Below, piece after piece: positions 1 through 64,000 of a DNA stretch of 64,000 bases (position 1 is the first letter of the stretch; every line of letters starts with the position of its first letter). The notes under the pieces were generated by a model. The model saw only the letters and a program-made list of their open reading frames with translations, did not search any database and was not told where the DNA came from. The stretch is taken from the IMG/VR virus record IMGVR_UViG_3300022921_000002, positions 157,448-221,447 of that record; one strand, written 5' to 3'. The position numbers were made by a program, and so were the translations under genes.

Positions 1-1
1 T

Positions 2-280
2 TATCTGTGGTTTCATGGTTTATTTAATAATGTATTAGAAGACCCTGCTTGTCAGACAATGTGGAACAAAACTAAACCATGGCTGGCTAATCATAAACCG
101 CTTCCTGAAACACCTGACAACCCACATTGGTTTACACCATATAATGCCAGCCGATGGACAAAAATAAGAAAACAAGGATTGCCATTAACAGGACCTTGTT
201 ATAAATTAGCACATGGAACATCTAGGAGAATGATCCAAGAACCTACTATTATGAGGATATTTAATTATGAAAGTAAATAA
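2..280 (+). CDS. Partial CDS (5' end outside window), C-terminus of a putative capsular-polysaccharide-synthesis-type glycosyltransferase
   Basis: Frame is open from base 2 (YLWFHGLF...PHWF...PCYKL), resembling the Caps_synth C-terminus; adjacent to a GT25 gene. Confidence 0.4.
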   Translation, partial: YLWFHGLFNNVLEDPACQTMWNKTKPWLANHKPLPETPDNPHWFTPYNASRWTKIRKQGLPLTGPCYKLAHGTSRRMIQEPTIMRIFNYESK

Positions 281-1028
281 GTATTATATAATTTATACTA
301 ATGATAACCTATCAAAACAATACGCAAATGATGCTGCCGAGCAATGTAAAAAGCTTGGAGTAAATTATGAGTTATACGAAGGATGGAAACCACAAGGTGG
401 TCCTGGTCAAATGTGGAGAAAGTTTACCGCTGAAACAGGAATTCCAATCAAATCATTTAAAAGAATGATGGTTGGTGCTCATGGTTGTATGGCTTCTCAT
501 TTACAATTATGGCAAAGGATTGTTCAGAATAAAGAATGTGCTGTTATATTAGAACACGATGGGATGATGCTTCATAAAGTAAAGTTGGATATTCCTGATA
601 ACAAAATCGTTGCGTTAGGATACAAATATAGAGAATGGGAAAACTATGACTATAAAACCGCAGGTCAACCCGAAAGAATTAAAGATGTGAAATTTCATCC
701 AGGTTCTCATGCGTATGCTATTACACACATTACCGCGCAGAAAATGATTGATGAAGTAACAAAGGTAGGTGTTACCGAGGCAATTGATAATCGTTGGTTT
801 ATGAGCAGTCGGAAAAATTTTACTAAAATACCAATGGCTATTTGTGATCCTATAGCAGCAATTGGGTGGTTAAGATTATCAACTATTCAGAAATATAGTG
901 CCACTCATAATAATCATGCCGAAATGTTAGAATCTTTTAAGAACAACTTTAAAGGTCAGCTAAAGGAATCAATCGTTATACCCAAAGGGTCTGTAAATAT
1001 TATAAATAGAAACAAAATCAGAGAATAG
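267..1028 (+). CDS. Glycosyltransferase family 25-like protein
   Basis: GCMASHLQLW...VILEHDG and GSHAYAI motifs typical of GT25. Confidence 0.7.
   Translation: MKVNKYYIIYTNDNLSKQYANDAAEQCKKLGVNYELYEGWKPQGGPGQMWRKFTAETGIPIKSFKRMMVGAHGCMASHLQLWQRIVQNKECAVILEHDGMMLHKVKLDIPDNKIVALGYKYREWENYDYKTAGQPERIKDVKFHPGSHAYAITHITAQKMIDEVTKVGVTEAIDNRWFMSSRKNFTKIPMAICDPIAAIGWLRLSTIQKYSATHNNHAEMLESFKNNFKGQLKESIVIPKGSVNIINRNKIRE
1001..1008 (+). promoter_or_regulatory. T4-type late promoter
   Basis: TATAAATA about 30 nt upstream of the ATG at 1038. Confidence 0.7.
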
Positions 1029-1037
1029 AGGTATCTT

Positions 1038-4000
1038 ATGGCAGACGAAAGCAATAAGGACAAAAAGAAAAAGGTTAAGGGATTTAAAGAATTTGATCCT
1101 GGAAACTATATTGATATTGAACCTACTATCAATGAAGCAAAAGTAGGCGAGGTTGTTATTTCTTGGGGACGTATGAACCCTATTACAACTGGGCACGAAA
1201 AACTTATCAATAGAGTTTTAAATGTAGCAAAATCAAAGAATGCTATTCCTGCTGTATTTTTAACACATTCTCAAGATAAAACAAAAAATCCATTGTCATA
1301 TAATGATAAGATCAAATATGCCGAGGTAGCATTTGGTAAAATCATTAAAAGATCAACTGCCAAGACAATCATTCAATTAATGCAGCAGTTACAAAAGAAA
1401 TTTAAAAAGGTAACTCTCGTTGTTGGTTCTGACCGATATAAAGAGATGGATACATTGCTTAACAAATACAATGGTAAAGAATATAAATTTGATGAAATAG
1501 AAGTTGTATCCGCAGGTGCTAGAGATCCTGACGCTGAAGGTGTTAAAGGAATGTCAGCATCAAAAATGCGTGAGTATGCTGTTTCAGATAATATCAAAAA
1601 GTTTACTACAGGATTACCTAGTAAGCTAAAAACAAGCGCGGCCGACATTATGGCCAGCATTAAAAAGGGAATGGGAATGTCGGAAGAATATAACGAAGAT
1701 AACTTTATCGAAGAAGATGAATTAGACGAAGCTTTGACTCGACAGCAGCGTATTAAACGCGGCCGTCAAATGCGAAGAATGCGTGTTAAAATGAAACGAG
1801 GTCGGGAAAAGGCAAAGCGGCGCCGTGCCAATATTGATGTTTTGAAAAGAAGATCAAGAAAAGCAGCACGTAATATAATTAAAAAGCGTCTTGCTGGTAA
1901 TAAACGATATGCTGATATGGAGCCTGCGGAAAAGGAACGTATTGATAAACGCATTGAAAAGATTTCAAAACAACGTATTGATAACCTGGCAATTAAATTG
2001 TTACCTTCTGTTAAAAAGAAAGAACGTGAGAGATTACAAGCACGTCATAATAAGAATGAGTCTGTTGATCTGAATGAGATGTGGGGTGCATATGTAACTA
2101 AGCGACCACATATGCTTATGGATAAAAACAACAAACCAAAGTTTGATAAACGGTTTAAGATGTTTAAACCTAAACAAGTTACAGAGATGAATGAGTTTGA
2201 TATTGAAGATATCGTTGAACTTATGGAATCAGTTGAAAAATTTACCGAAACAACAGGTAAATATTACACAGGTGTTGCTAAAAATAAGAAAGATGACCGT
2301 GAAGATCATTTTGAACGTAATGCTAAAAAGGCTGATGATGATCCTTCAGCATATAGGCCAGCACCAGGTGATAAAGAAGCAAAGACAAAAGAATCAAAGC
2401 ATACAAAAAAAGCACGAGCGATGGGTTACACTGAAGAATTTGATTTTTTAGGTGAAGATGCCGCAGGCAAATCATTAGCTGATAAAGCAAAGAAATCTGA
2501 CATGCCTGCAGGGATTTTACGTAAAGTATATAACCGTGGTGTTGCCGCATGGAAAACAGGTCACCGCCCAGGAACAACACCTGAACAATGGGGACATGCT
2601 CGAGTAAATTCATTTATTACTAAATCCTCTGGTACATGGGGTAAGGCTGATAAAGACCTTGCTGCAAAGGTTAATGAATCAGTAGAAACAGTTAATGAAG
2701 TTAGGAGAAACGCTATGGCTGCCAAGCCTAAGAACACTAAAGCAGAACGTGAGAGTAGACTAGCACAGAATATGAAAAAATTAAAGGATATGCGTAAATC
2801 TGATAAGTCTTGGGGTAAATCAAGCGCATTTGATTATCACGAGGAAGTAGAACTTGACGAATTAACAGCAGCTGAGAAAAAGCTAGTAAATCAAATGTAT
2901 GATAAAAAAGGCAACCTCACACCACATGGTAAAAAAGTAATGAACCACGGTAAGAAAAAAGGTGATAAAGGTTTTGTTGAATCGTTAGATGATAAGTTTG
3001 AAGCATTCATCTCACTTAATGAAGCCGCAACGCCTCAAATGAAAAAGGCAGCTGCAAGTATCGAAGCATATGCAAAGAAAAGCGGTGGCATTGATAAAGC
3101 AGACTTTATGAAAGCAGCAAAGATGCTATCATCTGGTAATGCTGGTATAAAATTCGTTAAATTTGTAGATGATCTTGATACAGAACCACGCGAATGGTTA
3201 ATCACTAATCTTGCTAAGACTATGGGTAAACAAACAGTTGAAAAAATGTTTAAAGTTAAAATCCGTGAAGAAGTAGAACTAGATGAAGCCGAAATGAGCC
3301 TATATGATAAAATAAAGGCAGCAAGAGCAAACCCATCACCAGACAAGCCTGCAAGAGGTCGTGGATCAAAAAATCGTAATCCAAAAACTTATGACCCACG
3401 CAAAGCACTAGACAAAGAAGATGATCGTCTTCAAGGTATGGTAAAGAAAAAATTGAAAAAAGAAGAGTTTGAACTTGATGAAGATCTTACACACCAGACA
3501 GTAAAGCCACCGAATCATACTAAAAAGTTTTCTGGGAAAGATTCTCGTGACACACAAGACACATCGGCGAATGAGTGGGATGCGCCAGGTAATAAGCGTC
3601 ATACTGTAACGAGTAGTCAAGCAGATGCTCATGATAAAACTGCTGCACATCACAATGAGGTTGCGGATGCTCATACAAAGGCAGGCGAAAAATCTTCTAG
3701 TCCAACTTTACAAAGATTGCATCACCAAGCCTCAGTCCATCATAAGAAGGCAGCAGAAGCACACTTTAATGCTTCTCATTCTAGTTCAGGTGCAGATAAA
3801 GATGGTTCTATTCAAAAAAAGGCAAAGGATCTGCATATGGCATACCATCTAACTATGCATGCTAACAAGATGTCTCAAGAAGTAAGAAATAAGGGTTCTA
3901 AAGCAAAGCGTATCCTTGAAGAAGTAGAAGAGCTTGATGAAGATGCTAAAATGAAAAAGCAATCTGATGATAACCTAAAAAGTTTACATAAGCAATTCAA

Positions 4001-4301
4001 AGGTCAAGATCAAAAAATGCCATCAACTCAGCATATGATGAAGCGTATCACTAAAGAAATGAAACGCCGTAATATGGGTGAGTCTGAAGAAGCAGCAAAG
4101 TTAGCATCTGTTGCTAACGGTGGTGTTCAGGATAAAGAAGATAAATTTAGAAATGCATTAAACCGTGTTCGTAATAAAAAATCAATGAAAGATGAAAGCT
4201 CTTGTGGATCATCAAAGAAAAGAAATGAAGAAGCTGGCGCAGGCGAAGAAGGTACAGCTAAATTAGTTAAAAGACTAAAGAAGGATACACCTAATGCATA
4301 G
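1038..4301 (+). CDS. Putative head-packaged polyprotein: N-terminal HxGH-type (cytidylyl/adenylyl)transferase domain plus about 10 basic modules separated by acidic [LIV]xE linkers
   Basis: WGRMNPITTGHEKL...VVGSDR...MSASKMRE nucleotidyltransferase motifs; repeated EEVELDE/EEFELDE/xLNE linkers; late promoter. Confidence 0.7.
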   Translation: MADESNKDKKKKVKGFKEFDPGNYIDIEPTINEAKVGEVVISWGRMNPITTGHEKLINRVLNVAKSKNAIPAVFLTHSQDKTKNPLSYNDKIKYAEVAFGKIIKRSTAKTIIQLMQQLQKKFKKVTLVVGSDRYKEMDTLLNKYNGKEYKFDEIEVVSAGARDPDAEGVKGMSASKMREYAVSDNIKKFTTGLPSKLKTSAADIMASIKKGMGMSEEYNEDNFIEEDELDEALTRQQRIKRGRQMRRMRVKMKRGREKAKRRRANIDVLKRRSRKAARNIIKKRLAGNKRYADMEPAEKERIDKRIEKISKQRIDNLAIKLLPSVKKKERERLQARHNKNESVDLNEMWGAYVTKRPHMLMDKNNKPKFDKRFKMFKPKQVTEMNEFDIEDIVELMESVEKFTETTGKYYTGVAKNKKDDREDHFERNAKKADDDPSAYRPAPGDKEAKTKESKHTKKARAMGYTEEFDFLGEDAAGKSLADKAKKSDMPAGILRKVYNRGVAAWKTGHRPGTTPEQWGHARVNSFITKSSGTWGKADKDLAAKVNESVETVNEVRRNAMAAKPKNTKAERESRLAQNMKKLKDMRKSDKSWGKSSAFDYHEEVELDELTAAEKKLVNQMYDKKGNLTPHGKKVMNHGKKKGDKGFVESLDDKFEAFISLNEAATPQMKKAAASIEAYAKKSGGIDKADFMKAAKMLSSGNAGIKFVKFVDDLDTEPREWLITNLAKTMGKQTVEKMFKVKIREEVELDEAEMSLYDKIKAARANPSPDKPARGRGSKNRNPKTYDPRKALDKEDDRLQGMVKKKLKKEEFELDEDLTHQTVKPPNHTKKFSGKDSRDTQDTSANEWDAPGNKRHTVTSSQADAHDKTAAHHNEVADAHTKAGEKSSSPTLQRLHHQASVHHKKAAEAHFNASHSSSGADKDGSIQKKAKDLHMAYHLTMHANKMSQEVRNKGSKAKRILEEVEELDEDAKMKKQSDDNLKSLHKQFKGQDQKMPSTQHMMKRITKEMKRRNMGESEEAAKLASVANGGVQDKEDKFRNALNRVRNKKSMKDESSCGSSKKRNEEAGAGEEGTAKLVKRLKKDTPNA

Positions 4302-4566
4302 CTTCAAGCAACATTTGGAAGCATGCTGGTCTGATTACAAACAGGTTGGCATGAAGAAAAAAGGTGACAAGATGGTACCTAATTGTGTACCAAAGAATGA
4401 AAGTATTCCACCTGAAGTTGTGGGTGCGGCAATTGCTGCTCCTATGGTTGCACAAGGTATTAAGCATACCGCAAAAGGTGTTGCCAAAGCAGTTAAAGGT
4501 GCTATTAAGGCACGTAGAGCTATTAAGAATGCAGGTCAACGAATTGCTGATAAGGTAGTAAAATGA
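4294..4566 (+). CDS. Small basic putative internal head protein
   Basis: N-terminus MHSFKQHLEA (CTS-like); CWxxYKQVGMKKKGDKMVPNCVP motif. Confidence 0.6.
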   Translation: MHSFKQHLEACWSDYKQVGMKKKGDKMVPNCVPKNESIPPEVVGAAIAAPMVAQGIKHTAKGVAKAVKGAIKARRAIKNAGQRIADKVVK

Positions 4567-4850
4567 AAACATTTAAACAATATATCTTTGCTGAGCATAC
4601 ACAATGTGGAACACCTGATTGTTGTGGTGAATGTGATACCGCCGTTACCGAAGGCTCAGAAACCTGGGAAGCTGGATATAAGCGCCGTGTTGTAAAAACA
4701 ACTGATCCTGACCATAAAGAGGCAGGACATAATTGGCGTATTAAAGGTAAAGATAAATCTCATCTTACTATTAAATTATATAAAGAAAAGCCTTCACAAC
4801 AAGAATTCAATAAACAAATGAAAAGAGTTGCAGGACACGAGTTCGGATGA
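4563..4850 (+). CDS. Small putative internal head protein with Cys cluster
   Basis: N-terminus MKTFKQYIFAE; HTQCGTPDCCGEC motif; overlaps both neighbours. Confidence 0.6.
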   Translation: MKTFKQYIFAEHTQCGTPDCCGECDTAVTEGSETWEAGYKRRVVKTTDPDHKEAGHNWRIKGKDKSHLTIKLYKEKPSQQEFNKQMKRVAGHEFG

Positions 4851-5140
4851 AAAGCTTTAAGCAATATATTTCTGAAGGTATCATGGTTAAACTGATTCGT
4901 GGTAAAGGCCAGGATACTTTAAAAATGAAAGACACTAAAGAAAAGAGTTGGGTTGAATTACGCGGCAAACCTAATTTTGAAACTAAATATGATAAAAGGG
5001 ATCCGTTACATAAAGCAATTACGGCGCTAGGTAAATCGGCAAGCATATCTGATTTTATGAATGGTGATGAAGTAAGTATAAATCCAAACCATCCTGACGG
5101 TAAGAAAGCGTTGGCAACTATAAAGAAGTTAATGAAATGA
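4847..5140 (+). CDS. Small basic putative internal head protein
   Basis: N-terminus MKSFKQYISE; ATGA coupling. Confidence 0.6.
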   Translation: MKSFKQYISEGIMVKLIRGKGQDTLKMKDTKEKSWVELRGKPNFETKYDKRDPLHKAITALGKSASISDFMNGDEVSINPNHPDGKKALATIKKLMK

Positions 5141-5403
5141 AAACATTTAAACAACATATGGAAGCAACATACCAAGGTAAAGAGGTTAAGTTAAACAAAC
5201 CTATGGCGGGTGATGTTGCTAAATCAAAAGTATTCGTTGATCCTGATGGCGACGGTGTTGCTAAAAAAGTTAATTTTGGTGACAAGAATATGACAATTAA
5301 AAAGCATATTCCAGGTCGACGTAAATCTTTTAGAGCAAGACATAATTGCGATAATCCTGGGCCAAAAGATAAGGCACGATATTGGTCTTGTAAAGCCTGG
5401 TAA
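5137..5403 (+). CDS. Small basic putative internal head protein
   Basis: N-terminus MKTFKQHMEA; KKVNFGD...RRKSFRARHNC...ARYWSCKAW domain. Confidence 0.6.
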   Translation: MKTFKQHMEATYQGKEVKLNKPMAGDVAKSKVFVDPDGDGVAKKVNFGDKNMTIKKHIPGRRKSFRARHNCDNPGPKDKARYWSCKAW

Positions 5404-5407
5404 ATAT

Positions 5408-5415
5408 TATAAATA
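5408..5415 (+). promoter_or_regulatory. T4-type late promoter
   Basis: TATAAATA upstream of ORF 5442. Confidence 0.65.
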
Positions 5416-5441
5416 AAACAAACAGCAAATAGAGAAGTAAT

Positions 5442-5786
5442 ATGTATAGTTTTTCAGAACATAGTCTTATTGAACACGTTGAGGCACATCTCATTGAGAA
5501 TGATCTTGTACTTGATAATATAGATGACGAACAACTTGACGAAATCATCGGTATGGCCGCAAAGGCTGTAGGGGCAGTTGCTAAGGTAGGTGCAAAAGGT
5601 GTTCGACGAGCATTAACAAATAAACAAGGTCAATTCCGTTTATCAACTGCTGGGCGTAATACGGCACGTGCTAATAAAGCAAAACGTATTAATGATAGAG
5701 CAAATGCTATCCGTGATAGAAAAACCACAAAGGCGAATATTGACAAGGCCAGAGAAAACTTACGCAAAGCAAGAGAGGGAAAATAA
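5442..5786 (+). CDS. Putative internal head protein (acidic propeptide plus basic domain)
   Basis: Acidic N-terminal part ending QLDE, then an Arg/Lys/Ala-rich domain. Confidence 0.55.
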   Translation: MYSFSEHSLIEHVEAHLIENDLVLDNIDDEQLDEIIGMAAKAVGAVAKVGAKGVRRALTNKQGQFRLSTAGRNTARANKAKRINDRANAIRDRKTTKANIDKARENLRKAREGK

Positions 5787-5787
5787 A

Positions 5788-6351
5788 ATGGACACGAATA
5801 CAGTTAGAGAAGCAATTATTGATGCCCTCGGTCGAGTAGGTGAACTCGACGAAAAGAAAATGGATCCAGTGGGGCAGGCTGACGCAGATATTGATAACGA
5901 TGGAGACGTTGATAATTCAGATGAATATCTTCACAAACGTCGCAAAGCTATCAAAAAGGCTATGAAAGAAGAGCAAGAAGCTCGCTTAAATGAAGCAACA
6001 GCTATGACTGCTGGGCCAAAAGGTAGCTTAGGCGGAATTGGTAAAAAACCATCTATGCCTGCTCCTGGAGATAGTAAAAGAACTATTAATGCTCCAAAAG
6101 GAACCGCACGTCATCATGCCGATATGGCAGCAAAACATCAGCAGTCAGCTGAGCATCACGGAAGAAGAGCATCTGAACATGAGGATGAAGGAAATGATGA
6201 TAAAGCAGATCATCATTATGATAAAATGCAACATCACGATAATGCGGCTGATGCGCATCAGCATGCACAAGATATGATTAAGAAACACGGTTCCGATCAT
6301 CCTGAAGCTCAAAAAGCATCTAAAGAAGCTAATAAGCATAAATTATCATAA
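5788..6351 (+). CDS. Putative internal head protein with EF-hand-like loop and His-rich C-terminus
   Basis: ATG 5788 after GAGG; ELDE and RLNE sites; DADIDNDGDVDNSDE loop; dense His repeats. Confidence 0.55.
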   Translation: MDTNTVREAIIDALGRVGELDEKKMDPVGQADADIDNDGDVDNSDEYLHKRRKAIKKAMKEEQEARLNEATAMTAGPKGSLGGIGKKPSMPAPGDSKRTINAPKGTARHHADMAAKHQQSAEHHGRRASEHEDEGNDDKADHHYDKMQHHDNAADAHQHAQDMIKKHGSDHPEAQKASKEANKHKLS

Positions 6352-6388
6352 GAATAAATAAGAAACCCAAATAAGGAGATAAAAACAA

Positions 6389-6691
6389 ATGGCACTTTGG
6401 GGAAAAACCGACACATTAGCAGATGTTCCAAAATGGTTGGAAGACGACGCTAATAATACAAACAAATCAAATGATCGCGACAACGCGGTGTTTGTTGACC
6501 TTACAGAAGCTGGAGTTGCAGCTAACAGAGCAAAAGGTTTGACAGGTCCGGGCTGGTGGTTGTACCACACATCAAATGGCCGTCATTATGCAGAATGCTT
6601 GGTACCAATGAAAGTATCCGCGGGAGATGCAGGTGACCTTGGTGTAACAGGTGATACTGCTGTTGAAGACTTAATCGTAGCTGATACTTAA
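6389..6691 (+). CDS. Hypothetical, probable virion protein
   Basis: AATAAATA and AAGGAG upstream; MALWGKTD N-terminus. Confidence 0.5.
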   Translation: MALWGKTDTLADVPKWLEDDANNTNKSNDRDNAVFVDLTEAGVAANRAKGLTGPGWWLYHTSNGRHYAECLVPMKVSAGDAGDLGVTGDTAVEDLIVADT

Positions 6692-6707
6692 GTAAAGAAA
6701 ATATAAT

Positions 6708-7082
6708 ATGAAATTAACAGAATCAACCTTTCTGTTATTTGCCGCAAAACATTATGATAATCCACAATGCTCCGACGTATCAGAGTTTGAAGAGGATTTA
6801 AAACGTTTTCATTATTTACGAAAACTATTTGGCAGATATAGGCAAGATAAAGATTTAAAAGAAAGGTTGATTCTGAATCACCTGATAATCATATATAACG
6901 TATTCGGTGAACAAGCAACGAGTATTTTGTTTATGAGACTTTATGAATACCATGATTATTTAAAACCGTTTGTTGAATACTTAAACTTCATGCCTACGGT
7001 TATTGAATATGATGGGATTATTATACACAAGGATAGTATTGTGTCTGATAAGTGTATTAAAGAAAAACTCGAAGGAATTTGA
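6708..7082 (+). CDS. Conserved hypothetical protein of marine T4-like phages
   Basis: FAAKHYDNPQC...ERLILNHLIIIYNVFG pattern recalled from marine T4-like phages. Confidence 0.55.
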   Translation: MKLTESTFLLFAAKHYDNPQCSDVSEFEEDLKRFHYLRKLFGRYRQDKDLKERLILNHLIIIYNVFGEQATSILFMRLYEYHDYLKPFVEYLNFMPTVIEYDGIIIHKDSIVSDKCIKEKLEGI

Positions 7083-7085
7083 CCC

Positions 7086-8222
7086 ATGGTCGTTGATCTA
7101 TTTTTAGTTTACCAATTCATCCGCCGTTTGGCTACACCATTTAATAAGTGGGAAGCATATAAGCAAGGTATTATTGATAAAGATGGTAAAGTATTAATCA
7201 AATCAAAAGATTTTACAAAAGGTTCTCAACGTAAAGCGTGGGGAATTTTTGATAGAATGATTGCTAACCTTAAAAAGTTGTTGGCAAAGGTACCTGGCGG
7301 TAGTTCTCAGTTTGCATCATATGCTGCCGCATTGTTTCTAATTAAAGAATACAAACATTTTACCGATGAATCATTACTAAATGAAGAATGGACTGATGAA
7401 CAATTAGATGAATCAATGCATTTATTTCATATTAGATATAATCATTATACCATACTCTCCGAAAATGTCAATGGTTATTTTGATGAACTTGATGAAAAAC
7501 TTAAAGCATCAGATGATATGGGTGTGTGGGTAAAAGATTTTCAGAAATCAGATGCACCACAATTCAAAGGCAAATCTCAAAAGAAAAGACAACAAATGGC
7601 CGTTGCTGCAAAGCTTGACGCAATGGATGAAGAATTACAAGAAGGCGCATTTAAAAGAATAGCACAAGTGCAATCAAATAAAGCAGATCGTATGGCTTCA
7701 AACGACAAAAAAGGTTTGGATACGTATAAGAAAAAACCAAAAACTGAAATTAAAGAAGCTGCTTCTCCACGTTGGAAAAAAGCTGGACCAAACGGCGAAA
7801 TACAAGCCACTATTGGTGGAAAGAAATATCAAATAGAAAAATCCTTAGATCACAATGAACGCCATAAAGGTGAGTGGAAAGTTATGGTTTGGGATAAGCG
7901 TAGAAACAGCTGGGAGTGGGAAACCACTGAGTACGGTAAAGCCAACGCTAAAGATTGGATTATGGATAGACTAAAAGAATCAGCTACTAATATGCGTAAT
8001 ATAAAACTTGTTAATAAAATCAAGAAGTCTGGTGTTGTAAAATCTGGTTCTATGTCACAGAATGATCCCAAAAAATCTGTTGATACAAAACCTGAAATTA
8101 CAGAAGAAATGCCAGCCAATGCAGTAAGTACCGGTGCAATTGCTAATATGGATGCGTCGGGAATTGATAACAAAAAGAAAAAGAAAAAGATTAAGGATAT
8201 GATGAGGAGAACCCTACAATGA
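7086..8222 (+). CDS. Conserved N-terminal domain plus modular basic segments; second putative processed head protein
   Basis: TPFNKWEAYKQGIIDKDG N-domain; QLDE, ELDE, ELQE, EIKE, RLKE and ITEE boundaries. Confidence 0.55.
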   Translation: MVVDLFLVYQFIRRLATPFNKWEAYKQGIIDKDGKVLIKSKDFTKGSQRKAWGIFDRMIANLKKLLAKVPGGSSQFASYAAALFLIKEYKHFTDESLLNEEWTDEQLDESMHLFHIRYNHYTILSENVNGYFDELDEKLKASDDMGVWVKDFQKSDAPQFKGKSQKKRQQMAVAAKLDAMDEELQEGAFKRIAQVQSNKADRMASNDKKGLDTYKKKPKTEIKEAASPRWKKAGPNGEIQATIGGKKYQIEKSLDHNERHKGEWKVMVWDKRRNSWEWETTEYGKANAKDWIMDRLKESATNMRNIKLVNKIKKSGVVKSGSMSQNDPKKSVDTKPEITEEMPANAVSTGAIANMDASGIDNKKKKKKIKDMMRRTLQ

Positions 8223-9076
8223 TTACTATAGAGCAATTTAGCGCTATGATCCCAACTAACAAAGATCCACAACCGTGGTTTGATGCGGCAGTGGAAAAGT
8301 TTGATGAATATAACATTAATACTCCAAATAGAATTGCAGGCTTTATGGCACAGTGTGCTCATGAGTCAGCAGACTTTACACGTTTAACTGAAAACCTTAA
8401 CTATTCGGAAAAAGCATTGAACTCGGTGTTTAGTCGCTATTTCGGAAAAGGAAAACGAAATGCTAAAGAATACGCTCGAAACCAGGAAAAGATTGCAAAC
8501 TATGTCTATCAAGACGAGTTTAGATCCAAGCGAGGAGCTTTGGGAAACACTGAACCCGGGGATGGCTGGCTATTTAGGGGTAGAGGTATCAAACAGCTTA
8601 CGGGCAGAAATAATTACGCGGCTTTTGGAAAGTCCGTTGGAATGTCAGCCGAGGAAGCTGCAGAATATGTAGCAACACCAAAAGGTGCTATTGAGTCAGC
8701 ATGCTGGTTCTGGGCATCTAATAAACTCGACAAATATGCCGATAATGGTGATAATGTGGGGTTGACAAAAAAGATTAATGGTGGTACAATTGGATTAGAT
8801 GACCGTAACCGTCGTTGGGAATCAGCCTTAGCCATCCTCGGTGGTGAAATGCCTGCACCTAAAAAAGCAGCACCTAAGAAAGCTGCAGGTGTGCGTACAC
8901 TACGCAAAGGTATGAAAGGTGATGACGTTGCTAAAATGCAAAAGGCAATTGGTGTAGGAGCTGATGGCGATTTTGGATTTGGAACTCTTACTGCTGTTAA
9001 AAAATGGCAAAAGATGAACGGATTGGTTGCAGATGGTATTGTAGGTCCTGCTACACAAGCAAAGATGTTTAAATAA
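8219..9076 (+). CDS. Endolysin, GH19 (chitinase-like) domain plus C-terminal peptidoglycan-binding domain
   Basis: AQCAHES, ENLNYS, FRGRGIKQLTGRNNY, INGGTIGLDDR; C-terminal LRKGMKGDDV...ADGIVGPAT. Confidence 0.9.
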   Translation: MITIEQFSAMIPTNKDPQPWFDAAVEKFDEYNINTPNRIAGFMAQCAHESADFTRLTENLNYSEKALNSVFSRYFGKGKRNAKEYARNQEKIANYVYQDEFRSKRGALGNTEPGDGWLFRGRGIKQLTGRNNYAAFGKSVGMSAEEAAEYVATPKGAIESACWFWASNKLDKYADNGDNVGLTKKINGGTIGLDDRNRRWESALAILGGEMPAPKKAAPKKAAGVRTLRKGMKGDDVAKMQKAIGVGADGDFGFGTLTAVKKWQKMNGLVADGIVGPATQAKMFK

Positions 9077-9113
9077 ATAAATAAATGACGGAATTAAACA
9101 AAGGAGACACAAA

Positions 9114-9326
9114 ATGTCACTAGAGAAAATTGTAGAAGCGGCAATGTCTGAAAAGCCATTGGATCTGAAAGAAGCATTTGAAGCTGAAGTTGAAGAGCGT
9201 ATTATGGCTGCATTGGCAGAGAAATACAAAAAAGCAATGGAAGCAAAAGATGAAGACGACGACGATGAAGATGATGACGATGAGGACGAAGATGATGATG
9301 ACGATGAGGACGAAGACGAAAAGTAA
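9114..9326 (+). CDS. Prohead core protein gp67-like
   Basis: 70 aa; helical N-terminus (LEKIVEAAMSEKPLDLKEAFEAEVEERI) and long Asp/Glu tail, same architecture as T4 gp67. Confidence 0.6.
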   Translation: MSLEKIVEAAMSEKPLDLKEAFEAEVEERIMAALAEKYKKAMEAKDEDDDDEDDDDEDEDDDDDEDEDEK

Positions 9327-9339
9327 GTCTTCTTAACAT

Positions 9340-9789
9340 ATGGCAAAACTATATCTGTTACTTATTGTCTGTGGTTTAATTGGTGGTGTAGGATATGGTG
9401 CTAAATCATATTATGAATGGTCGGAAGCAACCATTTCAACACTTCGTACTAATAACGTTCAATTAGCATCTGCGGCGGAAACTCTACAAAATACTGTAGA
9501 CACAATGGCCGCAGATGCAGAACGTAACGAAAAACTCAATCAAAACCTGACAGCGCAACTAAATGAATCACGAGAGTATTTAAATACTTTGCGTGCTAAA
9601 TTTGCGCGAATTGATTTAACTATGGAAGCGCTAACTGACGCGCAAAATTTGGAAGAAAGGGTAAACAATGCTGTTGAAAGACTTATCAGTGATATTGCCG
9701 ATGAAACTACTCCTCCTAGTGCTGTTGATGATACTCCTAACAGCATGCTCGGGGAGGACAGTGGAACCGACAGTAGTAACGTCGACTGA
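9340..9789 (+). CDS. Inner-membrane spanin (Rz-like)
   Basis: N-terminal TM helix followed by coiled coil; downstream of endolysin; overlaps a lipoprotein gene. Confidence 0.75.
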   Translation: MAKLYLLLIVCGLIGGVGYGAKSYYEWSEATISTLRTNNVQLASAAETLQNTVDTMAADAERNEKLNQNLTAQLNESREYLNTLRAKFARIDLTMEALTDAQNLEERVNNAVERLISDIADETTPPSAVDDTPNSMLGEDSGTDSSNVD

Positions 9790-10045
9790 ATACATCCAGC
9801 AAAACATTCCTATTCAAGGTAGGCCGGCTAAAGTAGATTTTCCGCCTGTAGATTGGTATGTTATCACCGAAGAAAATTTGGAAGAAAAGATTGATGAAAT
9901 TGAAGCTCAACAAGGATCTGTTGTTGTTTTTGCTGTAACATCAAAAGGATACGAAAATCTTGCATTAGGTATTGCTGAATTGCGTCGCTATATTAATGAA
10001 CAAAAAGCGATAATTGTGTACTACGAGGAAGCATTAAAAGAATAA
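9701..10045 (+). CDS. Outer-membrane spanin lipoprotein (Rz1-like)
   Basis: MKLLLLVLLMILLTAC signal with lipobox LTAC; overlaps the 3' end of the i-spanin in another frame. Confidence 0.75.
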   Translation: MKLLLLVLLMILLTACSGRTVEPTVVTSTEYIQQNIPIQGRPAKVDFPPVDWYVITEENLEEKIDEIEAQQGSVVVFAVTSKGYENLALGIAELRRYINEQKAIIVYYEEALKE

Positions 10046-10158
10046 ATATTGACAATACTATAGATTTGTGATACATTTAAGGGGAGCATAGTGTTTGTTT
10101 TCTTTTTTTATTTAATCACAGGTGATTTGCAGGCACCTAAAGTAAAAAGGCTAGAAAA

Positions 10159-10647
10159 TTGGCACAATCTAATTGGGAAACAGATATCGCCCTAATAAAA
10201 TCGGATATCAAGCAAATACAAAAATTCTTTAACAGAGTTGAAGATTCTATGGACATGATGGCAGAACTGTCTAAAAACGTTGCTGTTCAAAATGAAGTCC
10301 TAGATAACACTAAAGATAAGTTAGATGATGTTGAAAAGCTGTGCGAAGAAACAAAACGCACCGATGAACTACGCATGAATGTTTTAAGTGATAGACTTGA
10401 AGAGTATAGACGATCTTCAAGAGAGGATCATCAACGTTTAGCAGATCATAATGCAGATAAGCGAAATAACCACGTCAAAGAAATATTAGACAAAATTGAC
10501 AACATGGAAAAATCAGTACATCAAAGAATTAACGACCAACAAAAAAAGATCAATCATCTTGAGAACTGGCGTTATTATATGATGGGTATTGGAGCTGTTG
10601 TTTTAATTTTCATTGCGAGAGTAAATTGGCCAGAATTATTTGGTTGA
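10159..10647 (+). CDS. Coiled-coil protein with C-terminal TM helix (XhlA/holin-like candidate)
   Basis: TTG start; heptad pattern; LENWRYYMMGIGAVVLIFIA TM segment. Confidence 0.5.
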   Translation: MAQSNWETDIALIKSDIKQIQKFFNRVEDSMDMMAELSKNVAVQNEVLDNTKDKLDDVEKLCEETKRTDELRMNVLSDRLEEYRRSSREDHQRLADHNADKRNNHVKEILDKIDNMEKSVHQRINDQQKKINHLENWRYYMMGIGAVVLIFIARVNWPELFG

Positions 10648-10704
10648 CAAACCTTTAAATCTGTAATATTATAGATTTATACATTAACAATTGAGCTTTA
10701 TATT

Positions 10705-11721
10705 ATGGTTGACTTTACAGAGCTGAAGTATGCCCAGATGTTATCTGGCCGACTCGAAAACTTCAGAATACGCAACACCAATCCTTACAAAATCAACTTT
10801 CGTTGTCCCATATGTGGAGACAGTCAAAAGTCACGTTCAAAATCACGTGGGTGGTTACTCGAGTCAAAAAATACGTTTCACTTCTATTGTCATAACTGTG
10901 CTTCAAGCCAAAGCTTTTCATTCTTTTTGAAAGGTCAGGATCAAGTATTGTATAATGACTATATAGCTGAAAAGTTTGTTGCGAATACTCATTCAAAATC
11001 TACTAAGGATGATGATAATACCGAACAGTTTAAAACTAAGGCACCAACCTTTAATAAGACTAACCCGCTATCAAAGATTAAAAAGGTTAGTCAACTAAAG
11101 TTCGACCACCCAGTCAAAAAATATATACAGCAACGGCAAATACCACCTCACCAACATTATCGTTTGTATTATGCTCCTAAGTTTAAAACATGGATTAATA
11201 GTGTAATACCAAACAAGTTTGAAAATGTTGGTAAAGATGAGCCACGCCTAATCATACCTTTTCTTGATAAGAACGGTAAATGTTTTGGCGTATCAGCTCG
11301 TGGGTTTAGTGATTACGGAATGCGTTATATAACTATTATGTTTGAGGACAGACCTAAGATATTTGGCCTTGACAAAGTAGACTTCAATGATGTATATTAT
11401 ATTACAGAAGGTGCAATTGATTCTTTCTTTTTACAGAATGCTGTAGCAATGGCAGGCGCCGAAGGTAATACAAAAGGTGTTGATAATACTGATAATGCCG
11501 TATTTGTTTTTGATGCTGAACCACGTAATAAAGAAATACACAAGCGTATGGAAAAGGTAATTGAGGCAGGTCTTGGTATCTGTATTTGGCCAAGTAATTT
11601 GCCGGGCAAAGACATTAATGAAATGGTTCTTGAAGGTATAAATGCCGAAAAGGTAATCGAAGAAAACACATATAGAGGCTTAACTGCAAAATTAAAATTT
11701 GCTGATTGGCGTAAAACATAG
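10705..11721 (+). CDS. DNA primase (T4 gp61-like)
   Basis: Zn finger CPICGDS...CHNC; TOPRIM YITEGAIDS, FVFDAEPRN, KDINEM. Confidence 0.95.
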   Translation: MVDFTELKYAQMLSGRLENFRIRNTNPYKINFRCPICGDSQKSRSKSRGWLLESKNTFHFYCHNCASSQSFSFFLKGQDQVLYNDYIAEKFVANTHSKSTKDDDNTEQFKTKAPTFNKTNPLSKIKKVSQLKFDHPVKKYIQQRQIPPHQHYRLYYAPKFKTWINSVIPNKFENVGKDEPRLIIPFLDKNGKCFGVSARGFSDYGMRYITIMFEDRPKIFGLDKVDFNDVYYITEGAIDSFFLQNAVAMAGAEGNTKGVDNTDNAVFVFDAEPRNKEIHKRMEKVIEAGLGICIWPSNLPGKDINEMVLEGINAEKVIEENTYRGLTAKLKFADWRKT

Positions 11722-11731
11722 AGGAACTAAA

Positions 11732-12400
11732 ATGAAAACCAGACTTATTGGATATACTCAACCTGTAGAAGGTGAAATCATTGGACTTGATAATGTTCAA
11801 GATTTGATTGCATACTGTGCTCGAGTATCAAACCCGAGTAATCAATTGAACCAAGAAACGGCACCTAAGTTGCTATCCTATCTTGCAAAGCATGCTCATT
11901 GGTCACCATTTGAAATGGCAAATGCGACATTAGAAATTGAAACAACGCGGGATATTGCGCGTCAGATGTTACGTCACCGTTCGTTTGCCTTTCAAGAATT
12001 TAGTCAACGATACGCCGATCCGAGAGATATGGATAACACTTTTGTAATGCGTGAAGCACGTCTACAGGATCTCAAAAACCGTCAGAACAGCATTGACTCA
12101 GATGATGAACGGTTGCAAATGATGTGGGAATCAAAGCAAGGTGAAGTTATCCGTGCTGCAAAGGATGCATACAATTGGGCCATTGAAAACGGTATTGCAA
12201 AAGAACAGGCACGTGCTGTATTACCCGAAGGTAATACCATTTCTCGTTTGTATATGCAAGGTTCTATTCGTTCATGGATCCATTATATTGAACTGCGTTC
12301 AGCAAACGGAACTCAAAAAGAACATATGGAAATTGCCCGTGAAGTTGCTTGCGCTATATCCAAAATATTTCCAGTGATTGATACTTATGTCCAAAAATAA
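11732..12400 (+). CDS. thyX: Flavin-dependent thymidylate synthase
   Basis: HWSPFE and RQMLRHRSFAFQEFSQRY ThyX motif; GAGG RBS before ATG 11732. Confidence 0.95.
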   Translation: MKTRLIGYTQPVEGEIIGLDNVQDLIAYCARVSNPSNQLNQETAPKLLSYLAKHAHWSPFEMANATLEIETTRDIARQMLRHRSFAFQEFSQRYADPRDMDNTFVMREARLQDLKNRQNSIDSDDERLQMMWESKQGEVIRAAKDAYNWAIENGIAKEQARAVLPEGNTISRLYMQGSIRSWIHYIELRSANGTQKEHMEIAREVACAISKIFPVIDTYVQK

Positions 12401-12551
12401 ATATTTTTATATACCGGAAAATGGTTTCTGGAATGATAAATATGAGTACCATGGCAATCTATGGTAAGAATAATCCCTATTAGCACAAAATATGCCACAT
12501 CCTCAAGGTGCGGTTTTTCTGTCCTTAACACATACGAAAGAGGTTCACCGA

Positions 12552-13826
12552 ATGTTTGACTCCCGAGCACTACCTAAAGATATAGTAAATTACGTTATTA
12601 AACGTGACGGATCAACAAAGAGTTTTGATTCAAGTAAGATTGCATATGCGGTTAATAATGCTATGAAAGCAATTGGTATTCGAGCAAAATCCTTACCTGG
12701 TGAAATTGCATTTGAAGTTACAAAAAGTATTAACGAAGATGCTGAGGATGTTATTGTTGATGTTGATACAGTACACAAAACAGTTGAGAACGTGATGATG
12801 GATATGGGATTACACGACTTAGCTCGTGAGTATATCCTTTTTCGTTTTAACAACCAACCTGACATTTTCCGTAAACGTACAAACCTTAAACCATATGAGT
12901 ATCCGCAACTCGTTGAGTATACTGATGCTATCCGACATTCATATTGGGTACATACCGAGTTTAATTATTCGTCCGATATCCAGGATATGAAAGTGCGTAT
13001 GACTGAGTCTGAGGTTGATATTGTTAAAAAAGCAATGCTTGCTATCTCACAAATTGAGGTACAGGTAAAAACATTTTGGGCAAAGATTGGTGATAAATTT
13101 CCTAAGCCTGAAGTACAAGGTGTTGGTGTAACATTTGGTGAATCAGAAGTACGCCATGCCGATGCCTATTCTAATCTCATTGAAATTATGGGTCTCAATG
13201 ATGAATTTGAAAAGGTTGTAGAAATTCCTGCAATGAAAAAACGCATTGCCTATCTTGAGCAATCAATTGCAGCACCTGTTGATAATAAGGATTACTTCCA
13301 TAAGATTATCCTATTCTCAATGTTTGTTGAAAACGTATCACTGTTTTCACAATTTCTAATTATGATGGCGTTTAATAAACATAGAAATTTACTTAAAGGT
13401 ATTTCTAATGCTGTTGAGGCAACATCAAAAGAAGAAGATATCCATGCTCGTTTCGGATTTGAGCTTGTAAACATTATCCGTGAAGAAAATCCTGATTGGT
13501 TTGACAAAGATAGTATTGCTGAAGTCAACCGCCTGTGCCGTGATGCATTTAAAGCAGAGTCTGCAATTGTTGATTGGATCTATGGTGATGCCGATCTCGA
13601 TTTTCTACCTAAAGCGACTGTCAAAGAATTCCTAAAGCATCGTTTCAATCAATCATTAAAGGCAATTGATATGAAGCCTTTATATGATGTTGACGAGGAA
13701 GCCGTAAAGAGTACTGATTGGTTTGTTGAAGAAATTTTGAGTACAAAGAATATTGACTTCTTTGTTAAACGCTCAACTGCATATTCAAAGAAAACCAAGG
13801 CATTCACCGAAGATGATTTATTTTAA
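12552..13826 (+). CDS. nrdB: Ribonucleotide reductase beta subunit with N-terminal ATP-cone (NrdBi / class Id-type)
   Basis: VIKRDG...FDSSKI ATP-cone; QIEVQVKTFW, ESEVRHADAY, FVENVSLFSQF and KEEDIH metal ligands. Confidence 0.9.
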   Translation: MFDSRALPKDIVNYVIKRDGSTKSFDSSKIAYAVNNAMKAIGIRAKSLPGEIAFEVTKSINEDAEDVIVDVDTVHKTVENVMMDMGLHDLAREYILFRFNNQPDIFRKRTNLKPYEYPQLVEYTDAIRHSYWVHTEFNYSSDIQDMKVRMTESEVDIVKKAMLAISQIEVQVKTFWAKIGDKFPKPEVQGVGVTFGESEVRHADAYSNLIEIMGLNDEFEKVVEIPAMKKRIAYLEQSIAAPVDNKDYFHKIILFSMFVENVSLFSQFLIMMAFNKHRNLLKGISNAVEATSKEEDIHARFGFELVNIIREENPDWFDKDSIAEVNRLCRDAFKAESAIVDWIYGDADLDFLPKATVKEFLKHRFNQSLKAIDMKPLYDVDEEAVKSTDWFVEEILSTKNIDFFVKRSTAYSKKTKAFTEDDLF

Positions 13827-13838
13827 AAGGAAAACACT

Positions 13839-15494
13839 ATGAGAGATTTTTATTGGCTAAACGAAGACTCAAGGACATTTTTATCAAGAGGTTATTTGAG
13901 TAAAGGTGAAACAGCTAAGCAACGAATTAGAGATATTGCTGATAAAGCTGAAGAGTACTTGGATATCAAAGGATTTAGTGACAAGTTTTATGGGTATATG
14001 AGTAAAGGTTATTATTCATTAGCGTCACCTGTGTGGGCAAATTATGGTAAAGAACGTGGTTTGCCTGTATCTTGTTTTGGATCATATATTGATGATAGTA
14101 TGCAATCAATTTTATTTGGGCATGCTGAAAATGGAATGCTAATGAAAAACGGTGGTGGCACGTCAGGTTACTTTGGTGCTGTCCGTGGGCGAGGTGCTGA
14201 AATCACAGATCAAGGTGAGTCGTCAGGTTCAGTACATTTTATGCAGATGTATGATACATTGGCATCAGTTGTATCACAAGGTTCTGTCCGTCGTGGTTTC
14301 TTTGCAGCATATCAAGATATTGAACACCCCGATGCTGATGAGTTCCTTGACATTGCAACAGAAGGTAATCCTATTCAAGGGTTAACAACAGGCATTACTG
14401 TTTCCGATAAGTTCATTAAAGAAATGAAAGATGGTGATCCACAGAAACGCGCATTGTGGGCAAAAGTTTTACAGCGCCGTTCTGAAGTTGGTTTTCCATA
14501 TATTCTGTATTCTGATAATGTAAACAATGGCCGTCCTGATGTTTATAAAGATAAGGATATGAAAGTACACGCATCTAATATGTGTGCTGAAATCGCATTA
14601 CCGTCAAGCGCCGAAGAAACATTTACTTGTGTTCTATCATCACTAAATTTATTACATTGGGATGAGATTAAAGAAACCGATGCAATTGAAACTTTGGTTA
14701 TGTTCCTTGATACTGTATGTCAAGAATTCATTAATAAGACTGAAGGTCAAATTTATATGAAACGTGCTCGTGACTTTGCTATGAACCATCGGGCATTAGG
14801 TGCAGGTGTACTAGGTTGGCATTCCTATTTGCAATCAAAGATGATTGCTTTTGAATCAAAAGAAGCAGCACAGCTCAATGTTGAAATTGCTAAAACATTC
14901 CATGATAGATCATACGCGGCATCTGCTGAACTTGCGGACAAACTTGGTGAACCACCTTTGCTAAAAGGTTATGGCCGTCGTAATTCAACAACAATGGCAA
15001 TTGCTCCGACTAAATCATCAAGCTTTATTTTAGGCCAAGTATCACAATCAATTGAACCTGAGTTTAGTAACTGTTATGTTAAAGACTTGGCAAAAATGAA
15101 AGTGACAATTAAGAACCCGTATCTTTTGAAACTGTTAAAGAAAAAAGATCAGGATAAATCAGAGGTTTGGGAATCAATTCGTAATGCTGATGGATCAGTA
15201 CAACATTTGATCTTTTTGTCTGAGGAAGAAAAAGAAGTATTCAAAACATTCTCAGAAATCAATCCATACACAATTATTGACCAGGCTGCTATTCGTCAAC
15301 AGTATATTGACCAATCACAAAGTTTAAACTTGATGCTTGATCCTGACCTTTCAGTTAAAGAAATCAATGCGTTGTACCTATATGCTCATGAGATGGGTGT
15401 TAAAAGTTTGTATTATAGTTATTCTATGTCAGCAGCACAATCATTAACACGGAAACGAGTTTCATCAATGGAGTGCGCAGCCTGCGAAGCATAA
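13839..15494 (+). CDS. nrdA: Ribonucleotide reductase alpha subunit, short, no ATP-cone (NrdAi-type)
   Basis: PVSCF, SNMCAEI, TCVLSS, AIAPTKSSS, KSLYY and C-terminal CAACEA. Confidence 0.95.
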   Translation: MRDFYWLNEDSRTFLSRGYLSKGETAKQRIRDIADKAEEYLDIKGFSDKFYGYMSKGYYSLASPVWANYGKERGLPVSCFGSYIDDSMQSILFGHAENGMLMKNGGGTSGYFGAVRGRGAEITDQGESSGSVHFMQMYDTLASVVSQGSVRRGFFAAYQDIEHPDADEFLDIATEGNPIQGLTTGITVSDKFIKEMKDGDPQKRALWAKVLQRRSEVGFPYILYSDNVNNGRPDVYKDKDMKVHASNMCAEIALPSSAEETFTCVLSSLNLLHWDEIKETDAIETLVMFLDTVCQEFINKTEGQIYMKRARDFAMNHRALGAGVLGWHSYLQSKMIAFESKEAAQLNVEIAKTFHDRSYAASAELADKLGEPPLLKGYGRRNSTTMAIAPTKSSSFILGQVSQSIEPEFSNCYVKDLAKMKVTIKNPYLLKLLKKKDQDKSEVWESIRNADGSVQHLIFLSEEEKEVFKTFSEINPYTIIDQAAIRQQYIDQSQSLNLMLDPDLSVKEINALYLYAHEMGVKSLYYSYSMSAAQSLTRKRVSSMECAACEA

Positions 15495-15497
15495 ATT

Positions 15498-16694
15498 ATG
15501 GAATATATGAAATTTTTTAAAGACACGGTTGCATCATTTAGAAGCGACGGAAGATATCGAGTATTTAATGATATTATCCGTGAAAAGGGTCAGTTTCCTA
15601 GGGCTATTTGGTATGGGAAATATGCACCAAAGAATATTGTTAATTGGTGCTCAAATGATTATTTGGGTATGGGTCAAAACCAATATGTCATAGATGCTAT
15701 GCATACTGCATTAGATCAAACAGGTTCAGGTTCCGGCGGTACGAGAAATATCGGCGGAACCTCAGTTTTCCATGTAACACTTGAACGTGAAATTGCAACA
15801 CTACACCAACGTGAAAACGCATTACTGTTTAGTAGTGCATACGTTGCCAATGAGTGGGCTCTAATTGCTCTTTCACGCATCATCCCAAACATTTGCTTTA
15901 TATCTGATAATAAAAACCATGCCTCAATCATTATGGGAGTAAAGCACAGCCGTGCACCTAAAATGATTTTTAAGCATAATGATATGGCAGATCTCGAGAA
16001 ATGTTTAAAGGCAGCAAAAAAGAATAAGCAAATTCCTTGCGTATTGTTTGAGTCCGTATATTCAATGGACGGTGATGTTGCGCCTATTAAAGAAATCGTT
16101 GAGTTATCACATAAATATAACGCAATGACTTATATAGATGAAGTCCATGCGGTTGGTTTGTATGGTCCTACAGGTGCAGGTTATTGTGAACATTTAAATT
16201 TATATTCCGATGATATTGATATTATCAACGGCACGTTAGGAAAAGCATATGGGGTACAAGGCGGGTATATTTCAGGTAAGCAAGAAGTTATTGATGCGAT
16301 TAGATTGGTTGCATCAGGGTTCATATTCACCACCTCCATGTCACCTGTTATATGTGCTGGGGCACTCGCCAGTATAAAATATCTCAAAGACCATTCTTGT
16401 CTAAGAGATCAACAACAAGAACGAGTAAAAAAGCTCAGACAAATGTTAGAAGAAGCAGGATTGAATATACATCCTAATGCTTGTACTCACATTATCCCAG
16501 TAATGATTAATGATGCCTTTAAATGTAAAGAAGCATCGGATAGATTACTAAACGAATTCGGTATATACATTCAACCGATTAATTCACCAACAGTAGAGGC
16601 AGGTACCGAAAGGTTACGTATTGCTCCTACACCATACCATACCGATTTGATGATGGTGGAATTAGTCGAAGCGCTGAAAGAAGTATTGAAATGA
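15498..16694 (+). CDS. hemA: 5-aminolevulinate synthase (PLP-dependent, Shemin pathway)
   Basis: [52 protein letters not shown] (PLP Lys), [20 protein letters not shown]. Confidence 0.92.
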
Positions 16695-16735
16695 ATCAAT
16701 TAGAAAATGCCTTCTTCAGTAAAAAGGAAAAAACT

Positions 16736-17155
16736 ATGAGTAAAGTAAAAAAGGCATTTTGGTTTTGCCTAGGAATTATTTTGGTAGGTGTGGCATATCT
16801 TGGTGTATTACTACCCGGTCTACCTTGGTCAACACCAATTCTAGGTGCAACATTCTGTTTTGCCAAATCAAGTGACAGACTGCATAATTGGATTATGAAT
16901 CATCCACGGTTCGGTCCATTTGTTAAAAACTGGGGTACATACCGTGTATATCCAACAGCGGCTAAATGGTTGATGGTTGCCGTAATGAGTACATCCTTGG
17001 CATTTATGTGGTTTGGTACAGGAAACGAAAAAGCAACATTATATCTGTTTATTACTTTTGCCTTAATTGTTACGTGGGCGTGGCGTTATCCAGGATCACA
17101 AGAAATTGCCGAAAAAAGAATTGCCGAAGGTAAAAAGATTGGTTGGCTAAAGTAA
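16736..17155 (+). CDS. YbaN/DUF454 family inner membrane protein
   Basis: LGVLLPGLPWSTPILGATFCFAKSSDRLHNWIMNHPRFGPFVKNW matches the DUF454 pattern. Confidence 0.8.
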   Translation: MSKVKKAFWFCLGIILVGVAYLGVLLPGLPWSTPILGATFCFAKSSDRLHNWIMNHPRFGPFVKNWGTYRVYPTAAKWLMVAVMSTSLAFMWFGTGNEKATLYLFITFALIVTWAWRYPGSQEIAEKRIAEGKKIGWLK

Positions 17156-17165
17156 ATAAATAAGA

Positions 17166-17360
17166 ATGGATCGCTGCAAAAAACAACACATTTTATTTGA
17201 AAAAATTAGTAATGGATCTTACAAAGCGATAGATACATGGTGTGGCAATGTGTTAGAAGATGAAACAGTTTGGTATTGCAGTGATGAATGTATGGAAAAA
17301 GGTGAAGAAGGAAAGCCTTTAAAATACAAGAAAGATTATAATGAAATAAGCATTGACTGA
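17166..17360 (+). CDS. Hypothetical small Cys-containing protein
   Basis: ORF fills the gap; WCG...YCSDEC. Confidence 0.4.
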   Translation: MDRCKKQHILFEKISNGSYKAIDTWCGNVLEDETVWYCSDECMEKGEEGKPLKYKKDYNEISID

Positions 17361-17371
17361 GGAGTTATACT

Positions 17372-18394
17372 ATGAAGCGAATACTAATCACTGGTGGCGG
17401 TGGATTTATTGCTCACCATTTAATTAACCAGGTACTTATCCGAACAGACTGGGAAATTGTAACACTTGATCGGTTAGATTACAGTGGCAATCTCAATCGA
17501 CTCCATGATTTACTTCAGGACCGAACTCCTGCCGAACGTAAACGTGTACGGACAATCTTCCATGATTTAAAAGCAGAAATCAACCCAATGCTTGAAGCAG
17601 ACATTGGTAAGGTTGATATTATTGCTCACCTTGCCGCAGGTTCCCACGTTGACCGTTCAATCGAGCGTCCTATGGAATTTGTCATGGACAATGTAGTGGG
17701 TACAGCTAATCTTTTAGATTATGGCCGTAGGCAGGATAACCTTGAAAGGTTCTTATACTTTTCAACTGATGAAGTATTCGGCCCTGCACCTGATGGTATT
17801 AAGTATGACGAGTACGACCGTTATAATTGTACTAATCCTTACTCAGCATCTAAAGCTGGTGCTGAGGAATTGGCTGTTGCATACCAAAATACTTATAATA
17901 TGCCAATCTATATTACGCATACTATGAACGTATTTGGACAACGGCAACATCCTGAAAAGTTTATTCCAATGACTATTAGGAATGTTCGAGATGGCGGTAT
18001 GGTAACTATTCACAGTGATGAAACAAAAACAATTCCAGGATCACGCCATTACATCCATGCTGAAGATGTAGCTGATGCAACAATGTTCTTATTGGAACAC
18101 AACCGCACATTGGATATGACAAACAACACAGGAATTAAATGCCCTAAGTTTAATATCTGTGGTGCTACGGAATTAAACAATTTGGAACTTGCACAGCTTA
18201 TCGCTGATTCCCAAGGAAAGGAATTGAATTATCAATTTATGGATTTCCACAGTAGCCGTCCTGGTCACGATCTTCGATATGCACTCAGCGGTGATAGAAT
18301 GGCGAATATGGGATGGACACCTCAACCTGTTGAGAAAAGACTTGATGAAGTAGTACATTGGACATTAGAAAATAAAAGGTGGCTTGACATATGA
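17372..18394 (+). CDS. NDP-sugar 4,6-dehydratase (RmlB-like extended SDR)
   Basis: ITGGGGFIA, HLAAGSHVDRSI, STDEVFG, YSASKA, RPGHDLRY. Confidence 0.9.
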   Translation: MKRILITGGGGFIAHHLINQVLIRTDWEIVTLDRLDYSGNLNRLHDLLQDRTPAERKRVRTIFHDLKAEINPMLEADIGKVDIIAHLAAGSHVDRSIERPMEFVMDNVVGTANLLDYGRRQDNLERFLYFSTDEVFGPAPDGIKYDEYDRYNCTNPYSASKAGAEELAVAYQNTYNMPIYITHTMNVFGQRQHPEKFIPMTIRNVRDGGMVTIHSDETKTIPGSRHYIHAEDVADATMFLLEHNRTLDMTNNTGIKCPKFNICGATELNNLELAQLIADSQGKELNYQFMDFHSSRPGHDLRYALSGDRMANMGWTPQPVEKRLDEVVHWTLENKRWLDI

Positions 18395-18954
18395 ATTGGG
18401 AAACATTTATAGAACAGAACTATGAGCATGCTTGCAATACAAAAACTGATATTGATGAGCATCTGCCAATCCTAAGAGCATTAGGTGACCAATGCGACCA
18501 TATTACAGAAATGGGTGTTAGGTTTGGTGCAAGTTCAAAAGCATTCTTATGCTGTGACGTAACACTTATTTCATATGATATTGAATATAACGAACAAGTA
18601 AATAGATTATTTGAAATTGCAAAAGATGCTGGTAAATCGGTTGAGTACATTATTCAAGATGTTCTCAAAACAGAAATTGTACCAACTGACTTGTTGTTTA
18701 TTGATACATGGCACTCAAACGAGCAATTGAGACAAGAACTTGCATTGCACGGAAATCAAGCACAGAAATTTCTAGTGTTCCATGATACACAAACTTATGG
18801 TCTTCAAGATGAAAGTTGGAATAAGATTAAACCGAGTGAACCGGGGTGTGGTTTGTTACCTGCCATTATTGATTTTATAATTGAAAATCCGCATTGGCAA
18901 TTCCATACACACCGAACAAATTGTAATGGACTGACTGTATTAGAGAGAAGATAA
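18391..18954 (+). CDS. Class I SAM-dependent methyltransferase-like protein
   Basis: TEMGVRFGAS, DLLFIDTWH, LVFHDT. Confidence 0.65.
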   Translation: MNWETFIEQNYEHACNTKTDIDEHLPILRALGDQCDHITEMGVRFGASSKAFLCCDVTLISYDIEYNEQVNRLFEIAKDAGKSVEYIIQDVLKTEIVPTDLLFIDTWHSNEQLRQELALHGNQAQKFLVFHDTQTYGLQDESWNKIKPSEPGCGLLPAIIDFIIENPHWQFHTHRTNCNGLTVLERR

Positions 18955-20501
18955 TGATTGTAGATTGCTTTCCGTTTTTTGCACCGACAAATGAAGAAAT
19001 ACTATATTTAAGAGTTAACCTACTCAAAGATGTTGTTGATAAATTTATTATTGTTGAAAGTAACAAAACTCATAGTGGTGAACCTGTTGAGCGTCGGTTC
19101 CTTGAGATTGCTCGTAATCAAGGTTTGCCGATGGAAAAGATCATTTATATTGAGCATGATATTCCTGAAACTGAAGATTTAAAAACATTAGCAATTGATA
19201 GAGTAAACGCAGGTACTAATAAAAATAATATTGATTCATTATATGCAAGAGTACGTGAGCGTTTACAAAAAGATGCTTGTATCAATGCTTTTAATCAATT
19301 TAATGATGATGACGTTTTTATCTATGGTGATGCCGATGAGATTATCAATCCTCAGCATGTGGAATGGTTAGCAAACCTGTGCCGCGCCAATACATCCGTG
19401 ATTTTAAAAATACCTCTTGTTTATTTACAAGGTCGTGCAGATCTGCGTGTCCATCACCGCAATGGTCAACCGCTTATTTGGATGCGTGCTATGTTCTTTG
19501 CAACAAAGGGACAGATATGGAAAAATGGTGGTTTTAATAATATTCGTTGTGGTAATATGCAGGATGATGTTAGATTTCCTATTCAAGATGGTAAAGTCAT
19601 ACAGGATCTTGGGTGGCATTTGGCATGGATGGGAACAAACGACCAACGTAATAAAAAAGCACGTTCATTTGCTCATGCCTTTGATAAATTCCAATGGATG
19701 AAGAAACAAGATGATTTTGTGAACGGTGGATACGAAAAACATTTCAATAGCAATGATCCAGTTGAAGGTGGTATTGCACCTGATGGAAATCCTGGGCATA
19801 TATTGAAAAGATATCCTCTCGATAAATTACCAAAAATGCTACTTGATACTCCATACCTTAGTAAATTCTTTTTACCTGAAGTTGATATAATGAAAGAGTT
19901 TACGTTTAATCACTGTGTTTGTTATTGGTGCCAAAAATTGGATTGGCCTTTGATGTATGATCTTGACGGCGATGGTAAAAAGACATGGTTTGAAATACCA
20001 CGGAGTTGTTCTGTCACAGTAAAAGAAAGTCATCCTAACCGCAAGCAAGTTAGCCAGGATGATCCTGAGTACAAAAATGCAAAAAAACCACTCATTATAT
20101 TTACAGAACCCGTTGAAAGGTTTTTGTCTTGTATGAACGTATATCTTGTACCAGGTCAACGGTATTACGATTATGGTAAAGATATTTTTAAATCATTTGA
20201 TGTTAATCTTGAAGATTGTACCAAACAAGAAAAGATTGATTATTTCTTTACACATTTAAATAAGGTGTGTTCTTATCATCAAGTACACCATTTCCATCCG
20301 CAAGTTAGATTTATTGATTTTGAAACATTTGATGAGTTTACGGTTATCAACAAACACGAAACAAGTAATTATCTTGGAACTGACCGTGTAATGAATAAAA
20401 CAACAAAAGAAATAAATGAAAGCGATTTAACCAAAGATCAACTTGACTTCATACGTTGGGTTTATCGAGAAGATTACGAGTTCTTTAAAAATTATGGCTA
20501 A
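18954..20501 (+). CDS. GT17-like glycosyltransferase fused to a C-terminal sulfotransferase-like domain
   Basis: IVDCFPFF, IVESNKTHSG, RERLQKD, GDADEI, GWHLAWMG (GT17); FEIPRSCSVT, EPVERFLS, HFHPQ, VYREDYEFF (Sulfotransfer_2-like). Confidence 0.7.
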   Translation: MIVDCFPFFAPTNEEILYLRVNLLKDVVDKFIIVESNKTHSGEPVERRFLEIARNQGLPMEKIIYIEHDIPETEDLKTLAIDRVNAGTNKNNIDSLYARVRERLQKDACINAFNQFNDDDVFIYGDADEIINPQHVEWLANLCRANTSVILKIPLVYLQGRADLRVHHRNGQPLIWMRAMFFATKGQIWKNGGFNNIRCGNMQDDVRFPIQDGKVIQDLGWHLAWMGTNDQRNKKARSFAHAFDKFQWMKKQDDFVNGGYEKHFNSNDPVEGGIAPDGNPGHILKRYPLDKLPKMLLDTPYLSKFFLPEVDIMKEFTFNHCVCYWCQKLDWPLMYDLDGDGKKTWFEIPRSCSVTVKESHPNRKQVSQDDPEYKNAKKPLIIFTEPVERFLSCMNVYLVPGQRYYDYGKDIFKSFDVNLEDCTKQEKIDYFFTHLNKVCSYHQVHHFHPQVRFIDFETFDEFTVINKHETSNYLGTDRVMNKTTKEINESDLTKDQLDFIRWVYREDYEFFKNYG

Positions 20502-20727
20502 AAGAGATAACAGCGCAAAAGTAATTCAAAAATTACAATATGACATTGACCAGGAAAAAAAGCAAAAGGCAATATATCGTAAAGAGATTGATGAGCTTCG
20601 GCAACAAAAGATGATGTTATTTGAAACAATGGTTGCACTTGTGGATGACGATACATATTGGTCAGATGATGCTAAACAGTCTGGTATTATAAACCGTTTG
20701 AAAAAAGTGCTACAACAAACCAAATAA
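20494..20727 (+). CDS. Hypothetical coiled-coil protein
   Basis: ORF coupled to the upstream gene. Confidence 0.45.
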   Translation: MAKRDNSAKVIQKLQYDIDQEKKQKAIYRKEIDELRQQKMMLFETMVALVDDDTYWSDDAKQSGIINRLKKVLQQTK

Positions 20728-20770
20728 CTATTGACATTACTAATAGAATCAGTTTATATTAGAATCATAA
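20725..20770 (+). promoter_or_regulatory. Early sigma70-type promoter element
   Basis: TTGACA 20731, 18 nt, TATATT 20755; GAATC at 20746 and 20762. Confidence 0.75.
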
Positions 20771-20792
20771 TAAATATAAACTTGAGGTAGTA

Positions 20793-21329
20793 ATGTTAAA
20801 TTTTGTCAAAAATACACCGATCGCAGTAACACAATCTGTTATCCGAATAATCCTTGTTCTAGGACTTGTAGTTGCTGCTAGCACAAGCCAAGCAGAAGCA
20901 CAACGGATTGTTGGATTTAATCCATTAGAATTCCCTGAAGAGCACTGTCTTGCCTTAAATATTTACTACGAAGCACGAGGTAGTAACCTGGCAGATAAAG
21001 CAGCTGTTGCTGATGTTGTTATAAATCGTATGAATGATACACGTTACCCAAATACAATTTGTGGTGTAGTACAAGACGGTTATGTTAAAGGTCGCCGTGA
21101 TTGCCAGTTTAGCTGGTACTGTGACGGAAAATCTGATGTTCCCATAGATCTTGACCGTTGGTCAGAAGCACAGAATATTGCGTTTGCAATGACAAAATGG
21201 AGTGAGTTCCGTGGCATCAGTGAAGGTGCAACTCATTACCATGCCGATTATGTACGTCCTTATTGGGCTTCAAGTCTACAACTTGTTGGTACAATCGGCC
21301 GTCACGTTTTTTACCGGTGGAATAAATAA
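20793..21329 (+). CDS. Cell wall hydrolase (SleB / Hydrolase_2 family) with signal or TM segment
   Basis: CLALNIYYEARG, VINR, PNTICGVV, CQFSWYCDG, GATHYHADYVRPYW, IGRHVFY. Confidence 0.9.
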   Translation: MLNFVKNTPIAVTQSVIRIILVLGLVVAASTSQAEAQRIVGFNPLEFPEEHCLALNIYYEARGSNLADKAAVADVVINRMNDTRYPNTICGVVQDGYVKGRRDCQFSWYCDGKSDVPIDLDRWSEAQNIAFAMTKWSEFRGISEGATHYHADYVRPYWASSLQLVGTIGRHVFYRWNK

Positions 21330-21460
21330 ATGATTGAAATAGTCGGAATATTCCGTGAAGAAGTAATTAAGAAAACATTCAAATGCCCTTTAGATGCAGG
21401 TGAGTTTAAAGATTTTCTTGATGCACAATACCCAATTAAAGTAATATGGAGGAAGATATA

Positions 21461-21772
21461 ATGTCAGAAGAAAGATACGTTGTTGTTACATCAGTTTCTC
21501 AATTTAGAATACGGCATGCTATTCCAATGAGTAAATTACAAGAACTCAATCCTGATATGCCTGTTGATCCCAAATGGGCTGAAGATACTGTTGTAATGAA
21601 TGAAGTAAAAGAATTTTCACAAACTCATCTTGGTGATACTATTATGGATACGTTTGTTCTTGATGAAGAAAGAGTACTTCAACTGTTTGACCGTGATAAT
21701 GATTATCTATCAGAATGGGATACAGAAAAGAAATTAAACTGGATCCATGATTGGAAGGAAAAACCACTGTGA
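21461..21772 (+). CDS. Hypothetical protein
   Basis: GGAGG upstream; intact ORF. Confidence 0.55.
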   Translation: MSEERYVVVTSVSQFRIRHAIPMSKLQELNPDMPVDPKWAEDTVVMNEVKEFSQTHLGDTIMDTFVLDEERVLQLFDRDNDYLSEWDTEKKLNWIHDWKEKPL

Positions 21773-21966
21773 CCCATTCCGTCGAAGAACTATATGAAAA
21801 GATAAATGTATTATATAACAAAGGAATAGAATTACACCGTGAAAGGTACCGTGTAGCAGGCAGTTATGATGAAATACAATGTCAGTATATGGTTGACGAT
21901 ATAAAAGCATTGGCACGCGAGATTGAACATGGTCCTATTGATTTAAATAGAGATTTTAGTAAGTAA
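21769..21966 (+). CDS. Hypothetical protein
   Basis: GTGA overlap with the upstream stop. Confidence 0.45.
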   Translation: MTHSVEELYEKINVLYNKGIELHRERYRVAGSYDEIQCQYMVDDIKALAREIEHGPIDLNRDFSK

Positions 21967-21967
21967 A

Positions 21968-22285
21968 ATGGAACATAAAGAATTAACACCTGACTGTTGG
22001 GTGGTAATAAGATCAAATAATACAGAGCCTCCGCATTATAGATTGCTTGTAGGTTTTGAAGAAAAAGATGAATATAAAGTTAGCACAAAGATTGAATCCT
22101 GTGAAGCTGTACAGAAAGATTATGTGTTTACAACCGACAAGGTAAAATATTTTTGTAATGACAAGAACCGTGGTTTAAGACCAGTTATTAACCACGTATA
22201 TCTTTCAATGGTTGACTCAAGTCAGCATGACATAACATTAGTCAGAAACGATGAGTATTTCTCACTACTACATTATATGGAATAA
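21968..22285 (+). CDS. Hypothetical protein
   Basis: Tightly packed ORF; TPDCWVVI N-terminal motif. Confidence 0.5.
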   Translation: MEHKELTPDCWVVIRSNNTEPPHYRLLVGFEEKDEYKVSTKIESCEAVQKDYVFTTDKVKYFCNDKNRGLRPVINHVYLSMVDSSQHDITLVRNDEYFSLLHYME

Positions 22286-22288
22286 AAT

Positions 22289-23056
22289 ATGAAAATTTTG
22301 ATATGCGGCCATGGTTTCGTTGGTAAGGCTCACGGGTTATTTTTATCATCACACCATGATATTAAAGTGTATGATCCACAATTGGGTTATAAAGATACTA
22401 CAGTATTTAATGATGCTGACGCAGTTATTATTGCCGTTTCCACTCCCGAAGGTGAAGATGGTCAATGCGATATGTCAAATGTGTATGACACAATCGAGCG
22501 CATTATGCCAGGAACACCTGTTCTTATAAAATCAACGGTCAGTCTTGAAGGTTGGCGGTTGATTAACCGTGCCTATCCAAATGAATTTATTACCTTTTCT
22601 CCCGAATACCTCCGAGCAGATTATGCTATGGAAGATTTTAAAAATCAAAAAAGTATAGCTGTAGGTGGCGGTGATGTTAATTTATGGGTTGGTATATTAT
22701 CAGAATCATTAGAAATACGTGTTGATATTATGAACCCCGAGGTACTTATTTTAAACAAGTATTTTAGAAATGCGTTTTTGGCAATGAAAGTTGCCTTCTT
22801 TGAACAGATGTATGATATGGCGATTACGTCAGGTGTTGATCCGCACGAATTATTGGCAACTGTTTCAGATGATAAACGTATTGGTAAAAGTCATACATAT
22901 ATTAATACAAATGACCGAGGTTTCGGTGGTCATTGTTTCCCAAAAGATACATCAGCTTTATTGGCAACAGGCCATCAAATGGGTTACGACTTGTCCATCT
23001 TATCCGAGGCAATGCAATACAATGAAAGGTTGCGAAATGAGAAAAATAATATATGA
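22289..23056 (+). CDS. UDP-glucose/GDP-mannose dehydrogenase family protein (short form)
   Basis: GHGFVG, AVSTP, IKSTV, FSPEYLR, KYFRNAFLAMKV, GFGGHCFPKD. Confidence 0.85.
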   Translation: MKILICGHGFVGKAHGLFLSSHHDIKVYDPQLGYKDTTVFNDADAVIIAVSTPEGEDGQCDMSNVYDTIERIMPGTPVLIKSTVSLEGWRLINRAYPNEFITFSPEYLRADYAMEDFKNQKSIAVGGGDVNLWVGILSESLEIRVDIMNPEVLILNKYFRNAFLAMKVAFFEQMYDMAITSGVDPHELLATVSDDKRIGKSHTYINTNDRGFGGHCFPKDTSALLATGHQMGYDLSILSEAMQYNERLRNEKNNI

Positions 23057-23246
23057 CAATATCTGCGAAGTCGTAAGTACACGGACCGATGTTATAGTTG
23101 AAGCTGAAGCCGATAATATGAGACCAGGAGTTTCATTTGAAGCATATGTAGCAAACAATAAAATTAAAATGAAATGGAACGGCAAGATTTACGTTGGTAA
23201 TGTGTCAGGTATGGAATTTACATCAACAGGACCTAAAGAACTATGA
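23037..23246 (+). CDS. Hypothetical protein
   Basis: AAAGG upstream; ends in ATGA overlap with the next gene. Confidence 0.5.
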   Translation: MRKIIYDNICEVVSTRTDVIVEAEADNMRPGVSFEAYVANNKIKMKWNGKIYVGNVSGMEFTSTGPKEL

Positions 23247-23650
23247 AGGTGGGGTTTACTGCATCGGCATTTGATTTACTCCACGCAGGACACGTTCAAA
23301 TGTTAAGAGATGCAAGAGAACAATGTGACTTTTTGATATGCGGATTGCAAATTGATCCGACATTAGACCGAGCCGATAAGAATGCTCCTGTGCAAAATAT
23401 AGTTGAAAGATATACACAATTAAAAGCAATTAGTTACGTTGATGAGATCATTCCGTATTTGACAGAATCAGATCTTTGTGATATATTATCAATGTACCAC
23501 ATAGATGTTCGTATTCTAGGTGTTGAGTACAAAGAAAAAGATTTCACAGGTAAAGACATATGCCGCAAACGTGGCATTGATTTATATTTTAATAAACGAG
23601 ATCACCGTTTTAGTACAAGTGATTTAAGAAGGAGAGTTTGTAATGACTGA
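23243..23650 (+). CDS. Cytidylyltransferase (TagD / glycerol-3-phosphate cytidylyltransferase-like)
   Basis: SAFDLLHAGHV, YVDEIIPY, RDHRFSTSDLR. Confidence 0.85.
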   Translation: MKVGFTASAFDLLHAGHVQMLRDAREQCDFLICGLQIDPTLDRADKNAPVQNIVERYTQLKAISYVDEIIPYLTESDLCDILSMYHIDVRILGVEYKEKDFTGKDICRKRGIDLYFNKRDHRFSTSDLRRRVCND

Positions 23651-23822
23651 TGGACCATTTAAAGCGGCATTTGATGCAGATACTACCGGCGTAGTGCATC
23701 GTGAGATTATAACCTATCGTATGAAGAACGGTATGATGGTAAAAGAAACCGCATGCCGTGATTACTATAAATCTGGTGATTACCATGATAGCATATCAAC
23801 ACAACCGTTGGTGCAACGATGA
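23643..23822 (+). CDS. Hypothetical small protein (59 aa)
   Basis: Manually translated MTDGPFKAAFDAD...QPLVQR; AGGAG RBS; fills the gap. Confidence 0.5.
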   Translation: MTDGPFKAAFDADTTGVVHREIITYRMKNGMMVKETACRDYYKSGDYHDSISTQPLVQR

Positions 23823-24001
23823 GTGATGAGCAATGGCAAATAGATTCTGATATGCTGATTCAACTTCATAATACCGCAAGGATTATGGAACAATCCGATA
23901 ATACGGCAGGTAATGAACTCCGACAAATTGCCGACCGTTTTAGTACACTAATTAAAAATGCACATAGTCGAAGACATTGGTGCAATGGGAATGAGAAATA
24001 A
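23819..24001 (+). CDS. Hypothetical protein
   Basis: ATGA-coupled ORF. Confidence 0.45.
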   Translation: MSDEQWQIDSDMLIQLHNTARIMEQSDNTAGNELRQIADRFSTLIKNAHSRRHWCNGNEK

Positions 24002-24166
24002 TGTTTAAATTGTTTAAATCTAATACAGACGCAGAAATTGATTTTGGGCAAGATGTATCAATGGTACCACAGATTGAAATAGTACCTGAGCCATCATTAT
24101 CAGATATGCTCAAATTGGTTGAAGAACGTCTTGACCGTATTGAAAGTAAAATTGACAAACTACTCA

Positions 24167-25537
24167 ATGAGTAAGGTTTGGTTAGGTATAAGTGAAGGCT
24201 TCCATGATGCCGGTGTAAGTATGATTTGGAACGGGCAAATATTGTCGGCAACTCATGCTGAACGGTTTAGTCGTAAAAAGAATGACCGTTGGGTTCATCC
24301 TATGCAGTATCCGCAAGGTATTAATAACGGATATGATAAGATTGCTTTTTATGAAAAACCTTGGTTGAAAACAACGCGTCAGCTATGGGCAGGTCAAGGT
24401 TTAAAACCAAAACGTACTAAATACAACAAGTCATTCCATCACCATGAGTCTCATGCTGCCGCAGGGTTTTATACTTCAAAGTTTGATTCCTGTAATATTT
24501 TAGTTATTGATGCAATTGGTGAATGGGATACTGTTTCCGTTTGGAAAGCATGGACGAAGAACGGTATACCAAAAATGATTAAATTAAAATCATATAAGTA
24601 TCCGTTTTCAGTGGGTTTGTTTTATTCAGCAATTACTAAATCAATTAAATTGAAGCCACAGGAAGATGAATATATTACCATGGGTATGGCAGCATACGGC
24701 GAGCCAATTTATACCGATGAGCTCAAAGAAATAATGCTACACAAAAATTGCCATAAAGGAATAGCGCAATTTCAATATGCAAAAGATGAAGATATTGCGG
24801 CATCAGCACAAAAGGTTGTTGAAGATTTCATTATTGAAATGGTAAAAGATTATTGCCCACACGAAAACCTGATTATGATGGGTGGTGTGGCATTGAATTG
24901 TGTTGCGAATACAAAGGTTGCTGAACTTGGTAAAAACATTTGGATTATGCCAAATCCTGGTGATTGTGGATCTTCATTAGGTGCTGCGGCACTAGGTTAT
25001 GGAAAGAAATTGATATGGGAAGATCCATATCTTGGAACGGAGATTAAAAATGAAGTACAAATTAGTGGCGTTGTTCAGCATCTTATTGATAATTCCTATT
25101 GCGGTATTGCGAATGGCCGCGCTGAGTTTGGCCCTCGTGCCCTTGGCAATCGTAGCCTTATCGCTGACCCTCGACGAGATGTTAAAGATACCGTTAACGA
25201 AATTAAACGTAGACAAAAATTTCGACCCTTTGCACCTGCGATCCTGGAAGAATTTGCTAATGAATATTTCCAAGGACCAATGAATGAGTATATGCAATTT
25301 GTGGCGCAAGCCAAACACGACTATAAATCTGTAACCCACGTTGATGGTTCAGCACGTGTTCAAATTGTAAAACCAAACTGTAAATCTATATTACGCCCAA
25401 TACTTGAGGAATGGTATGAAAAGACAGGTTGTCCAATGTTATTGAATACGAGTTTAAATATTAAAGGTCAACCGATGGTTGATACTTGGGAACACGCATT
25501 AGAATTTGAAAAGAAATATAATGTTAAAGTCTTCTAA
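24167..25537 (+). CDS. O-carbamoyltransferase (NodU/CmcH/TobZ family)
   Basis: GFHDAG, ERFSRKKND, HHESHAAAG, IDAIGE, EYITMGMAAYG, GGVALNCVAN, EFGPRALGNRS, RPFAP, HVDGSARVQ, LLNTSLN. Confidence 0.92.
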   Translation: MSKVWLGISEGFHDAGVSMIWNGQILSATHAERFSRKKNDRWVHPMQYPQGINNGYDKIAFYEKPWLKTTRQLWAGQGLKPKRTKYNKSFHHHESHAAAGFYTSKFDSCNILVIDAIGEWDTVSVWKAWTKNGIPKMIKLKSYKYPFSVGLFYSAITKSIKLKPQEDEYITMGMAAYGEPIYTDELKEIMLHKNCHKGIAQFQYAKDEDIAASAQKVVEDFIIEMVKDYCPHENLIMMGGVALNCVANTKVAELGKNIWIMPNPGDCGSSLGAAALGYGKKLIWEDPYLGTEIKNEVQISGVVQHLIDNSYCGIANGRAEFGPRALGNRSLIADPRRDVKDTVNEIKRRQKFRPFAPAILEEFANEYFQGPMNEYMQFVAQAKHDYKSVTHVDGSARVQIVKPNCKSILRPILEEWYEKTGCPMLLNTSLNIKGQPMVDTWEHALEFEKKYNVKVF

Positions 25538-26372
25538 ATATATTCTTGCAACAGGCTGCAGTTATACGGATTTAGAATATCGTTCTCCTCATTATGACAT
25601 TAAACCATGGCCTATGTGGCCTGAACTTGTTGGTGACTATTTAAGTTTGCCTGTTAAAAATATTGCAAAGTGCGGTGCAGGAAATGATTTTATGTTGGAT
25701 CAACTTATTCCTATAATTGCAAAAGATCATATGAATATTGATTGCGTTATGATACAATGGTCGGCAATAGACCGATGGTCAGTTTATAGTGATGATATAT
25801 TTTTAAATAACCCAAAATCTGATATTCAAAATGAGAATACACAAGATCCTCATAAGTTGGTTAGTAAAGAACGGGCAGGATATTATGAGCGTTTAGAATA
25901 TTCAAAATATTTAATGAAAAGAATTAATGCTAAAGGAACTATAACACTTGTACAGTTATTCTTTCAGCAATGTTTGACTATTGAAAGATTATGCCGTGCG
26001 CTTGGGATCAAATGCGTACACCTACAAGCATGTGGTCATATAGGTTTAAGTTATGTAAACTCTGCATTAAAAATAATGGGTGAAAAATTTACTTCACACG
26101 AGCAACATATGGAATGGATGAAACAAGTAAGTTCATTACCTGAATACAAAGAATTGTATAATGAAAAAACTACAATGATTAACTTTCCCAAAACAAGTTC
26201 TATTCCTTTAGTAAAAGTATCGGATGATCCAATATATTGGTCAGTACAGCACTTGTTTAATTCAAACCGAGATAAATATCGCATCGGACCATTAGATAGT
26301 CATCCTTCTGAAGATGGTCAGAATTTGATGGCTGAAATGTTTTACTTGAAATATAATGAGGTTTATGGATAA
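25521..26372 (+). CDS. SGNH/GDSL hydrolase-like protein, paralogue 1
   Basis: LATGCSYT, WP, NIAKCGAGND, DSHP. Confidence 0.6.
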   Translation: MLKSSKYILATGCSYTDLEYRSPHYDIKPWPMWPELVGDYLSLPVKNIAKCGAGNDFMLDQLIPIIAKDHMNIDCVMIQWSAIDRWSVYSDDIFLNNPKSDIQNENTQDPHKLVSKERAGYYERLEYSKYLMKRINAKGTITLVQLFFQQCLTIERLCRALGIKCVHLQACGHIGLSYVNSALKIMGEKFTSHEQHMEWMKQVSSLPEYKELYNEKTTMINFPKTSSIPLVKVSDDPIYWSVQHLFNSNRDKYRIGPLDSHPSEDGQNLMAEMFYLKYNEVYG

Positions 26373-27193
26373 TGCTACTTGCTGCTGGTTGTAGTTATAC
26401 TGACGAAAATTTTACCTCGGTACTTCATCCTGAATATGATACTTCATATAAAAAATGGCCTGAGATAGTTGCTGATAAACTTGGTGTAATGCATAAGAAC
26501 CTAGGTGCCTGTGGTGCAGGTAATGATTATATCACAAAGCAACTGACAATGGAAATACTTAAAAATCATAAAAACATTACTGCCGTTATGGTTGGATGGA
26601 CTGAAATACATCGCTTTACTATCTTTGACTTTTATCGCTGTAATCCGTTCGCAACTGTTGCAAACCATAAAGTACCTTCTATGAAAACATATAAAAAATT
26701 TGAAACTTCTCAGGAAGAACGGGCATTGTTACCGTTCTATGATCTATTATATAGTTATGGTTTATTTGACAAACCAAGCAACGGTGGTAATACTCAAAAC
26801 CTTTTCGTTTATATGGTGAGGCAACTTTTAGATGGTATGTTTCAAATACAGGAATTATGCTCTACCTTTAATATACCTTACATCGGTGGACAGCTATGCG
26901 GATATACTGACCGTGAAAAGTGGCACACGTTGTCAAAAATATATGGCGACATTCCATTTTCAGAATCAGCATGGACAAGTATGTTTGGTGAATTAGAAGA
27001 ACTGTGGAGACTTAAACCAAACAGCCATATTGGATATCCGTTTATGAAAACACTAGGTGGTTATAGTATTAATAGTTTATTAACATACGACCAAGGACAT
27101 AAGGTTTCAGAGATAGACTCTCATCCAAATGAAAAAGGTCACCAATTTATAGCGGATTTATACTATGACAAATATAGAAAAACTTATTCTTAA
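26372..27193 (+). CDS. SGNH/GDSL hydrolase-like protein, paralogue 2
   Basis: LAAGCSYT, WP, NLGACGAGND, DSHP. Confidence 0.6.
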   Translation: MLLAAGCSYTDENFTSVLHPEYDTSYKKWPEIVADKLGVMHKNLGACGAGNDYITKQLTMEILKNHKNITAVMVGWTEIHRFTIFDFYRCNPFATVANHKVPSMKTYKKFETSQEERALLPFYDLLYSYGLFDKPSNGGNTQNLFVYMVRQLLDGMFQIQELCSTFNIPYIGGQLCGYTDREKWHTLSKIYGDIPFSESAWTSMFGELEELWRLKPNSHIGYPFMKTLGGYSINSLLTYDQGHKVSEIDSHPNEKGHQFIADLYYDKYRKTYS

Positions 27194-27293
27194 ATTAAAA
27201 TTTAAATGGTTGTATTTTAAACTACGATTTAAAAAAGATGTAATCAAAGATGAAGATGTAGACATTTACATATACGAGGCTGACGATGATTAG
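27165..27293 (+). CDS. Hypothetical 42-aa protein
   Basis: Manually translated MTNIEKLILKLKFKWLYFKLRFKK...IYIYEADDD; fills the gap. Confidence 0.35.
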   Translation: MTNIEKLILKLKFKWLYFKLRFKKDVIKDEDVDIYIYEADDD

Positions 27294-27993
27294 ATATATT
27301 TTTGACGTTGATGGTACACTAACACCGAGTCGTCAAAAGATGGACCGTAAGTTTAAAAAGTTCTTTTTGAAATTTATGGAAACTCATAAGGTGTGGATTG
27401 TAACAGGATCGGACTATGCCAAAACAAAGGAACAACTAGGTGCTGATATTACCGAAAATGTTGTTACTTGTTATAATTGTTCTGGCAACGAAACAAGGCA
27501 TAGAGGACAAATTGTAAACGCATCAACCTGGGAATTACCTGATGAAGTACGAGCATTTCTCAACCTTCAGTTGACTATTTCAGAATTTGTTTTGAGAACA
27601 GGTAATCACATTGAAGAACGGCGAGGTTGTGTTAACTTTAGTGTCGTTGGTAGAAATGCCACACTCGGTGAACGTAAACTCTATATTGAATATGATAAGA
27701 AAACAAATGAAAGACGCAATCTTGCCAATAACTTTAATTATGTTTTTGGATCAGAATCAATGGGTCTTCATGCCGTGATTGGCGGTGATACTGGATTAGA
27801 CATATATCCTATCGGTAAAGATAAATCACAAATACTTCAAGATTTTAATGCTGATGATGATATACAGTTCTTTGGTGATAAAATGGATATCGGAGGTAAT
27901 GATTATCCTTTAGCACGTGTTAATAAGGCAGGAACAAATCATCACGTTAAAGATTGGCGTGAAACTTGGGAGATACTAAAATGTTTACCATAG
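27286..27993 (+). CDS. HAD-IIB phosphomannomutase-like protein
   Basis: FDVDGTLTPSRQ, VTGSD, IEERRGCVNFSVVGRNA, FFGDKMDIGGNDY. Confidence 0.8.
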   Translation: MIRYIFDVDGTLTPSRQKMDRKFKKFFLKFMETHKVWIVTGSDYAKTKEQLGADITENVVTCYNCSGNETRHRGQIVNASTWELPDEVRAFLNLQLTISEFVLRTGNHIEERRGCVNFSVVGRNATLGERKLYIEYDKKTNERRNLANNFNYVFGSESMGLHAVIGGDTGLDIYPIGKDKSQILQDFNADDDIQFFGDKMDIGGNDYPLARVNKAGTNHHVKDWRETWEILKCLP

Positions 27994-28217
27994 AAATGGA
28001 CTGGGATGAAACTGCAGTTCAAGTATTAGATCAAAGTGGCCATTATGAAGATGTTGAATATATTATCTATGAGGATATTGTTTACATTAGGCAATGGGAT
28101 GAAGATCTTCAAAGATATAGTGTAATCGCTATGACTGCTGAAATGTTTAGGGATTTTGGTTTTGCCCTCGACTTACCTGAAGGTGCATACATAACAAAAA
28201 GGAAAGAAGATGATTGA
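27981..28217 (+). CDS. Hypothetical acidic protein
   Basis: GGAG RBS before ATG 27981. Confidence 0.5.
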   Translation: MFTIEMDWDETAVQVLDQSGHYEDVEYIIYEDIVYIRQWDEDLQRYSVIAMTAEMFRDFGFALDLPEGAYITKRKEDD

Positions 28218-28458
28218 AATTTACGGAACACCAACTTGCGGATATTGTTTGAGAGCAAAAAGACTTGCACAGTCTCACGATATTGTGACAGAATATAAAG
28301 ATATAACCTTTACAAATTTTAGAGAGGAATTGCTTGAACGCAAATCTGATTATACAACGGTTCCTCAAATTTGGTGGCACGGAAAATATATTGGCGGTTA
28401 TAATGAATTAGCTAATGAAATCGAGAACACGAGAAATTTTGGAGATGGTCCTTTTTAA
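28210..28458 (+). CDS. Glutaredoxin
   Basis: CGYC active site, TVPQI, IGGY. Confidence 0.9.
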   Translation: MIEIYGTPTCGYCLRAKRLAQSHDIVTEYKDITFTNFREELLERKSDYTTVPQIWWHGKYIGGYNELANEIENTRNFGDGPF

Positions 28459-28512
28459 CTATTGACATTCCTGTTCTAATAGTGTAGATTAGAATCATCA
28501 AATAAAGGAATC
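28455..28512 (+). promoter_or_regulatory. Early sigma70-type promoter element
   Basis: TTAACTATTGACA, 17 nt, TAGATT (TG just upstream), then AGAATCATCAAATAAAGGA shared with other copies. Confidence 0.8.
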
Positions 28513-28517
28513 ATATT

Positions 28518-28760
28518 ATGACATACACCGTTGAACTCGACATTTCATCCGAAGCTGACCACAAAGAAGTTGTACAATTCGCAGCTGAACATGGCTGCCG
28601 TGTAATTATGCGTGTTGAAGAAGGTCCTGCTGGAGGAAATCCTCTTTACACATTTGGTTCTGAAAATTTTGATATGATCCAAGAATTAACCGAACAAGTA
28701 CTCGGTGCAGGCCACGGATTTGATGAAGAAGAACTTAAAACTATGATCGTGGAGGTATAA
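28518..28760 (+). CDS. Hypothetical early protein
   Basis: Directly behind the promoter element; GPAGGNP motif. Confidence 0.55.
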   Translation: MTYTVELDISSEADHKEVVQFAAEHGCRVIMRVEEGPAGGNPLYTFGSENFDMIQELTEQVLGAGHGFDEEELKTMIVEV

Positions 28761-28762
28761 TA

Positions 28763-28930
28763 ATGTTAGATCAAATGGAATTCGCAAAACGTTTACGTGG
28801 CTTAGCTCGTCGCTCAGATAATTTTGGTAAAGACCGTGAAACTATTCTTGAAGAAATCATTATGATGGCTGAGCATTACGAAACTTGGGCTGAACGTATT
28901 GAAAAGCAAATGGAAATGGAGGCAGCTTAA
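28763..28930 (+). CDS. Hypothetical early protein (55 aa)
   Basis: GGAGG RBS; MLDQMEFAKRLRGL...MEAA. Confidence 0.5.
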   Translation: MLDQMEFAKRLRGLARRSDNFGKDRETILEEIIMMAEHYETWAERIEKQMEMEAA

Positions 28931-29259
28931 TGTCCATGCATATGGTTCGTGGTGTACAAGTCCACGGTAATTCAAAAAAGAAATTAACACCACGTGATAA
29001 AAAAGCGGCGGTCGAGCATGAGAAATGGTTGGCAAAGATGGGTGTTGGTAAAACAAAGGCACGTAATACTAATACTATTCCTGATTATGACACAGGACCA
29101 CGTATGACCTCTGATAAGGTTGCTGGTAACGGTGCTAAAAAAGAAGCAACACAATATACTGGTAATTATATTATCGGTATTGGTCAAATGCATAAATCTA
29201 ACGGTGTTCCTATCACTCGTAAAGAAGATGCGGTTGCAATCGCAAGTATGAGGCGCTAA
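28930..29259 (+). CDS. Hypothetical basic protein
   Basis: YTGNYIIGIGQMHKSNGVPI motif; GGAGG RBS. Confidence 0.55.
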   Translation: MSMHMVRGVQVHGNSKKKLTPRDKKAAVEHEKWLAKMGVGKTKARNTNTIPDYDTGPRMTSDKVAGNGAKKEATQYTGNYIIGIGQMHKSNGVPITRKEDAVAIASMRR

Positions 29260-29462
29260 TGAAACTTACAACTGATATGATTATTGATGATGAGTACATT
29301 ATGTTTGGTGACAAAGTTACTCGTTTTGAGGTTGTGGATAATAAAGGCCGCGCCTATGTAAAACACCGTGTACAAGAGCTAAAGTTTCAACTACAAGATG
29401 ATGGTAGAACACTTAAAGCATTTGTGCGATTTGAAGAAGAGGAGGAAATATCAAATGACTAA
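29259..29462 (+). CDS. Hypothetical protein
   Basis: Coupled ORF; VTRFEVVD motif. Confidence 0.5.
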   Translation: MKLTTDMIIDDEYIMFGDKVTRFEVVDNKGRAYVKHRVQELKFQLQDDGRTLKAFVRFEEEEEISND

Positions 29463-29586
29463 ACTTATTTATGGAACAGCAATAGCATTTGCTCTGGTAC
29501 TATCTAGTTGGTATCTGATCCACATTTGGTCGGATTGTCTTAATGAAAATTCAGTATTTACCTGTATGAGGATGTTAAGTAAATGA
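29455..29586 (+). CDS. Small membrane protein
   Basis: GAGG RBS; single hydrophobic helix. Confidence 0.45.
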   Translation: MTKLIYGTAIAFALVLSSWYLIHIWSDCLNENSVFTCMRMLSK

Positions 29587-30704
29587 AGATAATTATGAAT
29601 ACCGAATCAATCTATAAACGCGATTCAAAAGAAGCAATCCGTGTATGGTTTGGTGAAGTAGGAGTAGATGGTGATACCTATGGTTGGCGCAGTACAGCAG
29701 GTTTGTTGGACGGCAAAAAAGTCACGTCAGGTTGGAAAATAGTTGAGCAAAAAAATGTCGGTAAGGCAAATGAAACCTCACTTGAGGAACAGGCTGTATC
29801 TGAAATGAACTCAGACTATGATAAAAAACTTGAACGTGGCTATTTCAAAACCATTGCTGATATTGATAAATTCACTAAGATCAAACCAATGTTGGCTGCA
29901 AAGTATGAAGATGTTACAATTAACTTTGAAACTCAAAGATATTATACTCAACCAAAATTAGATGGTATTCGGTGTATTGCTCGAGCGGATGGATTGTGGT
30001 CTCGTGGGTTTAAAGAAATCATTAGTGTACCTCATATCCATGAAAGTTTAAAATGGTATTTTGATAAACATCCTGATGCTATTCTTGATGGTGAGTTATA
30101 CAACCATGACCTCCGTGAAAACTTTAATAAGATCACATCGTTGGTCCGCAAAACAAAACCAGAACCTTGGGACATTAAAGACTCAAAAAGATTGGTAGAA
30201 TATCACGTTTATGATCTAATCAGTTCAAATGAAGTATTTTCAAAACGAATTGATGAATTATGCCTATTGGAATTTGACCCGTGTATTCAAGTTGTTAAAA
30301 CAGAAGAAGTACATAGCTTTGAAGAAATTGACGCTAAATATGGTGGATACCTTGAAGCAGGTTACGAAGGACAAATGGTCCGTGCTGATAATGTTTACCA
30401 ACAAAACAAACGGTCAAAGTTTTTACTTAAACGTAAAGAGTTTCTAACTGATGAGTTTACAGTTATCGGTGTTGAAGAAGGTAAAGGTAATTGGTCAGGA
30501 CATATCAAACGGTTTATCCTTGAATTAAAAGATGGTACTCAATTTGGTGCAGGTGTACGTGGCAATCAAGCATTACTTAAAGAAATGTATAACAACAGTG
30601 ATAAACCTAATTGGTGTACTTTACGTTACTTTGCACCAACACCTGATGGCATTCCAAGGTTTCCTGTAGTAATTGATTGGGGAAACGGCGTTCGTGAGGA
30701 CTGA
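29583..30704 (+). CDS. ATP-dependent DNA ligase
   Basis: PMLA, QPKLDGIRC, LDGELY, YEGQMVR, LLKRK, GIPRFP. Confidence 0.92.
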   Translation: MKIIMNTESIYKRDSKEAIRVWFGEVGVDGDTYGWRSTAGLLDGKKVTSGWKIVEQKNVGKANETSLEEQAVSEMNSDYDKKLERGYFKTIADIDKFTKIKPMLAAKYEDVTINFETQRYYTQPKLDGIRCIARADGLWSRGFKEIISVPHIHESLKWYFDKHPDAILDGELYNHDLRENFNKITSLVRKTKPEPWDIKDSKRLVEYHVYDLISSNEVFSKRIDELCLLEFDPCIQVVKTEEVHSFEEIDAKYGGYLEAGYEGQMVRADNVYQQNKRSKFLLKRKEFLTDEFTVIGVEEGKGNWSGHIKRFILELKDGTQFGAGVRGNQALLKEMYNNSDKPNWCTLRYFAPTPDGIPRFPVVIDWGNGVRED

Positions 30705-30731
30705 CATAAATAACTCTATCAAAGGAGTTAT
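30705..30731 (+). promoter_or_regulatory. Late promoter overlapping an RBS-sequestering hairpin
   Basis: CATAAATA 30705-30712; stem ATAACTCT (30710-17) pairs with GGAGTTAT (30724-31), which contains the SD. Confidence 0.6.
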
Positions 30732-30734
30732 ATT

Positions 30735-31157
30735 ATGTGGTTTCATAAAGGTGAAGAATTTACCTCAGAAATGATTAAAGACTATATTGGATTTGTTTAC
30801 TGTATTACGGACAAATCCAATGATAAGAAATACATTGGCAAAAAATTGCTAATGTCAAAAAGGCGCCTACCACCTCTTAAAGGTAAAACCCGTCGACGTA
30901 TTAAAATCGTTGAGACTGATTGGCAAAAATATTATGGTTCATCTGAAGAAGTCAAACTGATGGTTGAAGAAAAAGGCGCCGACAATTTTCATAGAGAAAT
31001 ACTACACCTATGCCATAAGAAAGGTGAGCTCGGATATTTAGAACTCCGGGAGCAAATCTTACGTGATGTTTTATTGCGTGACGATTATTATAATGGAATT
31101 GTCCAAGCAAAAATTCACCGAAACCACATAAAGTCATTGACATATCTTATAGAATAG
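30735..31157 (+). CDS. GIY-YIG family endonuclease
   Basis: GFVYCITDKSNDKKYIGKK...YYGSS...YYN. Confidence 0.8.
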   Translation: MWFHKGEEFTSEMIKDYIGFVYCITDKSNDKKYIGKKLLMSKRRLPPLKGKTRRRIKIVETDWQKYYGSSEEVKLMVEEKGADNFHREILHLCHKKGELGYLELREQILRDVLLRDDYYNGIVQAKIHRNHIKSLTYLIE

Positions 31158-31180
31158 ATTATTATAGTCTAGAATCACAA
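31137..31180 (+). promoter_or_regulatory. Early sigma70-type promoter
   Basis: TTGACA 31137, 17 nt, TATTAT; AGAATCA at 31171. Confidence 0.6.
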
Positions 31181-31190
31181 GGAGATACCA

Positions 31191-31421
31191 ATGATTATCA
31201 AACGCAAATCAGCATACACCGGTCTTACTCGGTCAAAGGATATTCCTGTTGACCCACAAGGCTGGGCAATGTATCAGTCAGGTTACGGCAGTGTTGATGA
31301 ATGTCTTCCGTATCTTACTGATGAAGACCGTGACTTTATTTTGTCAGGTATGATGCCTGATGAATGGAACACTGCTATCAGTGCCGAACTAAAACTAATT
31401 GTGGAAGATACTTTTATATGA
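31191..31421 (+). CDS. Hypothetical protein
   Basis: AAGGAG RBS; PYLTDEDRDFILSG motif. Confidence 0.55.
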   Translation: MIIKRKSAYTGLTRSKDIPVDPQGWAMYQSGYGSVDECLPYLTDEDRDFILSGMMPDEWNTAISAELKLIVEDTFI

Positions 31422-32101
31422 TATTCCTATTTAACGGACCACCCAAATCAGGCAAAGATGCTGCCGCTGATTATTTTAAAGAAAAAGGTTATAAGCACCT
31501 TTCTTTTAAATATCAGTTATATAAAGAAACTTGTAATTACTTTGGATGTAATTATGATTGGTTCATGGAACGATATGACGACCGCTTAGTAAAAGAAGTA
31601 CCTCATATGGATATCGGACATATGTCTTGCCGTGAAGCAATGATCTATGTTTCTGAAATAGTTGTCAAACCAAGAAAAGGTTTGGATTACTTTGGTTTGC
31701 AGGTGGCAAATGAAATTGATTTATCAAAGGATTATGCTATCTCAGATGGCGGTTTTGTTGACGAATTAAAACCTGTTATAAATACTATTGGTTCCGATAA
31801 TTTTATCTTGGTCCAATTGACTCGCGATGGATGTGACTATTCAACCGATTCAAGACGGTATTTTAATGGTAAAGTTGTAGAAGAAATTGTTAACTCTTAT
31901 GCAACACCAATCCAGGCCAAATATGTTTTAGATTATAAGTTTGATGTTAAAACGTACAGGATACATAATAATGGCACGCTCGGAGCTTTTCATAGTGCAT
32001 TAGAAAATATTTATGAAAAGGAAGTAACATATAAAAATGTCAAAGAGCAAAAGTTCAAATGCGACCAAGAAGGAAAAATACTCGAGTCGGATATTCTATG
32101 A
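31418..32101 (+). CDS. Deoxynucleoside monophosphate kinase-like P-loop protein
   Basis: FNGPPKSGKD, HLSFK, ISDGGF. Confidence 0.7.
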   Translation: MIFLFNGPPKSGKDAAADYFKEKGYKHLSFKYQLYKETCNYFGCNYDWFMERYDDRLVKEVPHMDIGHMSCREAMIYVSEIVVKPRKGLDYFGLQVANEIDLSKDYAISDGGFVDELKPVINTIGSDNFILVQLTRDGCDYSTDSRRYFNGKVVEEIVNSYATPIQAKYVLDYKFDVKTYRIHNNGTLGAFHSALENIYEKEVTYKNVKEQKFKCDQEGKILESDIL

Positions 32102-32279
32102 AAATCCATATGACATTGAAACATTTTTCGAAGCTCTTGGTATCGCAGCCGACCACGGTAAAGAATTGCAATACGTAGATCAATTTATTGCACGTATGAA
32201 ATCTGAACCGACGAATGATACGGCAACCACCTGCTTTGAAATCTTAAGAGATTTTGAACTGATTAAATTTGAAGATTAA
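32037..32279 (+). CDS. Hypothetical protein
   Basis: Intact ORF overlapping the upstream gene end. Confidence 0.45.
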   Translation: MSKSKSSNATKKEKYSSRIFYENPYDIETFFEALGIAADHGKELQYVDQFIARMKSEPTNDTATTCFEILRDFELIKFED

Positions 32280-32305
32280 CTAAACTAAAATAGAAAGATT
32301 ATATT

Positions 32306-32557
32306 ATGGACAAGAATGAAATTATTAATGCACTTAAAGTCGGTGTATGCGAAATTACTTTCACAAAAAAGAATGGTGATGAGCGACTAATGTTTGCAAC
32401 ACTCAGTGAAGAGATGTTGCCACCTCAAAAAGATATTGAGGAACAAATCCAAAAGAAAAAACCTAACAGTGATGTTCTCGCGGTTTATGACGTGAAGGCA
32501 CCAGGATGGCGTTCTTTTCGTTGGGATTCATTAAAAGAATTTACAAAAGGAGTTTAA
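32306..32557 (+). CDS. SH3/WYL-like small protein (DUF2693-like)
   Basis: ITFTKKNGDERLMFATL...VYDV...GWRSFR. Confidence 0.65.
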   Translation: MDKNEIINALKVGVCEITFTKKNGDERLMFATLSEEMLPPQKDIEEQIQKKKPNSDVLAVYDVKAPGWRSFRWDSLKEFTKGV

Positions 32558-32560
32558 TAA

Positions 32561-33520
32561 ATGAGCTGTATCTATAAAGGTGTGGTTGAGGAGTCTGAAC
32601 TATCAGGTAAATCCAAAGGTGGTACTGAAATGATGAGAGCACGCCTTATGGACGGAGTAGATCCTGCACTGTTGCAGGAATATGCTATCCACTTGTCACG
32701 TCCGCGTGATATGAAAGGTGATGTTAAAAATATCCTATGGTGCCATGATCTTGCCGAGGATCCTGAAAACAAAATTCTAAAAGAAAAAGGTTGGAATAAT
32801 TTTGACCATATTGTTTTCGTTTCACAATGGCAACGAGATCAGTATATCACTTATTATGGTATACCGCACTCAATGTGCTCGGTAATTCCTAATGCTATTG
32901 AAAAGGATTACAAACCTTCGGAAGAAAAAGATTATGAAACTATTCGTTTTGTATATCATACAACTCCGCACCGTGGTTTGGAATTACTTATTCCTATCTT
33001 TGAACAATTAGCAAAAGAATTTGATAACATCCATCTTGATGTGTTTTCGTCATTTGGTATATATGGTTGGGGTCATAGAGATGAACCTTACCAACCGTTG
33101 TTTGATAAAATTGAAGCACATCCTAAGATGACTTATCATGGATCGGTAAATAACCGTCTTGTATTGGATACATTGGATAAATCTCATATTTTCCTATATC
33201 CAAATACATGGAAAGAAACATCTTGCATCTCGTTAATTGAGGCAATCAAATCAGGTTTGGTTTGTATTCACCCCAACCTTGGCGCACTTACTGAAACCGC
33301 AAGCGGTGCAACAATTTCTTATGATTTCCATGAGAATGCCACACAACATGCGAACGTAGCATATTCTGTCGCAAAAGGTGTACTTAATATGCAACAATCC
33401 GATCCTGACTTTATTCGCCGTTTCACAACAAGTGATAGGTTCAATTTAGCCAGAAATAATATAAATACTTTTACAACAACATGGACACAGCTCCTACGAG
33501 CATTGGCAGTAAATGACTGA
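32561..33520 (+). CDS. GT-B glycosyltransferase (GT4-like)
   Basis: GGTE, LWCHD, FVSQWQ, VIPNAI, PHRGL, ETSCISLIEA. Confidence 0.8.
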   Translation: MSCIYKGVVEESELSGKSKGGTEMMRARLMDGVDPALLQEYAIHLSRPRDMKGDVKNILWCHDLAEDPENKILKEKGWNNFDHIVFVSQWQRDQYITYYGIPHSMCSVIPNAIEKDYKPSEEKDYETIRFVYHTTPHRGLELLIPIFEQLAKEFDNIHLDVFSSFGIYGWGHRDEPYQPLFDKIEAHPKMTYHGSVNNRLVLDTLDKSHIFLYPNTWKETSCISLIEAIKSGLVCIHPNLGALTETASGATISYDFHENATQHANVAYSVAKGVLNMQQSDPDFIRRFTTSDRFNLARNNINTFTTTWTQLLRALAVND

Positions 33521-33872
33521 CAACATCATAGAATTCCCTAAAGTCAATACAAACGTCGAGTCTTTGACGAAAGAACAGTTGCGTTCAGTACTTGACGAGT
33601 ATAAAGAAGAAGTAGCTAATGAAATGTCGGAATTTTTGTTTCGGCACGTCATTGGTGAATTAACAAGGGTGGGGCATAGCTTTGATAAAAATATGGAATA
33701 TTTTATGCCTTCTATGATGATGGTCCTAGAATCAATAAGGTCGTTAGCTTTACAGGCACACGGAATTGAGCACGACTTTCAATCAATCGCAAAAGATATA
33801 CTTGAAATTGAAACAAAAGATATTAACAGTTTTAAAGAAAAAATGGTTGACATTGAGGAAGAGTTAGATTAA
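33513..33872 (+). CDS. Hypothetical protein
   Basis: DNIIEFP N-terminus; coupled ORF. Confidence 0.5.
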   Translation: MTDNIIEFPKVNTNVESLTKEQLRSVLDEYKEEVANEMSEFLFRHVIGELTRVGHSFDKNMEYFMPSMMMVLESIRSLALQAHGIEHDFQSIAKDILEIETKDINSFKEKMVDIEEELD

Positions 33873-33910
33873 TATAGTTTATATAAATCAAATTGAAATG
33901 AGAAAACACA

Positions 33911-34771
33911 ATGGCAATATTAGTAGATTACAACCAAGTTATCCTTGCCTCGCTATTTGCGAGCATCGGTAACCATACGAACATTGATGTAGATGAAAAT
34001 CTTATTCGGCATATGTTCTTAAATTCAATTCGTTCTAACCGTAAAAAGTTTACAAAAGAATACGGTGAGATCGTTATATGTGCTGACGGCAAAAATTCAT
34101 GGCGCCGTGAAGCATTTCCTTATTATAAGGCAAACCGTCGCAAATCACGAGATGAGTCTGAACTCGATTGGAATGTATTATTTGGTATTATGAATACCAT
34201 CCGAGATGAGTTGAAAGAATTCTTTCCATATAAAGTAATTCATATGGATCACTGTGAAGCTGATGATATTATTGGCACTATCTGCCATGACGAAGGTACT
34301 GATTTAAATATCGGTAATGAAAAATACCTTGTTCTATCAGGTGATAAAGATTATATCCAATTACAATCCTATGTGAACGTAGATCAGTATGATCCTGTTC
34401 GTAAACGTTGGATCCGTAATGATAATCCTACAAATTATCTCAATGAGCATATCCTTCGTGGTGATAAAGGTGACGGTGTACCAAATGTCCTGAGTCCTGA
34501 CAATTGCCTTGCAGTAGGCACACGTCAAAAGGCAATGACAAAACCGCGCCTTGAGAAATTACTCAAAGGTACGTCTGAAATGGATGAAGAAACATTGCGT
34601 TGCTTCCACCGTAATAAAATGATGATTGACCTAAGTCAAATCCCTGCTAATTACGTAGAACAAATTCGTTCTGAATGGAAACAACCAAAAGACATCGGAC
34701 GGCAATATCTATTTGATTATTTTGTCAAGCGTAAATTGAAAAACTTAATTACAGATATACAGGATTTTTAA
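33911..34771 (+). CDS. rnh: RNase H / 5'-3' exonuclease (T4 rnh-like)
   Basis: ILVDYNQ, WRREAFPYYKANR, EADDIIG, SGDKDYIQL, GDKGDGVPN. Confidence 0.92.
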   Translation: MAILVDYNQVILASLFASIGNHTNIDVDENLIRHMFLNSIRSNRKKFTKEYGEIVICADGKNSWRREAFPYYKANRRKSRDESELDWNVLFGIMNTIRDELKEFFPYKVIHMDHCEADDIIGTICHDEGTDLNIGNEKYLVLSGDKDYIQLQSYVNVDQYDPVRKRWIRNDNPTNYLNEHILRGDKGDGVPNVLSPDNCLAVGTRQKAMTKPRLEKLLKGTSEMDEETLRCFHRNKMMIDLSQIPANYVEQIRSEWKQPKDIGRQYLFDYFVKRKLKNLITDIQDF

Positions 34772-34775
34772 TAAG

Positions 34776-35204
34776 ATGGCAAAAAAATTAGCAATTTCAG
34801 AAATCATTTCTGAGCTCGGTAATATGGGTAAACCTGAAGAAAAGATTGAGTGGTTGCTGAAAAATGATTCGCAACCACTCCGTGAAATCTTACGGTTGAC
34901 TTATGACAAATCAGTTAAGTGGTTACTACCTGACACTGCTCCGCCTTGGAAAGAAAACGAATATGAAGATGAAGCACGTTTGATGCTTTACCGTGAAATG
35001 CGGCGTATGAAAATCTTTCTTGAAGGTGGCGGATATGACAATTTGAATCAAGTCAAAAGAGAAGGTTTATTCATAAGTTTGCTTGAAGATATATATAATG
35101 AAGATGCCAAACTTTTGGCCAACTATGTTATAGCACAAAAATCATTTAAAGGACTGCGTAAGTCAACCGTAGTCAAAGCATTTCCTGATCTAATAAAAGA
35201 GTAA
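34776..35204 (+). CDS. Conserved hypothetical protein
   Basis: KREGLFISLLE...AFPDLI pattern recalled from marine T4-like phages. Confidence 0.55.
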   Translation: MAKKLAISEIISELGNMGKPEEKIEWLLKNDSQPLREILRLTYDKSVKWLLPDTAPPWKENEYEDEARLMLYREMRRMKIFLEGGGYDNLNQVKREGLFISLLEDIYNEDAKLLANYVIAQKSFKGLRKSTVVKAFPDLIKE

Positions 35205-35209
35205 GAATA

Positions 35210-35386
35210 ATGGCAAAAACGTTTAAGAAATTCCGCGAAGATTATATGGATGATGAATGGGGTGATGAAGACGAAACAGTTACCAACAAGGAACGTCGTA
35301 TGAAGAACCGCCGTGATAGGAAAAAAACTAAACGCAATGAACGCAATGAAACATTTTTAGAAAAAAATGATTTAAAAAGAAATTAA
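35210..35386 (+). CDS. Small charged protein (58 aa)
   Basis: Manually translated MAKTFKKFREDYMDDEW...DLKRN. Confidence 0.5.
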   Translation: MAKTFKKFREDYMDDEWGDEDETVTNKERRMKNRRDRKKTKRNERNETFLEKNDLKRN

Positions 35387-35446
35387 CTATTGACATTTGA
35401 GTACAAATAGTGTAGATTGATTCTATAAGGTAAAACAAAAGGAATC
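35368..35446 (+). promoter_or_regulatory. Early promoter element with TTAA-N7-TTAAC site
   Basis: TTAA 35372, N7, TTAAC 35383; TTGACA 35390, 17 nt, TAGATT 35413; GANTC at 35419 and 35442. Confidence 0.75.
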
Positions 35447-35452
35447 AATCTT

Positions 35453-35839
35453 ATGGGTACTTCATCAATGATCGCAAACTACAACGAAGACGGTACAGTT
35501 ACAGCAACATATTGCCATTACGATGGTTATCTTGCTTATAACGGCCGTCTTCTTTTTGAATCATATAACACTCCTGAAAAAGCAAAAGCTGTTGCTAATG
35601 CAGGTTATATCTCAGCTTTAAAAGAAGACTTGCAAACATCTTTAGATGAGTCAGTACATTCAAACCAATCTCCTGTAACATACAATTCAGTTGAAGATTT
35701 TCTGGCAAATGGCCGTGAATACGCTTGTGCTGATTACCTTTACCTGTTTGATGGTGACGCATGGTTCTTTGTTTCAACTATGAATGAAGGTCCATGGTTG
35801 ATGGAAGAAGTTGAAATGAATTTAGCGGTGGAGGCATAA
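35453..35839 (+). CDS. Hypothetical early protein
   Basis: MGTSSMI...YCHYDGY...YLYLF motif; behind the promoter. Confidence 0.6.
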   Translation: MGTSSMIANYNEDGTVTATYCHYDGYLAYNGRLLFESYNTPEKAKAVANAGYISALKEDLQTSLDESVHSNQSPVTYNSVEDFLANGREYACADYLYLFDGDAWFFVSTMNEGPWLMEEVEMNLAVEA

Positions 35840-35915
35840 ATTTGAAATTAAATCAAATTAACCATTGACATTCTCCGTAGAATCAGTTATATTAGAATCA
35901 TCAAATAAAGGAAAA
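35839..35915 (+). repeat. 77-bp promoter/stem-loop repeat, copy 1
   Basis: 72/77 identical to 44950-45026; contains AATTTGA/TCAAATT stem, TTGACA-17-TATATT, two GAATC and the SD. Confidence 0.9.
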
Positions 35916-35920
35916 ACCAA

Positions 35921-36286
35921 ATGACTACACAATTTAAAAACTTTGATCGCAAAAACCTGAAATCACTTCGTCAAGAAATGAGTGCACTACTTGCATCTTA
36001 TGGTGTATCAAGCAACCTTGATATTGAAGTTGGCAATATGTCTTTCAGTGATGCTGAAGTAAATATCAAAGTTTCAGCAAAAGTTAAAGGTGCGGTTACT
36101 ATGACTGATCGCATTCTTCAAATGGAAGTTGACCGTTTGGGTCTTTCTATGAAAAACCGTGATGGTGATGAACTCATTGAGTACAAATCCCGCTCACCAA
36201 AATATGCCTTTGTTTTCCGTTGTGGTAAAACTGGCAAAATGTTTAAAACCGATGAGCGTTCTGCAATCCGGCGGTTCGCATCCTAA
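35921..36286 (+). CDS. Hypothetical early protein
   Basis: Directly behind the repeat promoter and RBS. Confidence 0.6.
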   Translation: MTTQFKNFDRKNLKSLRQEMSALLASYGVSSNLDIEVGNMSFSDAEVNIKVSAKVKGAVTMTDRILQMEVDRLGLSMKNRDGDELIEYKSRSPKYAFVFRCGKTGKMFKTDERSAIRRFAS

Positions 36287-36301
36287 GAAAGGAAATATAT
36301 T

Positions 36302-36883
36302 ATGAATAAACGTGAAAAATTAATTTTAGTCGACTGTGATGGTGTATTGCTTGATTGGCAATACTCCTTCTATCAATGGATGGAAGCTCGTGGTCATTAC
36401 GCAAAAGACATTGCTGAATATGATATGGGTCAAGTTTTTGATATGTCATATGACAAAGCAAAAGAAATGTGTGAGTACTTTAACTGCTCTGCTGCAATCG
36501 GTTGGTTATCACCATTCCGTGATGCAAAGAAATATGTTAAAAAACTCAATGAAGATCACGGGTACATCTTCCATTGTATCACTTCACTGTCGACTGACAA
36601 ATATGCTGGTAAGCTTCGGATGAAAAACCTTGAAGCAGTATTCGGTAAAAAAGTGTTTGAAGAACTTATCTGCCTACCATGTGGTGGTGATAAAGATAGT
36701 GCTCTTGAAGCATACCGTGACTCAGGTTGTTTTTGGGTTGAAGATAAACCTGAGAACGCCGTAACCGGTTCTAAATTTGGTCTTGAATCACTGTTGATTG
36801 AACATCCACACAATAAAGATTTTTCTCACACTGATGTGGTAAATGTTAAAAATTGGCGTGAAATCTATGATCTTATTGTATAA
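36302..36883 (+). CDS. HAD-superfamily 5'(3')-nucleotidase-like protein
   Basis: LVDCDGVLLDW, CITSLS, WVEDKPEN. Confidence 0.75.
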   Translation: MNKREKLILVDCDGVLLDWQYSFYQWMEARGHYAKDIAEYDMGQVFDMSYDKAKEMCEYFNCSAAIGWLSPFRDAKKYVKKLNEDHGYIFHCITSLSTDKYAGKLRMKNLEAVFGKKVFEELICLPCGGDKDSALEAYRDSGCFWVEDKPENAVTGSKFGLESLLIEHPHNKDFSHTDVVNVKNWREIYDLIV

Positions 36884-36886
36884 ATA
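36879..36886 (+). promoter_or_regulatory. T4-type late promoter
   Basis: TATAAATA upstream of the phoH-PAAR-fibre block. Confidence 0.65.
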
Positions 36887-36915
36887 ATGCTAACAGATGT
36901 TAGTTAGATTATGTG

Positions 36916-36942
36916 AAGGCAATCTGTTAAGGTTGCCTTTTT
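36916..36942 (+). terminator. Intrinsic terminator-like hairpin
   Basis: AAGGCAATC-TGTTAA-GGTTGCCTT followed by TTT. Confidence 0.55.
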
Positions 36943-36961
36943 CCATTTTAAAGGAGTATGA

Positions 36962-37222
36962 ATGCCTGTATATAGTTTTGAGAATAAAGAAACGAATGAA
37001 CAATTTGAATTGACAATGAGTATGGCTGAACGAGAGCCGTACCTAGAAGCAAACCCCAATATAAAACAGATATTTACGAAATTTCCGGGAATCGGTGACC
37101 CGGCACGTCTCGGCATTAAAAAAGTTGACGACGGTTTTAAAGATGTGCTTAAAAATGTAAAGAAGCATCATCCAGGTTCAATTAAAAAGGATGGTGCAAA
37201 AAATAAAATTAACACATGGTAA
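36962..37222 (+). CDS. FmdB-like small protein
   Basis: MPVYSFENKETNEQFE...YLEANP; AAGGAG RBS. Confidence 0.55.
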   Translation: MPVYSFENKETNEQFELTMSMAEREPYLEANPNIKQIFTKFPGIGDPARLGIKKVDDGFKDVLKNVKKHHPGSIKKDGAKNKINTW

Positions 37223-37241
37223 TACACCATTAGGAGGTTTC

Positions 37242-37991
37242 ATGGCTAAACAGCGAAGATTATCCCGCAAAGAAAAAAGAAGAGCAGAACGTGAACAGGA
37301 TTATATGATGGGCATTTTAAACACTAAGTTTTCAATGCGAAAGATTCAACCACTCACACCATCACAATCTGATCTATTTCAATCTTATAATAAAGGATAC
37401 AATATCGCAGCTATCGGAACAGCAGGTACAGGAAAAACAATGTGTGCTACATACTTGGCACTCAATGATGTACTACAGAAAGGAGAGTATGAAAAGATCA
37501 TCATTATTAGATCTGCAGTTCAGACACGCGAGCAGGGCTTTATGCCCGGATCACAAGCACAAAAAGAAGCGGTATTTGAATCACCATATACCGATATTGT
37601 GAATGACTTATTTGGAAGAAAGGATGCTTATCAAGTTCTAAAAACAAAAGGAATGATTGAGTTTAAAACTTCATCATTTGTCCGAGGATTAACTTTTGAC
37701 AATGCAATTATTATCGTGGACGAATGTCAATCAATGACATACCATGAACTTGACAGCATTATTACTCGTGTCGGAGAATCATCAAAGATTGTATTTTGTG
37801 GTGACACAAAACAAGATGATCTACAACAATCTAAAAACCGTGCCGATATTTCAGGATTAGTAAGCTTTGTTAAAGTACTAAATGCTATACCGTCCTGTGA
37901 TGTTGTAAAATTTGGAGTGGAAGATATTGTCCGCTCGGGATTGGTAAAAGAATATATAATTGCAAAAGAGAAACTATTAGAGGCCGCATAA
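37242..37991 (+). CDS. phoH: PhoH family ATPase
   Basis: GTAGTGKT, GFMPG, FVRGLTF, IVDECQ, FCGDTKQDD, DIVRSGLVK. Confidence 0.92.
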   Translation: MAKQRRLSRKEKRRAEREQDYMMGILNTKFSMRKIQPLTPSQSDLFQSYNKGYNIAAIGTAGTGKTMCATYLALNDVLQKGEYEKIIIIRSAVQTREQGFMPGSQAQKEAVFESPYTDIVNDLFGRKDAYQVLKTKGMIEFKTSSFVRGLTFDNAIIIVDECQSMTYHELDSIITRVGESSKIVFCGDTKQDDLQQSKNRADISGLVSFVKVLNAIPSCDVVKFGVEDIVRSGLVKEYIIAKEKLLEAA

Positions 37992-38290
37992 TGCCAGCAG
38001 TTATAAGAAAAGGGATAGATAGTCATATTGGACATTTCAGTACGACTCCTAACCCTTTTCATAAAACTAAATATGTTGTTGCAGGACAAGGTAAGGTTAC
38101 CGCTCAGGGTGGCCTTGCCGTAACAACAGGTGGATCAACAGCCTGCGGTGATGATGCCGTGGGCGGTTCATCAAAAGTAACTGCAGGTGGATACGCCGTC
38201 CATAGAACTGGTGATGCCACAAGTGGTCATGGTAGTTATGTTGCAAATGCCGCTTCGGCAGGTTCAGACAAGGTTACCGCCGGCGGATAA
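37991..38290 (+). CDS. PAAR-like spike tip protein (T4 gp5.4-like)
   Basis: 99 aa, Gly-rich; MPAVIRKG.DSHIGH, TACGD, VHRTGDATSGH, GSxKVTAGG repeats. Confidence 0.7.
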   Translation: MPAVIRKGIDSHIGHFSTTPNPFHKTKYVVAGQGKVTAQGGLAVTTGGSTACGDDAVGGSSKVTAGGYAVHRTGDATSGHGSYVANAASAGSDKVTAGG

Positions 38291-38297
38291 ATAACGC

Positions 38298-38528
38298 ATG
38301 GCAAATCCAAATTACGCATCCTTATTAGCACAAATTGCAGCGGAGACCGATCCCGTTGCTAAAGCAGCTTTGGAAGCACAACTTGTCATTGTCGCAGAAC
38401 TTACAGAAGAAGAAATAGAATTATTTGAGTATACCGCATTTGACTATATTGAATTTAACCCGGGTTATAATAACGAGTTCAAATCATATGTTGGCCAATA
38501 CTTTAATGACGACGGAGATTCAACCTAA
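38298..38528 (+). CDS. Hypothetical acidic virion-associated protein
   Basis: Between PAAR and fibre genes, coupled to the fibre. Confidence 0.5.
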   Translation: MANPNYASLLAQIAAETDPVAKAALEAQLVIVAELTEEEIELFEYTAFDYIEFNPGYNNEFKSYVGQYFNDDGDST

Positions 38529-41500
38529 TGGCTATTACCAAAAGAAGCACTAAAGGCACCTCATTAACATATAATGAGATGGACGATAACTTTGAAGCAA
38601 TCGCACCGAGAACATCCGCGGAAGGTTCACTGCAATTACCATCAGGTTCAACATCCCAACGAGATACAACACCGATTAATGGCTATATACGATATAACAG
38701 TACACTGAACCAATTTGAAGGTTATGTGAGTGGGCAATGGGAACGGGTTGAGTCAACAACACAAGTTGGTACAGCAAACCAAAATGCGTTTTCTGAATTT
38801 ATTATTGCAGGACAAACAAGTATTCTGGCGGATGCTGTCACTGATAGTATTACTTTTGCAAACAATGCTGGTATTTCTATTACGACCGATCCGTTAACCT
38901 CAACAATAACTTTTGAAAACACATCTATTCAAGATTTTGCTTTCTCAAGTTTAACAGGCGTACCAACAACAATTAGCGGTTATGGTATTACCGATGCATT
39001 TGACGGTGACTATACGAACTTAACAAATAAACCTACCATACCGACTAATAACAATGAGCTATTAAACGGTGCAGGATATATCAGTTCGTTTACAGAAACC
39101 GATCCTATATTCTCAGCATCCGCTGCTGCAAATATCATTTCGTCACAAGTTAGTAATTGGGATACTGCTTATGGTTGGGGTGACCATTCTATTCAAGGAT
39201 ATATCACTACCGAATCAAATGACTTAACTGTTGGTGTTACGTGGGTAACAGTTCCTGATCTTTATATTGCCAACACCGCGGTTGTTCAACACCAGGCTGA
39301 CTTATCAATTACTGAAAGTCAAATATCTGATCTTGGATCATATATTACTGAGGTACCTTCTGAATATTTAACCGAGACTGAAGGTGATGCTCGATATGTT
39401 ACTACCGAGACTGATCCTGTATTTAGTGCGCATACAACTTCAAATATTGTTGATGGCACAGGCTATCTTTATAATAACGGTAGCGGAACATGGATTTACG
39501 GTATACCAGGTGGTGGCGGTGGATCTGAGGTAAACGATTTAACAAGTGTAGTTACATGGACAACAGTTCCTGACGCATATATTTCAGAATCAAGTGTTAC
39601 ACAACACCAAGCCGCATTATCAATTACTGAAAGTCAAATATCTGATTTTGGTAGTTACCTTGCCGACGATTATACTTATACCGAAACTGATCCTATATTC
39701 TTGGCATCACCAGTTGGATCGGTAACAACAACACAAGTTAGTAATTGGGATACTGCTTATGGTTGGGGTGACCACTCAACACAAGGATATATTACAGGTG
39801 GATCAATTACTGAAACTGATCCTGTCTTTACCGCAGCGACAGTTAGTAGTATTACTGATGGCACAGGTTATCTTACAAACGATGGGTCAGGTAATTGGTC
39901 TTATGTTTCACCAAGTACTTTTATTACTCAAGGTAATGAAACAGTCACAACTTTAACTGCTGATTCAGTAAATCAAAAATTGGTATATACCGATGAAGAT
40001 GGTACACAAAATGATGTTGATTTATCTTGGACAATTGATGATACCAATCTTGCAAGACTTACATCGGGATCCGTTAATTCTAACACAAAGATTGCCACAT
40101 TTACTCGAGATGATGCCTCAACCTTTACAATAGATTTTAGTTCAATTGCCGCACCTTTAACAGGTTTGGTTGATGGTGACTTCACATCGGAAGGTTTGAT
40201 GAAAAGAGGTCAAAATGCTGGTGATTATGAAATCATAACCGATAATTCTAGTAATTGGAATACTGCTTATGGTTGGGGAGATCACAGTACAGCAGGTTAT
40301 AGCACTACATCTTATTCTGACTCCGATGTTGATACGCACTTAAATCAAGGTTCTGCATCCGCAGGTCAACTCCTGAGTTGGAACGGATCAGATTATCAAT
40401 TTACTGATCCACCTGCAAGTGGTATTGCACTTACTGATTTTAGTGTAATTCAAAATACTCCAGGTACACCTACTTTATCTTATAATAATTCAACAGGCGC
40501 ATTTACTTATACTCCACCAGATTTAAGTTCTTACCTAACAAGTGAAACGTCACACGCCGACGTTGTTGTTGATGGCGACTTTGCAACTACAGGATTGATG
40601 AAAAGAGGTGTAAGCGCAGGATCTTATACAACAATTACAGATAATTCTGGCAATTGGGATACTGCTTATGGTTGGGGTGACCACTCGCAAGCAGGTTATG
40701 CAACAGGTACTCTTTATACCGATAGTGATGTTGATAGCCATTTAAATAGTTCAACCGCAACTGTCAACCAAGTATTATCATGGACAGGCGCAGATTATGA
40801 TTGGATAACATTAGCAACATCAAGTTATGGTGATAATGATGTCAACCTGCACTTAAATCAAGCATCCGCTGGAACAAACAATGTTTTAATTTGGGATGGT
40901 TCTGACTATGCATGGACAACACAAGTATCAGGTGGCATCGCCTCGGTTAATGATGATACTTCTCCATCATTAGGCGGTAACTTAAATCTTAACGGCTATA
41001 ACATTACTGGTACACAAATTAACCTTAACGCATCAAGTTTTGTTGGTATTCCTCCAACAACTCTCGATGGCGGTAGGCTTGTGTTTAACCAAGGGCAAAC
41101 AGGTACGCCATCATCAAGCAACACCAATTGGTCTTATATTGAGGTTGAACGCGGTAACTCTACAAACGTATCTCTTCGTTGGCATGAAGGTCTGGACAGA
41201 TGGGAATTTACAAATAATGGTACCACCTGGGAAGAAATGGGATCAGCAACACCTGATTGGACAGATATTCAAAATACTCCTACAACCATTGCAGGATACG
41301 GAATTACCGACGCGTATGATGATTCCGCTGTTGATACACACTTAAACCGCAATACTGCTCAAATAAACGAAGTACTTACTTGGGATGGTTCTGACTATGC
41401 ATGGTCACAAGCAACAGGTGGTGCAGCTGCAACTGAAAATGTTAATTATGTTACCATATCAGGATCAACAACAATTCTTCTTGCTAACGAAGGTCATTTT

Positions 41501-43789
41501 AACTTAAGCATTACAAGTGCATCAAACGGAGCAACCATTTTCCTTTCAGGTACAGGATTTAATCCATCGGACGAGTTCCATGAATTTTATGTTTTATATG
41601 TTAGATCAACAAGTACAAGCCCTGTTATTACCTGGGACTCAAATATCTTTTGGGCATATCCAGGCGGTGCACCTGCCTTACCTGATTTTGGTAAAAGTAC
41701 TCTTTTAAGATTTGTTAGTTATAATGCAAATGCCACATCACCAGCTGTACCTTATTATACTGCTTTTATTGAAGTAGAAAACATATTACCCGACGGCCGC
41801 GGCGGACAAACTTTGGGATCATTTAATTATAGTGTCGCATACACTGGTGTTTTACCTTTGAAATTTGGTGGAGCGGTTTCACCTGAACCCGGTATACAGG
41901 ATGGTAATGTTTATGGGTCAGGAAACTTTGGTGATGGCGCGCATTGGTTTAATATTGATGGCGATACTCCTGGATATATTTGGGGCCATGCATCCGGCGC
42001 TTTATATTGTGTTGCTACACAACAATTTGGTGGTGGTGCTTATCAGCCTGGTACTGAGTCAATGTTTGAAAGTAGCCAACATAGAGACTTAACTTCTACT
42101 GCAGCAAATTCACCGTTTATGAGTCCAGACGGACTTAATTATTACAAAATTACTAACGATTACTCTCAATCTCCTGCCGGATATAAACTTCAACAGCATA
42201 CCGTAGGTACTGCATTTGATTTAAGTACGATAGCTACAAGTCCAACCAACACTATTACAGTTACCGATTCGGCAACAAACCAAAACTTCTATGATTCAAG
42301 TGGAAATTGGGGACGGCCTACTTTTATAAATTTTTCAAGTGATGGCACAAAGTTGTTTATTGGCGGAAGAATTGCAGTATTAGCAAGATATGATTTAAGC
42401 GTAGCTTGGGATATTTCCACCATAACTTTTTCATCAGGTACTATTGCTCAAGCAGATCAATCGGTACGGTTCCAATCCTCAAATTCGGCAACAAGTAGTG
42501 GAAGCTGGTTTATGACAGGAGATGGATCTCAGGTTTGGTTCCAAAACAACGGAACCGGCACCATTATGAGTGTTGATATTCCAACACCTTATGATTTATC
42601 TTCAGTAACAAACCCAACTACGGATCCGGTATCACAAGGTAACTATTCTAATGAATCAACAGCTTGGCCGTCAAATGGTTATCCTGCTGCTTTACTATGG
42701 AGTGAGGCAACCGCAACAGAAGCAGCAGGTAAATATTTCTTTATAATAAGAAATACCTCGGGGGCATGCCCAACGTGCCATCGTGGAACTTGTAGTACTC
42801 CATACGATTTATCTACAATTACCTGGGATGACATTTTACCTACAGGTAGTAATATAGGAGCGTTAAGGGATCAAAACGATAGTAATGAAATCTCTTTAAA
42901 CATTAGTATGGAAGATGGCATATATTTTAGAAACGAAAGTCAAGCAAGCACCAATGATAATTATGTTGTGGTTTTGGCATATGTGAACTCTAACAATGGG
43001 TTAGAGAGATGGGTACATTCAATAACTGACGGTAAGATTAATACAATAAATCCAACATTTTATGCTAAAGATAGTAATTATGATGGAACGGAATACCGAA
43101 CGTTTGGTTTAGACTTTACTCAAACTGAACAAATGGTATTTTTGGAAAGAAGAAGATATGGCAGTCCTTCTAATTATAATTGGTATATAAGTTATTGCAA
43201 TTTGCAAATTGGAAGTGGTTCATCTACGTTACCTGGAATTTCACGTAAAGATATTACAAGCGTGATAACCGAAGGTGGCTCATTGGCAACAAACCTTTCT
43301 ACAATATATGTAGTCGGTTTACAGTTAAGAAAAGATCAGCTTTGGGCAAGCAACGGCAACCCTGAAATGTATGTCTTGAAAATGGTTCAGTCAACAGAGG
43401 TTTATCTCCAAAGAATTGTTAATACGTCAGGTAGAACATCGGCAAATAACACTAATAGCGGTTGGTCAACTGCCACCCCTTACGTAGTATTAGATTTATA
43501 TAACTTAACGAACTATCCTCAAGATTCTAGGATTGCTGATTTTGTTATAACTCCTGACGGTACGAGACTTATTTGTGTATTTGAAGATGCATCTTTACAT
43601 CAGTGGTCAATGTCCACAGCTTGGGATATTACAAGTACAATTACTCACGACGGAACACAGTATATACCGATTAAACGAGGAACTGCTCATATGCCTACAC
43701 ATATCCGTTTTAATTCAGACGGTACATTAGTTTACATTGTGAATAGAGATAGCATGGTTTATCAATATTCAGTTCTATTAGATATTTAA
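38528..43789 (+). CDS. Long tail fibre / receptor-binding protein
   Basis: 1753 aa, Thr/Ser/Gly-rich; GYIRYNSTLNQFEGY; shaft repeats (NWDTAYGWGDHS, TETDPxF, DxHLN); C-terminal beta-propeller-like repeats (xxDGTxL, LSxAWDIST); followed by a chaperone gene. Confidence 0.8.
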   Translation: MAITKRSTKGTSLTYNEMDDNFEAIAPRTSAEGSLQLPSGSTSQRDTTPINGYIRYNSTLNQFEGYVSGQWERVESTTQVGTANQNAFSEFIIAGQTSILADAVTDSITFANNAGISITTDPLTSTITFENTSIQDFAFSSLTGVPTTISGYGITDAFDGDYTNLTNKPTIPTNNNELLNGAGYISSFTETDPIFSASAAANIISSQVSNWDTAYGWGDHSIQGYITTESNDLTVGVTWVTVPDLYIANTAVVQHQADLSITESQISDLGSYITEVPSEYLTETEGDARYVTTETDPVFSAHTTSNIVDGTGYLYNNGSGTWIYGIPGGGGGSEVNDLTSVVTWTTVPDAYISESSVTQHQAALSITESQISDFGSYLADDYTYTETDPIFLASPVGSVTTTQVSNWDTAYGWGDHSTQGYITGGSITETDPVFTAATVSSITDGTGYLTNDGSGNWSYVSPSTFITQGNETVTTLTADSVNQKLVYTDEDGTQNDVDLSWTIDDTNLARLTSGSVNSNTKIATFTRDDASTFTIDFSSIAAPLTGLVDGDFTSEGLMKRGQNAGDYEIITDNSSNWNTAYGWGDHSTAGYSTTSYSDSDVDTHLNQGSASAGQLLSWNGSDYQFTDPPASGIALTDFSVIQNTPGTPTLSYNNSTGAFTYTPPDLSSYLTSETSHADVVVDGDFATTGLMKRGVSAGSYTTITDNSGNWDTAYGWGDHSQAGYATGTLYTDSDVDSHLNSSTATVNQVLSWTGADYDWITLATSSYGDNDVNLHLNQASAGTNNVLIWDGSDYAWTTQVSGGIASVNDDTSPSLGGNLNLNGYNITGTQINLNASSFVGIPPTTLDGGRLVFNQGQTGTPSSSNTNWSYIEVERGNSTNVSLRWHEGLDRWEFTNNGTTWEEMGSATPDWTDIQNTPTTIAGYGITDAYDDSAVDTHLNRNTAQINEVLTWDGSDYAWSQATGGAAATENVNYVTISGSTTILLANEGHFNLSITSASNGATIFLSGTGFNPSDEFHEFYVLYVRSTSTSPVITWDSNIFWAYPGGAPALPDFGKSTLLRFVSYNANATSPAVPYYTAFIEVENILPDGRGGQTLGSFNYSVAYTGVLPLKFGGAVSPEPGIQDGNVYGSGNFGDGAHWFNIDGDTPGYIWGHASGALYCVATQQFGGGAYQPGTESMFESSQHRDLTSTAANSPFMSPDGLNYYKITNDYSQSPAGYKLQQHTVGTAFDLSTIATSPTNTITVTDSATNQNFYDSSGNWGRPTFINFSSDGTKLFIGGRIAVLARYDLSVAWDISTITFSSGTIAQADQSVRFQSSNSATSSGSWFMTGDGSQVWFQNNGTGTIMSVDIPTPYDLSSVTNPTTDPVSQGNYSNESTAWPSNGYPAALLWSEATATEAAGKYFFIIRNTSGACPTCHRGTCSTPYDLSTITWDDILPTGSNIGALRDQNDSNEISLNISMEDGIYFRNESQASTNDNYVVVLAYVNSNNGLERWVHSITDGKINTINPTFYAKDSNYDGTEYRTFGLDFTQTEQMVFLERRRYGSPSNYNWYISYCNLQIGSGSSTLPGISRKDITSVITEGGSLATNLSTIYVVGLQLRKDQLWASNGNPEMYVLKMVQSTEVYLQRIVNTSGRTSANNTNSGWSTATPYVVLDLYNLTNYPQDSRIADFVITPDGTRLICVFEDASLHQWSMSTAWDITSTITHDGTQYIPIKRGTAHMPTHIRFNSDGTLVYIVNRDSMVYQYSVLLDI
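39144..39774 (+). repeat. Intragenic direct repeats in the fibre gene
   Basis: 43-bp exact repeat at 39144-39186 and 39732-39774; 30-bp repeat at 39302-39331 and 39617-39646. Confidence 0.85.
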
Positions 43790-43801
43790 GGAAAGAGAAT
43801 A

Positions 43802-44233
43802 ATGCTTATACGAGTTAATGAAGATGGTACAATAATATATCCAGTAGAAGGTAAGGACATTCAAAAGTACGTTGAATTAGAAGGACTTGAGATTGAAGAT
43901 TTTACTGATTTGGATCTCTCAACAATTAGGATATATCCAGTTGACATACAAAATCCTGTAGGTACTGAAACGCAATCTGCCGTGCAGCATACCGAACCGA
44001 CATTGGTTGATGGCAATTGGGTTTTAGGATTTGATTTAGTATACCATTCTAATGAGGAATTAATTCAAAGCGCAAGTATTAAAAGGTGGAGACTATTATC
44101 TGAAACCGATTGGATGGCATGCTCGGATGTAACCATGAGCGATAATTGGAAAACCTATCGACAAGCACTACGTGATATTACTGAACAGGATGGATATCCT
44201 CAAACTATCAATTGGCCAACAAAACCTATTTGA
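43802..44233 (+). CDS. Tail fibre assembly chaperone
   Basis: RWRLLSETDW...WKTYRQALRDITEQDGYP..INWPTKP. Confidence 0.85.
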   Translation: MLIRVNEDGTIIYPVEGKDIQKYVELEGLEIEDFTDLDLSTIRIYPVDIQNPVGTETQSAVQHTEPTLVDGNWVLGFDLVYHSNEELIQSASIKRWRLLSETDWMACSDVTMSDNWKTYRQALRDITEQDGYPQTINWPTKPI

Positions 44234-44270
44234 CAAGTTCCTACTTCTATGATATTATACAATAGAATCA
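44230..44270 (+). promoter_or_regulatory. Early sigma70-type promoter
   Basis: TTGACA 44230, 17 nt, TATTAT; GAATC at 44265. Confidence 0.6.
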
Positions 44271-44285
44271 GATAAAGGATATATT

Positions 44286-44951
44286 ATGTTTAACCATGTT
44301 GACCACGGTGTTGTTTTACCTAAAATTACACGAGGTGCAGTAAACGGTCACCGCAAGTACTACACACCTGAAGGTAATGCTTACCCATCAATCACAACAG
44401 TTTTATCCATACTTTCAAAAGAAGGAATTATGGAATGGCGTAAACGTGTTGGTGAAGAGGAAGCAAATAAGATTTCTCGTCAAGCAGCAACTCGTGGTAC
44501 AGCAGTACACAAACTTGCTGAAGATTACCTTAACAATGATCCAAATTGGCAAGGTAAACAAATGCCCGCTAATTTAAATTCATTTAATGATTTGAGAAAG
44601 ATTATCGACGGTCGTTTAGATAACGTGTGGATGCAAGAAGAGTTTCTTTATAGTGATAAACTTAAGACTGCAGGTCAGGTTGATTGTATTGCCGAATATG
44701 ATGGTGAACTATCAGTAATTGATTTTAAAACAAGTCGTAAACCAAAAAAGGCAGAATGGATTGAAGGTTACTTTATTCAAGCATCATTTTATGCCGCGGC
44801 ATTCCTTGAAAGAACAGGTATACCAATCAAACAAGCAGTAATCCTTATTACAGTTGATGGCCATGAGGCACAAGTATTTAAGATCAGAACATTTGATTAT
44901 CTTGAACACTTCCTTGCAGTCCGTAAAAAATATGCTGAAATAAATGAATAA
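44286..44951 (+). CDS. PD-(D/E)xK exonuclease
   Basis: YPSITTVL, RGTAVH, AGQVDCIAEY, IDFKTS, YFIQ. Confidence 0.85.
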   Translation: MFNHVDHGVVLPKITRGAVNGHRKYYTPEGNAYPSITTVLSILSKEGIMEWRKRVGEEEANKISRQAATRGTAVHKLAEDYLNNDPNWQGKQMPANLNSFNDLRKIIDGRLDNVWMQEEFLYSDKLKTAGQVDCIAEYDGELSVIDFKTSRKPKKAEWIEGYFIQASFYAAAFLERTGIPIKQAVILITVDGHEAQVFKIRTFDYLEHFLAVRKKYAEINE

Positions 44952-45026
44952 TTTGAAATTAAATCAAATTAACCATTGACATTTGGAATAGAATCAGTTA
45001 TATTAGAATCATCAAATAAAGGAAAA
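44950..45026 (+). repeat. 77-bp promoter/stem-loop repeat, copy 2
   Basis: 72/77 identical to 35839-35915. Confidence 0.9.
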
Positions 45027-45031
45027 CTACT

Positions 45032-45376
45032 ATGACAAAATTCGACAAAACAAAATTTAGCTTTCACGGCGGTTACTTGACATACACAGGTGATTATGAA
45101 GGTCGTCCTGTCTATAAAGAAGGTAAAAATGTTCATCCTTCAAATGTAGGTCGTGGCATTGATTTGTTTATTGCTCGTTTCAAGTACAGTGGTACACCAA
45201 TCACAAAAGCAAAATTTCTTAAAGAACTGATTAGAAATTTTACTGTTGAAGAATATGTTGCAGCTCGTAACGGTCACGAAGTTTCGCCATTAGGAGTTCT
45301 TGATAACAAAAACCCAGGTTGGTCCGATAAGATTGTAGTAGCTTGGCGTGAAAAGCGAGGTATGAAAACTCTATGA
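45032..45376 (+). CDS. Hypothetical early protein
   Basis: Behind the repeat promoter; FIARFKY motif. Confidence 0.6.
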   Translation: MTKFDKTKFSFHGGYLTYTGDYEGRPVYKEGKNVHPSNVGRGIDLFIARFKYSGTPITKAKFLKELIRNFTVEEYVAARNGHEVSPLGVLDNKNPGWSDKIVVAWREKRGMKTL

Positions 45377-45942
45377 ATATATTTGTCCTTGATGAAAACC
45401 CCAAAATCGCGGCACAGATGGTCTGTGATAAGCATTGCTCGAAGATGATTATTGAGTCAGGGCAAATGCTTTCTACGGCCCATAGAATGCTTGACGGCTA
45501 TATAGAACCGCGACCTTCTAAATCAGGAAAACGTATCGTAAAATATTACGTTCATCCTGACACTGAAATGGAGAATGTTCTATACAAAGCGGTACATCAT
45601 TATCATCCTTGCACCGTTTGGTCGACGTTATCAAAAGCTAATTATATATGGCATTATGAGCACTTTCTAGGGCTCATAGAAGAATTCTCAGTGCGGTACA
45701 AAAAGTATCATATGACTGCGAGTAAGCTTAAAGATATCCTTGCTAGTCCTCCGCAGAATATACCGGATATTGGTATAACAGAATTTCCGCAAGCAATGAA
45801 TAATTTTCCTTTATGTAAGGTTGAAGGTAATCCTGTTAGTGCATATCGTAAGTATTATAGTATGACTAAACATTTTGCAAAATGGGAAAAAGGTCGTGAA
45901 GCGCCATCGTGGTGGCAAGGATTTATAGGATACCCAGCGTGA
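45373..45942 (+). CDS. Pyrimidine dimer DNA glycosylase / endonuclease V-like protein
   Basis: MNIFVLD...CDKHCSKMIIESGQMLSTAH...HPCTVW...AYRKYY. Confidence 0.75.
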   Translation: MNIFVLDENPKIAAQMVCDKHCSKMIIESGQMLSTAHRMLDGYIEPRPSKSGKRIVKYYVHPDTEMENVLYKAVHHYHPCTVWSTLSKANYIWHYEHFLGLIEEFSVRYKKYHMTASKLKDILASPPQNIPDIGITEFPQAMNNFPLCKVEGNPVSAYRKYYSMTKHFAKWEKGREAPSWWQGFIGYPA

Positions 45943-46265
45943 GATATATTCTGTTAGATCAAGATGCTGGTATTTTTTTAGGTACACACCGTGTTCCTTT
46001 AGGTAACAATGAGTACGAAGGTTTTGTTATATTTTCATTAAACAATCCGTTTGGAATAACAAAGGCATATTCGTTTGATAATATAAAAGATGCTGAACTC
46101 TATATGCGGGCTTTTTTAATTAACGAATTTCCTGATATCCGTGTACTTGAAATTGAATGTCAAAACAAATACGTTGATGTTGTTGACCTACTCAAAAACG
46201 GTCTTGATGAGTTTACCTTTGATATGATTGATAATATTCCAATGATAAATGATACAGTTCATTAA
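45939..46265 (+). CDS. Hypothetical protein
   Basis: GTGA coupling; intact ORF. Confidence 0.5.
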   Translation: MRYILLDQDAGIFLGTHRVPLGNNEYEGFVIFSLNNPFGITKAYSFDNIKDAELYMRAFLINEFPDIRVLEIECQNKYVDVVDLLKNGLDEFTFDMIDNIPMINDTVH

Positions 46266-46344
46266 TTTCTTTTTAAATCAAATTAACTATTGACATTTGG
46301 TTTAGAATCAGTTATATTATTAATATAACAAATGAAAAGGAATC
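46262..46344 (+). promoter_or_regulatory. Early promoter element with stem-loop and TTAA-N7-TTAA
   Basis: TTAA 46262, N7, TTAA 46273; TTGACA 46290, 17 nt, TATATT 46313; GAATC at 46305 and 46340. Confidence 0.8.
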
Positions 46345-46348
46345 AGTT

Positions 46349-46678
46349 ATGACAACTCAAACTCAAAAATTTTGGAAAGAAACACCACTTGCAAACGTAG
46401 CTTCATTAGTCGCAACTTTTCGTGGTTACGCTGCCCAGGAGGCTGATCTTGCTGATCTGTATAATTCAGACGCAGATGATTTTCATAAAGCAATTGTTCT
46501 TTTTCGTCAGTCGGACTCTGAAGGTCTTTCACAATACGTTTCAGAAATGGATACTTCTGCTCGTGAAGACTTGGTTGAAGCTTTTTGGTTTGACTGTGGT
46601 AACGATTTCGTTGAAAATGTTCTTGGTTTTTCAATGAGTAAATCTTGGATTAGAGAGAATACTCAGCAAGCTGCATAA
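46349..46678 (+). CDS. Hypothetical early protein, similar to a module of the 1038-4301 polyprotein
   Basis: YA...DxxDFxKA...VxxxDTxxRExL shared pattern. Confidence 0.6.
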   Translation: MTTQTQKFWKETPLANVASLVATFRGYAAQEADLADLYNSDADDFHKAIVLFRQSDSEGLSQYVSEMDTSAREDLVEAFWFDCGNDFVENVLGFSMSKSWIRENTQQAA

Positions 46679-46713
46679 TAACTATTGACAAATGCTTTAG
46701 AATCAGATATATT
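46678..46713 (+). promoter_or_regulatory. Early sigma70-type promoter
   Basis: TTGACA 46685, 17 nt, TATATT 46708; GAATC at 46700. Confidence 0.8.
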
Positions 46714-46749
46714 AAATATATCGTAACAAACAAACTTAGGAAAAATATC

Positions 46750-47703
46750 ATGGCACACGAACTTGAAATGGTAAACGGCGAAGCACAAATGGCATATCGC
46801 AAAAGTCAAGGATTACCTTGGCACGGTCTAGGCACACCAGTTGATGATAATATGTCACCACAGGAAATGATGCAAGCCGCAGGACTTGATTGGTCAGTTG
46901 AAGAAGTAGAATGTTTTGCCCCTTGGAAAGGTGAGAATATTGCCACAGGAACAAAGGCACTTATCCGTTCAACTGATGGTAAAGTACTAACGCAAGTCGG
47001 TAAGAATTGGAACCCAGTTCAGAATTCCGACGCATTTGATTTCTTTACTGAATTTGTATCAAACGGTGATATGCAGATGGATACTGCAGGATCACTTAAA
47101 GATGGCCAACTTGTATGGGCAATGGCAGACGTGAATGACGGTTTCTCATTGTTTAACGGTGATGAGGTAAACGGTTACTTGTTGTTTTCAAACCCACATA
47201 TGTATGGTAAAGCAATTGATATTAAATTCGTAATGGAACGTGTTGTATGTAACAATACATTGGCAGTGGCGTTAAATGAAAAAGGTCAGCCATCCGTTCG
47301 CATGAACCACCGTTCAGTTTTTGATCCTGTAAAGGTTAAAGAAATTCTTGGTCTTGGTCATAACAAGGTTCAGCAATTCAAAGAAGCAGCAAACTTCTTA
47401 GGTACTCGTCGCTATACTGATGAGAAGCTTACAGAATTCTTTGGTGTTGTATTTGGCAAATCAACAAAGGAAAAAGAAATCCTTGCACGTACAGCAAAAG
47501 AAGCAATGGCATTGGTTGAAGATCAACCAGGTGCAGATTTTGCGCCAGGCACATGGTGGAATGCTTACAATGCCGTTACTTATATGACTGACCACAAACT
47601 AGGTCGTTCTACCGACTCACGCATGGCATCAGCATGGTTTGGTGGCAATGCAAAACGTAAAGTTGATGCACTTGATACAGCATTGGAAATGGCAAATGCT
47701 TGA
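46750..47703 (+). CDS. DUF932 family protein
   Basis: MAHELE, PWHGLG, AGLDW, TAGSL, RVVCNNTL, GTWWNAYNAVT. Confidence 0.85.
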   Translation: MAHELEMVNGEAQMAYRKSQGLPWHGLGTPVDDNMSPQEMMQAAGLDWSVEEVECFAPWKGENIATGTKALIRSTDGKVLTQVGKNWNPVQNSDAFDFFTEFVSNGDMQMDTAGSLKDGQLVWAMADVNDGFSLFNGDEVNGYLLFSNPHMYGKAIDIKFVMERVVCNNTLAVALNEKGQPSVRMNHRSVFDPVKVKEILGLGHNKVQQFKEAANFLGTRRYTDEKLTEFFGVVFGKSTKEKEILARTAKEAMALVEDQPGADFAPGTWWNAYNAVTYMTDHKLGRSTDSRMASAWFGGNAKRKVDALDTALEMANA

Positions 47704-47723
47704 TATTAAATCAGTTATAATTT

Positions 47724-47752
47724 GGGGAGTAGCTTGCGGGCTACTCCTTATT
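47724..47752 (+). terminator. Hairpin, probable terminator
   Basis: GGAGTAGC-TTGCGG-GCTACTCC then TTATT. Confidence 0.55.
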
Positions 47753-47797
47753 CTCGCTGATCCATTAATGATTATCCGACCACTATAGGAGCACTAA

Positions 47798-48166
47798 ATG
47801 AATTACTCATTATTATTTTCAGTTTGCCATCTTGTAAGTATTTCAATGTATTCTTATTTGCAAGATGAACGTTATTTAATTATCGCAGGCGCAATGCTTG
47901 TTTGGTCACTTTTTAATTTTATCAAAGTTGGTGCGTTAGTTCTATCACCACAATTTGAAATATCTCTCGATTTGAATGAAGATATTCCTTTATCTTATAA
48001 GTATTTGCTAATCTGTGCATCAGCATTATCAGCATACGCAATATGGTCTATAGGCTATAGTTTTTTCGCAGGGTTTTCTGCCGTTTATATTATAACTGTA
48101 TTTGTATCTTTAACTATCCAACTATTTGATATTGATATGACAACTACAGATGAGGATGAAGAATGA
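47798..48166 (+). CDS. Hypothetical membrane protein
   Basis: About four hydrophobic segments; AGGAG RBS. Confidence 0.6.
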   Translation: MNYSLLFSVCHLVSISMYSYLQDERYLIIAGAMLVWSLFNFIKVGALVLSPQFEISLDLNEDIPLSYKYLLICASALSAYAIWSIGYSFFAGFSAVYIITVFVSLTIQLFDIDMTTTDEDEE

Positions 48167-48588
48167 AGATTTTAATATTTGGCTTGCCGGGTTCAGGTAA
48201 AACCTGGCTTGCCGAACGACTACAAAAGCGTTTGAATTGCGCTTGGTTCAATGCCGATAAAATCCGTGAAATGGCAAACGACTGGGAATTCAGTGAAGCT
48301 GCTCGTTTACGCCAAGCTTATCGCATGAAAGGTATTGCTGATTACGAAAAAGAAATGAGACGAATGGTTATCTGTGATTTCGTTTGTCCACTTGAAGAAA
48401 CAAGAGAAATCTTTGATGCCGATTATACCGTATGGATGGATACTATCCAAGAAGGTCGATTTGGTGATACTAATAAAATGTTTCAAAAACCTTCAGAGGT
48501 TAATTACCATGTAGAAAAATGGTTTGATAACACAGATGAAGGTTTAGCAGATGCTATTGAAAGACATATAAGGATTAATAATGTTTGA
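48163..48588 (+). CDS. Adenylyl-sulfate (APS) kinase-like P-loop kinase
   Basis: GLPGSGKT, FNADKIR, FSEAARLRQ, ICDFVCP, FQKP. Confidence 0.65.
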   Translation: MKILIFGLPGSGKTWLAERLQKRLNCAWFNADKIREMANDWEFSEAARLRQAYRMKGIADYEKEMRRMVICDFVCPLEETREIFDADYTVWMDTIQEGRFGDTNKMFQKPSEVNYHVEKWFDNTDEGLADAIERHIRINNV

Positions 48589-48988
48589 TTACAAGAAACC
48601 AACAGTACAGATGCTAGGTCGATGGCAACCTTGGCATGATGGTCACACCGAACTATTTAAACGTGCTCATTCAATCACAGGTCAAGTTGTTATTATGGTC
48701 CGTGACGTATTTAACTTTGACGGTGATGCAGGTGCAGGTCGTACCGCAACACAAGATGATAATCCTTTTGGTATTATTGACGTTATTAATAATATTGAAG
48801 CAGGTCTTAGACTACACGGATTTGAAAATGGTTATGAGTATTTGATTTTAGAAGTACCTAACATTGTTGATATTAGTTACGGTCGTGGTGTTGGATATAC
48901 ATTTACCGAACACGATTTGGGTAAAGACATCCATGACATATCAGCAACAAAAATTCGTCAACAAATGCGAAAAGAAGGAAAACTCTAA
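48581..48988 (+). CDS. HxGH nucleotidyltransferase (cytidylyltransferase-like)
   Basis: LGRWQPWHDGH, DNPF, ISATKIR. Confidence 0.7.
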   Translation: MFDYKKPTVQMLGRWQPWHDGHTELFKRAHSITGQVVIMVRDVFNFDGDAGAGRTATQDDNPFGIIDVINNIEAGLRLHGFENGYEYLILEVPNIVDISYGRGVGYTFTEHDLGKDIHDISATKIRQQMRKEGKL

Positions 48989-49332
48989 TGGAAGCCCCAG
49001 TTTTTGAAAAGGGATACCCAAGCTATGACGCGGTCAACCGTGATAGAATGGGTGATATGAAATTTACAACAGCAGGAGATATTATGGCAGCACAAGACAC
49101 ATATCAAGTAACAGCAGATGAAATTCGTTCTTTTATTGAACGGTTTGAGCGTCTGCAAACAGAAAAGCAAGACATTCAAGATGCTCAAAAAGAAGTGATG
49201 GTTGAGGCAAAAGGACGAGGTTATGATACTAAGGTTCTACGTAAAGTCATTGCAATTCGTAAACGTAACCGTGACGATGTAGATAATGAGAATGCTGTAA
49301 CTCAAATGTATATGGAAGCATTGGGAATGTAA
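48988..49332 (+). CDS. GapR / DUF2312 DNA-binding protein
   Basis: ADEIRSFIERFERLQTEK...EAKGRGYDTKVLRKVIAIRK...YMEALGM; true start may be further downstream (e.g. 49048). Confidence 0.85.
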   Translation: MEAPVFEKGYPSYDAVNRDRMGDMKFTTAGDIMAAQDTYQVTADEIRSFIERFERLQTEKQDIQDAQKEVMVEAKGRGYDTKVLRKVIAIRKRNRDDVDNENAVTQMYMEALGM

Positions 49333-49355
49333 TTTACAAGTTACAATCTGGCATT

Positions 49356-49382
49356 AAAAAAGGAGGGGAAAATCCCCTCCTT
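49356..49382 (-). terminator. Intrinsic terminator downstream of the major capsid gene
   Basis: AAGGAGGGGA/TCCCCTCCTT stem with a U-tract on the minus strand; sits at the convergence of the two transcription directions. Confidence 0.8.
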
Positions 49383-49419
49383 AGTAGTATCGTTAACCGA
49401 TATCTTATTATTATTGTTC

Positions 49420-50745
49420 TTAGAACAAGTTAGATACCAATACACGGCGGTAGTACAAGTTGGTGTTTGCTGTAAGAGCACCAAGACCTTGTGAGTCGTG
49501 GTCACCTTCAGCATATGGGTTAGCAACCATACCGTAGCGAGTCTTAAACCCGATTTTTGGTTGGAAGCTGTTTTCACCAACGGCACGAACCATTTGCAAC
49601 GGTACGTATGGGCAATAGAACAAGCCAGCATCAAATGCACTTGAACCTTTATAACCGACAACCAAATAGTTGCTGCCTGCATATGGGTCAATATACACTC
49701 TGTAACGACCGTTAAGAACACCGGCGAATGTGTTGCCTGTATCATCAACTGCCAAGTTGTTACCGTTAAGTGCTGGTGTGTAGTCGAGTACACCGGCCAT
49801 TTGCAATGCTGATGCAACATCAGAAGAACAGATAACCATGTTACCTTTACCACGACGTGTACCTTTTGCGATTGCGTTTGCTTCTTGTTCAATTTGGAAC
49901 ATCAAGCCCTTGAACTTCTCAACAGACCAACGTCCGTTTGCATCAACGTCAAGATCGAATGTACCAGGAGTAGCTGTAGCTGTTGCACCTGCTTTAGCAG
50001 TTGTGTAAATTGTACGAACTAATTCACGGTTGATTTCGACCAAGATTTCTGATTGCAGAATGTTTGCCAGCTCTGTTTCAGCATCCAAACCGTGTACGGC
50101 TTTAAGATCCTGAGCAAGTTCTGTTGTGTATTCTGCTTTCAATGCGCGTGATTTTGCAGTTACGGCAACTTTCTCGATTGAGAATGCCATTTCAGCAAAT
50201 CCTGCACCTACACCGTCGCCCAATGCTTCAGCTGCTGCTGTTGTCATACCTGTACCAGTATTAGCAGTTGCAGCGGAACCAACAGTACCCGCAGATGCGC
50301 CAGCACCTGAGAAGCCTGTTGCTGCTTCGTTGTAGAATGCTTCGTCACCAGCTTGGCTGGTGTAATGCGAACGCATTGCGAAGATCAAGCCTGTTGGGCC
50401 TGTCATAGGTTGAACACCAGCAATGTCATATGCCATCAAGTTTGGCATAGCACGGCGTACCAATGAAATCAGGATAGGATCGTAACCTGCAACAGGACCT
50501 GCTGCAGTTGCGCCTGAACTGAAACCTGCTGGTGCGGAACCTGCAGCATTGGTTGGTGCGGCTTCTGACAACAAGGAGCTCATGCCCACTTGTGTGTCGC
50601 CTGACTCCATAAGAGCCTTTTCTGTGTTTTCAAGAATTGTAGCGGTTACGCTTTTCTTGTGCTGATCGGCGATTGGTGAAAAAGAATCGTGCTCAAGAAT
50701 TGGGCCCCACTTCTCCACAAGCGCTTGATAGTTTGACTGAGTCAT
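49420..50745 (-). CDS. Major capsid protein (T4 gp23-like)
   Basis: LVRRAMPNL, GVQPMTGPTGLIFAMR, AKSRALKAEYT, FYCPYVPLQ, FQPKIGFKTRYG. Confidence 0.98.
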   Translation of the reverse strand: MTQSNYQALVEKWGPILEHDSFSPIADQHKKSVTATILENTEKALMESGDTQVGMSSLLSEAAPTNAAGSAPAGFSSGATAAGPVAGYDPILISLVRRAMPNLMAYDIAGVQPMTGPTGLIFAMRSHYTSQAGDEAFYNEAATGFSGAGASAGTVGSAATANTGTGMTTAAAEALGDGVGAGFAEMAFSIEKVAVTAKSRALKAEYTTELAQDLKAVHGLDAETELANILQSEILVEINRELVRTIYTTAKAGATATATPGTFDLDVDANGRWSVEKFKGLMFQIEQEANAIAKGTRRGKGNMVICSSDVASALQMAGVLDYTPALNGNNLAVDDTGNTFAGVLNGRYRVYIDPYAGSNYLVVGYKGSSAFDAGLFYCPYVPLQMVRAVGENSFQPKIGFKTRYGMVANPYAEGDHDSQGLGALTANTNLYYRRVLVSNLF

Positions 50746-50782
50746 ATCTGTCTATCTCCTTGTTTTGGTTTTCTTCTGGATA

Positions 50783-50790
50783 TATTTATA
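50783..50790 (-). promoter_or_regulatory. T4-type late promoter for the gp23-like gene
   Basis: TATAAATA on the minus strand; further copies at 51800, 52539, 57829 and 63757. Confidence 0.75.
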
Positions 50791-50797
50791 AAAGTTA

Positions 50798-51763
50798 TTA
50801 TTTCAAATGTGTTTTAGCATTAAGAGCCTCGACGAGAGCATTAACTGTATAATAATCCGATGCAGGTTTAGCTACAACGGTATCTTCTACAATGATTTCG
50901 TCTTCCTCAACATTAGCATCTTCCGTTACGGCTTTTGCTTCTGCAAAGAATGATTCCTTAAGAGTATTAAGGTTTGCGGTGTACTCTTCGATATTATTAA
51001 AATCGAGCTTTTCAGCAAGAACCTTCATTCTTTCCTGTTGGGTCAGAGTAAGATCCTCAGTGACTTCTGCGAACACTTTTCCGGCTTGCAAAGAAGTGAT
51101 CTCTTTTTGCAATGCAATGTTCTCGTCAATACGAGTATTTGCATCAGTTTTCAATCCTTCAACTTCTTCTTCAAGCTCAGCAACAACATCAATGGTATCT
51201 TCATTGATTGCAATGTTGTGCTCTTCAAAAAGTCCTTTCAGACCGTCCATCAACGATTCTGCCATTTCAACCTTAATGCCGGCTTCGATAGCAACTTCGT
51301 TTTCTGTCATCCACTCTTCTACAACATAGTCGAGATAGGAATCTAGGTTTTCAACAAGGCCATTGACAGTTGAGTCAATTGAAGATTTCATTTCTTCATC
51401 AAGCTGTGTTGAATATTCTTCATTCATTTTGGCAGCTTTTGCCGCAGCACTTTCATTTACTGCTGCTTCAAATACCAAAGTTACTTTTGATTTAAACTCT
51501 TCTGAAAGATCCATGCCTTCAAACATTGCTGAGATTGATTCGTCAAGTTCAACGACTTCTTCTACAACAACTTCTGCATCAGCAGATTCTGCATCTTCTT
51601 TCATTCCAGGTGTTACTGCTGCAATTTTTTCAGGTGTTGGATCAACCTTCTTTGCTACATCAGCCTTGTGTTTTTTTGCCGTACCGCCTTTTGGTGTAAC
51701 AGGATCTTCAACTGAAGAAACACCATCGTCGGCTACAAACTTTTCTTGTAGTTCATCTGACAT
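50798..51763 (-). CDS. Prohead core scaffold protein (gp22-like)
   Basis: Acidic coiled coil; LSEEFKSK, FEAAV, YLDYVVEEWM; synteny. Confidence 0.92.
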   Translation of the reverse strand: MSDELQEKFVADDGVSSVEDPVTPKGGTAKKHKADVAKKVDPTPEKIAAVTPGMKEDAESADAEVVVEEVVELDESISAMFEGMDLSEEFKSKVTLVFEAAVNESAAAKAAKMNEEYSTQLDEEMKSSIDSTVNGLVENLDSYLDYVVEEWMTENEVAIEAGIKVEMAESLMDGLKGLFEEHNIAINEDTIDVVAELEEEVEGLKTDANTRIDENIALQKEITSLQAGKVFAEVTEDLTLTQQERMKVLAEKLDFNNIEEYTANLNTLKESFFAEAKAVTEDANVEEDEIIVEDTVVAKPASDYYTVNALVEALNAKTHLK

Positions 51764-51811
51764 GCTTACTACTCCTTTTGTTATATTCTTTATACCTAAT
51801 ATTTATAATTT

Positions 51812-52513
51812 TCATTTTCTGAGTGATTCGATAAATTTATTCAACATAGCAGCTGCTTGTGCTTCATCAATCCGCTTGACAACTGTTTTGTATTGTGTTT
51901 CAACTTCTTGTTGAATTTCTTCAATCACTTCAGCAACCTGTTCTTGAACCTGCGCAGGCAACCAAGAAGATGAAGCAATGTCATAAAAGTATTCAACATT
52001 TTCCATAATACCATTTACGAAACAATTAGGGCCAGACGGATCGGTTACAACATCAACAGTAGCTAAATGGAAATCTGATTGAACTTCCATGATACCATCT
52101 TTTGTTGGTTTAACTGAACCAAGTCCACGTGTTGATACACCGACCTGAACTCCTTCGTCAATGAATGTCTTAACAATTTCACCCATTGGAGTACCAAGCA
52201 ATTTTGCTTTACCCATAAAGTTTGAACCATCTCTCCTCATTTCAGTAATCAAATGAGATACACGGTCGCCGTTTACGGTTGGTCCATCAGGGTGACCAAG
52301 TTCCCCAAGAGCTCGTTTGGTTTCAACAAAATCTTTATTGTATCGAACCATTTCTTTCTCAAGGATTTCGGATGGGTAACATCTACCGTTGCGATTGTTA
52401 ATGTCACCTTGCATAAAGATACCTTCAATGAAGTAGGACTTTTTGCCAGTTTCTTCATTTAATTCTGTGCTCGTTGAGGCACTTTCGTTAAAAATTTCTG
52501 TAATAAGTTTCAT
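51812..52513 (-). CDS. Prohead protease (gp21-like)
   Basis: MKLITE, IEGIFMQ, NRNGRCY, ALGELGHP, GVSTRGLGS, DVVTDPS. Confidence 0.96.
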   Translation of the reverse strand: MKLITEIFNESASTSTELNEETGKKSYFIEGIFMQGDINNRNGRCYPSEILEKEMVRYNKDFVETKRALGELGHPDGPTVNGDRVSHLITEMRRDGSNFMGKAKLLGTPMGEIVKTFIDEGVQVGVSTRGLGSVKPTKDGIMEVQSDFHLATVDVVTDPSGPNCFVNGIMENVEYFYDIASSSWLPAQVQEQVAEVIEEIQQEVETQYKTVVKRIDEAQAAAMLNKFIESLRK

Positions 52514-52567
52514 ATCATTAGGTCCTTTATTTGTAATATATTTATAATATTATTACCTTTTAATCCT

Positions 52568-53776
52568 TTATTGAAGTGCTTCTCTTGCAAATCCTACAAT
52601 TTCGTCAAAACCTGCTTGATCTTTTTTCATAACGGATTCCATTTGTTTACGGTTTTTTGTATTCAAACCTTTAAACATTGAATTAAGCAATTTTGCATCT
52701 TGAGGTGAAATCCTAGTTGATTTACCGTTGTCAAATTTAAAATTACCAGATTTTACTGCTTCGTCAATCGTAGCTGCTTCATTTTTCTCCCAAGGGGCTT
52801 TTTTCAATGTGACTGCTTTTTTACCCTCTTTGGATGGCGCTGTTGCCTTATCCAATTCTTTTGCAAGTGCAGCACTTTGGCTTTCTTTAACACCACCGCC
52901 AAGAGCCTTTTTGATTAACTCATTTGCTTTAACTTTTTTGACTTCCGACATTTTATCCATGCCATGGTCATCTGTTTGTTTTGCTCTTGTTGTTCTCATA
53001 ACTGTGCGAGTTTTGCCATCAGGACCAGTCATAGTTACTGGTTTTTTTGTAGCAGCTTGAGTTGTTTCCTCAAGTTCTTCGCCCATTGACATTACTTCGG
53101 CTGTTGCATAACTGTAAAGTGTTTGCATTTCTTTTGCCACACCTGCCAATTTGTTTTGAAACCATTCTTCAGGATCTGATGTTTTTGACACATATGCCGC
53201 AATACCTTGCATTGCGTGTGACATTGAACGCAAAGCATTCATCATCATTGGCTTTTCTTCCATTGGGTTTTCAGCAAGATCAACATCTTCTTTCATAGAA
53301 TTTTTATATAGATCCAATGCTTTTGCATATTTTGGATTTTTCATCATACGTTTTGATTCACCGTGATCTGGATTATCGTGTGCCATACGGACCGTAGGCT
53401 CATCCAAGGAATGCTTTTTCATATGTTTCTTATATGCATCAAACTTCTTAGGATCGACGGTCTTGCCAAAGGATTTACTCATTGGTTTCATTGAACGTGA
53501 GATCTCATCAATTTGTTTTGCTTCTTCGCCTAACTTACGACCGCCACCTGCATCTGAACCAGTTTTCTTGATATATGCTGAGTCATATTTTGCATCGGTG
53601 CCATCATCGGCAGGGCGCTTTTTCATAGTTTTACCTTTGATTTCACCAGTAAAAACTGCGTCAGGTGCAACCGGGTGTTTAACTGTTTCAGCATCGTGCA
53701 TATCTTTAAAGCGATTATTTTCATCGGAGCGGTTATGCTTCGATACTTCAGCTAGTTTTTGTTTAAAAGACTTCAT
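52568..53776 (-). CDS. Modular prohead core / internal protein at the gp67-gp68 position
   Basis: Between portal and protease; MKSFKQKLAE N-terminus; QIDE, DLAE, ELEE and TIDE boundaries. Confidence 0.65.
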   Translation of the reverse strand: MKSFKQKLAEVSKHNRSDENNRFKDMHDAETVKHPVAPDAVFTGEIKGKTMKKRPADDGTDAKYDSAYIKKTGSDAGGGRKLGEEAKQIDEISRSMKPMSKSFGKTVDPKKFDAYKKHMKKHSLDEPTVRMAHDNPDHGESKRMMKNPKYAKALDLYKNSMKEDVDLAENPMEEKPMMMNALRSMSHAMQGIAAYVSKTSDPEEWFQNKLAGVAKEMQTLYSYATAEVMSMGEELEETTQAATKKPVTMTGPDGKTRTVMRTTRAKQTDDHGMDKMSEVKKVKANELIKKALGGGVKESQSAALAKELDKATAPSKEGKKAVTLKKAPWEKNEAATIDEAVKSGNFKFDNGKSTRISPQDAKLLNSMFKGLNTKNRKQMESVMKKDQAGFDEIVGFAREALQ

Positions 53777-53814
53777 AACGCCTCTCCTAAATTGATTTAA
53801 TTCTATTTATCATT

Positions 53815-55332
53815 TTATTCTTCTGCAGGCTCATCAGGGTATTCAGCTTTTTCAGCTTCAATCTGTTCCTTCATATCTTTCATTTCATCATCTGACATCT
53901 GAAGGACGTTACGGATAACCCATTCTCTTGAATAATAAACACCAACATGGTCTTCAACATCACGTAGTGTTTGCATACGTTCACGGATAATTTCTGCTTC
54001 TTTTAATTCTTCAAAGTAATTATCATTAATAAAATCGTAACGAATAGCATTTTTGATCTGTGCAAATTCTTCAGGTGTCATAATGCCTTTAAGGATCATT
54101 TGTCTTTCGAGCATAATAGTAAACAATCCAGCAAACCGTGATCTAACACGGCGAATCATTTTAGTAAACTTCAATTCGTCACGAGTAATCTCTGTACTTC
54201 TACCAAAAGTATTCATTGTTTCAGGCTCAAGACGTGTTAACGGTACACGTAATGATTTAAACAACTTGTTCTTAAAGTATTGCATATTTTCATCAGTACT
54301 TAGTGCCTGAGATGAACCTCCTGCAAGTGTATCAACTTCTGTTGACCTTTCACCGCCTCTACGAGGGAACCAAAAGTCTTCAGTCATTGTCATCATTTTG
54401 CGGGCATCACTAATTTCACCAGTACTTGAATTATATTGTAACTTATTCTTATGGCGAACCATCATATCACGTAGATATTGTTCAGCCTTTGATTTCGGCA
54501 AGTTACCAACATCAATATAGAAAATACGGCGTTCAGGTGCTCTCGTTAATGTATAGATAACGGTTGCATCTTCCAACATTCTCAACTGATTGAGTGGTTT
54601 AATTGCGGGATGTAGATATGACAAAACAAGGGAATTAGTTTCATTCATAAGACCTGAAGTAACTCGAGCAACCGAGTCCTTAGCAATTTTGTAGCCTTGT
54701 GTACCTTGAGTTGCTGATGATGATCTATCGGCACCAAATCCATTTTCAGAATACATATAATATTCTGCTTTTACTTTTTTAACTGGGATACCGCTATGTG
54801 TATCCTTTTGACGTTTATCAACCTCACGAATAAGTTTAAGTTTCCGTGGATCAACATATCTTACCTCAACAATACCTTGCTTAAGGTCTTCATTATCAAT
54901 CATCATATGATAATTTAATCTTCCGTCTACATAGAACTTGGAAAATATTTCATATGCGGTATTTTGAAAATCCAATAACGTCAGGACATTTTCAAATTCT
55001 TCAGTAACTTTATTCTTAACTTTGTCGGGAAGATCGGTATCATCTAATACGATCTCGACAATTTTATCATCTGATGAGATACTAATTGCTTCATTAATAA
55101 CTTCATCAATGCCCTGAGTAATTTCAGGTTGCATTGCCATAACTCTATATTTTGTAACAAGCTCGGATTCTGTTTTGGCATTCCCTTCCATATCGAGGAA
55201 TGTACCATAAAAGCCACCCATAGCATTGCCGACGGTAATAGCACCGTCATCATTTTGCGGTTCAGCAAAGGAGACTGGAACATTGTCCGCCTCCTCTACC
55301 TCACGCTTGATTTCAAAACCAAAAATTCTCAT
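53815..55332 (-). CDS. Portal vertex protein (gp20-like)
   Basis: NQLRMLEDA, RAPERRIFYIDVGNLPK, EDFWFPRRGG, EITRDELKF. Confidence 0.97.
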   Translation of the reverse strand: MRIFGFEIKREVEEADNVPVSFAEPQNDDGAITVGNAMGGFYGTFLDMEGNAKTESELVTKYRVMAMQPEITQGIDEVINEAISISSDDKIVEIVLDDTDLPDKVKNKVTEEFENVLTLLDFQNTAYEIFSKFYVDGRLNYHMMIDNEDLKQGIVEVRYVDPRKLKLIREVDKRQKDTHSGIPVKKVKAEYYMYSENGFGADRSSSATQGTQGYKIAKDSVARVTSGLMNETNSLVLSYLHPAIKPLNQLRMLEDATVIYTLTRAPERRIFYIDVGNLPKSKAEQYLRDMMVRHKNKLQYNSSTGEISDARKMMTMTEDFWFPRRGGERSTEVDTLAGGSSQALSTDENMQYFKNKLFKSLRVPLTRLEPETMNTFGRSTEITRDELKFTKMIRRVRSRFAGLFTIMLERQMILKGIMTPEEFAQIKNAIRYDFINDNYFEELKEAEIIRERMQTLRDVEDHVGVYYSREWVIRNVLQMSDDEMKDMKEQIEAEKAEYPDEPAEE

Positions 55333-55355
55333 TTATTTCACCTTGTCATATTATA

Positions 55356-55889
55356 TTAAGTGGTTGGGATACCGGTATTGCCTTCAACTCTCCATAAATC
55401 ATATTGGAAGGTAACACCGAATTCTTCGATGGTATCCTGCTGTTGCCAATCCATTTGAATTCCTTCAATTGCAGTTGGGAACATTCCTTCAAAAACATAT
55501 GTTCTGAGAACTGAACCATTTTTACTGAATTGAGTAATCAACCCATTTGACTTGTAATCCTGTGGCAACCCACGGACATTCGAGTCGTGTGAGTTGATTG
55601 AATTTGACCAAGCTTCCATAGCATTACGGATAGCAAAATCTTCATCGTTGATAATTGTGACCGACCAATCTGCGAATACTCTATCACCTGCGTACTTTAC
55701 TTCTCTTCCAAAGTATGGTACAACATACTGACCTACTGTCGATTCTGGAATTCCCGCAGAACGGACCATGAATGGCACTTTAAAGTCAGCACCCGGAGCG
55801 ACCGGGTTAGTGATTTGAACTTCGAATAGCGTAGGACGAGCACCACCACCAACTAGCTCCGATTTGAACTGATTGATATTAAATGCCAT
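55356..55889 (-). CDS. Tail tube protein (gp19-like)
   Basis: GGARPTLFEV, GREVKYAGDRVF, INDEDFAIR, IEEFGVTFQYD. Confidence 0.95.
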   Translation of the reverse strand: MAFNINQFKSELVGGGARPTLFEVQITNPVAPGADFKVPFMVRSAGIPESTVGQYVVPYFGREVKYAGDRVFADWSVTIINDEDFAIRNAMEAWSNSINSHDSNVRGLPQDYKSNGLITQFSKNGSVLRTYVFEGMFPTAIEGIQMDWQQQDTIEEFGVTFQYDLWRVEGNTGIPTT

Positions 55890-55918
55890 TTTCTATTCTC
55901 CTTTTATTAATCTATTTA

Positions 55919-57778
55919 TTAAGTTAGCTGACCAACAATTTCGTCAAACTCAATACCTGTTCTTGTTGCGATAAATGTCAATTCAATAACATTAATAGAA
56001 CGAGCAGGCTTGATAAAGATGCTTGCACGGAATTTGTTTTGATCTACAATTTCAGGAGTGTTCACAGTAGAGTCAGAAATTACTCTATAGTCAATAATAC
56101 CACGTCTTCCTTGAATGTCACGTAGGAACGGATCAACAATATTTTTAAATTGTGTTTGAGTAAACTCGTCGTTTAGCTCGAATAAGAACCCTTCCGCCGC
56201 GGTAGCAATTGCTTTCTCAACTGCAATAAACAGCCTACGAACATTGATGCGGTCAAATGCCGATGCGAATGTCTGAGATGTTTTATCACCGAACAACAAT
56301 ACTCCTTGTCCGATTTGAGACATTACTGGGTTAATTCCTTGACTATATAGCTGATCTCGTTGTGCTTTACTTGGATTAAATGCAAGCTTAACAACATTCT
56401 TAATCAAACCTTTTCTAAATCCTGCAGGTGATTCCCATACTTCAACTCTTGATGCAAGACCTGCCATGTCACCGTTTAATGGTACCCAGCGATATTGGTC
56501 GTTATATTTATCATAGCGATACTTATATCCGCTATCCATAAACATATATGAGTTCAATGGGCTAATTTTATTTTTGTGTGCAATAATTTTAGTCATTTTG
56601 GCATTTGGTTTATTTTCATCAACTGCGGCTAGTTTTGATGGTGAAACATACATTACGCAATCTTTACGTACGTCAACAATATTTGACATAATGTAGCTTG
56701 CGTGTGTACCAGCATCATCACTTTTACCAACAAGGATACTTGAAATATCAATTTCGTTTGTATTTACGAATTTGTCATATGCGCCGCCAATTGCTGCAAG
56801 TGTTGTATTTGCTTCATCAGTTGCATTTGATCCACCGTTCATTGTTTCGTAAACAGTAATGTTTGTATTAGCGGTTCCGATAGTTGCGGTATTTGCAACA
56901 TTAATCCAAGATGAATTGTTTTCAATTACAGTATCGTAATATTTTAATGTACCGTCTGCTCTTGTTGCGCCTACTGTAGTTGATAAGTTTTCAAATGTTT
57001 CCAGGATAGTATTTGCTTTTCCTGAAATATTTCCTGAATTATCAATAACTGCAACGTGAATATGAAACGCGTCGGGTGCACCATTGAACAAGCTATTATA
57101 TGCCCACTTAGTTTCCATTGAGATGGTAGGTAGTGCGGTTGCAGCCAATGTGTATGCATTACCAAACCCCATGGTATACGCATAACCTGTTACTGTATTT
57201 GCTTCGATAATTTCTGATTCTGCAACGGAAGCAACACTAAGGTTTTGATAACCTACGCTATCGTTACCTACGGTAAGTATATCACCCGCAGTTACAGTTG
57301 TAATTCTGTCAGCAGGTACAACTTCAAAAATAACGCTTGTGGCGCCAAACTCAATAGTTTGCTGAACTGCTGGGTTTGAAATTTTATTTGTTGGAATATC
57401 GCCTGCAACAATTTCAACATTACCAAATCCTTCTGAGGAACAATAAGCAACACTCAATGAGTCGCCTAGAACACCCGGATATTTTGCTGTGAAATTTGTG
57501 TTTGCAGCGGTGTTTGAACTGTCGTCGGCACGTACTACCCACAATGCATTTGAATATGCAAGGAAGTCAGCAGCAGTAAACCATGTTTCGTAGTTTTCAT
57601 CACCTGGTTTACCAAAACGGTCTGCCAATTGCGTTTCTGCTGAGATTAAGATCGGCTCGTTAATTGGACCCCAATTAAAAATGCCAGCTATCGCAGCAGG
57701 TGGTGTACTGATGGCCGGGACAACCGCCGATGCGTCGATTTCTCGAACGATGACCGAAGGACTTACGGAAAAAGCCAT
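55919..57778 (-). CDS. Tail sheath protein (gp18-like)
   Basis: SPSVIVREID, DSGYKYRYDKYND, SPAG, FDRINVRRLF, IKPARSIN. Confidence 0.96.
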   Translation of the reverse strand: MAFSVSPSVIVREIDASAVVPAISTPPAAIAGIFNWGPINEPILISAETQLADRFGKPGDENYETWFTAADFLAYSNALWVVRADDSSNTAANTNFTAKYPGVLGDSLSVAYCSSEGFGNVEIVAGDIPTNKISNPAVQQTIEFGATSVIFEVVPADRITTVTAGDILTVGNDSVGYQNLSVASVAESEIIEANTVTGYAYTMGFGNAYTLAATALPTISMETKWAYNSLFNGAPDAFHIHVAVIDNSGNISGKANTILETFENLSTTVGATRADGTLKYYDTVIENNSSWINVANTATIGTANTNITVYETMNGGSNATDEANTTLAAIGGAYDKFVNTNEIDISSILVGKSDDAGTHASYIMSNIVDVRKDCVMYVSPSKLAAVDENKPNAKMTKIIAHKNKISPLNSYMFMDSGYKYRYDKYNDQYRWVPLNGDMAGLASRVEVWESPAGFRKGLIKNVVKLAFNPSKAQRDQLYSQGINPVMSQIGQGVLLFGDKTSQTFASAFDRINVRRLFIAVEKAIATAAEGFLFELNDEFTQTQFKNIVDPFLRDIQGRRGIIDYRVISDSTVNTPEIVDQNKFRASIFIKPARSINVIELTFIATRTGIEFDEIVGQLT

Positions 57779-57847
57779 ATTTTTCTCCTTTATGTATTAG
57801 AAACTTGTTTTTGTTTTATCACTGTTTCTATTTATAAATGTTCCGAT

Positions 57848-59443
57848 TTACAGCACCAACCCATTATCATCGTCAGCCCAATCTCCGCCTGTATCAATAA
57901 ACCCAAATGGAAGCATTTCCTCATCTATTTGTTCTTCGGTTTTTTCTCTAAGCTTTGCTAACGTGTGTATATCAGATAATTCTCTAAAATAGTCTTGGCT
58001 AGTAAACCAAGCAAATATTACCAAGTTCATTACCAGGTCATCGTGTGCACCTGGCTCTGCCTCATATGAATTTCCTTTCCGTGAAAACCGAGACAGTTCT
58101 TGTATTGTGTCATAATCCCGTAGTAATACTTGATCTTGCTCTACTAAAAGTTTTAGCATTTGGCAACCAGTACCCTTTACGAGTTTTGTTGTTCTTATTC
58201 CATTGTCTAATCTTTTACCACCAAATCCTGACGAGACACGTTTACCTTTGGCGCCTGCGTTTTCGGTGTATAATAAGTTTTCATAACCCAGATCCATTAA
58301 AAGAACATCACTCACTTGTTCTCCAATGTCATTAATTTCTATTAAAACGCTTGCTTCATTATAAAGATTACCTATTCTATATATAATAGATGCAAAATCT
58401 ACAGGTGTAACAAAGTTATCTCTATACACGCAAACCTGCTCATACGGCATAGTTGTAGCATCAAGTACTGTAAATGTTGAGTAATCTAATCCTTTACCTC
58501 GAGATACGTCAACTGTCATTACATATGAGTGTTCAGCAATTGGTTTTGCATATTGAGAAATACCTTCAGCCTGATGTAAAGGTTGGTCATATGCTAAGGT
58601 TTTAAGTTTTGCACCACTAATAAGTGTACCTGAACTGCCTAGAAACTGGCAACAGTATTCTTGGTTGAACTTTTCTTCATCATAATCAAGTGCCTCGAGT
58701 GTTTCCTGTTTCCATTTCTCATCACGTCCTGGAACATCATCCCACATAACTTCAGTATACTCATAACCGTTTGTACCTTCTTTTGCACCTTTACAAGTTT
58801 TCCAAAAATGGTTTAACCCATTAGGTGTAGAAGTCATCAGAAGTTTTGTTGACTCGCCAGACGAAATAGTAGGATAAACAGATGCGAAAAATTCGTCGTA
58901 TCCTTCAATAAATGCAACCTCATCAAGGTATAGAAAATTAACAGACTTACCACGAATTGCGCTCGAAGACGTAGTACCTGCCACCACTTGGCAACCATTT
59001 TCAAGTGCAATGTTTCCTTTGTTCCATTCTTCAATTCCTTGTTGAAGCCATTTAGGTAATGCTTCATATGCTAACTTGACTCGAGCCATAACTTCCCTTG
59101 AAGCATCACCTTTGTTTGCCAAAATAGCAACTGTTTTAAATTCATTAAACAAAATATAGTGTAAAATGATAGCAACCGCAGTTGTTGTTTTACCTGACTG
59201 ACGCGCTGTTAATACCGCGACGCGGCGATTATTTGTAATCTTTTCAACAATTTCTTCTTGATAGTTATACATATCAAACGGTACAAGACCACGGTCAACA
59301 TGGACGATTTTAATATATTCCTTTGCGAAATAAATTGGATCATCCGCACATTTGGTGTACTCCTGAATAAGTTCGGCATTCCATTCAATACCTTCACCAA
59401 CACGTTTAAGATGTGAGTTACCTAAGTACCCTTTATCCATCAT
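57848..59443 (-). CDS. Terminase large subunit (gp17-like)
   Basis: ARQSGKTT, YLDEVAF, STPNGLNHF, DVSRGKGLDYS, HDDLVM; start taken at ATG 59443 (ORF track starts 59452). Confidence 0.97.
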   Translation of the reverse strand: MMDKGYLGNSHLKRVGEGIEWNAELIQEYTKCADDPIYFAKEYIKIVHVDRGLVPFDMYNYQEEIVEKITNNRRVAVLTARQSGKTTTAVAIILHYILFNEFKTVAILANKGDASREVMARVKLAYEALPKWLQQGIEEWNKGNIALENGCQVVAGTTSSSAIRGKSVNFLYLDEVAFIEGYDEFFASVYPTISSGESTKLLMTSTPNGLNHFWKTCKGAKEGTNGYEYTEVMWDDVPGRDEKWKQETLEALDYDEEKFNQEYCCQFLGSSGTLISGAKLKTLAYDQPLHQAEGISQYAKPIAEHSYVMTVDVSRGKGLDYSTFTVLDATTMPYEQVCVYRDNFVTPVDFASIIYRIGNLYNEASVLIEINDIGEQVSDVLLMDLGYENLLYTENAGAKGKRVSSGFGGKRLDNGIRTTKLVKGTGCQMLKLLVEQDQVLLRDYDTIQELSRFSRKGNSYEAEPGAHDDLVMNLVIFAWFTSQDYFRELSDIHTLAKLREKTEEQIDEEMLPFGFIDTGGDWADDDNGLVL

Positions 59444-59873
59444 CTTTGTCACCTTTAAGCATTTTCAATAAATCAGCGGTGGACAAAATTAAATTATTAT
59501 TAGTTACGTTTTGCTGGTCAGGTTTACCGCCATTCTTTTCTTCTTGTGCGTATTTCTTTTTAGTGGAAATATCAACATAATCTTTATTGGCATCAAGCAA
59601 GGTTTTCATTAATGTTGAAACAACCTCAAATGCCCGTGGTGACTCAGATTGCTTTGCAATTTCAACCATTTCTTTAACAGCATCATCACCCATTTCAATT
59701 ATGTTCTTGACATTCTTTCTTGCCAATTCCATATCAGAAACATTCTCATCATCAGATGCAATAGCAGGAACCGATGGTTCTTCAATTGGTGCTGGGACAA
59801 TTTCATTAACTTCATCTTGTATTTCACTCAAAGGTCGAATACCTAATGCCTTTGAAATATGGTCATCATTCAT
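59433..59873 (-). CDS. Terminase small subunit (gp16-like)
   Basis: SESPRAFEV, NNNLILSTADL; synteny. Confidence 0.9.
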   Translation of the reverse strand: MNDDHISKALGIRPLSEIQDEVNEIVPAPIEEPSVPAIASDDENVSDMELARKNVKNIIEMGDDAVKEMVEIAKQSESPRAFEVVSTLMKTLLDANKDYVDISTKKKYAQEEKNGGKPDQQNVTNNNLILSTADLLKMLKGDKDDG

Positions 59874-60688
59874 TATGTATCTTCCTCATCTATAATTGTT
59901 ATGATTCCCCAATCATCTTCAAAGTCAATTTCGGTATATGGAACCGTTTGGGCAATATCCGTTGTTGCAACATTAGCAGCGGTCATACCTGGCTGAAGTG
60001 TTACTTTTTCCAATAAAGGACTTGTTATATCAGAGTCCGGGGCAAACTTTGCATCAATAAATTTAATAACTTTCTTAGTTCTTTCAGGGCCGTAATACCA
60101 ACCTTTAAGTGTAAAACTCAATGTATATAGAATAGCACGCCGTTCGGTATATTCACCTTCATATAAATCTTCTGTTATAACACTCTGTAAAACAACAGGA
60201 ACATCAATAGGTGGCAAATCAGGAATTAGCCTAGCACTTACAGTCCAATCAGGTTGAAAGAATGGTAGAATTTGTTCTAATATTTTTGTTGCGTCTTCTT
60301 GATACTTTGTCATAATATATAATGAAAAGTCAAGGTTATAAGGTGCACCGCTATAAACATAACTTTTTGAGTCGTTAGTATCACCTACTGCTTTTGATTT
60401 CATAACTCGTTGGGTTGTACCAATTTTGCGCTCACCGTCATAAGACATACTTGTCATTTCAAATGACATTCGTGGTAATGTGATTGCTGACCTGCGGTTT
60501 AAACCAGGATCTTGTTCAACTCTTGATAATATTTTTTGCATTGGTGCATATGAAATAGGAACAATCATAGATTGCTTCGTTACACCTGCGTTGTCGCTTC
60601 TTTCAATTGTTAACTGATTAAACAAGGTACCAAATATTGCTACATATTTTCTTGTAAGACCGTTGTAAAAATGATTTGCTATTGCCAT
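59873..60688 (-). CDS. Tail sheath stabiliser / completion protein (gp15-like)
   Basis: FGTLFN, VPISYAP, LPRMSFE, EQILPFFQP. Confidence 0.92.
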   Translation of the reverse strand: MAIANHFYNGLTRKYVAIFGTLFNQLTIERSDNAGVTKQSMIVPISYAPMQKILSRVEQDPGLNRRSAITLPRMSFEMTSMSYDGERKIGTTQRVMKSKAVGDTNDSKSYVYSGAPYNLDFSLYIMTKYQEDATKILEQILPFFQPDWTVSARLIPDLPPIDVPVVLQSVITEDLYEGEYTERRAILYTLSFTLKGWYYGPERTKKVIKFIDAKFAPDSDITSPLLEKVTLQPGMTAANVATTDIAQTVPYTEIDFEDDWGIITIIDEEDT

Positions 60689-60689
60689 G

Positions 60690-61361
60690 TTAATCGCCTA
60701 TGCTTATGTTTTCACTAAACGGATCAATCTCTGAGAAGTCAAGGATACCGTCACCTTCAGTTTCAAAGAATGTATTCTGTGCAATTGGATCGGTGTTTGC
60801 CAATGCCGTAAGTGTTGTTGGTGTAGTAGGATCAATAGCATCAAAGAACGTATCAATGTTTTCAACACCTGTCTCAAATCTTTCACCGCTGTATTCCATC
60901 AATTCGCATCTAAGGTCATATACCTGTAACGCACCGGTTTGATAAAATACACTTTCGTGCTCGACGTGCATAATTTTGAATATCTTTTCATTCAATGGGA
61001 AGTAAATACAGTCACCTTCAAGCGGCCTTGTCTTTACTGGGTTTTCACGAGTTGCAAATCTTTCAAATGTTCGGAATGCTACTGTGAATGTAATTGAGTC
61101 TCTGATCTGTAAACCAAATCTTGACAGGAAGTCACCTTCACCTTCAAATCCATCTACGTTTTTAACATACATTTCCATCTGATAGGTTTCGTTAAAGATT
61201 GACAAATCATCTTCGTTGAGTATTTCATCTTTTGCTTGAAATGCCCTTGAGATATAGATAGTGTCAAGACCGTAGATTTGAATTGATTCAATAACTAGGT
61301 CATCTACGAGATTTTGCTCATATGTGTTATCGTAATTTTGAAAATAAAGATTTGTCGCCAT
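60690..61361 (-). CDS. Neck protein (gp14-like)
   Basis: EQNLVDDLVIESIQIYG, FLSRFG, RPLEGDCIYFP. Confidence 0.92.
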   Translation of the reverse strand: MATNLYFQNYDNTYEQNLVDDLVIESIQIYGLDTIYISRAFQAKDEILNEDDLSIFNETYQMEMYVKNVDGFEGEGDFLSRFGLQIRDSITFTVAFRTFERFATRENPVKTRPLEGDCIYFPLNEKIFKIMHVEHESVFYQTGALQVYDLRCELMEYSGERFETGVENIDTFFDAIDPTTPTTLTALANTDPIAQNTFFETEGDGILDFSEIDPFSENISIGD

Positions 61362-61363
61362 GG

Positions 61364-62107
61364 TTACCCAATGAAGTTATAAGTAAGTGGTTGAAGACTT
61401 TGTATAGCATCCTCTTCCATTCTTAACTTATCTTCTCTCGCCTCCGCTAAAATTTGCTCACCGTTAAAAGACACACCGCCAACAAGCTGCATATTATTAA
61501 ACTTGGTGAGGTTTAAACCCCATTGTTCTCTTACTAAAACTGCAGCATAATTTTGCAGCCAACGGTCCGACCAAACATCTTCATAAAAATCTTCATCTAC
61601 AATGTCATATGCTTCAACGATAATATATGTACCTACAACCCATCTCGATGGATCATTATCAATATAAAGTTTATTAACGTGTTTGTTATAGCGGATGAGA
61701 GGTTTACCGACAAGGATCTCTTGCATAAATTCAATATGCTGCATAGTCATAAAATAATTCTGTACAGAGTAACTTGTTAGTTCGGTGATATTATTTAAAA
61801 CGAATTGATATTGGACATTAAACATACCAGACCCAGTGGCAATACTTGTATCAAAATCAAATACTTTTGAAATACCGAGTAATTTTTGCGGCAATTGAAT
61901 ATAACCGTTATCTTTATCAGCTTGTGTAATTTGATGTTTTAGATATATAAGTTGACTGCCGTTGTAATGGTAATCTCTCCAAAATGAAATTGCTTCATCA
62001 ACGCGGTCATCTACTTGTTCGTCCGACACGTTAATCTGAATAACTGGCGCGCCAATCTTTCTTAAAATATGTTCTTTAAATTCATCTCTTGTTGTTGGCT
62101 GTGCCAT
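61364..62107 (-). CDS. Neck protein (gp13-like)
   Basis: ILRKIGAPVIQINV, QWGLNLTKF, GGVSFNG. Confidence 0.92.
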   Translation of the reverse strand: MAQPTTRDEFKEHILRKIGAPVIQINVSDEQVDDRVDEAISFWRDYHYNGSQLIYLKHQITQADKDNGYIQLPQKLLGISKVFDFDTSIATGSGMFNVQYQFVLNNITELTSYSVQNYFMTMQHIEFMQEILVGKPLIRYNKHVNKLYIDNDPSRWVVGTYIIVEAYDIVDEDFYEDVWSDRWLQNYAAVLVREQWGLNLTKFNNMQLVGGVSFNGEQILAEAREDKLRMEEDAIQSLQPLTYNFIG

Positions 62108-62117
62108 GGTTGTCCCC

Positions 62118-62450
62118 TTATGCCAGCTCTGATCTTACAATGATCTTAATGTAGCCAGTGTTTGGAAATGTTTCTGATGTTCCGTTTGTATAATCAATTT
62201 GGAATTCTGCCGAGTGAATACCTGTGTTTGCAGTATCACCTGGTTGCCAATCATATTTGACTATTCCTTTTGATGCATTAACAACTGCACCGGTTCCGTC
62301 TGTGACAATAGATGTTCCACCTTCGGAAGTCATATGAAATTTTATAGCAGATGCATTTGTCATGGATCGTGCTCTTCCAGTTGCGTCGGTTAAAACGGCC
62401 TCAATAGAAGGAGCTGTATCGTTTTGTTTAATGTAAAAACTAGCCGCCAT
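62118..62450 (-). CDS. Virion structural protein (BppU N-terminal-like)
   Basis: FYIKQNDTAP...YDWQPGDT...AEFQI...ETFPN. Confidence 0.6.
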   Translation of the reverse strand: MAASFYIKQNDTAPSIEAVLTDATGRARSMTNASAIKFHMTSEGGTSIVTDGTGAVVNASKGIVKYDWQPGDTANTGIHSAEFQIDYTNGTSETFPNTGYIKIIVRSELA

Positions 62451-62492
62451 TGTACTTTCTCCAAGTCTTTTGTTTTTATTTATTCAATGTCT

Positions 62493-63290
62493 TTAGTAGC
62501 TTTTTACTAAACGACCTTGTGATGGTCTTACGAGTGTTTCGTTTCTATAATCACGGCTGATAATTTTAACTCCTGTTCTTAAATCAATATAGTTATTATC
62601 ATCAATTCTTACACCGTTTTCACCGCTTTTTGTTGTTCGTAATCCATTCAAACTATTTAATATGTTTAACTCATTCTGTCCATCATTTCCATTACGAAAT
62701 GCAAGACCATTTAATCCTGTCCTGCTATATTCTCTTGTTGAATCATTGATTGCAACTGATGAGAGTAAAAATGGTACAACAGTATCACCTTCAAATTCTG
62801 ATACTTGCGCCATTCTTGATGAAAGGCCAATTTCAAATACCTTATCAAAAATACCTTTGACGGGTACTTCACCTGTGCCTGTTGTAGTAAATGATGTTTT
62901 AGGTTTACCCCGGGCCGATACTAATACACCTGTTTGGAAATCCGTTATGAAATCAAGTGTAGTGTTTACAGTACCACGGTTTGGTACATCAACTTCAGTA
63001 TCTGTTGTAAATGTAACTGTCTGGTCCAATGCACCTTTGATTGGTGCTATTCCTGTTGCATCTAAAATAAATGGTACGAGCACATCACCATCAAAGGCGC
63101 CTGTTGCTACGGAAGATGATGTTGATACCCCAAATGAGATACCGACATCAGCACTACCAACAATTGGATTAAATGCTGTTGATGAAAAGGTAAAAGGTAA
63201 AGTAAATGCTAGATTACCAGATGCTGGTACTCTTACACCGTATGAAACAACGGAAAAATCTAGTGTATTACTTGAGGTCCCTGTTGCCAT
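62493..63290 (-). CDS. Putative virion structural protein, beta-rich
   Basis: Thr/Gly/Phe-rich quasi-repeats; structural operon context. Confidence 0.55.
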   Translation of the reverse strand: MATGTSSNTLDFSVVSYGVRVPASGNLAFTLPFTFSSTAFNPIVGSADVGISFGVSTSSSVATGAFDGDVLVPFILDATGIAPIKGALDQTVTFTTDTEVDVPNRGTVNTTLDFITDFQTGVLVSARGKPKTSFTTTGTGEVPVKGIFDKVFEIGLSSRMAQVSEFEGDTVVPFLLSSVAINDSTREYSRTGLNGLAFRNGNDGQNELNILNSLNGLRTTKSGENGVRIDDNNYIDLRTGVKIISRDYRNETLVRPSQGRLVKSY

Positions 63291-63308
63291 GGAACGTCAC
63301 CTCCAGGC

Positions 63309-63716
63309 TTATGCACCGCCCGCAGTGATTGTGAATGAAGTAATAGAAATTTGCTGTCCAACAGCAATACTTGTGTTATCGAGTTCCATATCACCGCCGC
63401 CTGAGGTTACTGTGATTGATCCTTGCATATGGCATGATGTGCCACCAGAATTGTGTATTCGGAAATAACCTGCAACACCTGTTGAGTCAGCAGATAAATC
63501 TTGCCATGAACCTAATAGGTTTACAACACCACTCGAAGGTGTACCTAAAAAGTCAGAAGGTAATGTCATGGTTGCAAGAACGGTACCTGTGTTTGCTGAA
63601 GCACAATTAGTAGGTGGTGATCCTGTTGAAATTGTGAGTATTGGACTAACGCCTGTTGTTGTTTCTATTGCGGCAAGTGTCGCATTTCTAACGTCGTCGG
63701 ATAATTGAAACGCCAT
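63309..63716 (-). CDS. Putative virion structural protein
   Basis: Late promoter at 63757 and AAGGAG RBS; Ser/Thr/Gly-rich. Confidence 0.55.
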   Translation of the reverse strand: MAFQLSDDVRNATLAAIETTTGVSPILTISTGSPPTNCASANTGTVLATMTLPSDFLGTPSSGVVNLLGSWQDLSADSTGVAGYFRIHNSGGTSCHMQGSITVTSGGGDMELDNTSIAVGQQISITSFTITAGGA

Positions 63717-63765
63717 TTCTTTCTCCTTTTAAATAAGAATTGTACTGTGTTCCAACTATTTATAA

Positions 63766-63999
63766 TTAGTTACGCCTTTCAATATCATCTTCTGATAATG
63801 TATCGCCCATCCATACTTCAATCACCTTTACAGGTGTTTTACCGACGTTTTTAGCCAAATGCCATGTCTTTACAGGAATGTCGATACTGTCACCGGTTGA
63901 GTAAACCTTAGATGTTTTGTATCCATTTGGAAACTCAAGATTCATTTCAAGTTTACCATCAACAATATGCCAGTGTTCTGAGCGAACAAAATGTCTTTG
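63766..63999 (-). CDS. Partial CDS: mannose-6-phosphate isomerase type II cupin C-terminus
   Basis: Manually translated QRHFVRSEHWHIVDG...WH...IEVWMGDTLSEDDIERRN*. Confidence 0.75.
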   Translation of the reverse strand, partial: QRHFVRSEHWHIVDGKLEMNLEFPNGYKTSKVYSTGDSIDIPVKTWHLAKNVGKTPVKVIEVWMGDTLSEDDIERRN

Positions 64000-64000
64000 G

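What the first reader, a model, noticed from the sequence alone, without database searches (positions are those of the whole stretch)
20725..46713. Early promoter family with positionally fixed GANTC sites and CtrA-like boxes
Seen: nine sigma70-type promoters (TTGACA at 20731, 28462, 31137, 35390, 35865, 44230, 44976, 46290, 46685). Five have TAGAATCAG immediately before the -10 box and seven have GANTC just downstream of it. TAACYAT overlaps the -35 in seven, and full TTAA-N7-TTAA sites occur at 35372 and 46262. Known: in Alphaproteobacteria CcrM methylates GANTC, GcrA activates sigma70 promoters at methylated GANTC, and CtrA binds TTAA-N7-TTAA and TTAACCAT. Inference: early transcription may be wired to host methylation and cell-cycle regulators. 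Caveat: the genome is AT-rich, GAATC is common in its coding DNA, and shared ancestry of the repeat could explain fixed positions.
Basis: partly seen in the sequence, partly recalled or inferred. Interest (0 to 1): 0.7.

Follow-up and report, generated by a model that had tools for sequence, protein, structure and literature searches.

The report
Phage early promoters with AGAATCA boxes
The window holds a repeated family of strong early promoters of a T4-like marine phage. Their -10 box is flanked by a selected 7-base element (AGAATCA) that contains GANTC, but the proposed link to alphaproteobacterial CcrM/GcrA is only one candidate reading and the CtrA link is not supported.

Summary
The window is the last 64 kb of a complete 221-kb T4-like phage genome from salt-marsh and seawater metagenomes.

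**The family.** Seven of the nine sites belong to one family with 15 members genome-wide and more than 117 stretches in IMG/VR. Site 31137 is a weak member and 44230 belongs to another sigma70 class. Each member is a cassette: an A/T-rich block, TTGACA, a 17-18 bp spacer, TATATT/TAGATT, a leader, a Shine-Dalgarno site and ATG. This resembles the PeSL early-promoter cassettes of T4-type phages, but without a consistent stem-loop.

**The selected unit.** It is a heptamer, AGAATCA or its complement TGATTCT, at -20..-16 and/or directly after the -10.
- 104 of 111 promoter clusters carry at least one copy.
- Loss of the spacer copy goes with gain of the downstream copy (Fisher p = 2e-6).
- The heptamer is 14-fold enriched in promoter windows, while GAWTC is depleted genome-wide (O/E 0.63).

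**GcrA/CcrM reading.** The heptamer fits GcrA's YGAKTCK preference, and an alphaproteobacterial host is plausible. Against it:
- the positions lie just outside the known GcrA ranges;
- only GAWTC behaves specially, not GANTC in general;
- phages of Sinorhizobium and Rhizobium lack the arrangement;
- a phage recorded on Pseudoalteromonas carries the same heptamers as an inverted repeat around its -10.

**CtrA reading.** CtrA motifs are not enriched.

I give about 0.4 to a protein other than GcrA and about 0.2 to GcrA.

The parts
20723..20795 (+). Class-A early promoter cassette. AATAACTA block 20723-20730; -35 TTGACA 20731-20736; AGAATCA 20745-20751; -10 TATATT 20755-20760 (18-bp spacer); AGAATCA 20761-20767; ATG 20793 of a 178-aa cell-wall hydrolase ORF.
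28454..28520 (+). Class-A cassette without a spacer heptamer. -35 28462-28467; -10 TAGATT 28485-28490; AGAATCA 28491-28497 directly after the -10; GGAATCA 28507-28513 in the Shine-Dalgarno region; ATG 28518 (80-aa ORF).
35372..35455 (+). Class-A cassette without a spacer heptamer. TTAA-N7-TTAA 35372-35386; -35 35390-35395; -10 TAGATT 35413-35418; flipped heptamer TGATTCT 35418-35424; GGAATCA 35441-35447; ATG 35453 (128-aa ORF).
35857..35923 (+). Class-A cassette. TTAACCA block; -35 35865-35870; AGAATCA 35879-35885; -10 TATATT 35888-35893; AGAATCA 35894-35900; ATG 35921 (121-aa ORF).
44968..45034 (+). Class-A cassette. -35 44976-44981; AGAATCA 44990-44996; -10 44999-45004; AGAATCA 45005-45011; ATG 45032 (114-aa ORF). 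Assembly unitigs of public runs break here.
46262..46351 (+). Class-A cassette. TTAA-N7-TTAA 46262-46276, which does not abut the -35; -35 46290-46295; AGAATCA 46304-46310; -10 46313-46318; GGAATCA 46339-46345; ATG 46349 (109-aa ORF).
46677..46752 (+). Class-A cassette. -35 46685-46690; AGAATCA 46699-46705; -10 46708-46713; no downstream heptamer; ATG 46750 (317-aa DUF932 protein).
31137..31193 (+). Weak or atypical member (profile E 0.016). -35 31137-31142; -10 TATTAT 31160-31165; AGAATCA 31171-31177, centred about +3; ATG 31191.
44230..44288 (+). Not a family member. It is a second sigma70-like class (TTGACAa ... TGA-TAnnnT). -35 44230-44235; -10 TATTAT 44253-44258; AGAATCA 44264-44270, centred about +3; ATG 44286 (221-aa PD-(D/E)XK nuclease).

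Best explanation
These are early promoter cassettes of a T4-like phage, read by the host's primary-sigma RNA polymerase.

**Shown from sequence.** Each cassette has an A/T-rich upstream block, TTGACA, a 17-18 bp spacer, TATATT or TAGATT, a short leader, a Shine-Dalgarno site and ATG. Each sits in front of a small early ORF. This is the PeSL type of cassette.

**Shown statistically.** The lineage has added a 7-bp element, AGAATCA in either orientation. It lies 3 bp upstream of the -10 (-20..-16), directly downstream of it (-6..-1), or both. Nearly every promoter keeps at least one copy, and GAWTC, the pentamer at its core, is purged elsewhere in the genome.

**Inferred.** The element is the binding site of a sequence-specific DNA-binding protein that works next to the -10 and tunes or switches off early transcription. 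That protein is more likely one that goes with these phages, phage-encoded being the simplest case, than the alphaproteobacterial CcrM/GcrA pair. Three reasons:
1. The same 8-bp arms form an inverted repeat around the -10 in a distant phage recorded on a gammaproteobacterium.
2. Only GAWTC, not GANTC, behaves specially.
3. The positions miss the known GcrA windows.

Sub-claim confidences: sigma70 early promoters 0.95; heptamer under selection 0.85; reader is a protein other than GcrA about 0.4.
For: **Phage identity.** T4-like capsid, portal, sheath and terminase proteins. Complete 221-kb virus record.

**Family.**
- 15 members with E-values of 1e-10 to 1e-20. The variable first half of the spacer contrasts with a near-invariant TAGAATCAGT.
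- More than 117 IMG/VR stretches, giving 147 unique promoters.

**Heptamer placement.**
- GAATC at -20 in 115 of 147 promoters. Of the 32 promoters without it, 24 have GANTC at -6 or -5.
- 104 of 111 clusters carry at least one copy. The two positions are negatively associated (odds ratio 0.10, p = 2e-6).
- GATTCTAT occurs only where the spacer copy is missing.

**Enrichment and depletion.**
- In promoter windows (2.4% of the genome), AGAATCA/TGATTCT occurs 27 times against 1.9 expected. Other GANTC occurs 8 times against 7.2 expected.
- GAWTC O/E is 0.63 while GASTC is 1.1-1.26.

**Phage XG4.** It shares 55 ORFs with this phage at a median 33.5% identity. It has 11 promoters with TGATTCT in the spacer and AGAATCA after the -10, forming ATGATTCT-N12-AGAATCAT. 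GcrA was found in 1 of 151 genomes of the order that should hold its recorded host, and that hit was weak.

**PeSL description.** PMC4122927.
Against: - No candidate reader protein was identified. The gene-profile comparison found only topoisomerase II subunits, a thymidylate-synthase-like protein and one unknown 420-aa protein shared with XG4.
- The XG4 record is flagged UNVERIFIED_ORG, is unannotated and contains a large inverted duplication. Its host label is therefore weak evidence.
- The heptamer does fit GcrA's YGAKTCK in 118 of 122 sites (PMC4647560).
- The arrangement differs between the two phages: direct repeats 15-16 bp apart or single copies here, inverted repeats in XG4. That is unusual for a single dimeric protein.
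- Sister phages with about 80% capsid identity have an equally conserved but different spacer without the heptamer. Spacer conservation alone therefore proves nothing.
- No transcription start sites or expression timing could be obtained.
Confidence: 0.4

Rival explanations
1. The heptamers are GcrA boxes. The host is an alphaproteobacterium whose CcrM methylates the GANTC core. GcrA bound to sigma70 region 2 recognises the methylated box beside the -10 and boosts open-complex formation, tying early phage transcription to the host's methylation and cell-cycle state.
For: - 118 of 122 heptamers fit YGAKTCK, and TGATTCT differs from the Caulobacter optimum TGATTCG only at the last K (PMC4647560).
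- GcrA acts as a monomer on boxes in the -35/-10 spacer or just downstream of the start. The solved complex uses TTGACA-N7-GAATC-N5-TATAAT with the same strand orientation (PMC9976885).
- Promoter enrichment is confined to the YGAKTCK subclass.
- Host hints: an alpha-type permuted tmRNA at 106.7 bits; the nearest cultured capsid and terminase relatives infect Sinorhizobium; the tmRNA tag of sister phage G405 resembles that of a low-GC Rhodobacteraceae MAG that has both GcrA and a full-length CcrM homologue.
- GANTC is depleted here (0.79) and in phiM12 (0.62), but not in about 1.8 Mb of other T4-like loci (1.03-1.06).
Against: - The box is 2 bp closer to the -10 than in the solved complex. It is centred at -18 against -20 +/- 1. 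The second box is centred at -3, where Caulobacter shows almost no sites.
- The centre base is always W. GASTC is not depleted, whereas in phiM12 all four GANTC words are.
- The phage has no PF01555 methyltransferase and no GcrA. The methylation state of the virion DNA is unknown.
- phiM12 has no fixed GANTC in its early promoters (8 of 25 with any). RHph_I1_18 has none in its few sigma70-like sites.
- Closer relatives lack the heptamer.
- The same heptamers occur in phage XG4, recorded on Pseudoalteromonas. GcrA was found in 1 of 151 genomes of the order that should hold that host, and the hit was weak.
- An alpha-type tmRNA is documented in a phage of a non-alpha host (PMC9004378).
- Near-consensus promoters need no activator.
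Confidence: 0.2
2. There is no separate reader. The heptamers are part of an optimised strong-promoter context (spacer, discriminator and a CAT start). Concerted evolution and recombination among mobile PeSL-type cassettes keep them uniform, and the GANTC is incidental.
For: - Sister phages keep a different but equally conserved second half of the spacer without GANTC.
- phiM12 keeps AAATCAT at the same start region.
- The classic coliphage T5 early promoter reads TATAAT-AGATTCAT in a host without CcrM.
- PeSL cassettes are known to be conserved from the upstream A/T block to the start codon and to recombine (PMC4122927).
- Assembly graphs break at these repeats.
Against: - The compensation between the two positions includes a single-base C/A covariation: GATTCTAT against GATTATAT.
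- The same heptamer is used in both orientations.
- The element forms a perfect 8-bp inverted repeat around the -10 in XG4.
- GAWTC is depleted genome-wide.
- Contacts made by RNA polymerase itself should not tolerate an orientation flip.
Confidence: 0.25
3. TTAACYAT and TTAA-N7-TTAA next to the -35 are CtrA boxes that place the promoters under the host cell-cycle response regulator.
For: TTAAC lies at -42..-38 in 85 of 147 family members. The exact half-site TTAACCAT occurs in 4 of the 15 members of this genome. Full TTAA-N7-TTAA sites occur at 35372 and 46262.
Against: - Genome-wide counts are at or below chance: TTAA-N7-TTAA 17 against 15.4 +/- 3.6; TTAACCAT 15 against 23 +/- 6; TTAACYAT 37 against 36.
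- In the family, TTAACCAT occurs in 11 of 147 members.
- The upstream half-site is at N7 in 14 members and at N6 in 21, so the full box is not conserved.
- Variants such as AATAACTA break TTAA.
- The homologous block in phiM12, whose host has CtrA, reads TTCCC.
- The block is better read as part of the A/T-rich UP-like region shared with phiM12 and XG4 (AATAATTTGAAATT-like).
Confidence: 0.03
4. The heptamer is a site for DNA transactions rather than transcription. It could be recognised by a homing or nicking endonuclease, a recombinase or a sequence-specific base-modifying enzyme, and this would explain why the cassettes are mobile.
For: - PeSLs were proposed to mediate homologous or site-specific recombination.
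- The cassette is shared by phages whose shared proteins are only about 33% identical.
- A thymidylate-synthase-like gene, possibly a pyrimidine hydroxymethylase, is shared only by the heptamer-bearing phages compared.
Against: Compensation between two positions that both hug the -10, and the symmetric placement around the -10 in XG4, point to transcription. No enzyme was linked to the site.
Confidence: 0.07

Closest known systems
PeSL (promoter-early stem-loop) cassettes of T4-type phages (Arbiol 2010, PMC2839356; Comeau 2014, PMC4122927)
   Same: An A/T-rich upstream block, a near-consensus sigma70 promoter (TTGACA-N17-TATAAT in RB49/phi1), and a Shine-Dalgarno site with the start codon at the 3' end. 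The cassettes are repeated many times before small ORFs in the variable, non-structural regions of a T4-like genome.
   Different: There is no consistent stem-loop or terminator upstream (z-scores about 0). This lineage adds AGAATCA heptamers flanking the -10, which are not described for PeSLs. Association with indels was not tested.
GcrA/CcrM-dependent promoters of Caulobacter (PcsM, PmipZ; PMC4647560, PMC9976885)
   Same: A GANTC-containing 7-mer matching YGAKTCK lies in the -35/-10 spacer and near the start, in the same strand orientation as in PcsM. The published reader acts as a monomer beside sigma70 region 2, which would tolerate variable arrangements.
   Different: The boxes are centred at -18 and -3 rather than at -20 +/- 1, -30 +/- 2 or +5..+30. 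The centre base is only W. The host is unknown. No methylation data exist. The same element occurs in a phage recorded on a gammaproteobacterium.
Early promoter family of Sinorhizobium phage phiM12 (NC_027204)
   Same: The nearest cultured relatives by capsid and terminase. They share the UP-like block (AATAATTTGAAATT), a TTGAC -35, a 17-18 bp spacer, an AATCAT-type start and a purine-rich leader.
   Different: The -10 is CTAAKT-like. Inverted repeats flank the -35. GANTC is not fixed (8 of 25 promoters, scattered positions) and there is no TTAAC block.
Promoter family of Pseudoalteromonas phage vB_Psh_XG4 (PP712099, flagged UNVERIFIED_ORG)
   Same: The cassette is 82% identical over about 80 nt. 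It has TATAAT followed by AGAATCATCAAAT and uses the same heptamer.
   Different: The second copy is flipped and sits next to the -35, giving ATGATTCT-N12-AGAATCAT. The genome has 31% GC and over-represented GAWTC (1.35-1.41), and no tmRNA was found by ARAGORN. The recorded host is a gammaproteobacterium.
Coliphage T5 early promoter at NC_005859:63086 (I believe this is PN25, from memory)
   Same: A strong sigma70 early promoter with an A/T-rich upstream region and TATAAT-AGATTCAT, so GAWTC occupies the discriminator.
   Different: It is a single instance rather than a family rule. It has no spacer copy, and the centre base and flanks differ (AGATTCA, which is the lowest-ranked GcrA word).

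Membership tests
sigma70-type bacterial promoter | -35 hexamer close to TTGACA | tested here: met
   Exact TTGACA in all nine sites and all 15 family members.
sigma70-type bacterial promoter | 17 +/- 1 bp spacer and a TAnnnT -10 hexamer | tested here: met
   The spacer is 17 bp in eight of the nine sites and 18 bp in one. The -10 is TATATT, TAGATT or TATTAT. All 147 related promoters have a 17-bp spacer.
sigma70-type bacterial promoter | Mapped transcription start and dependence on host RNA polymerase | not testable with these tools
   Only assembled contigs of the metatranscriptome runs are served. They break at the repeats and give no 5' ends.
PeSL cassette of T4-type phages | A/T-rich block, sigma70 promoter, Shine-Dalgarno site and start codon conserved as one unit, repeated in variable regions of a T4-like genome | tested here: met
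   compared with the description in PMC4122927.
PeSL cassette of T4-type phages | Stem-loop (terminator) just upstream of the promoter | tested here: not met
   Folding of -75..-3 in the 15 members gave z-scores from -2.4 to +1.6 with no common hairpin. Only three members have a weak A/T hairpin.
PeSL cassette of T4-type phages | Association with indels or gene swaps between close relatives | not tested
   Not examined. The only related observation is that the cassette is shared with a very distant phage.
GcrA/CcrM-dependent promoter | GANTC with flanks fitting YGAKTCK | tested here: met
   118 of 122 heptamers at the two positions fit: AGAATCA, CGAATCA, TGATTCT, AGAATCG, CGAATCG.
GcrA/CcrM-dependent promoter | Box centred at -20 +/- 1 or -30 +/- 2 in the spacer, or at +5 to +30 | tested here: not met
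   The boxes are centred at -18 and -3, counting the -10 as -12..-7. The solved complex has N7-GAATC-N5, whereas here it is N9-GAATC-N3. True start sites are unknown, so the offset could be 1 bp smaller.
GcrA/CcrM-dependent promoter | Host encodes CcrM and GcrA | tested here: inconclusive
   The host is unknown. Candidate low-GC Rhodobacteraceae MAGs have both genes. The phage has neither. The same element occurs in a phage recorded on Pseudoalteromonas, and GcrA was found in 1 of 151 genomes of the order that should hold that host, weakly.
GcrA/CcrM-dependent promoter | N6-adenine methylation of the box in the DNA that is transcribed | not testable with these tools
   No long-read or methylation data are accessible.
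GcrA/CcrM-dependent promoter | All GANTC words, not one variant, are the relevant unit | tested here: not met
   Only GAATC and GATTC occur in the promoters (122 of 122), and only they are depleted (0.63 against 1.1-1.26 for GASTC). In phiM12 all four words are depleted.
CtrA-regulated promoter | TTAA-N7-TTAA at a fixed place near the -35 | tested here: not met
   Present in 14 of 147 family members, while N6 spacing is present in 21. Genome-wide the count is 17 against 15.4 expected.
CtrA-regulated promoter | Half-site TTAACCAT | tested here: not met
   Present in 11 of 147 members, with TTAACTAT in 69. Genome-wide the count is 15 against 23 expected.

The most novel reading that the evidence does not exclude
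A clade of marine T4-like phages has built the host's GcrA/CcrM epigenetic signal into nearly all of its early promoters, as a methylatable TGATTCT box on one or both sides of the -10. Early transcription would then read the methylation state of the injected DNA and the cell-cycle state of a low-GC roseobacter-type host. This would be the first phage promoter family wired to the alphaproteobacterial cell-cycle methylation circuit.
Probability: 0.2. Interest if true: 0.8.

Novelty: new variant of a known kind. Interest (0 to 1): 0.45.

Why it matters
Early promoters of T4-like phages outside the enterobacterial group are mostly predicted only as generic sigma70 sites.

This analysis finds a second layer in a widespread group of marine phages: a short element that hugs the -10. 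It is kept by compensation between two positions and in either orientation, and it is purged from the rest of the genome. That is the signature of a regulator's binding site, so it gives a concrete handle on how these phages control or shut off early transcription. That question is open for T4-like phages, such as the cyanophages, that are known to lack MotA/AsiA (from memory; neither gene was searched for in this phage).

If it is a phage protein, the heptamer is the bait to find it.

The work also shows that a motif match to a famous host regulator can be misleading until relatives with known hosts are compared.

Tried and rejected
- **Public reads.** I laid public metatranscriptome and DNA runs on 43700-47900. 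Only assembled unitigs are served. They break at the promoter repeats and show similar depth in RNA and DNA runs, so they give no start sites and no evidence of transcription.
- **Megablast.** An 18-kb megablast against cultured phages found nothing.
- **Host from tmRNA.** BLAST of the phage tmRNA against 401 alphaproteobacterial genomes gave only weak partial matches (71-73% over about 100 nt) and no names. No specific host follows.
- **Host from binning.** Capsid relatives sit in MAGs labelled as a dozen phyla, including archaea, so binning is unreliable. One Rhodobacteraceae bin holds at least six different T4-like capsid contigs.
- **Promoter arrangement in MAGs.** The arrangement was not found in three alphaproteobacterial MAGs.
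- **Phage-encoded CcrM or GcrA.** None was found. One partial relative has a 246-aa beta-class methyltransferase that is not a CcrM equivalog (90 bits against a cut-off of 830).
- **Upstream stem-loops.** None are consistent across members.
- **-10-like hypothesis.** I considered that TAGAAT in the heptamer is a second -10-like hexamer. I rejected this because the flipped form TGATTCT serves equally.
- **Other regulators.** From memory, I compared the element with Fur, FNR, Cra, alpha-type LexA and ARG boxes. None fits the spacing or orientation.
- **Gene-profile search.** A search for a reader shared with XG4 and G405 but absent from four phages without the heptamer gave no DNA-binding candidate.
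- **Complex prediction.** I did not run a GcrA-DNA complex prediction, because jobs with DNA get no verdict.

Full report
**What the window is.** The window is bases 157,448-221,447 of a 221,447-bp virus record that CheckV rates complete. Its G+C content is 37.5%. It encodes T4-type major capsid, portal, sheath and large terminase proteins, and also ribonucleotide reductase, DNA ligase and a cluster of sugar-modifying enzymes. The rest of the genome holds the T4-type replication set. Near-identical DNA is present in salt-marsh and seawater metagenomes and metatranscriptomes. The nearest cultured relatives by capsid (67% identity) and terminase (58%) are the Sinorhizobium phages phiM12, phiM7, phiM19 and phiN3.

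**Check of the observation.** The pattern is not chance. TTGACA-N7-TAGAATCAG occurs 11 times in the genome and never in the reversed control. A profile built from the aligned sites finds 15 members with E-values of 1e-10 to 1e-20 and nothing comparable elsewhere. Members lie on both strands, always co-oriented with the following ORF. Site 31137 is marginal (E 0.016). Site 44230 belongs to a second sigma70-like class with TTGACAa and a TGTGA-type motif before the -10.

**Family consensus.** The order of elements is:
- an A/T-rich block ending in ATTAACYA;
- TTGACA;
- TTT plus four variable bases;
- TAGAATCAGT;
- TATATT;
- then either AGAATCAW, GATTCTAT or an A/T-rich stretch;
- a leader ending in AAAGGAA;
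- ATG.

Information content is low in the first half of the spacer and high in the second half. The family has therefore diverged enough for conservation to be meaningful.

**Known kind.** This matches the PeSL cassettes of T4-type phages: an A/T-rich region, a near-consensus sigma70 promoter, a Shine-Dalgarno site and a start codon, repeated in the variable regions (PMC4122927). The stem-loop that gives PeSLs their name is not consistently present here. Public assemblies break exactly at these repeats. The first genes downstream are small ORFs of unknown function, a cell-wall hydrolase and a DUF932 protein.

**The selected unit is a heptamer.** A pattern scan of IMG/VR returned more than 117 stretches carrying the spacer motif. 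They range from near-identical to loci with no detectable nucleotide similarity outside the cassettes. From these I collected 147 unique promoters, of which 62 had not been selected by the search pattern.
- GAATC sits at -20..-16 in 115 promoters (counting the -10 as -12..-7).
- Of the 32 without it, 24 have GANTC at -6 or -5, either as AGAATCA or flipped as TGATTCT. These 32 have many different spacers, so they are not one copied cassette.
- After clustering at about 86% identity, 104 of 111 clusters have at least one copy. The two positions are negatively associated (odds ratio 0.10, Fisher p = 2e-6).
- GATTCTAT never occurs together with a spacer copy. Promoters with a spacer copy carry one-base variants there, such as GATTATAT or GTTTATAT.
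- In this genome, sigma70-like promoter windows cover 2.4% of the sequence but hold 27 of the 81 AGAATCA/TGATTCT heptamers (1.9 expected). GANTC words outside the YGAKTCK class are at expectation (8 against 7.2).
- Genome-wide, GANTC is the most depleted of the 16 NNxNN palindromes (O/E 0.79). The depletion comes entirely from GAATC and GATTC (0.63 and 0.64). GAGTC and GACTC are at 1.26 and 1.10.

Together these results argue that the heptamer is a functional site and that stray copies are selected against.

**For the GcrA/CcrM reading.**
GcrA prefers YGAKTCK, with TGATTCG as the optimum (PMC4647560). TGATTCT and the observed variants fit in 118 of 122 cases.
- GcrA boxes lie in the spacer or just after the start. 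GcrA works as a monomer tethered to sigma70 region 2 (PMC9976885).
- The solved complex uses TTGACA-N7-GAATC-N5-TATAAT in the same strand orientation.
- The phage carries an alpha-type permuted tmRNA (RF01849, 106.7 bits; tag ANDNYKPSGFALAA).
- A complete 201-kb sister phage (G405) has 17 copies of the promoter family. Its tmRNA tag is ANANRAPAMAIAA. This resembles ANDNKAPMALAA, the tag of the bacterial tmRNA in a low-GC Rhodobacteraceae MAG that encodes both GcrA and a full-length CcrM homologue.

**Against the GcrA/CcrM reading.**
- The box here is N9-GAATC-N3. It is centred at -18, one base pair outside the published -20 +/- 1. The second box is centred at -3, where Caulobacter promoters have almost no sites.
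- Only GAWTC is special here. In phiM12, whose host certainly has CcrM, all four GANTC words are depleted.
- The phage has no CcrM-type methyltransferase and no GcrA. Boxes on injected DNA would therefore depend on host methylation during the previous infection.
- The early promoter family of phiM12 shares the upstream block, the -35 and an AATCAT start, but has no fixed GANTC (8 of 25 promoters, scattered). Rhizobium phage RHph_I1_18 has only five sigma70-like sites of this form, none with GANTC.
- Phages with 75-84% capsid identity, including contigs binned with the Rhodobacteraceae MAG, have an equally conserved but different spacer without the heptamer and no GANTC depletion.
- An alpha-type tmRNA has been documented in a phage of a non-alphaproteobacterial host (PMC9004378).

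**The XG4 result.** This was the most damaging result for the GcrA reading.
- A BLAST of one cassette against cultured phages hit eight places in Pseudoalteromonas phage vB_Psh_XG4.
- XG4 is only distantly related: 55 shared ORFs at a median 33.5% identity.
- Seventeen of its promoters carry the same heptamer.
- Eleven have TGATTCT next to the -35 and AGAATCA directly after TATAAT. This forms a perfect 8-bp inverted repeat with a 12-bp spacer over the -10, the classic shape of an operator.
- I sampled 151 genomes of the order of an Alteromonadales-labelled MAG, which should be the order of XG4's recorded host (the tool does not name the order). GcrA was found in one of them, weakly.
- The record is flagged UNVERIFIED_ORG, is unannotated and contains a large inverted duplication. 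This evidence is serious but not final.

**CtrA.**
- TTAA-N7-TTAA, TTAACCAT and TTAACYAT are all at or below chance in the genome.
- In the family, the exact half-site occurs in 11 of 147 members.
- The upstream half-site is more often at N6 (21 members) than at N7 (14 members), and common variants break TTAA.
- The block is better seen as the end of an UP-like A/T region. The core of that region (AATAATTTGAAATT-like) is shared with phiM12 and XG4.

**Verdict.**
- Certain: this is a family of PeSL-like sigma70 early promoter cassettes.
- Likely (0.85): the AGAATCA heptamer beside the -10 is a selected cis-element.
- Open: who reads it. I put about 0.4 on a sequence-specific protein other than GcrA. 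A phage-encoded one is the simplest case, given the sharing with XG4 and the operator-like symmetry there. I put 0.25 on a promoter-intrinsic context kept by concerted evolution. The T5 promoter TATAAT-AGATTCAT shows that such a discriminator exists without CcrM. I put 0.2 on GcrA/CcrM, under 0.1 on a recombination or modification site, and about 0.03 on CtrA.

Methylation calling, host identification, 5'-end mapping and in vitro transcription with heptamer point mutants would settle the matter.

Noticed in passing
outside the window: genome 142,768-143,077 (L009:1269-1577): The phage encodes a circularly permuted, alpha-type two-piece tmRNA (RF01849, 106.7 bits; tag ANDNYKPSGFALAA). It lies about 1 kb downstream of two class-A promoters. 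The same tag occurs on a phage contig in a Rhodobacteraceae MAG, which holds about seven such low-scoring tmRNA copies.
   Followed up: partly
window 38528-43789 (+): A 1,753-aa ORF in the early region has no Pfam match at all.
   Followed up: no
window 12492-27193 (+): Ribonucleotide reductase genes (the small chain fused to an ATP-cone) are followed by a cluster of surface-sugar or base-modification genes: a class I/II aminotransferase, an NAD-dependent epimerase/dehydratase, a GT17-like glycosyltransferase and a carbamoyltransferase. At 1038-4301 there is also a 1,087-aa cytidylyltransferase-like/DUF5824 protein.
   Followed up: no
outside the window: genome 86,819-87,517 (-): A divergent thymidylate-synthase-family protein (232 aa, 50.9 bits) is shared with G405 and XG4 but not with phiM12, RHph_I1_18, DLP6 or Melnitz. 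It might be a pyrimidine hydroxymethylase, which would mean modified bases in the heptamer-bearing phages. T4-type topoisomerase II subunits show the same distribution.
   Followed up: partly
outside the window: genome 115,420-117,462 (+): A 680-aa protein with a CHASE2 sensor domain and an adenylate/guanylate cyclase domain is encoded by the phage.
   Followed up: no
window 44230-44258 and about 14 other genome sites: There is a second sigma70-like promoter class, gTTGACAa ... TGTGA/TGTAA/TATGA-TAnnnT. It lacks the class-A upstream block and mostly lacks GANTC.
   Followed up: partly
phiM12 (L014-L022), e.g. 98,854 and 150,044: Early promoters of phiM12 carry an inverted repeat (AATTCCC ... 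GGGAATT) that brackets the -35. This is another lineage-specific operator-like feature in the same cassette type.
   Followed up: no
XG4 record PP712099 (L366-L373), about 65-96 kb: The same promoters appear mirrored on both strands over tens of kilobases. This suggests a large inverted duplication or an assembly artefact in a record that is also flagged UNVERIFIED_ORG and unannotated.
   Followed up: no
L315:1435-2172 (IMG/VR relative G408): One partial relative that carries the promoter motif encodes a 246-aa beta-class N6-adenine methyltransferase. Its best solved relatives are DpnA-like enzymes and CcrM. It is not a CcrM equivalog, and its specificity is unknown.
   Followed up: partly
Genome-contig loci L225-L302: T4-like capsid contigs are binned into MAGs labelled as many unrelated phyla, including archaea. 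An isolate assembly of Nonlabens xiamenensis holds a 188-kb T4-like contig with 63% capsid identity.
   Followed up: no
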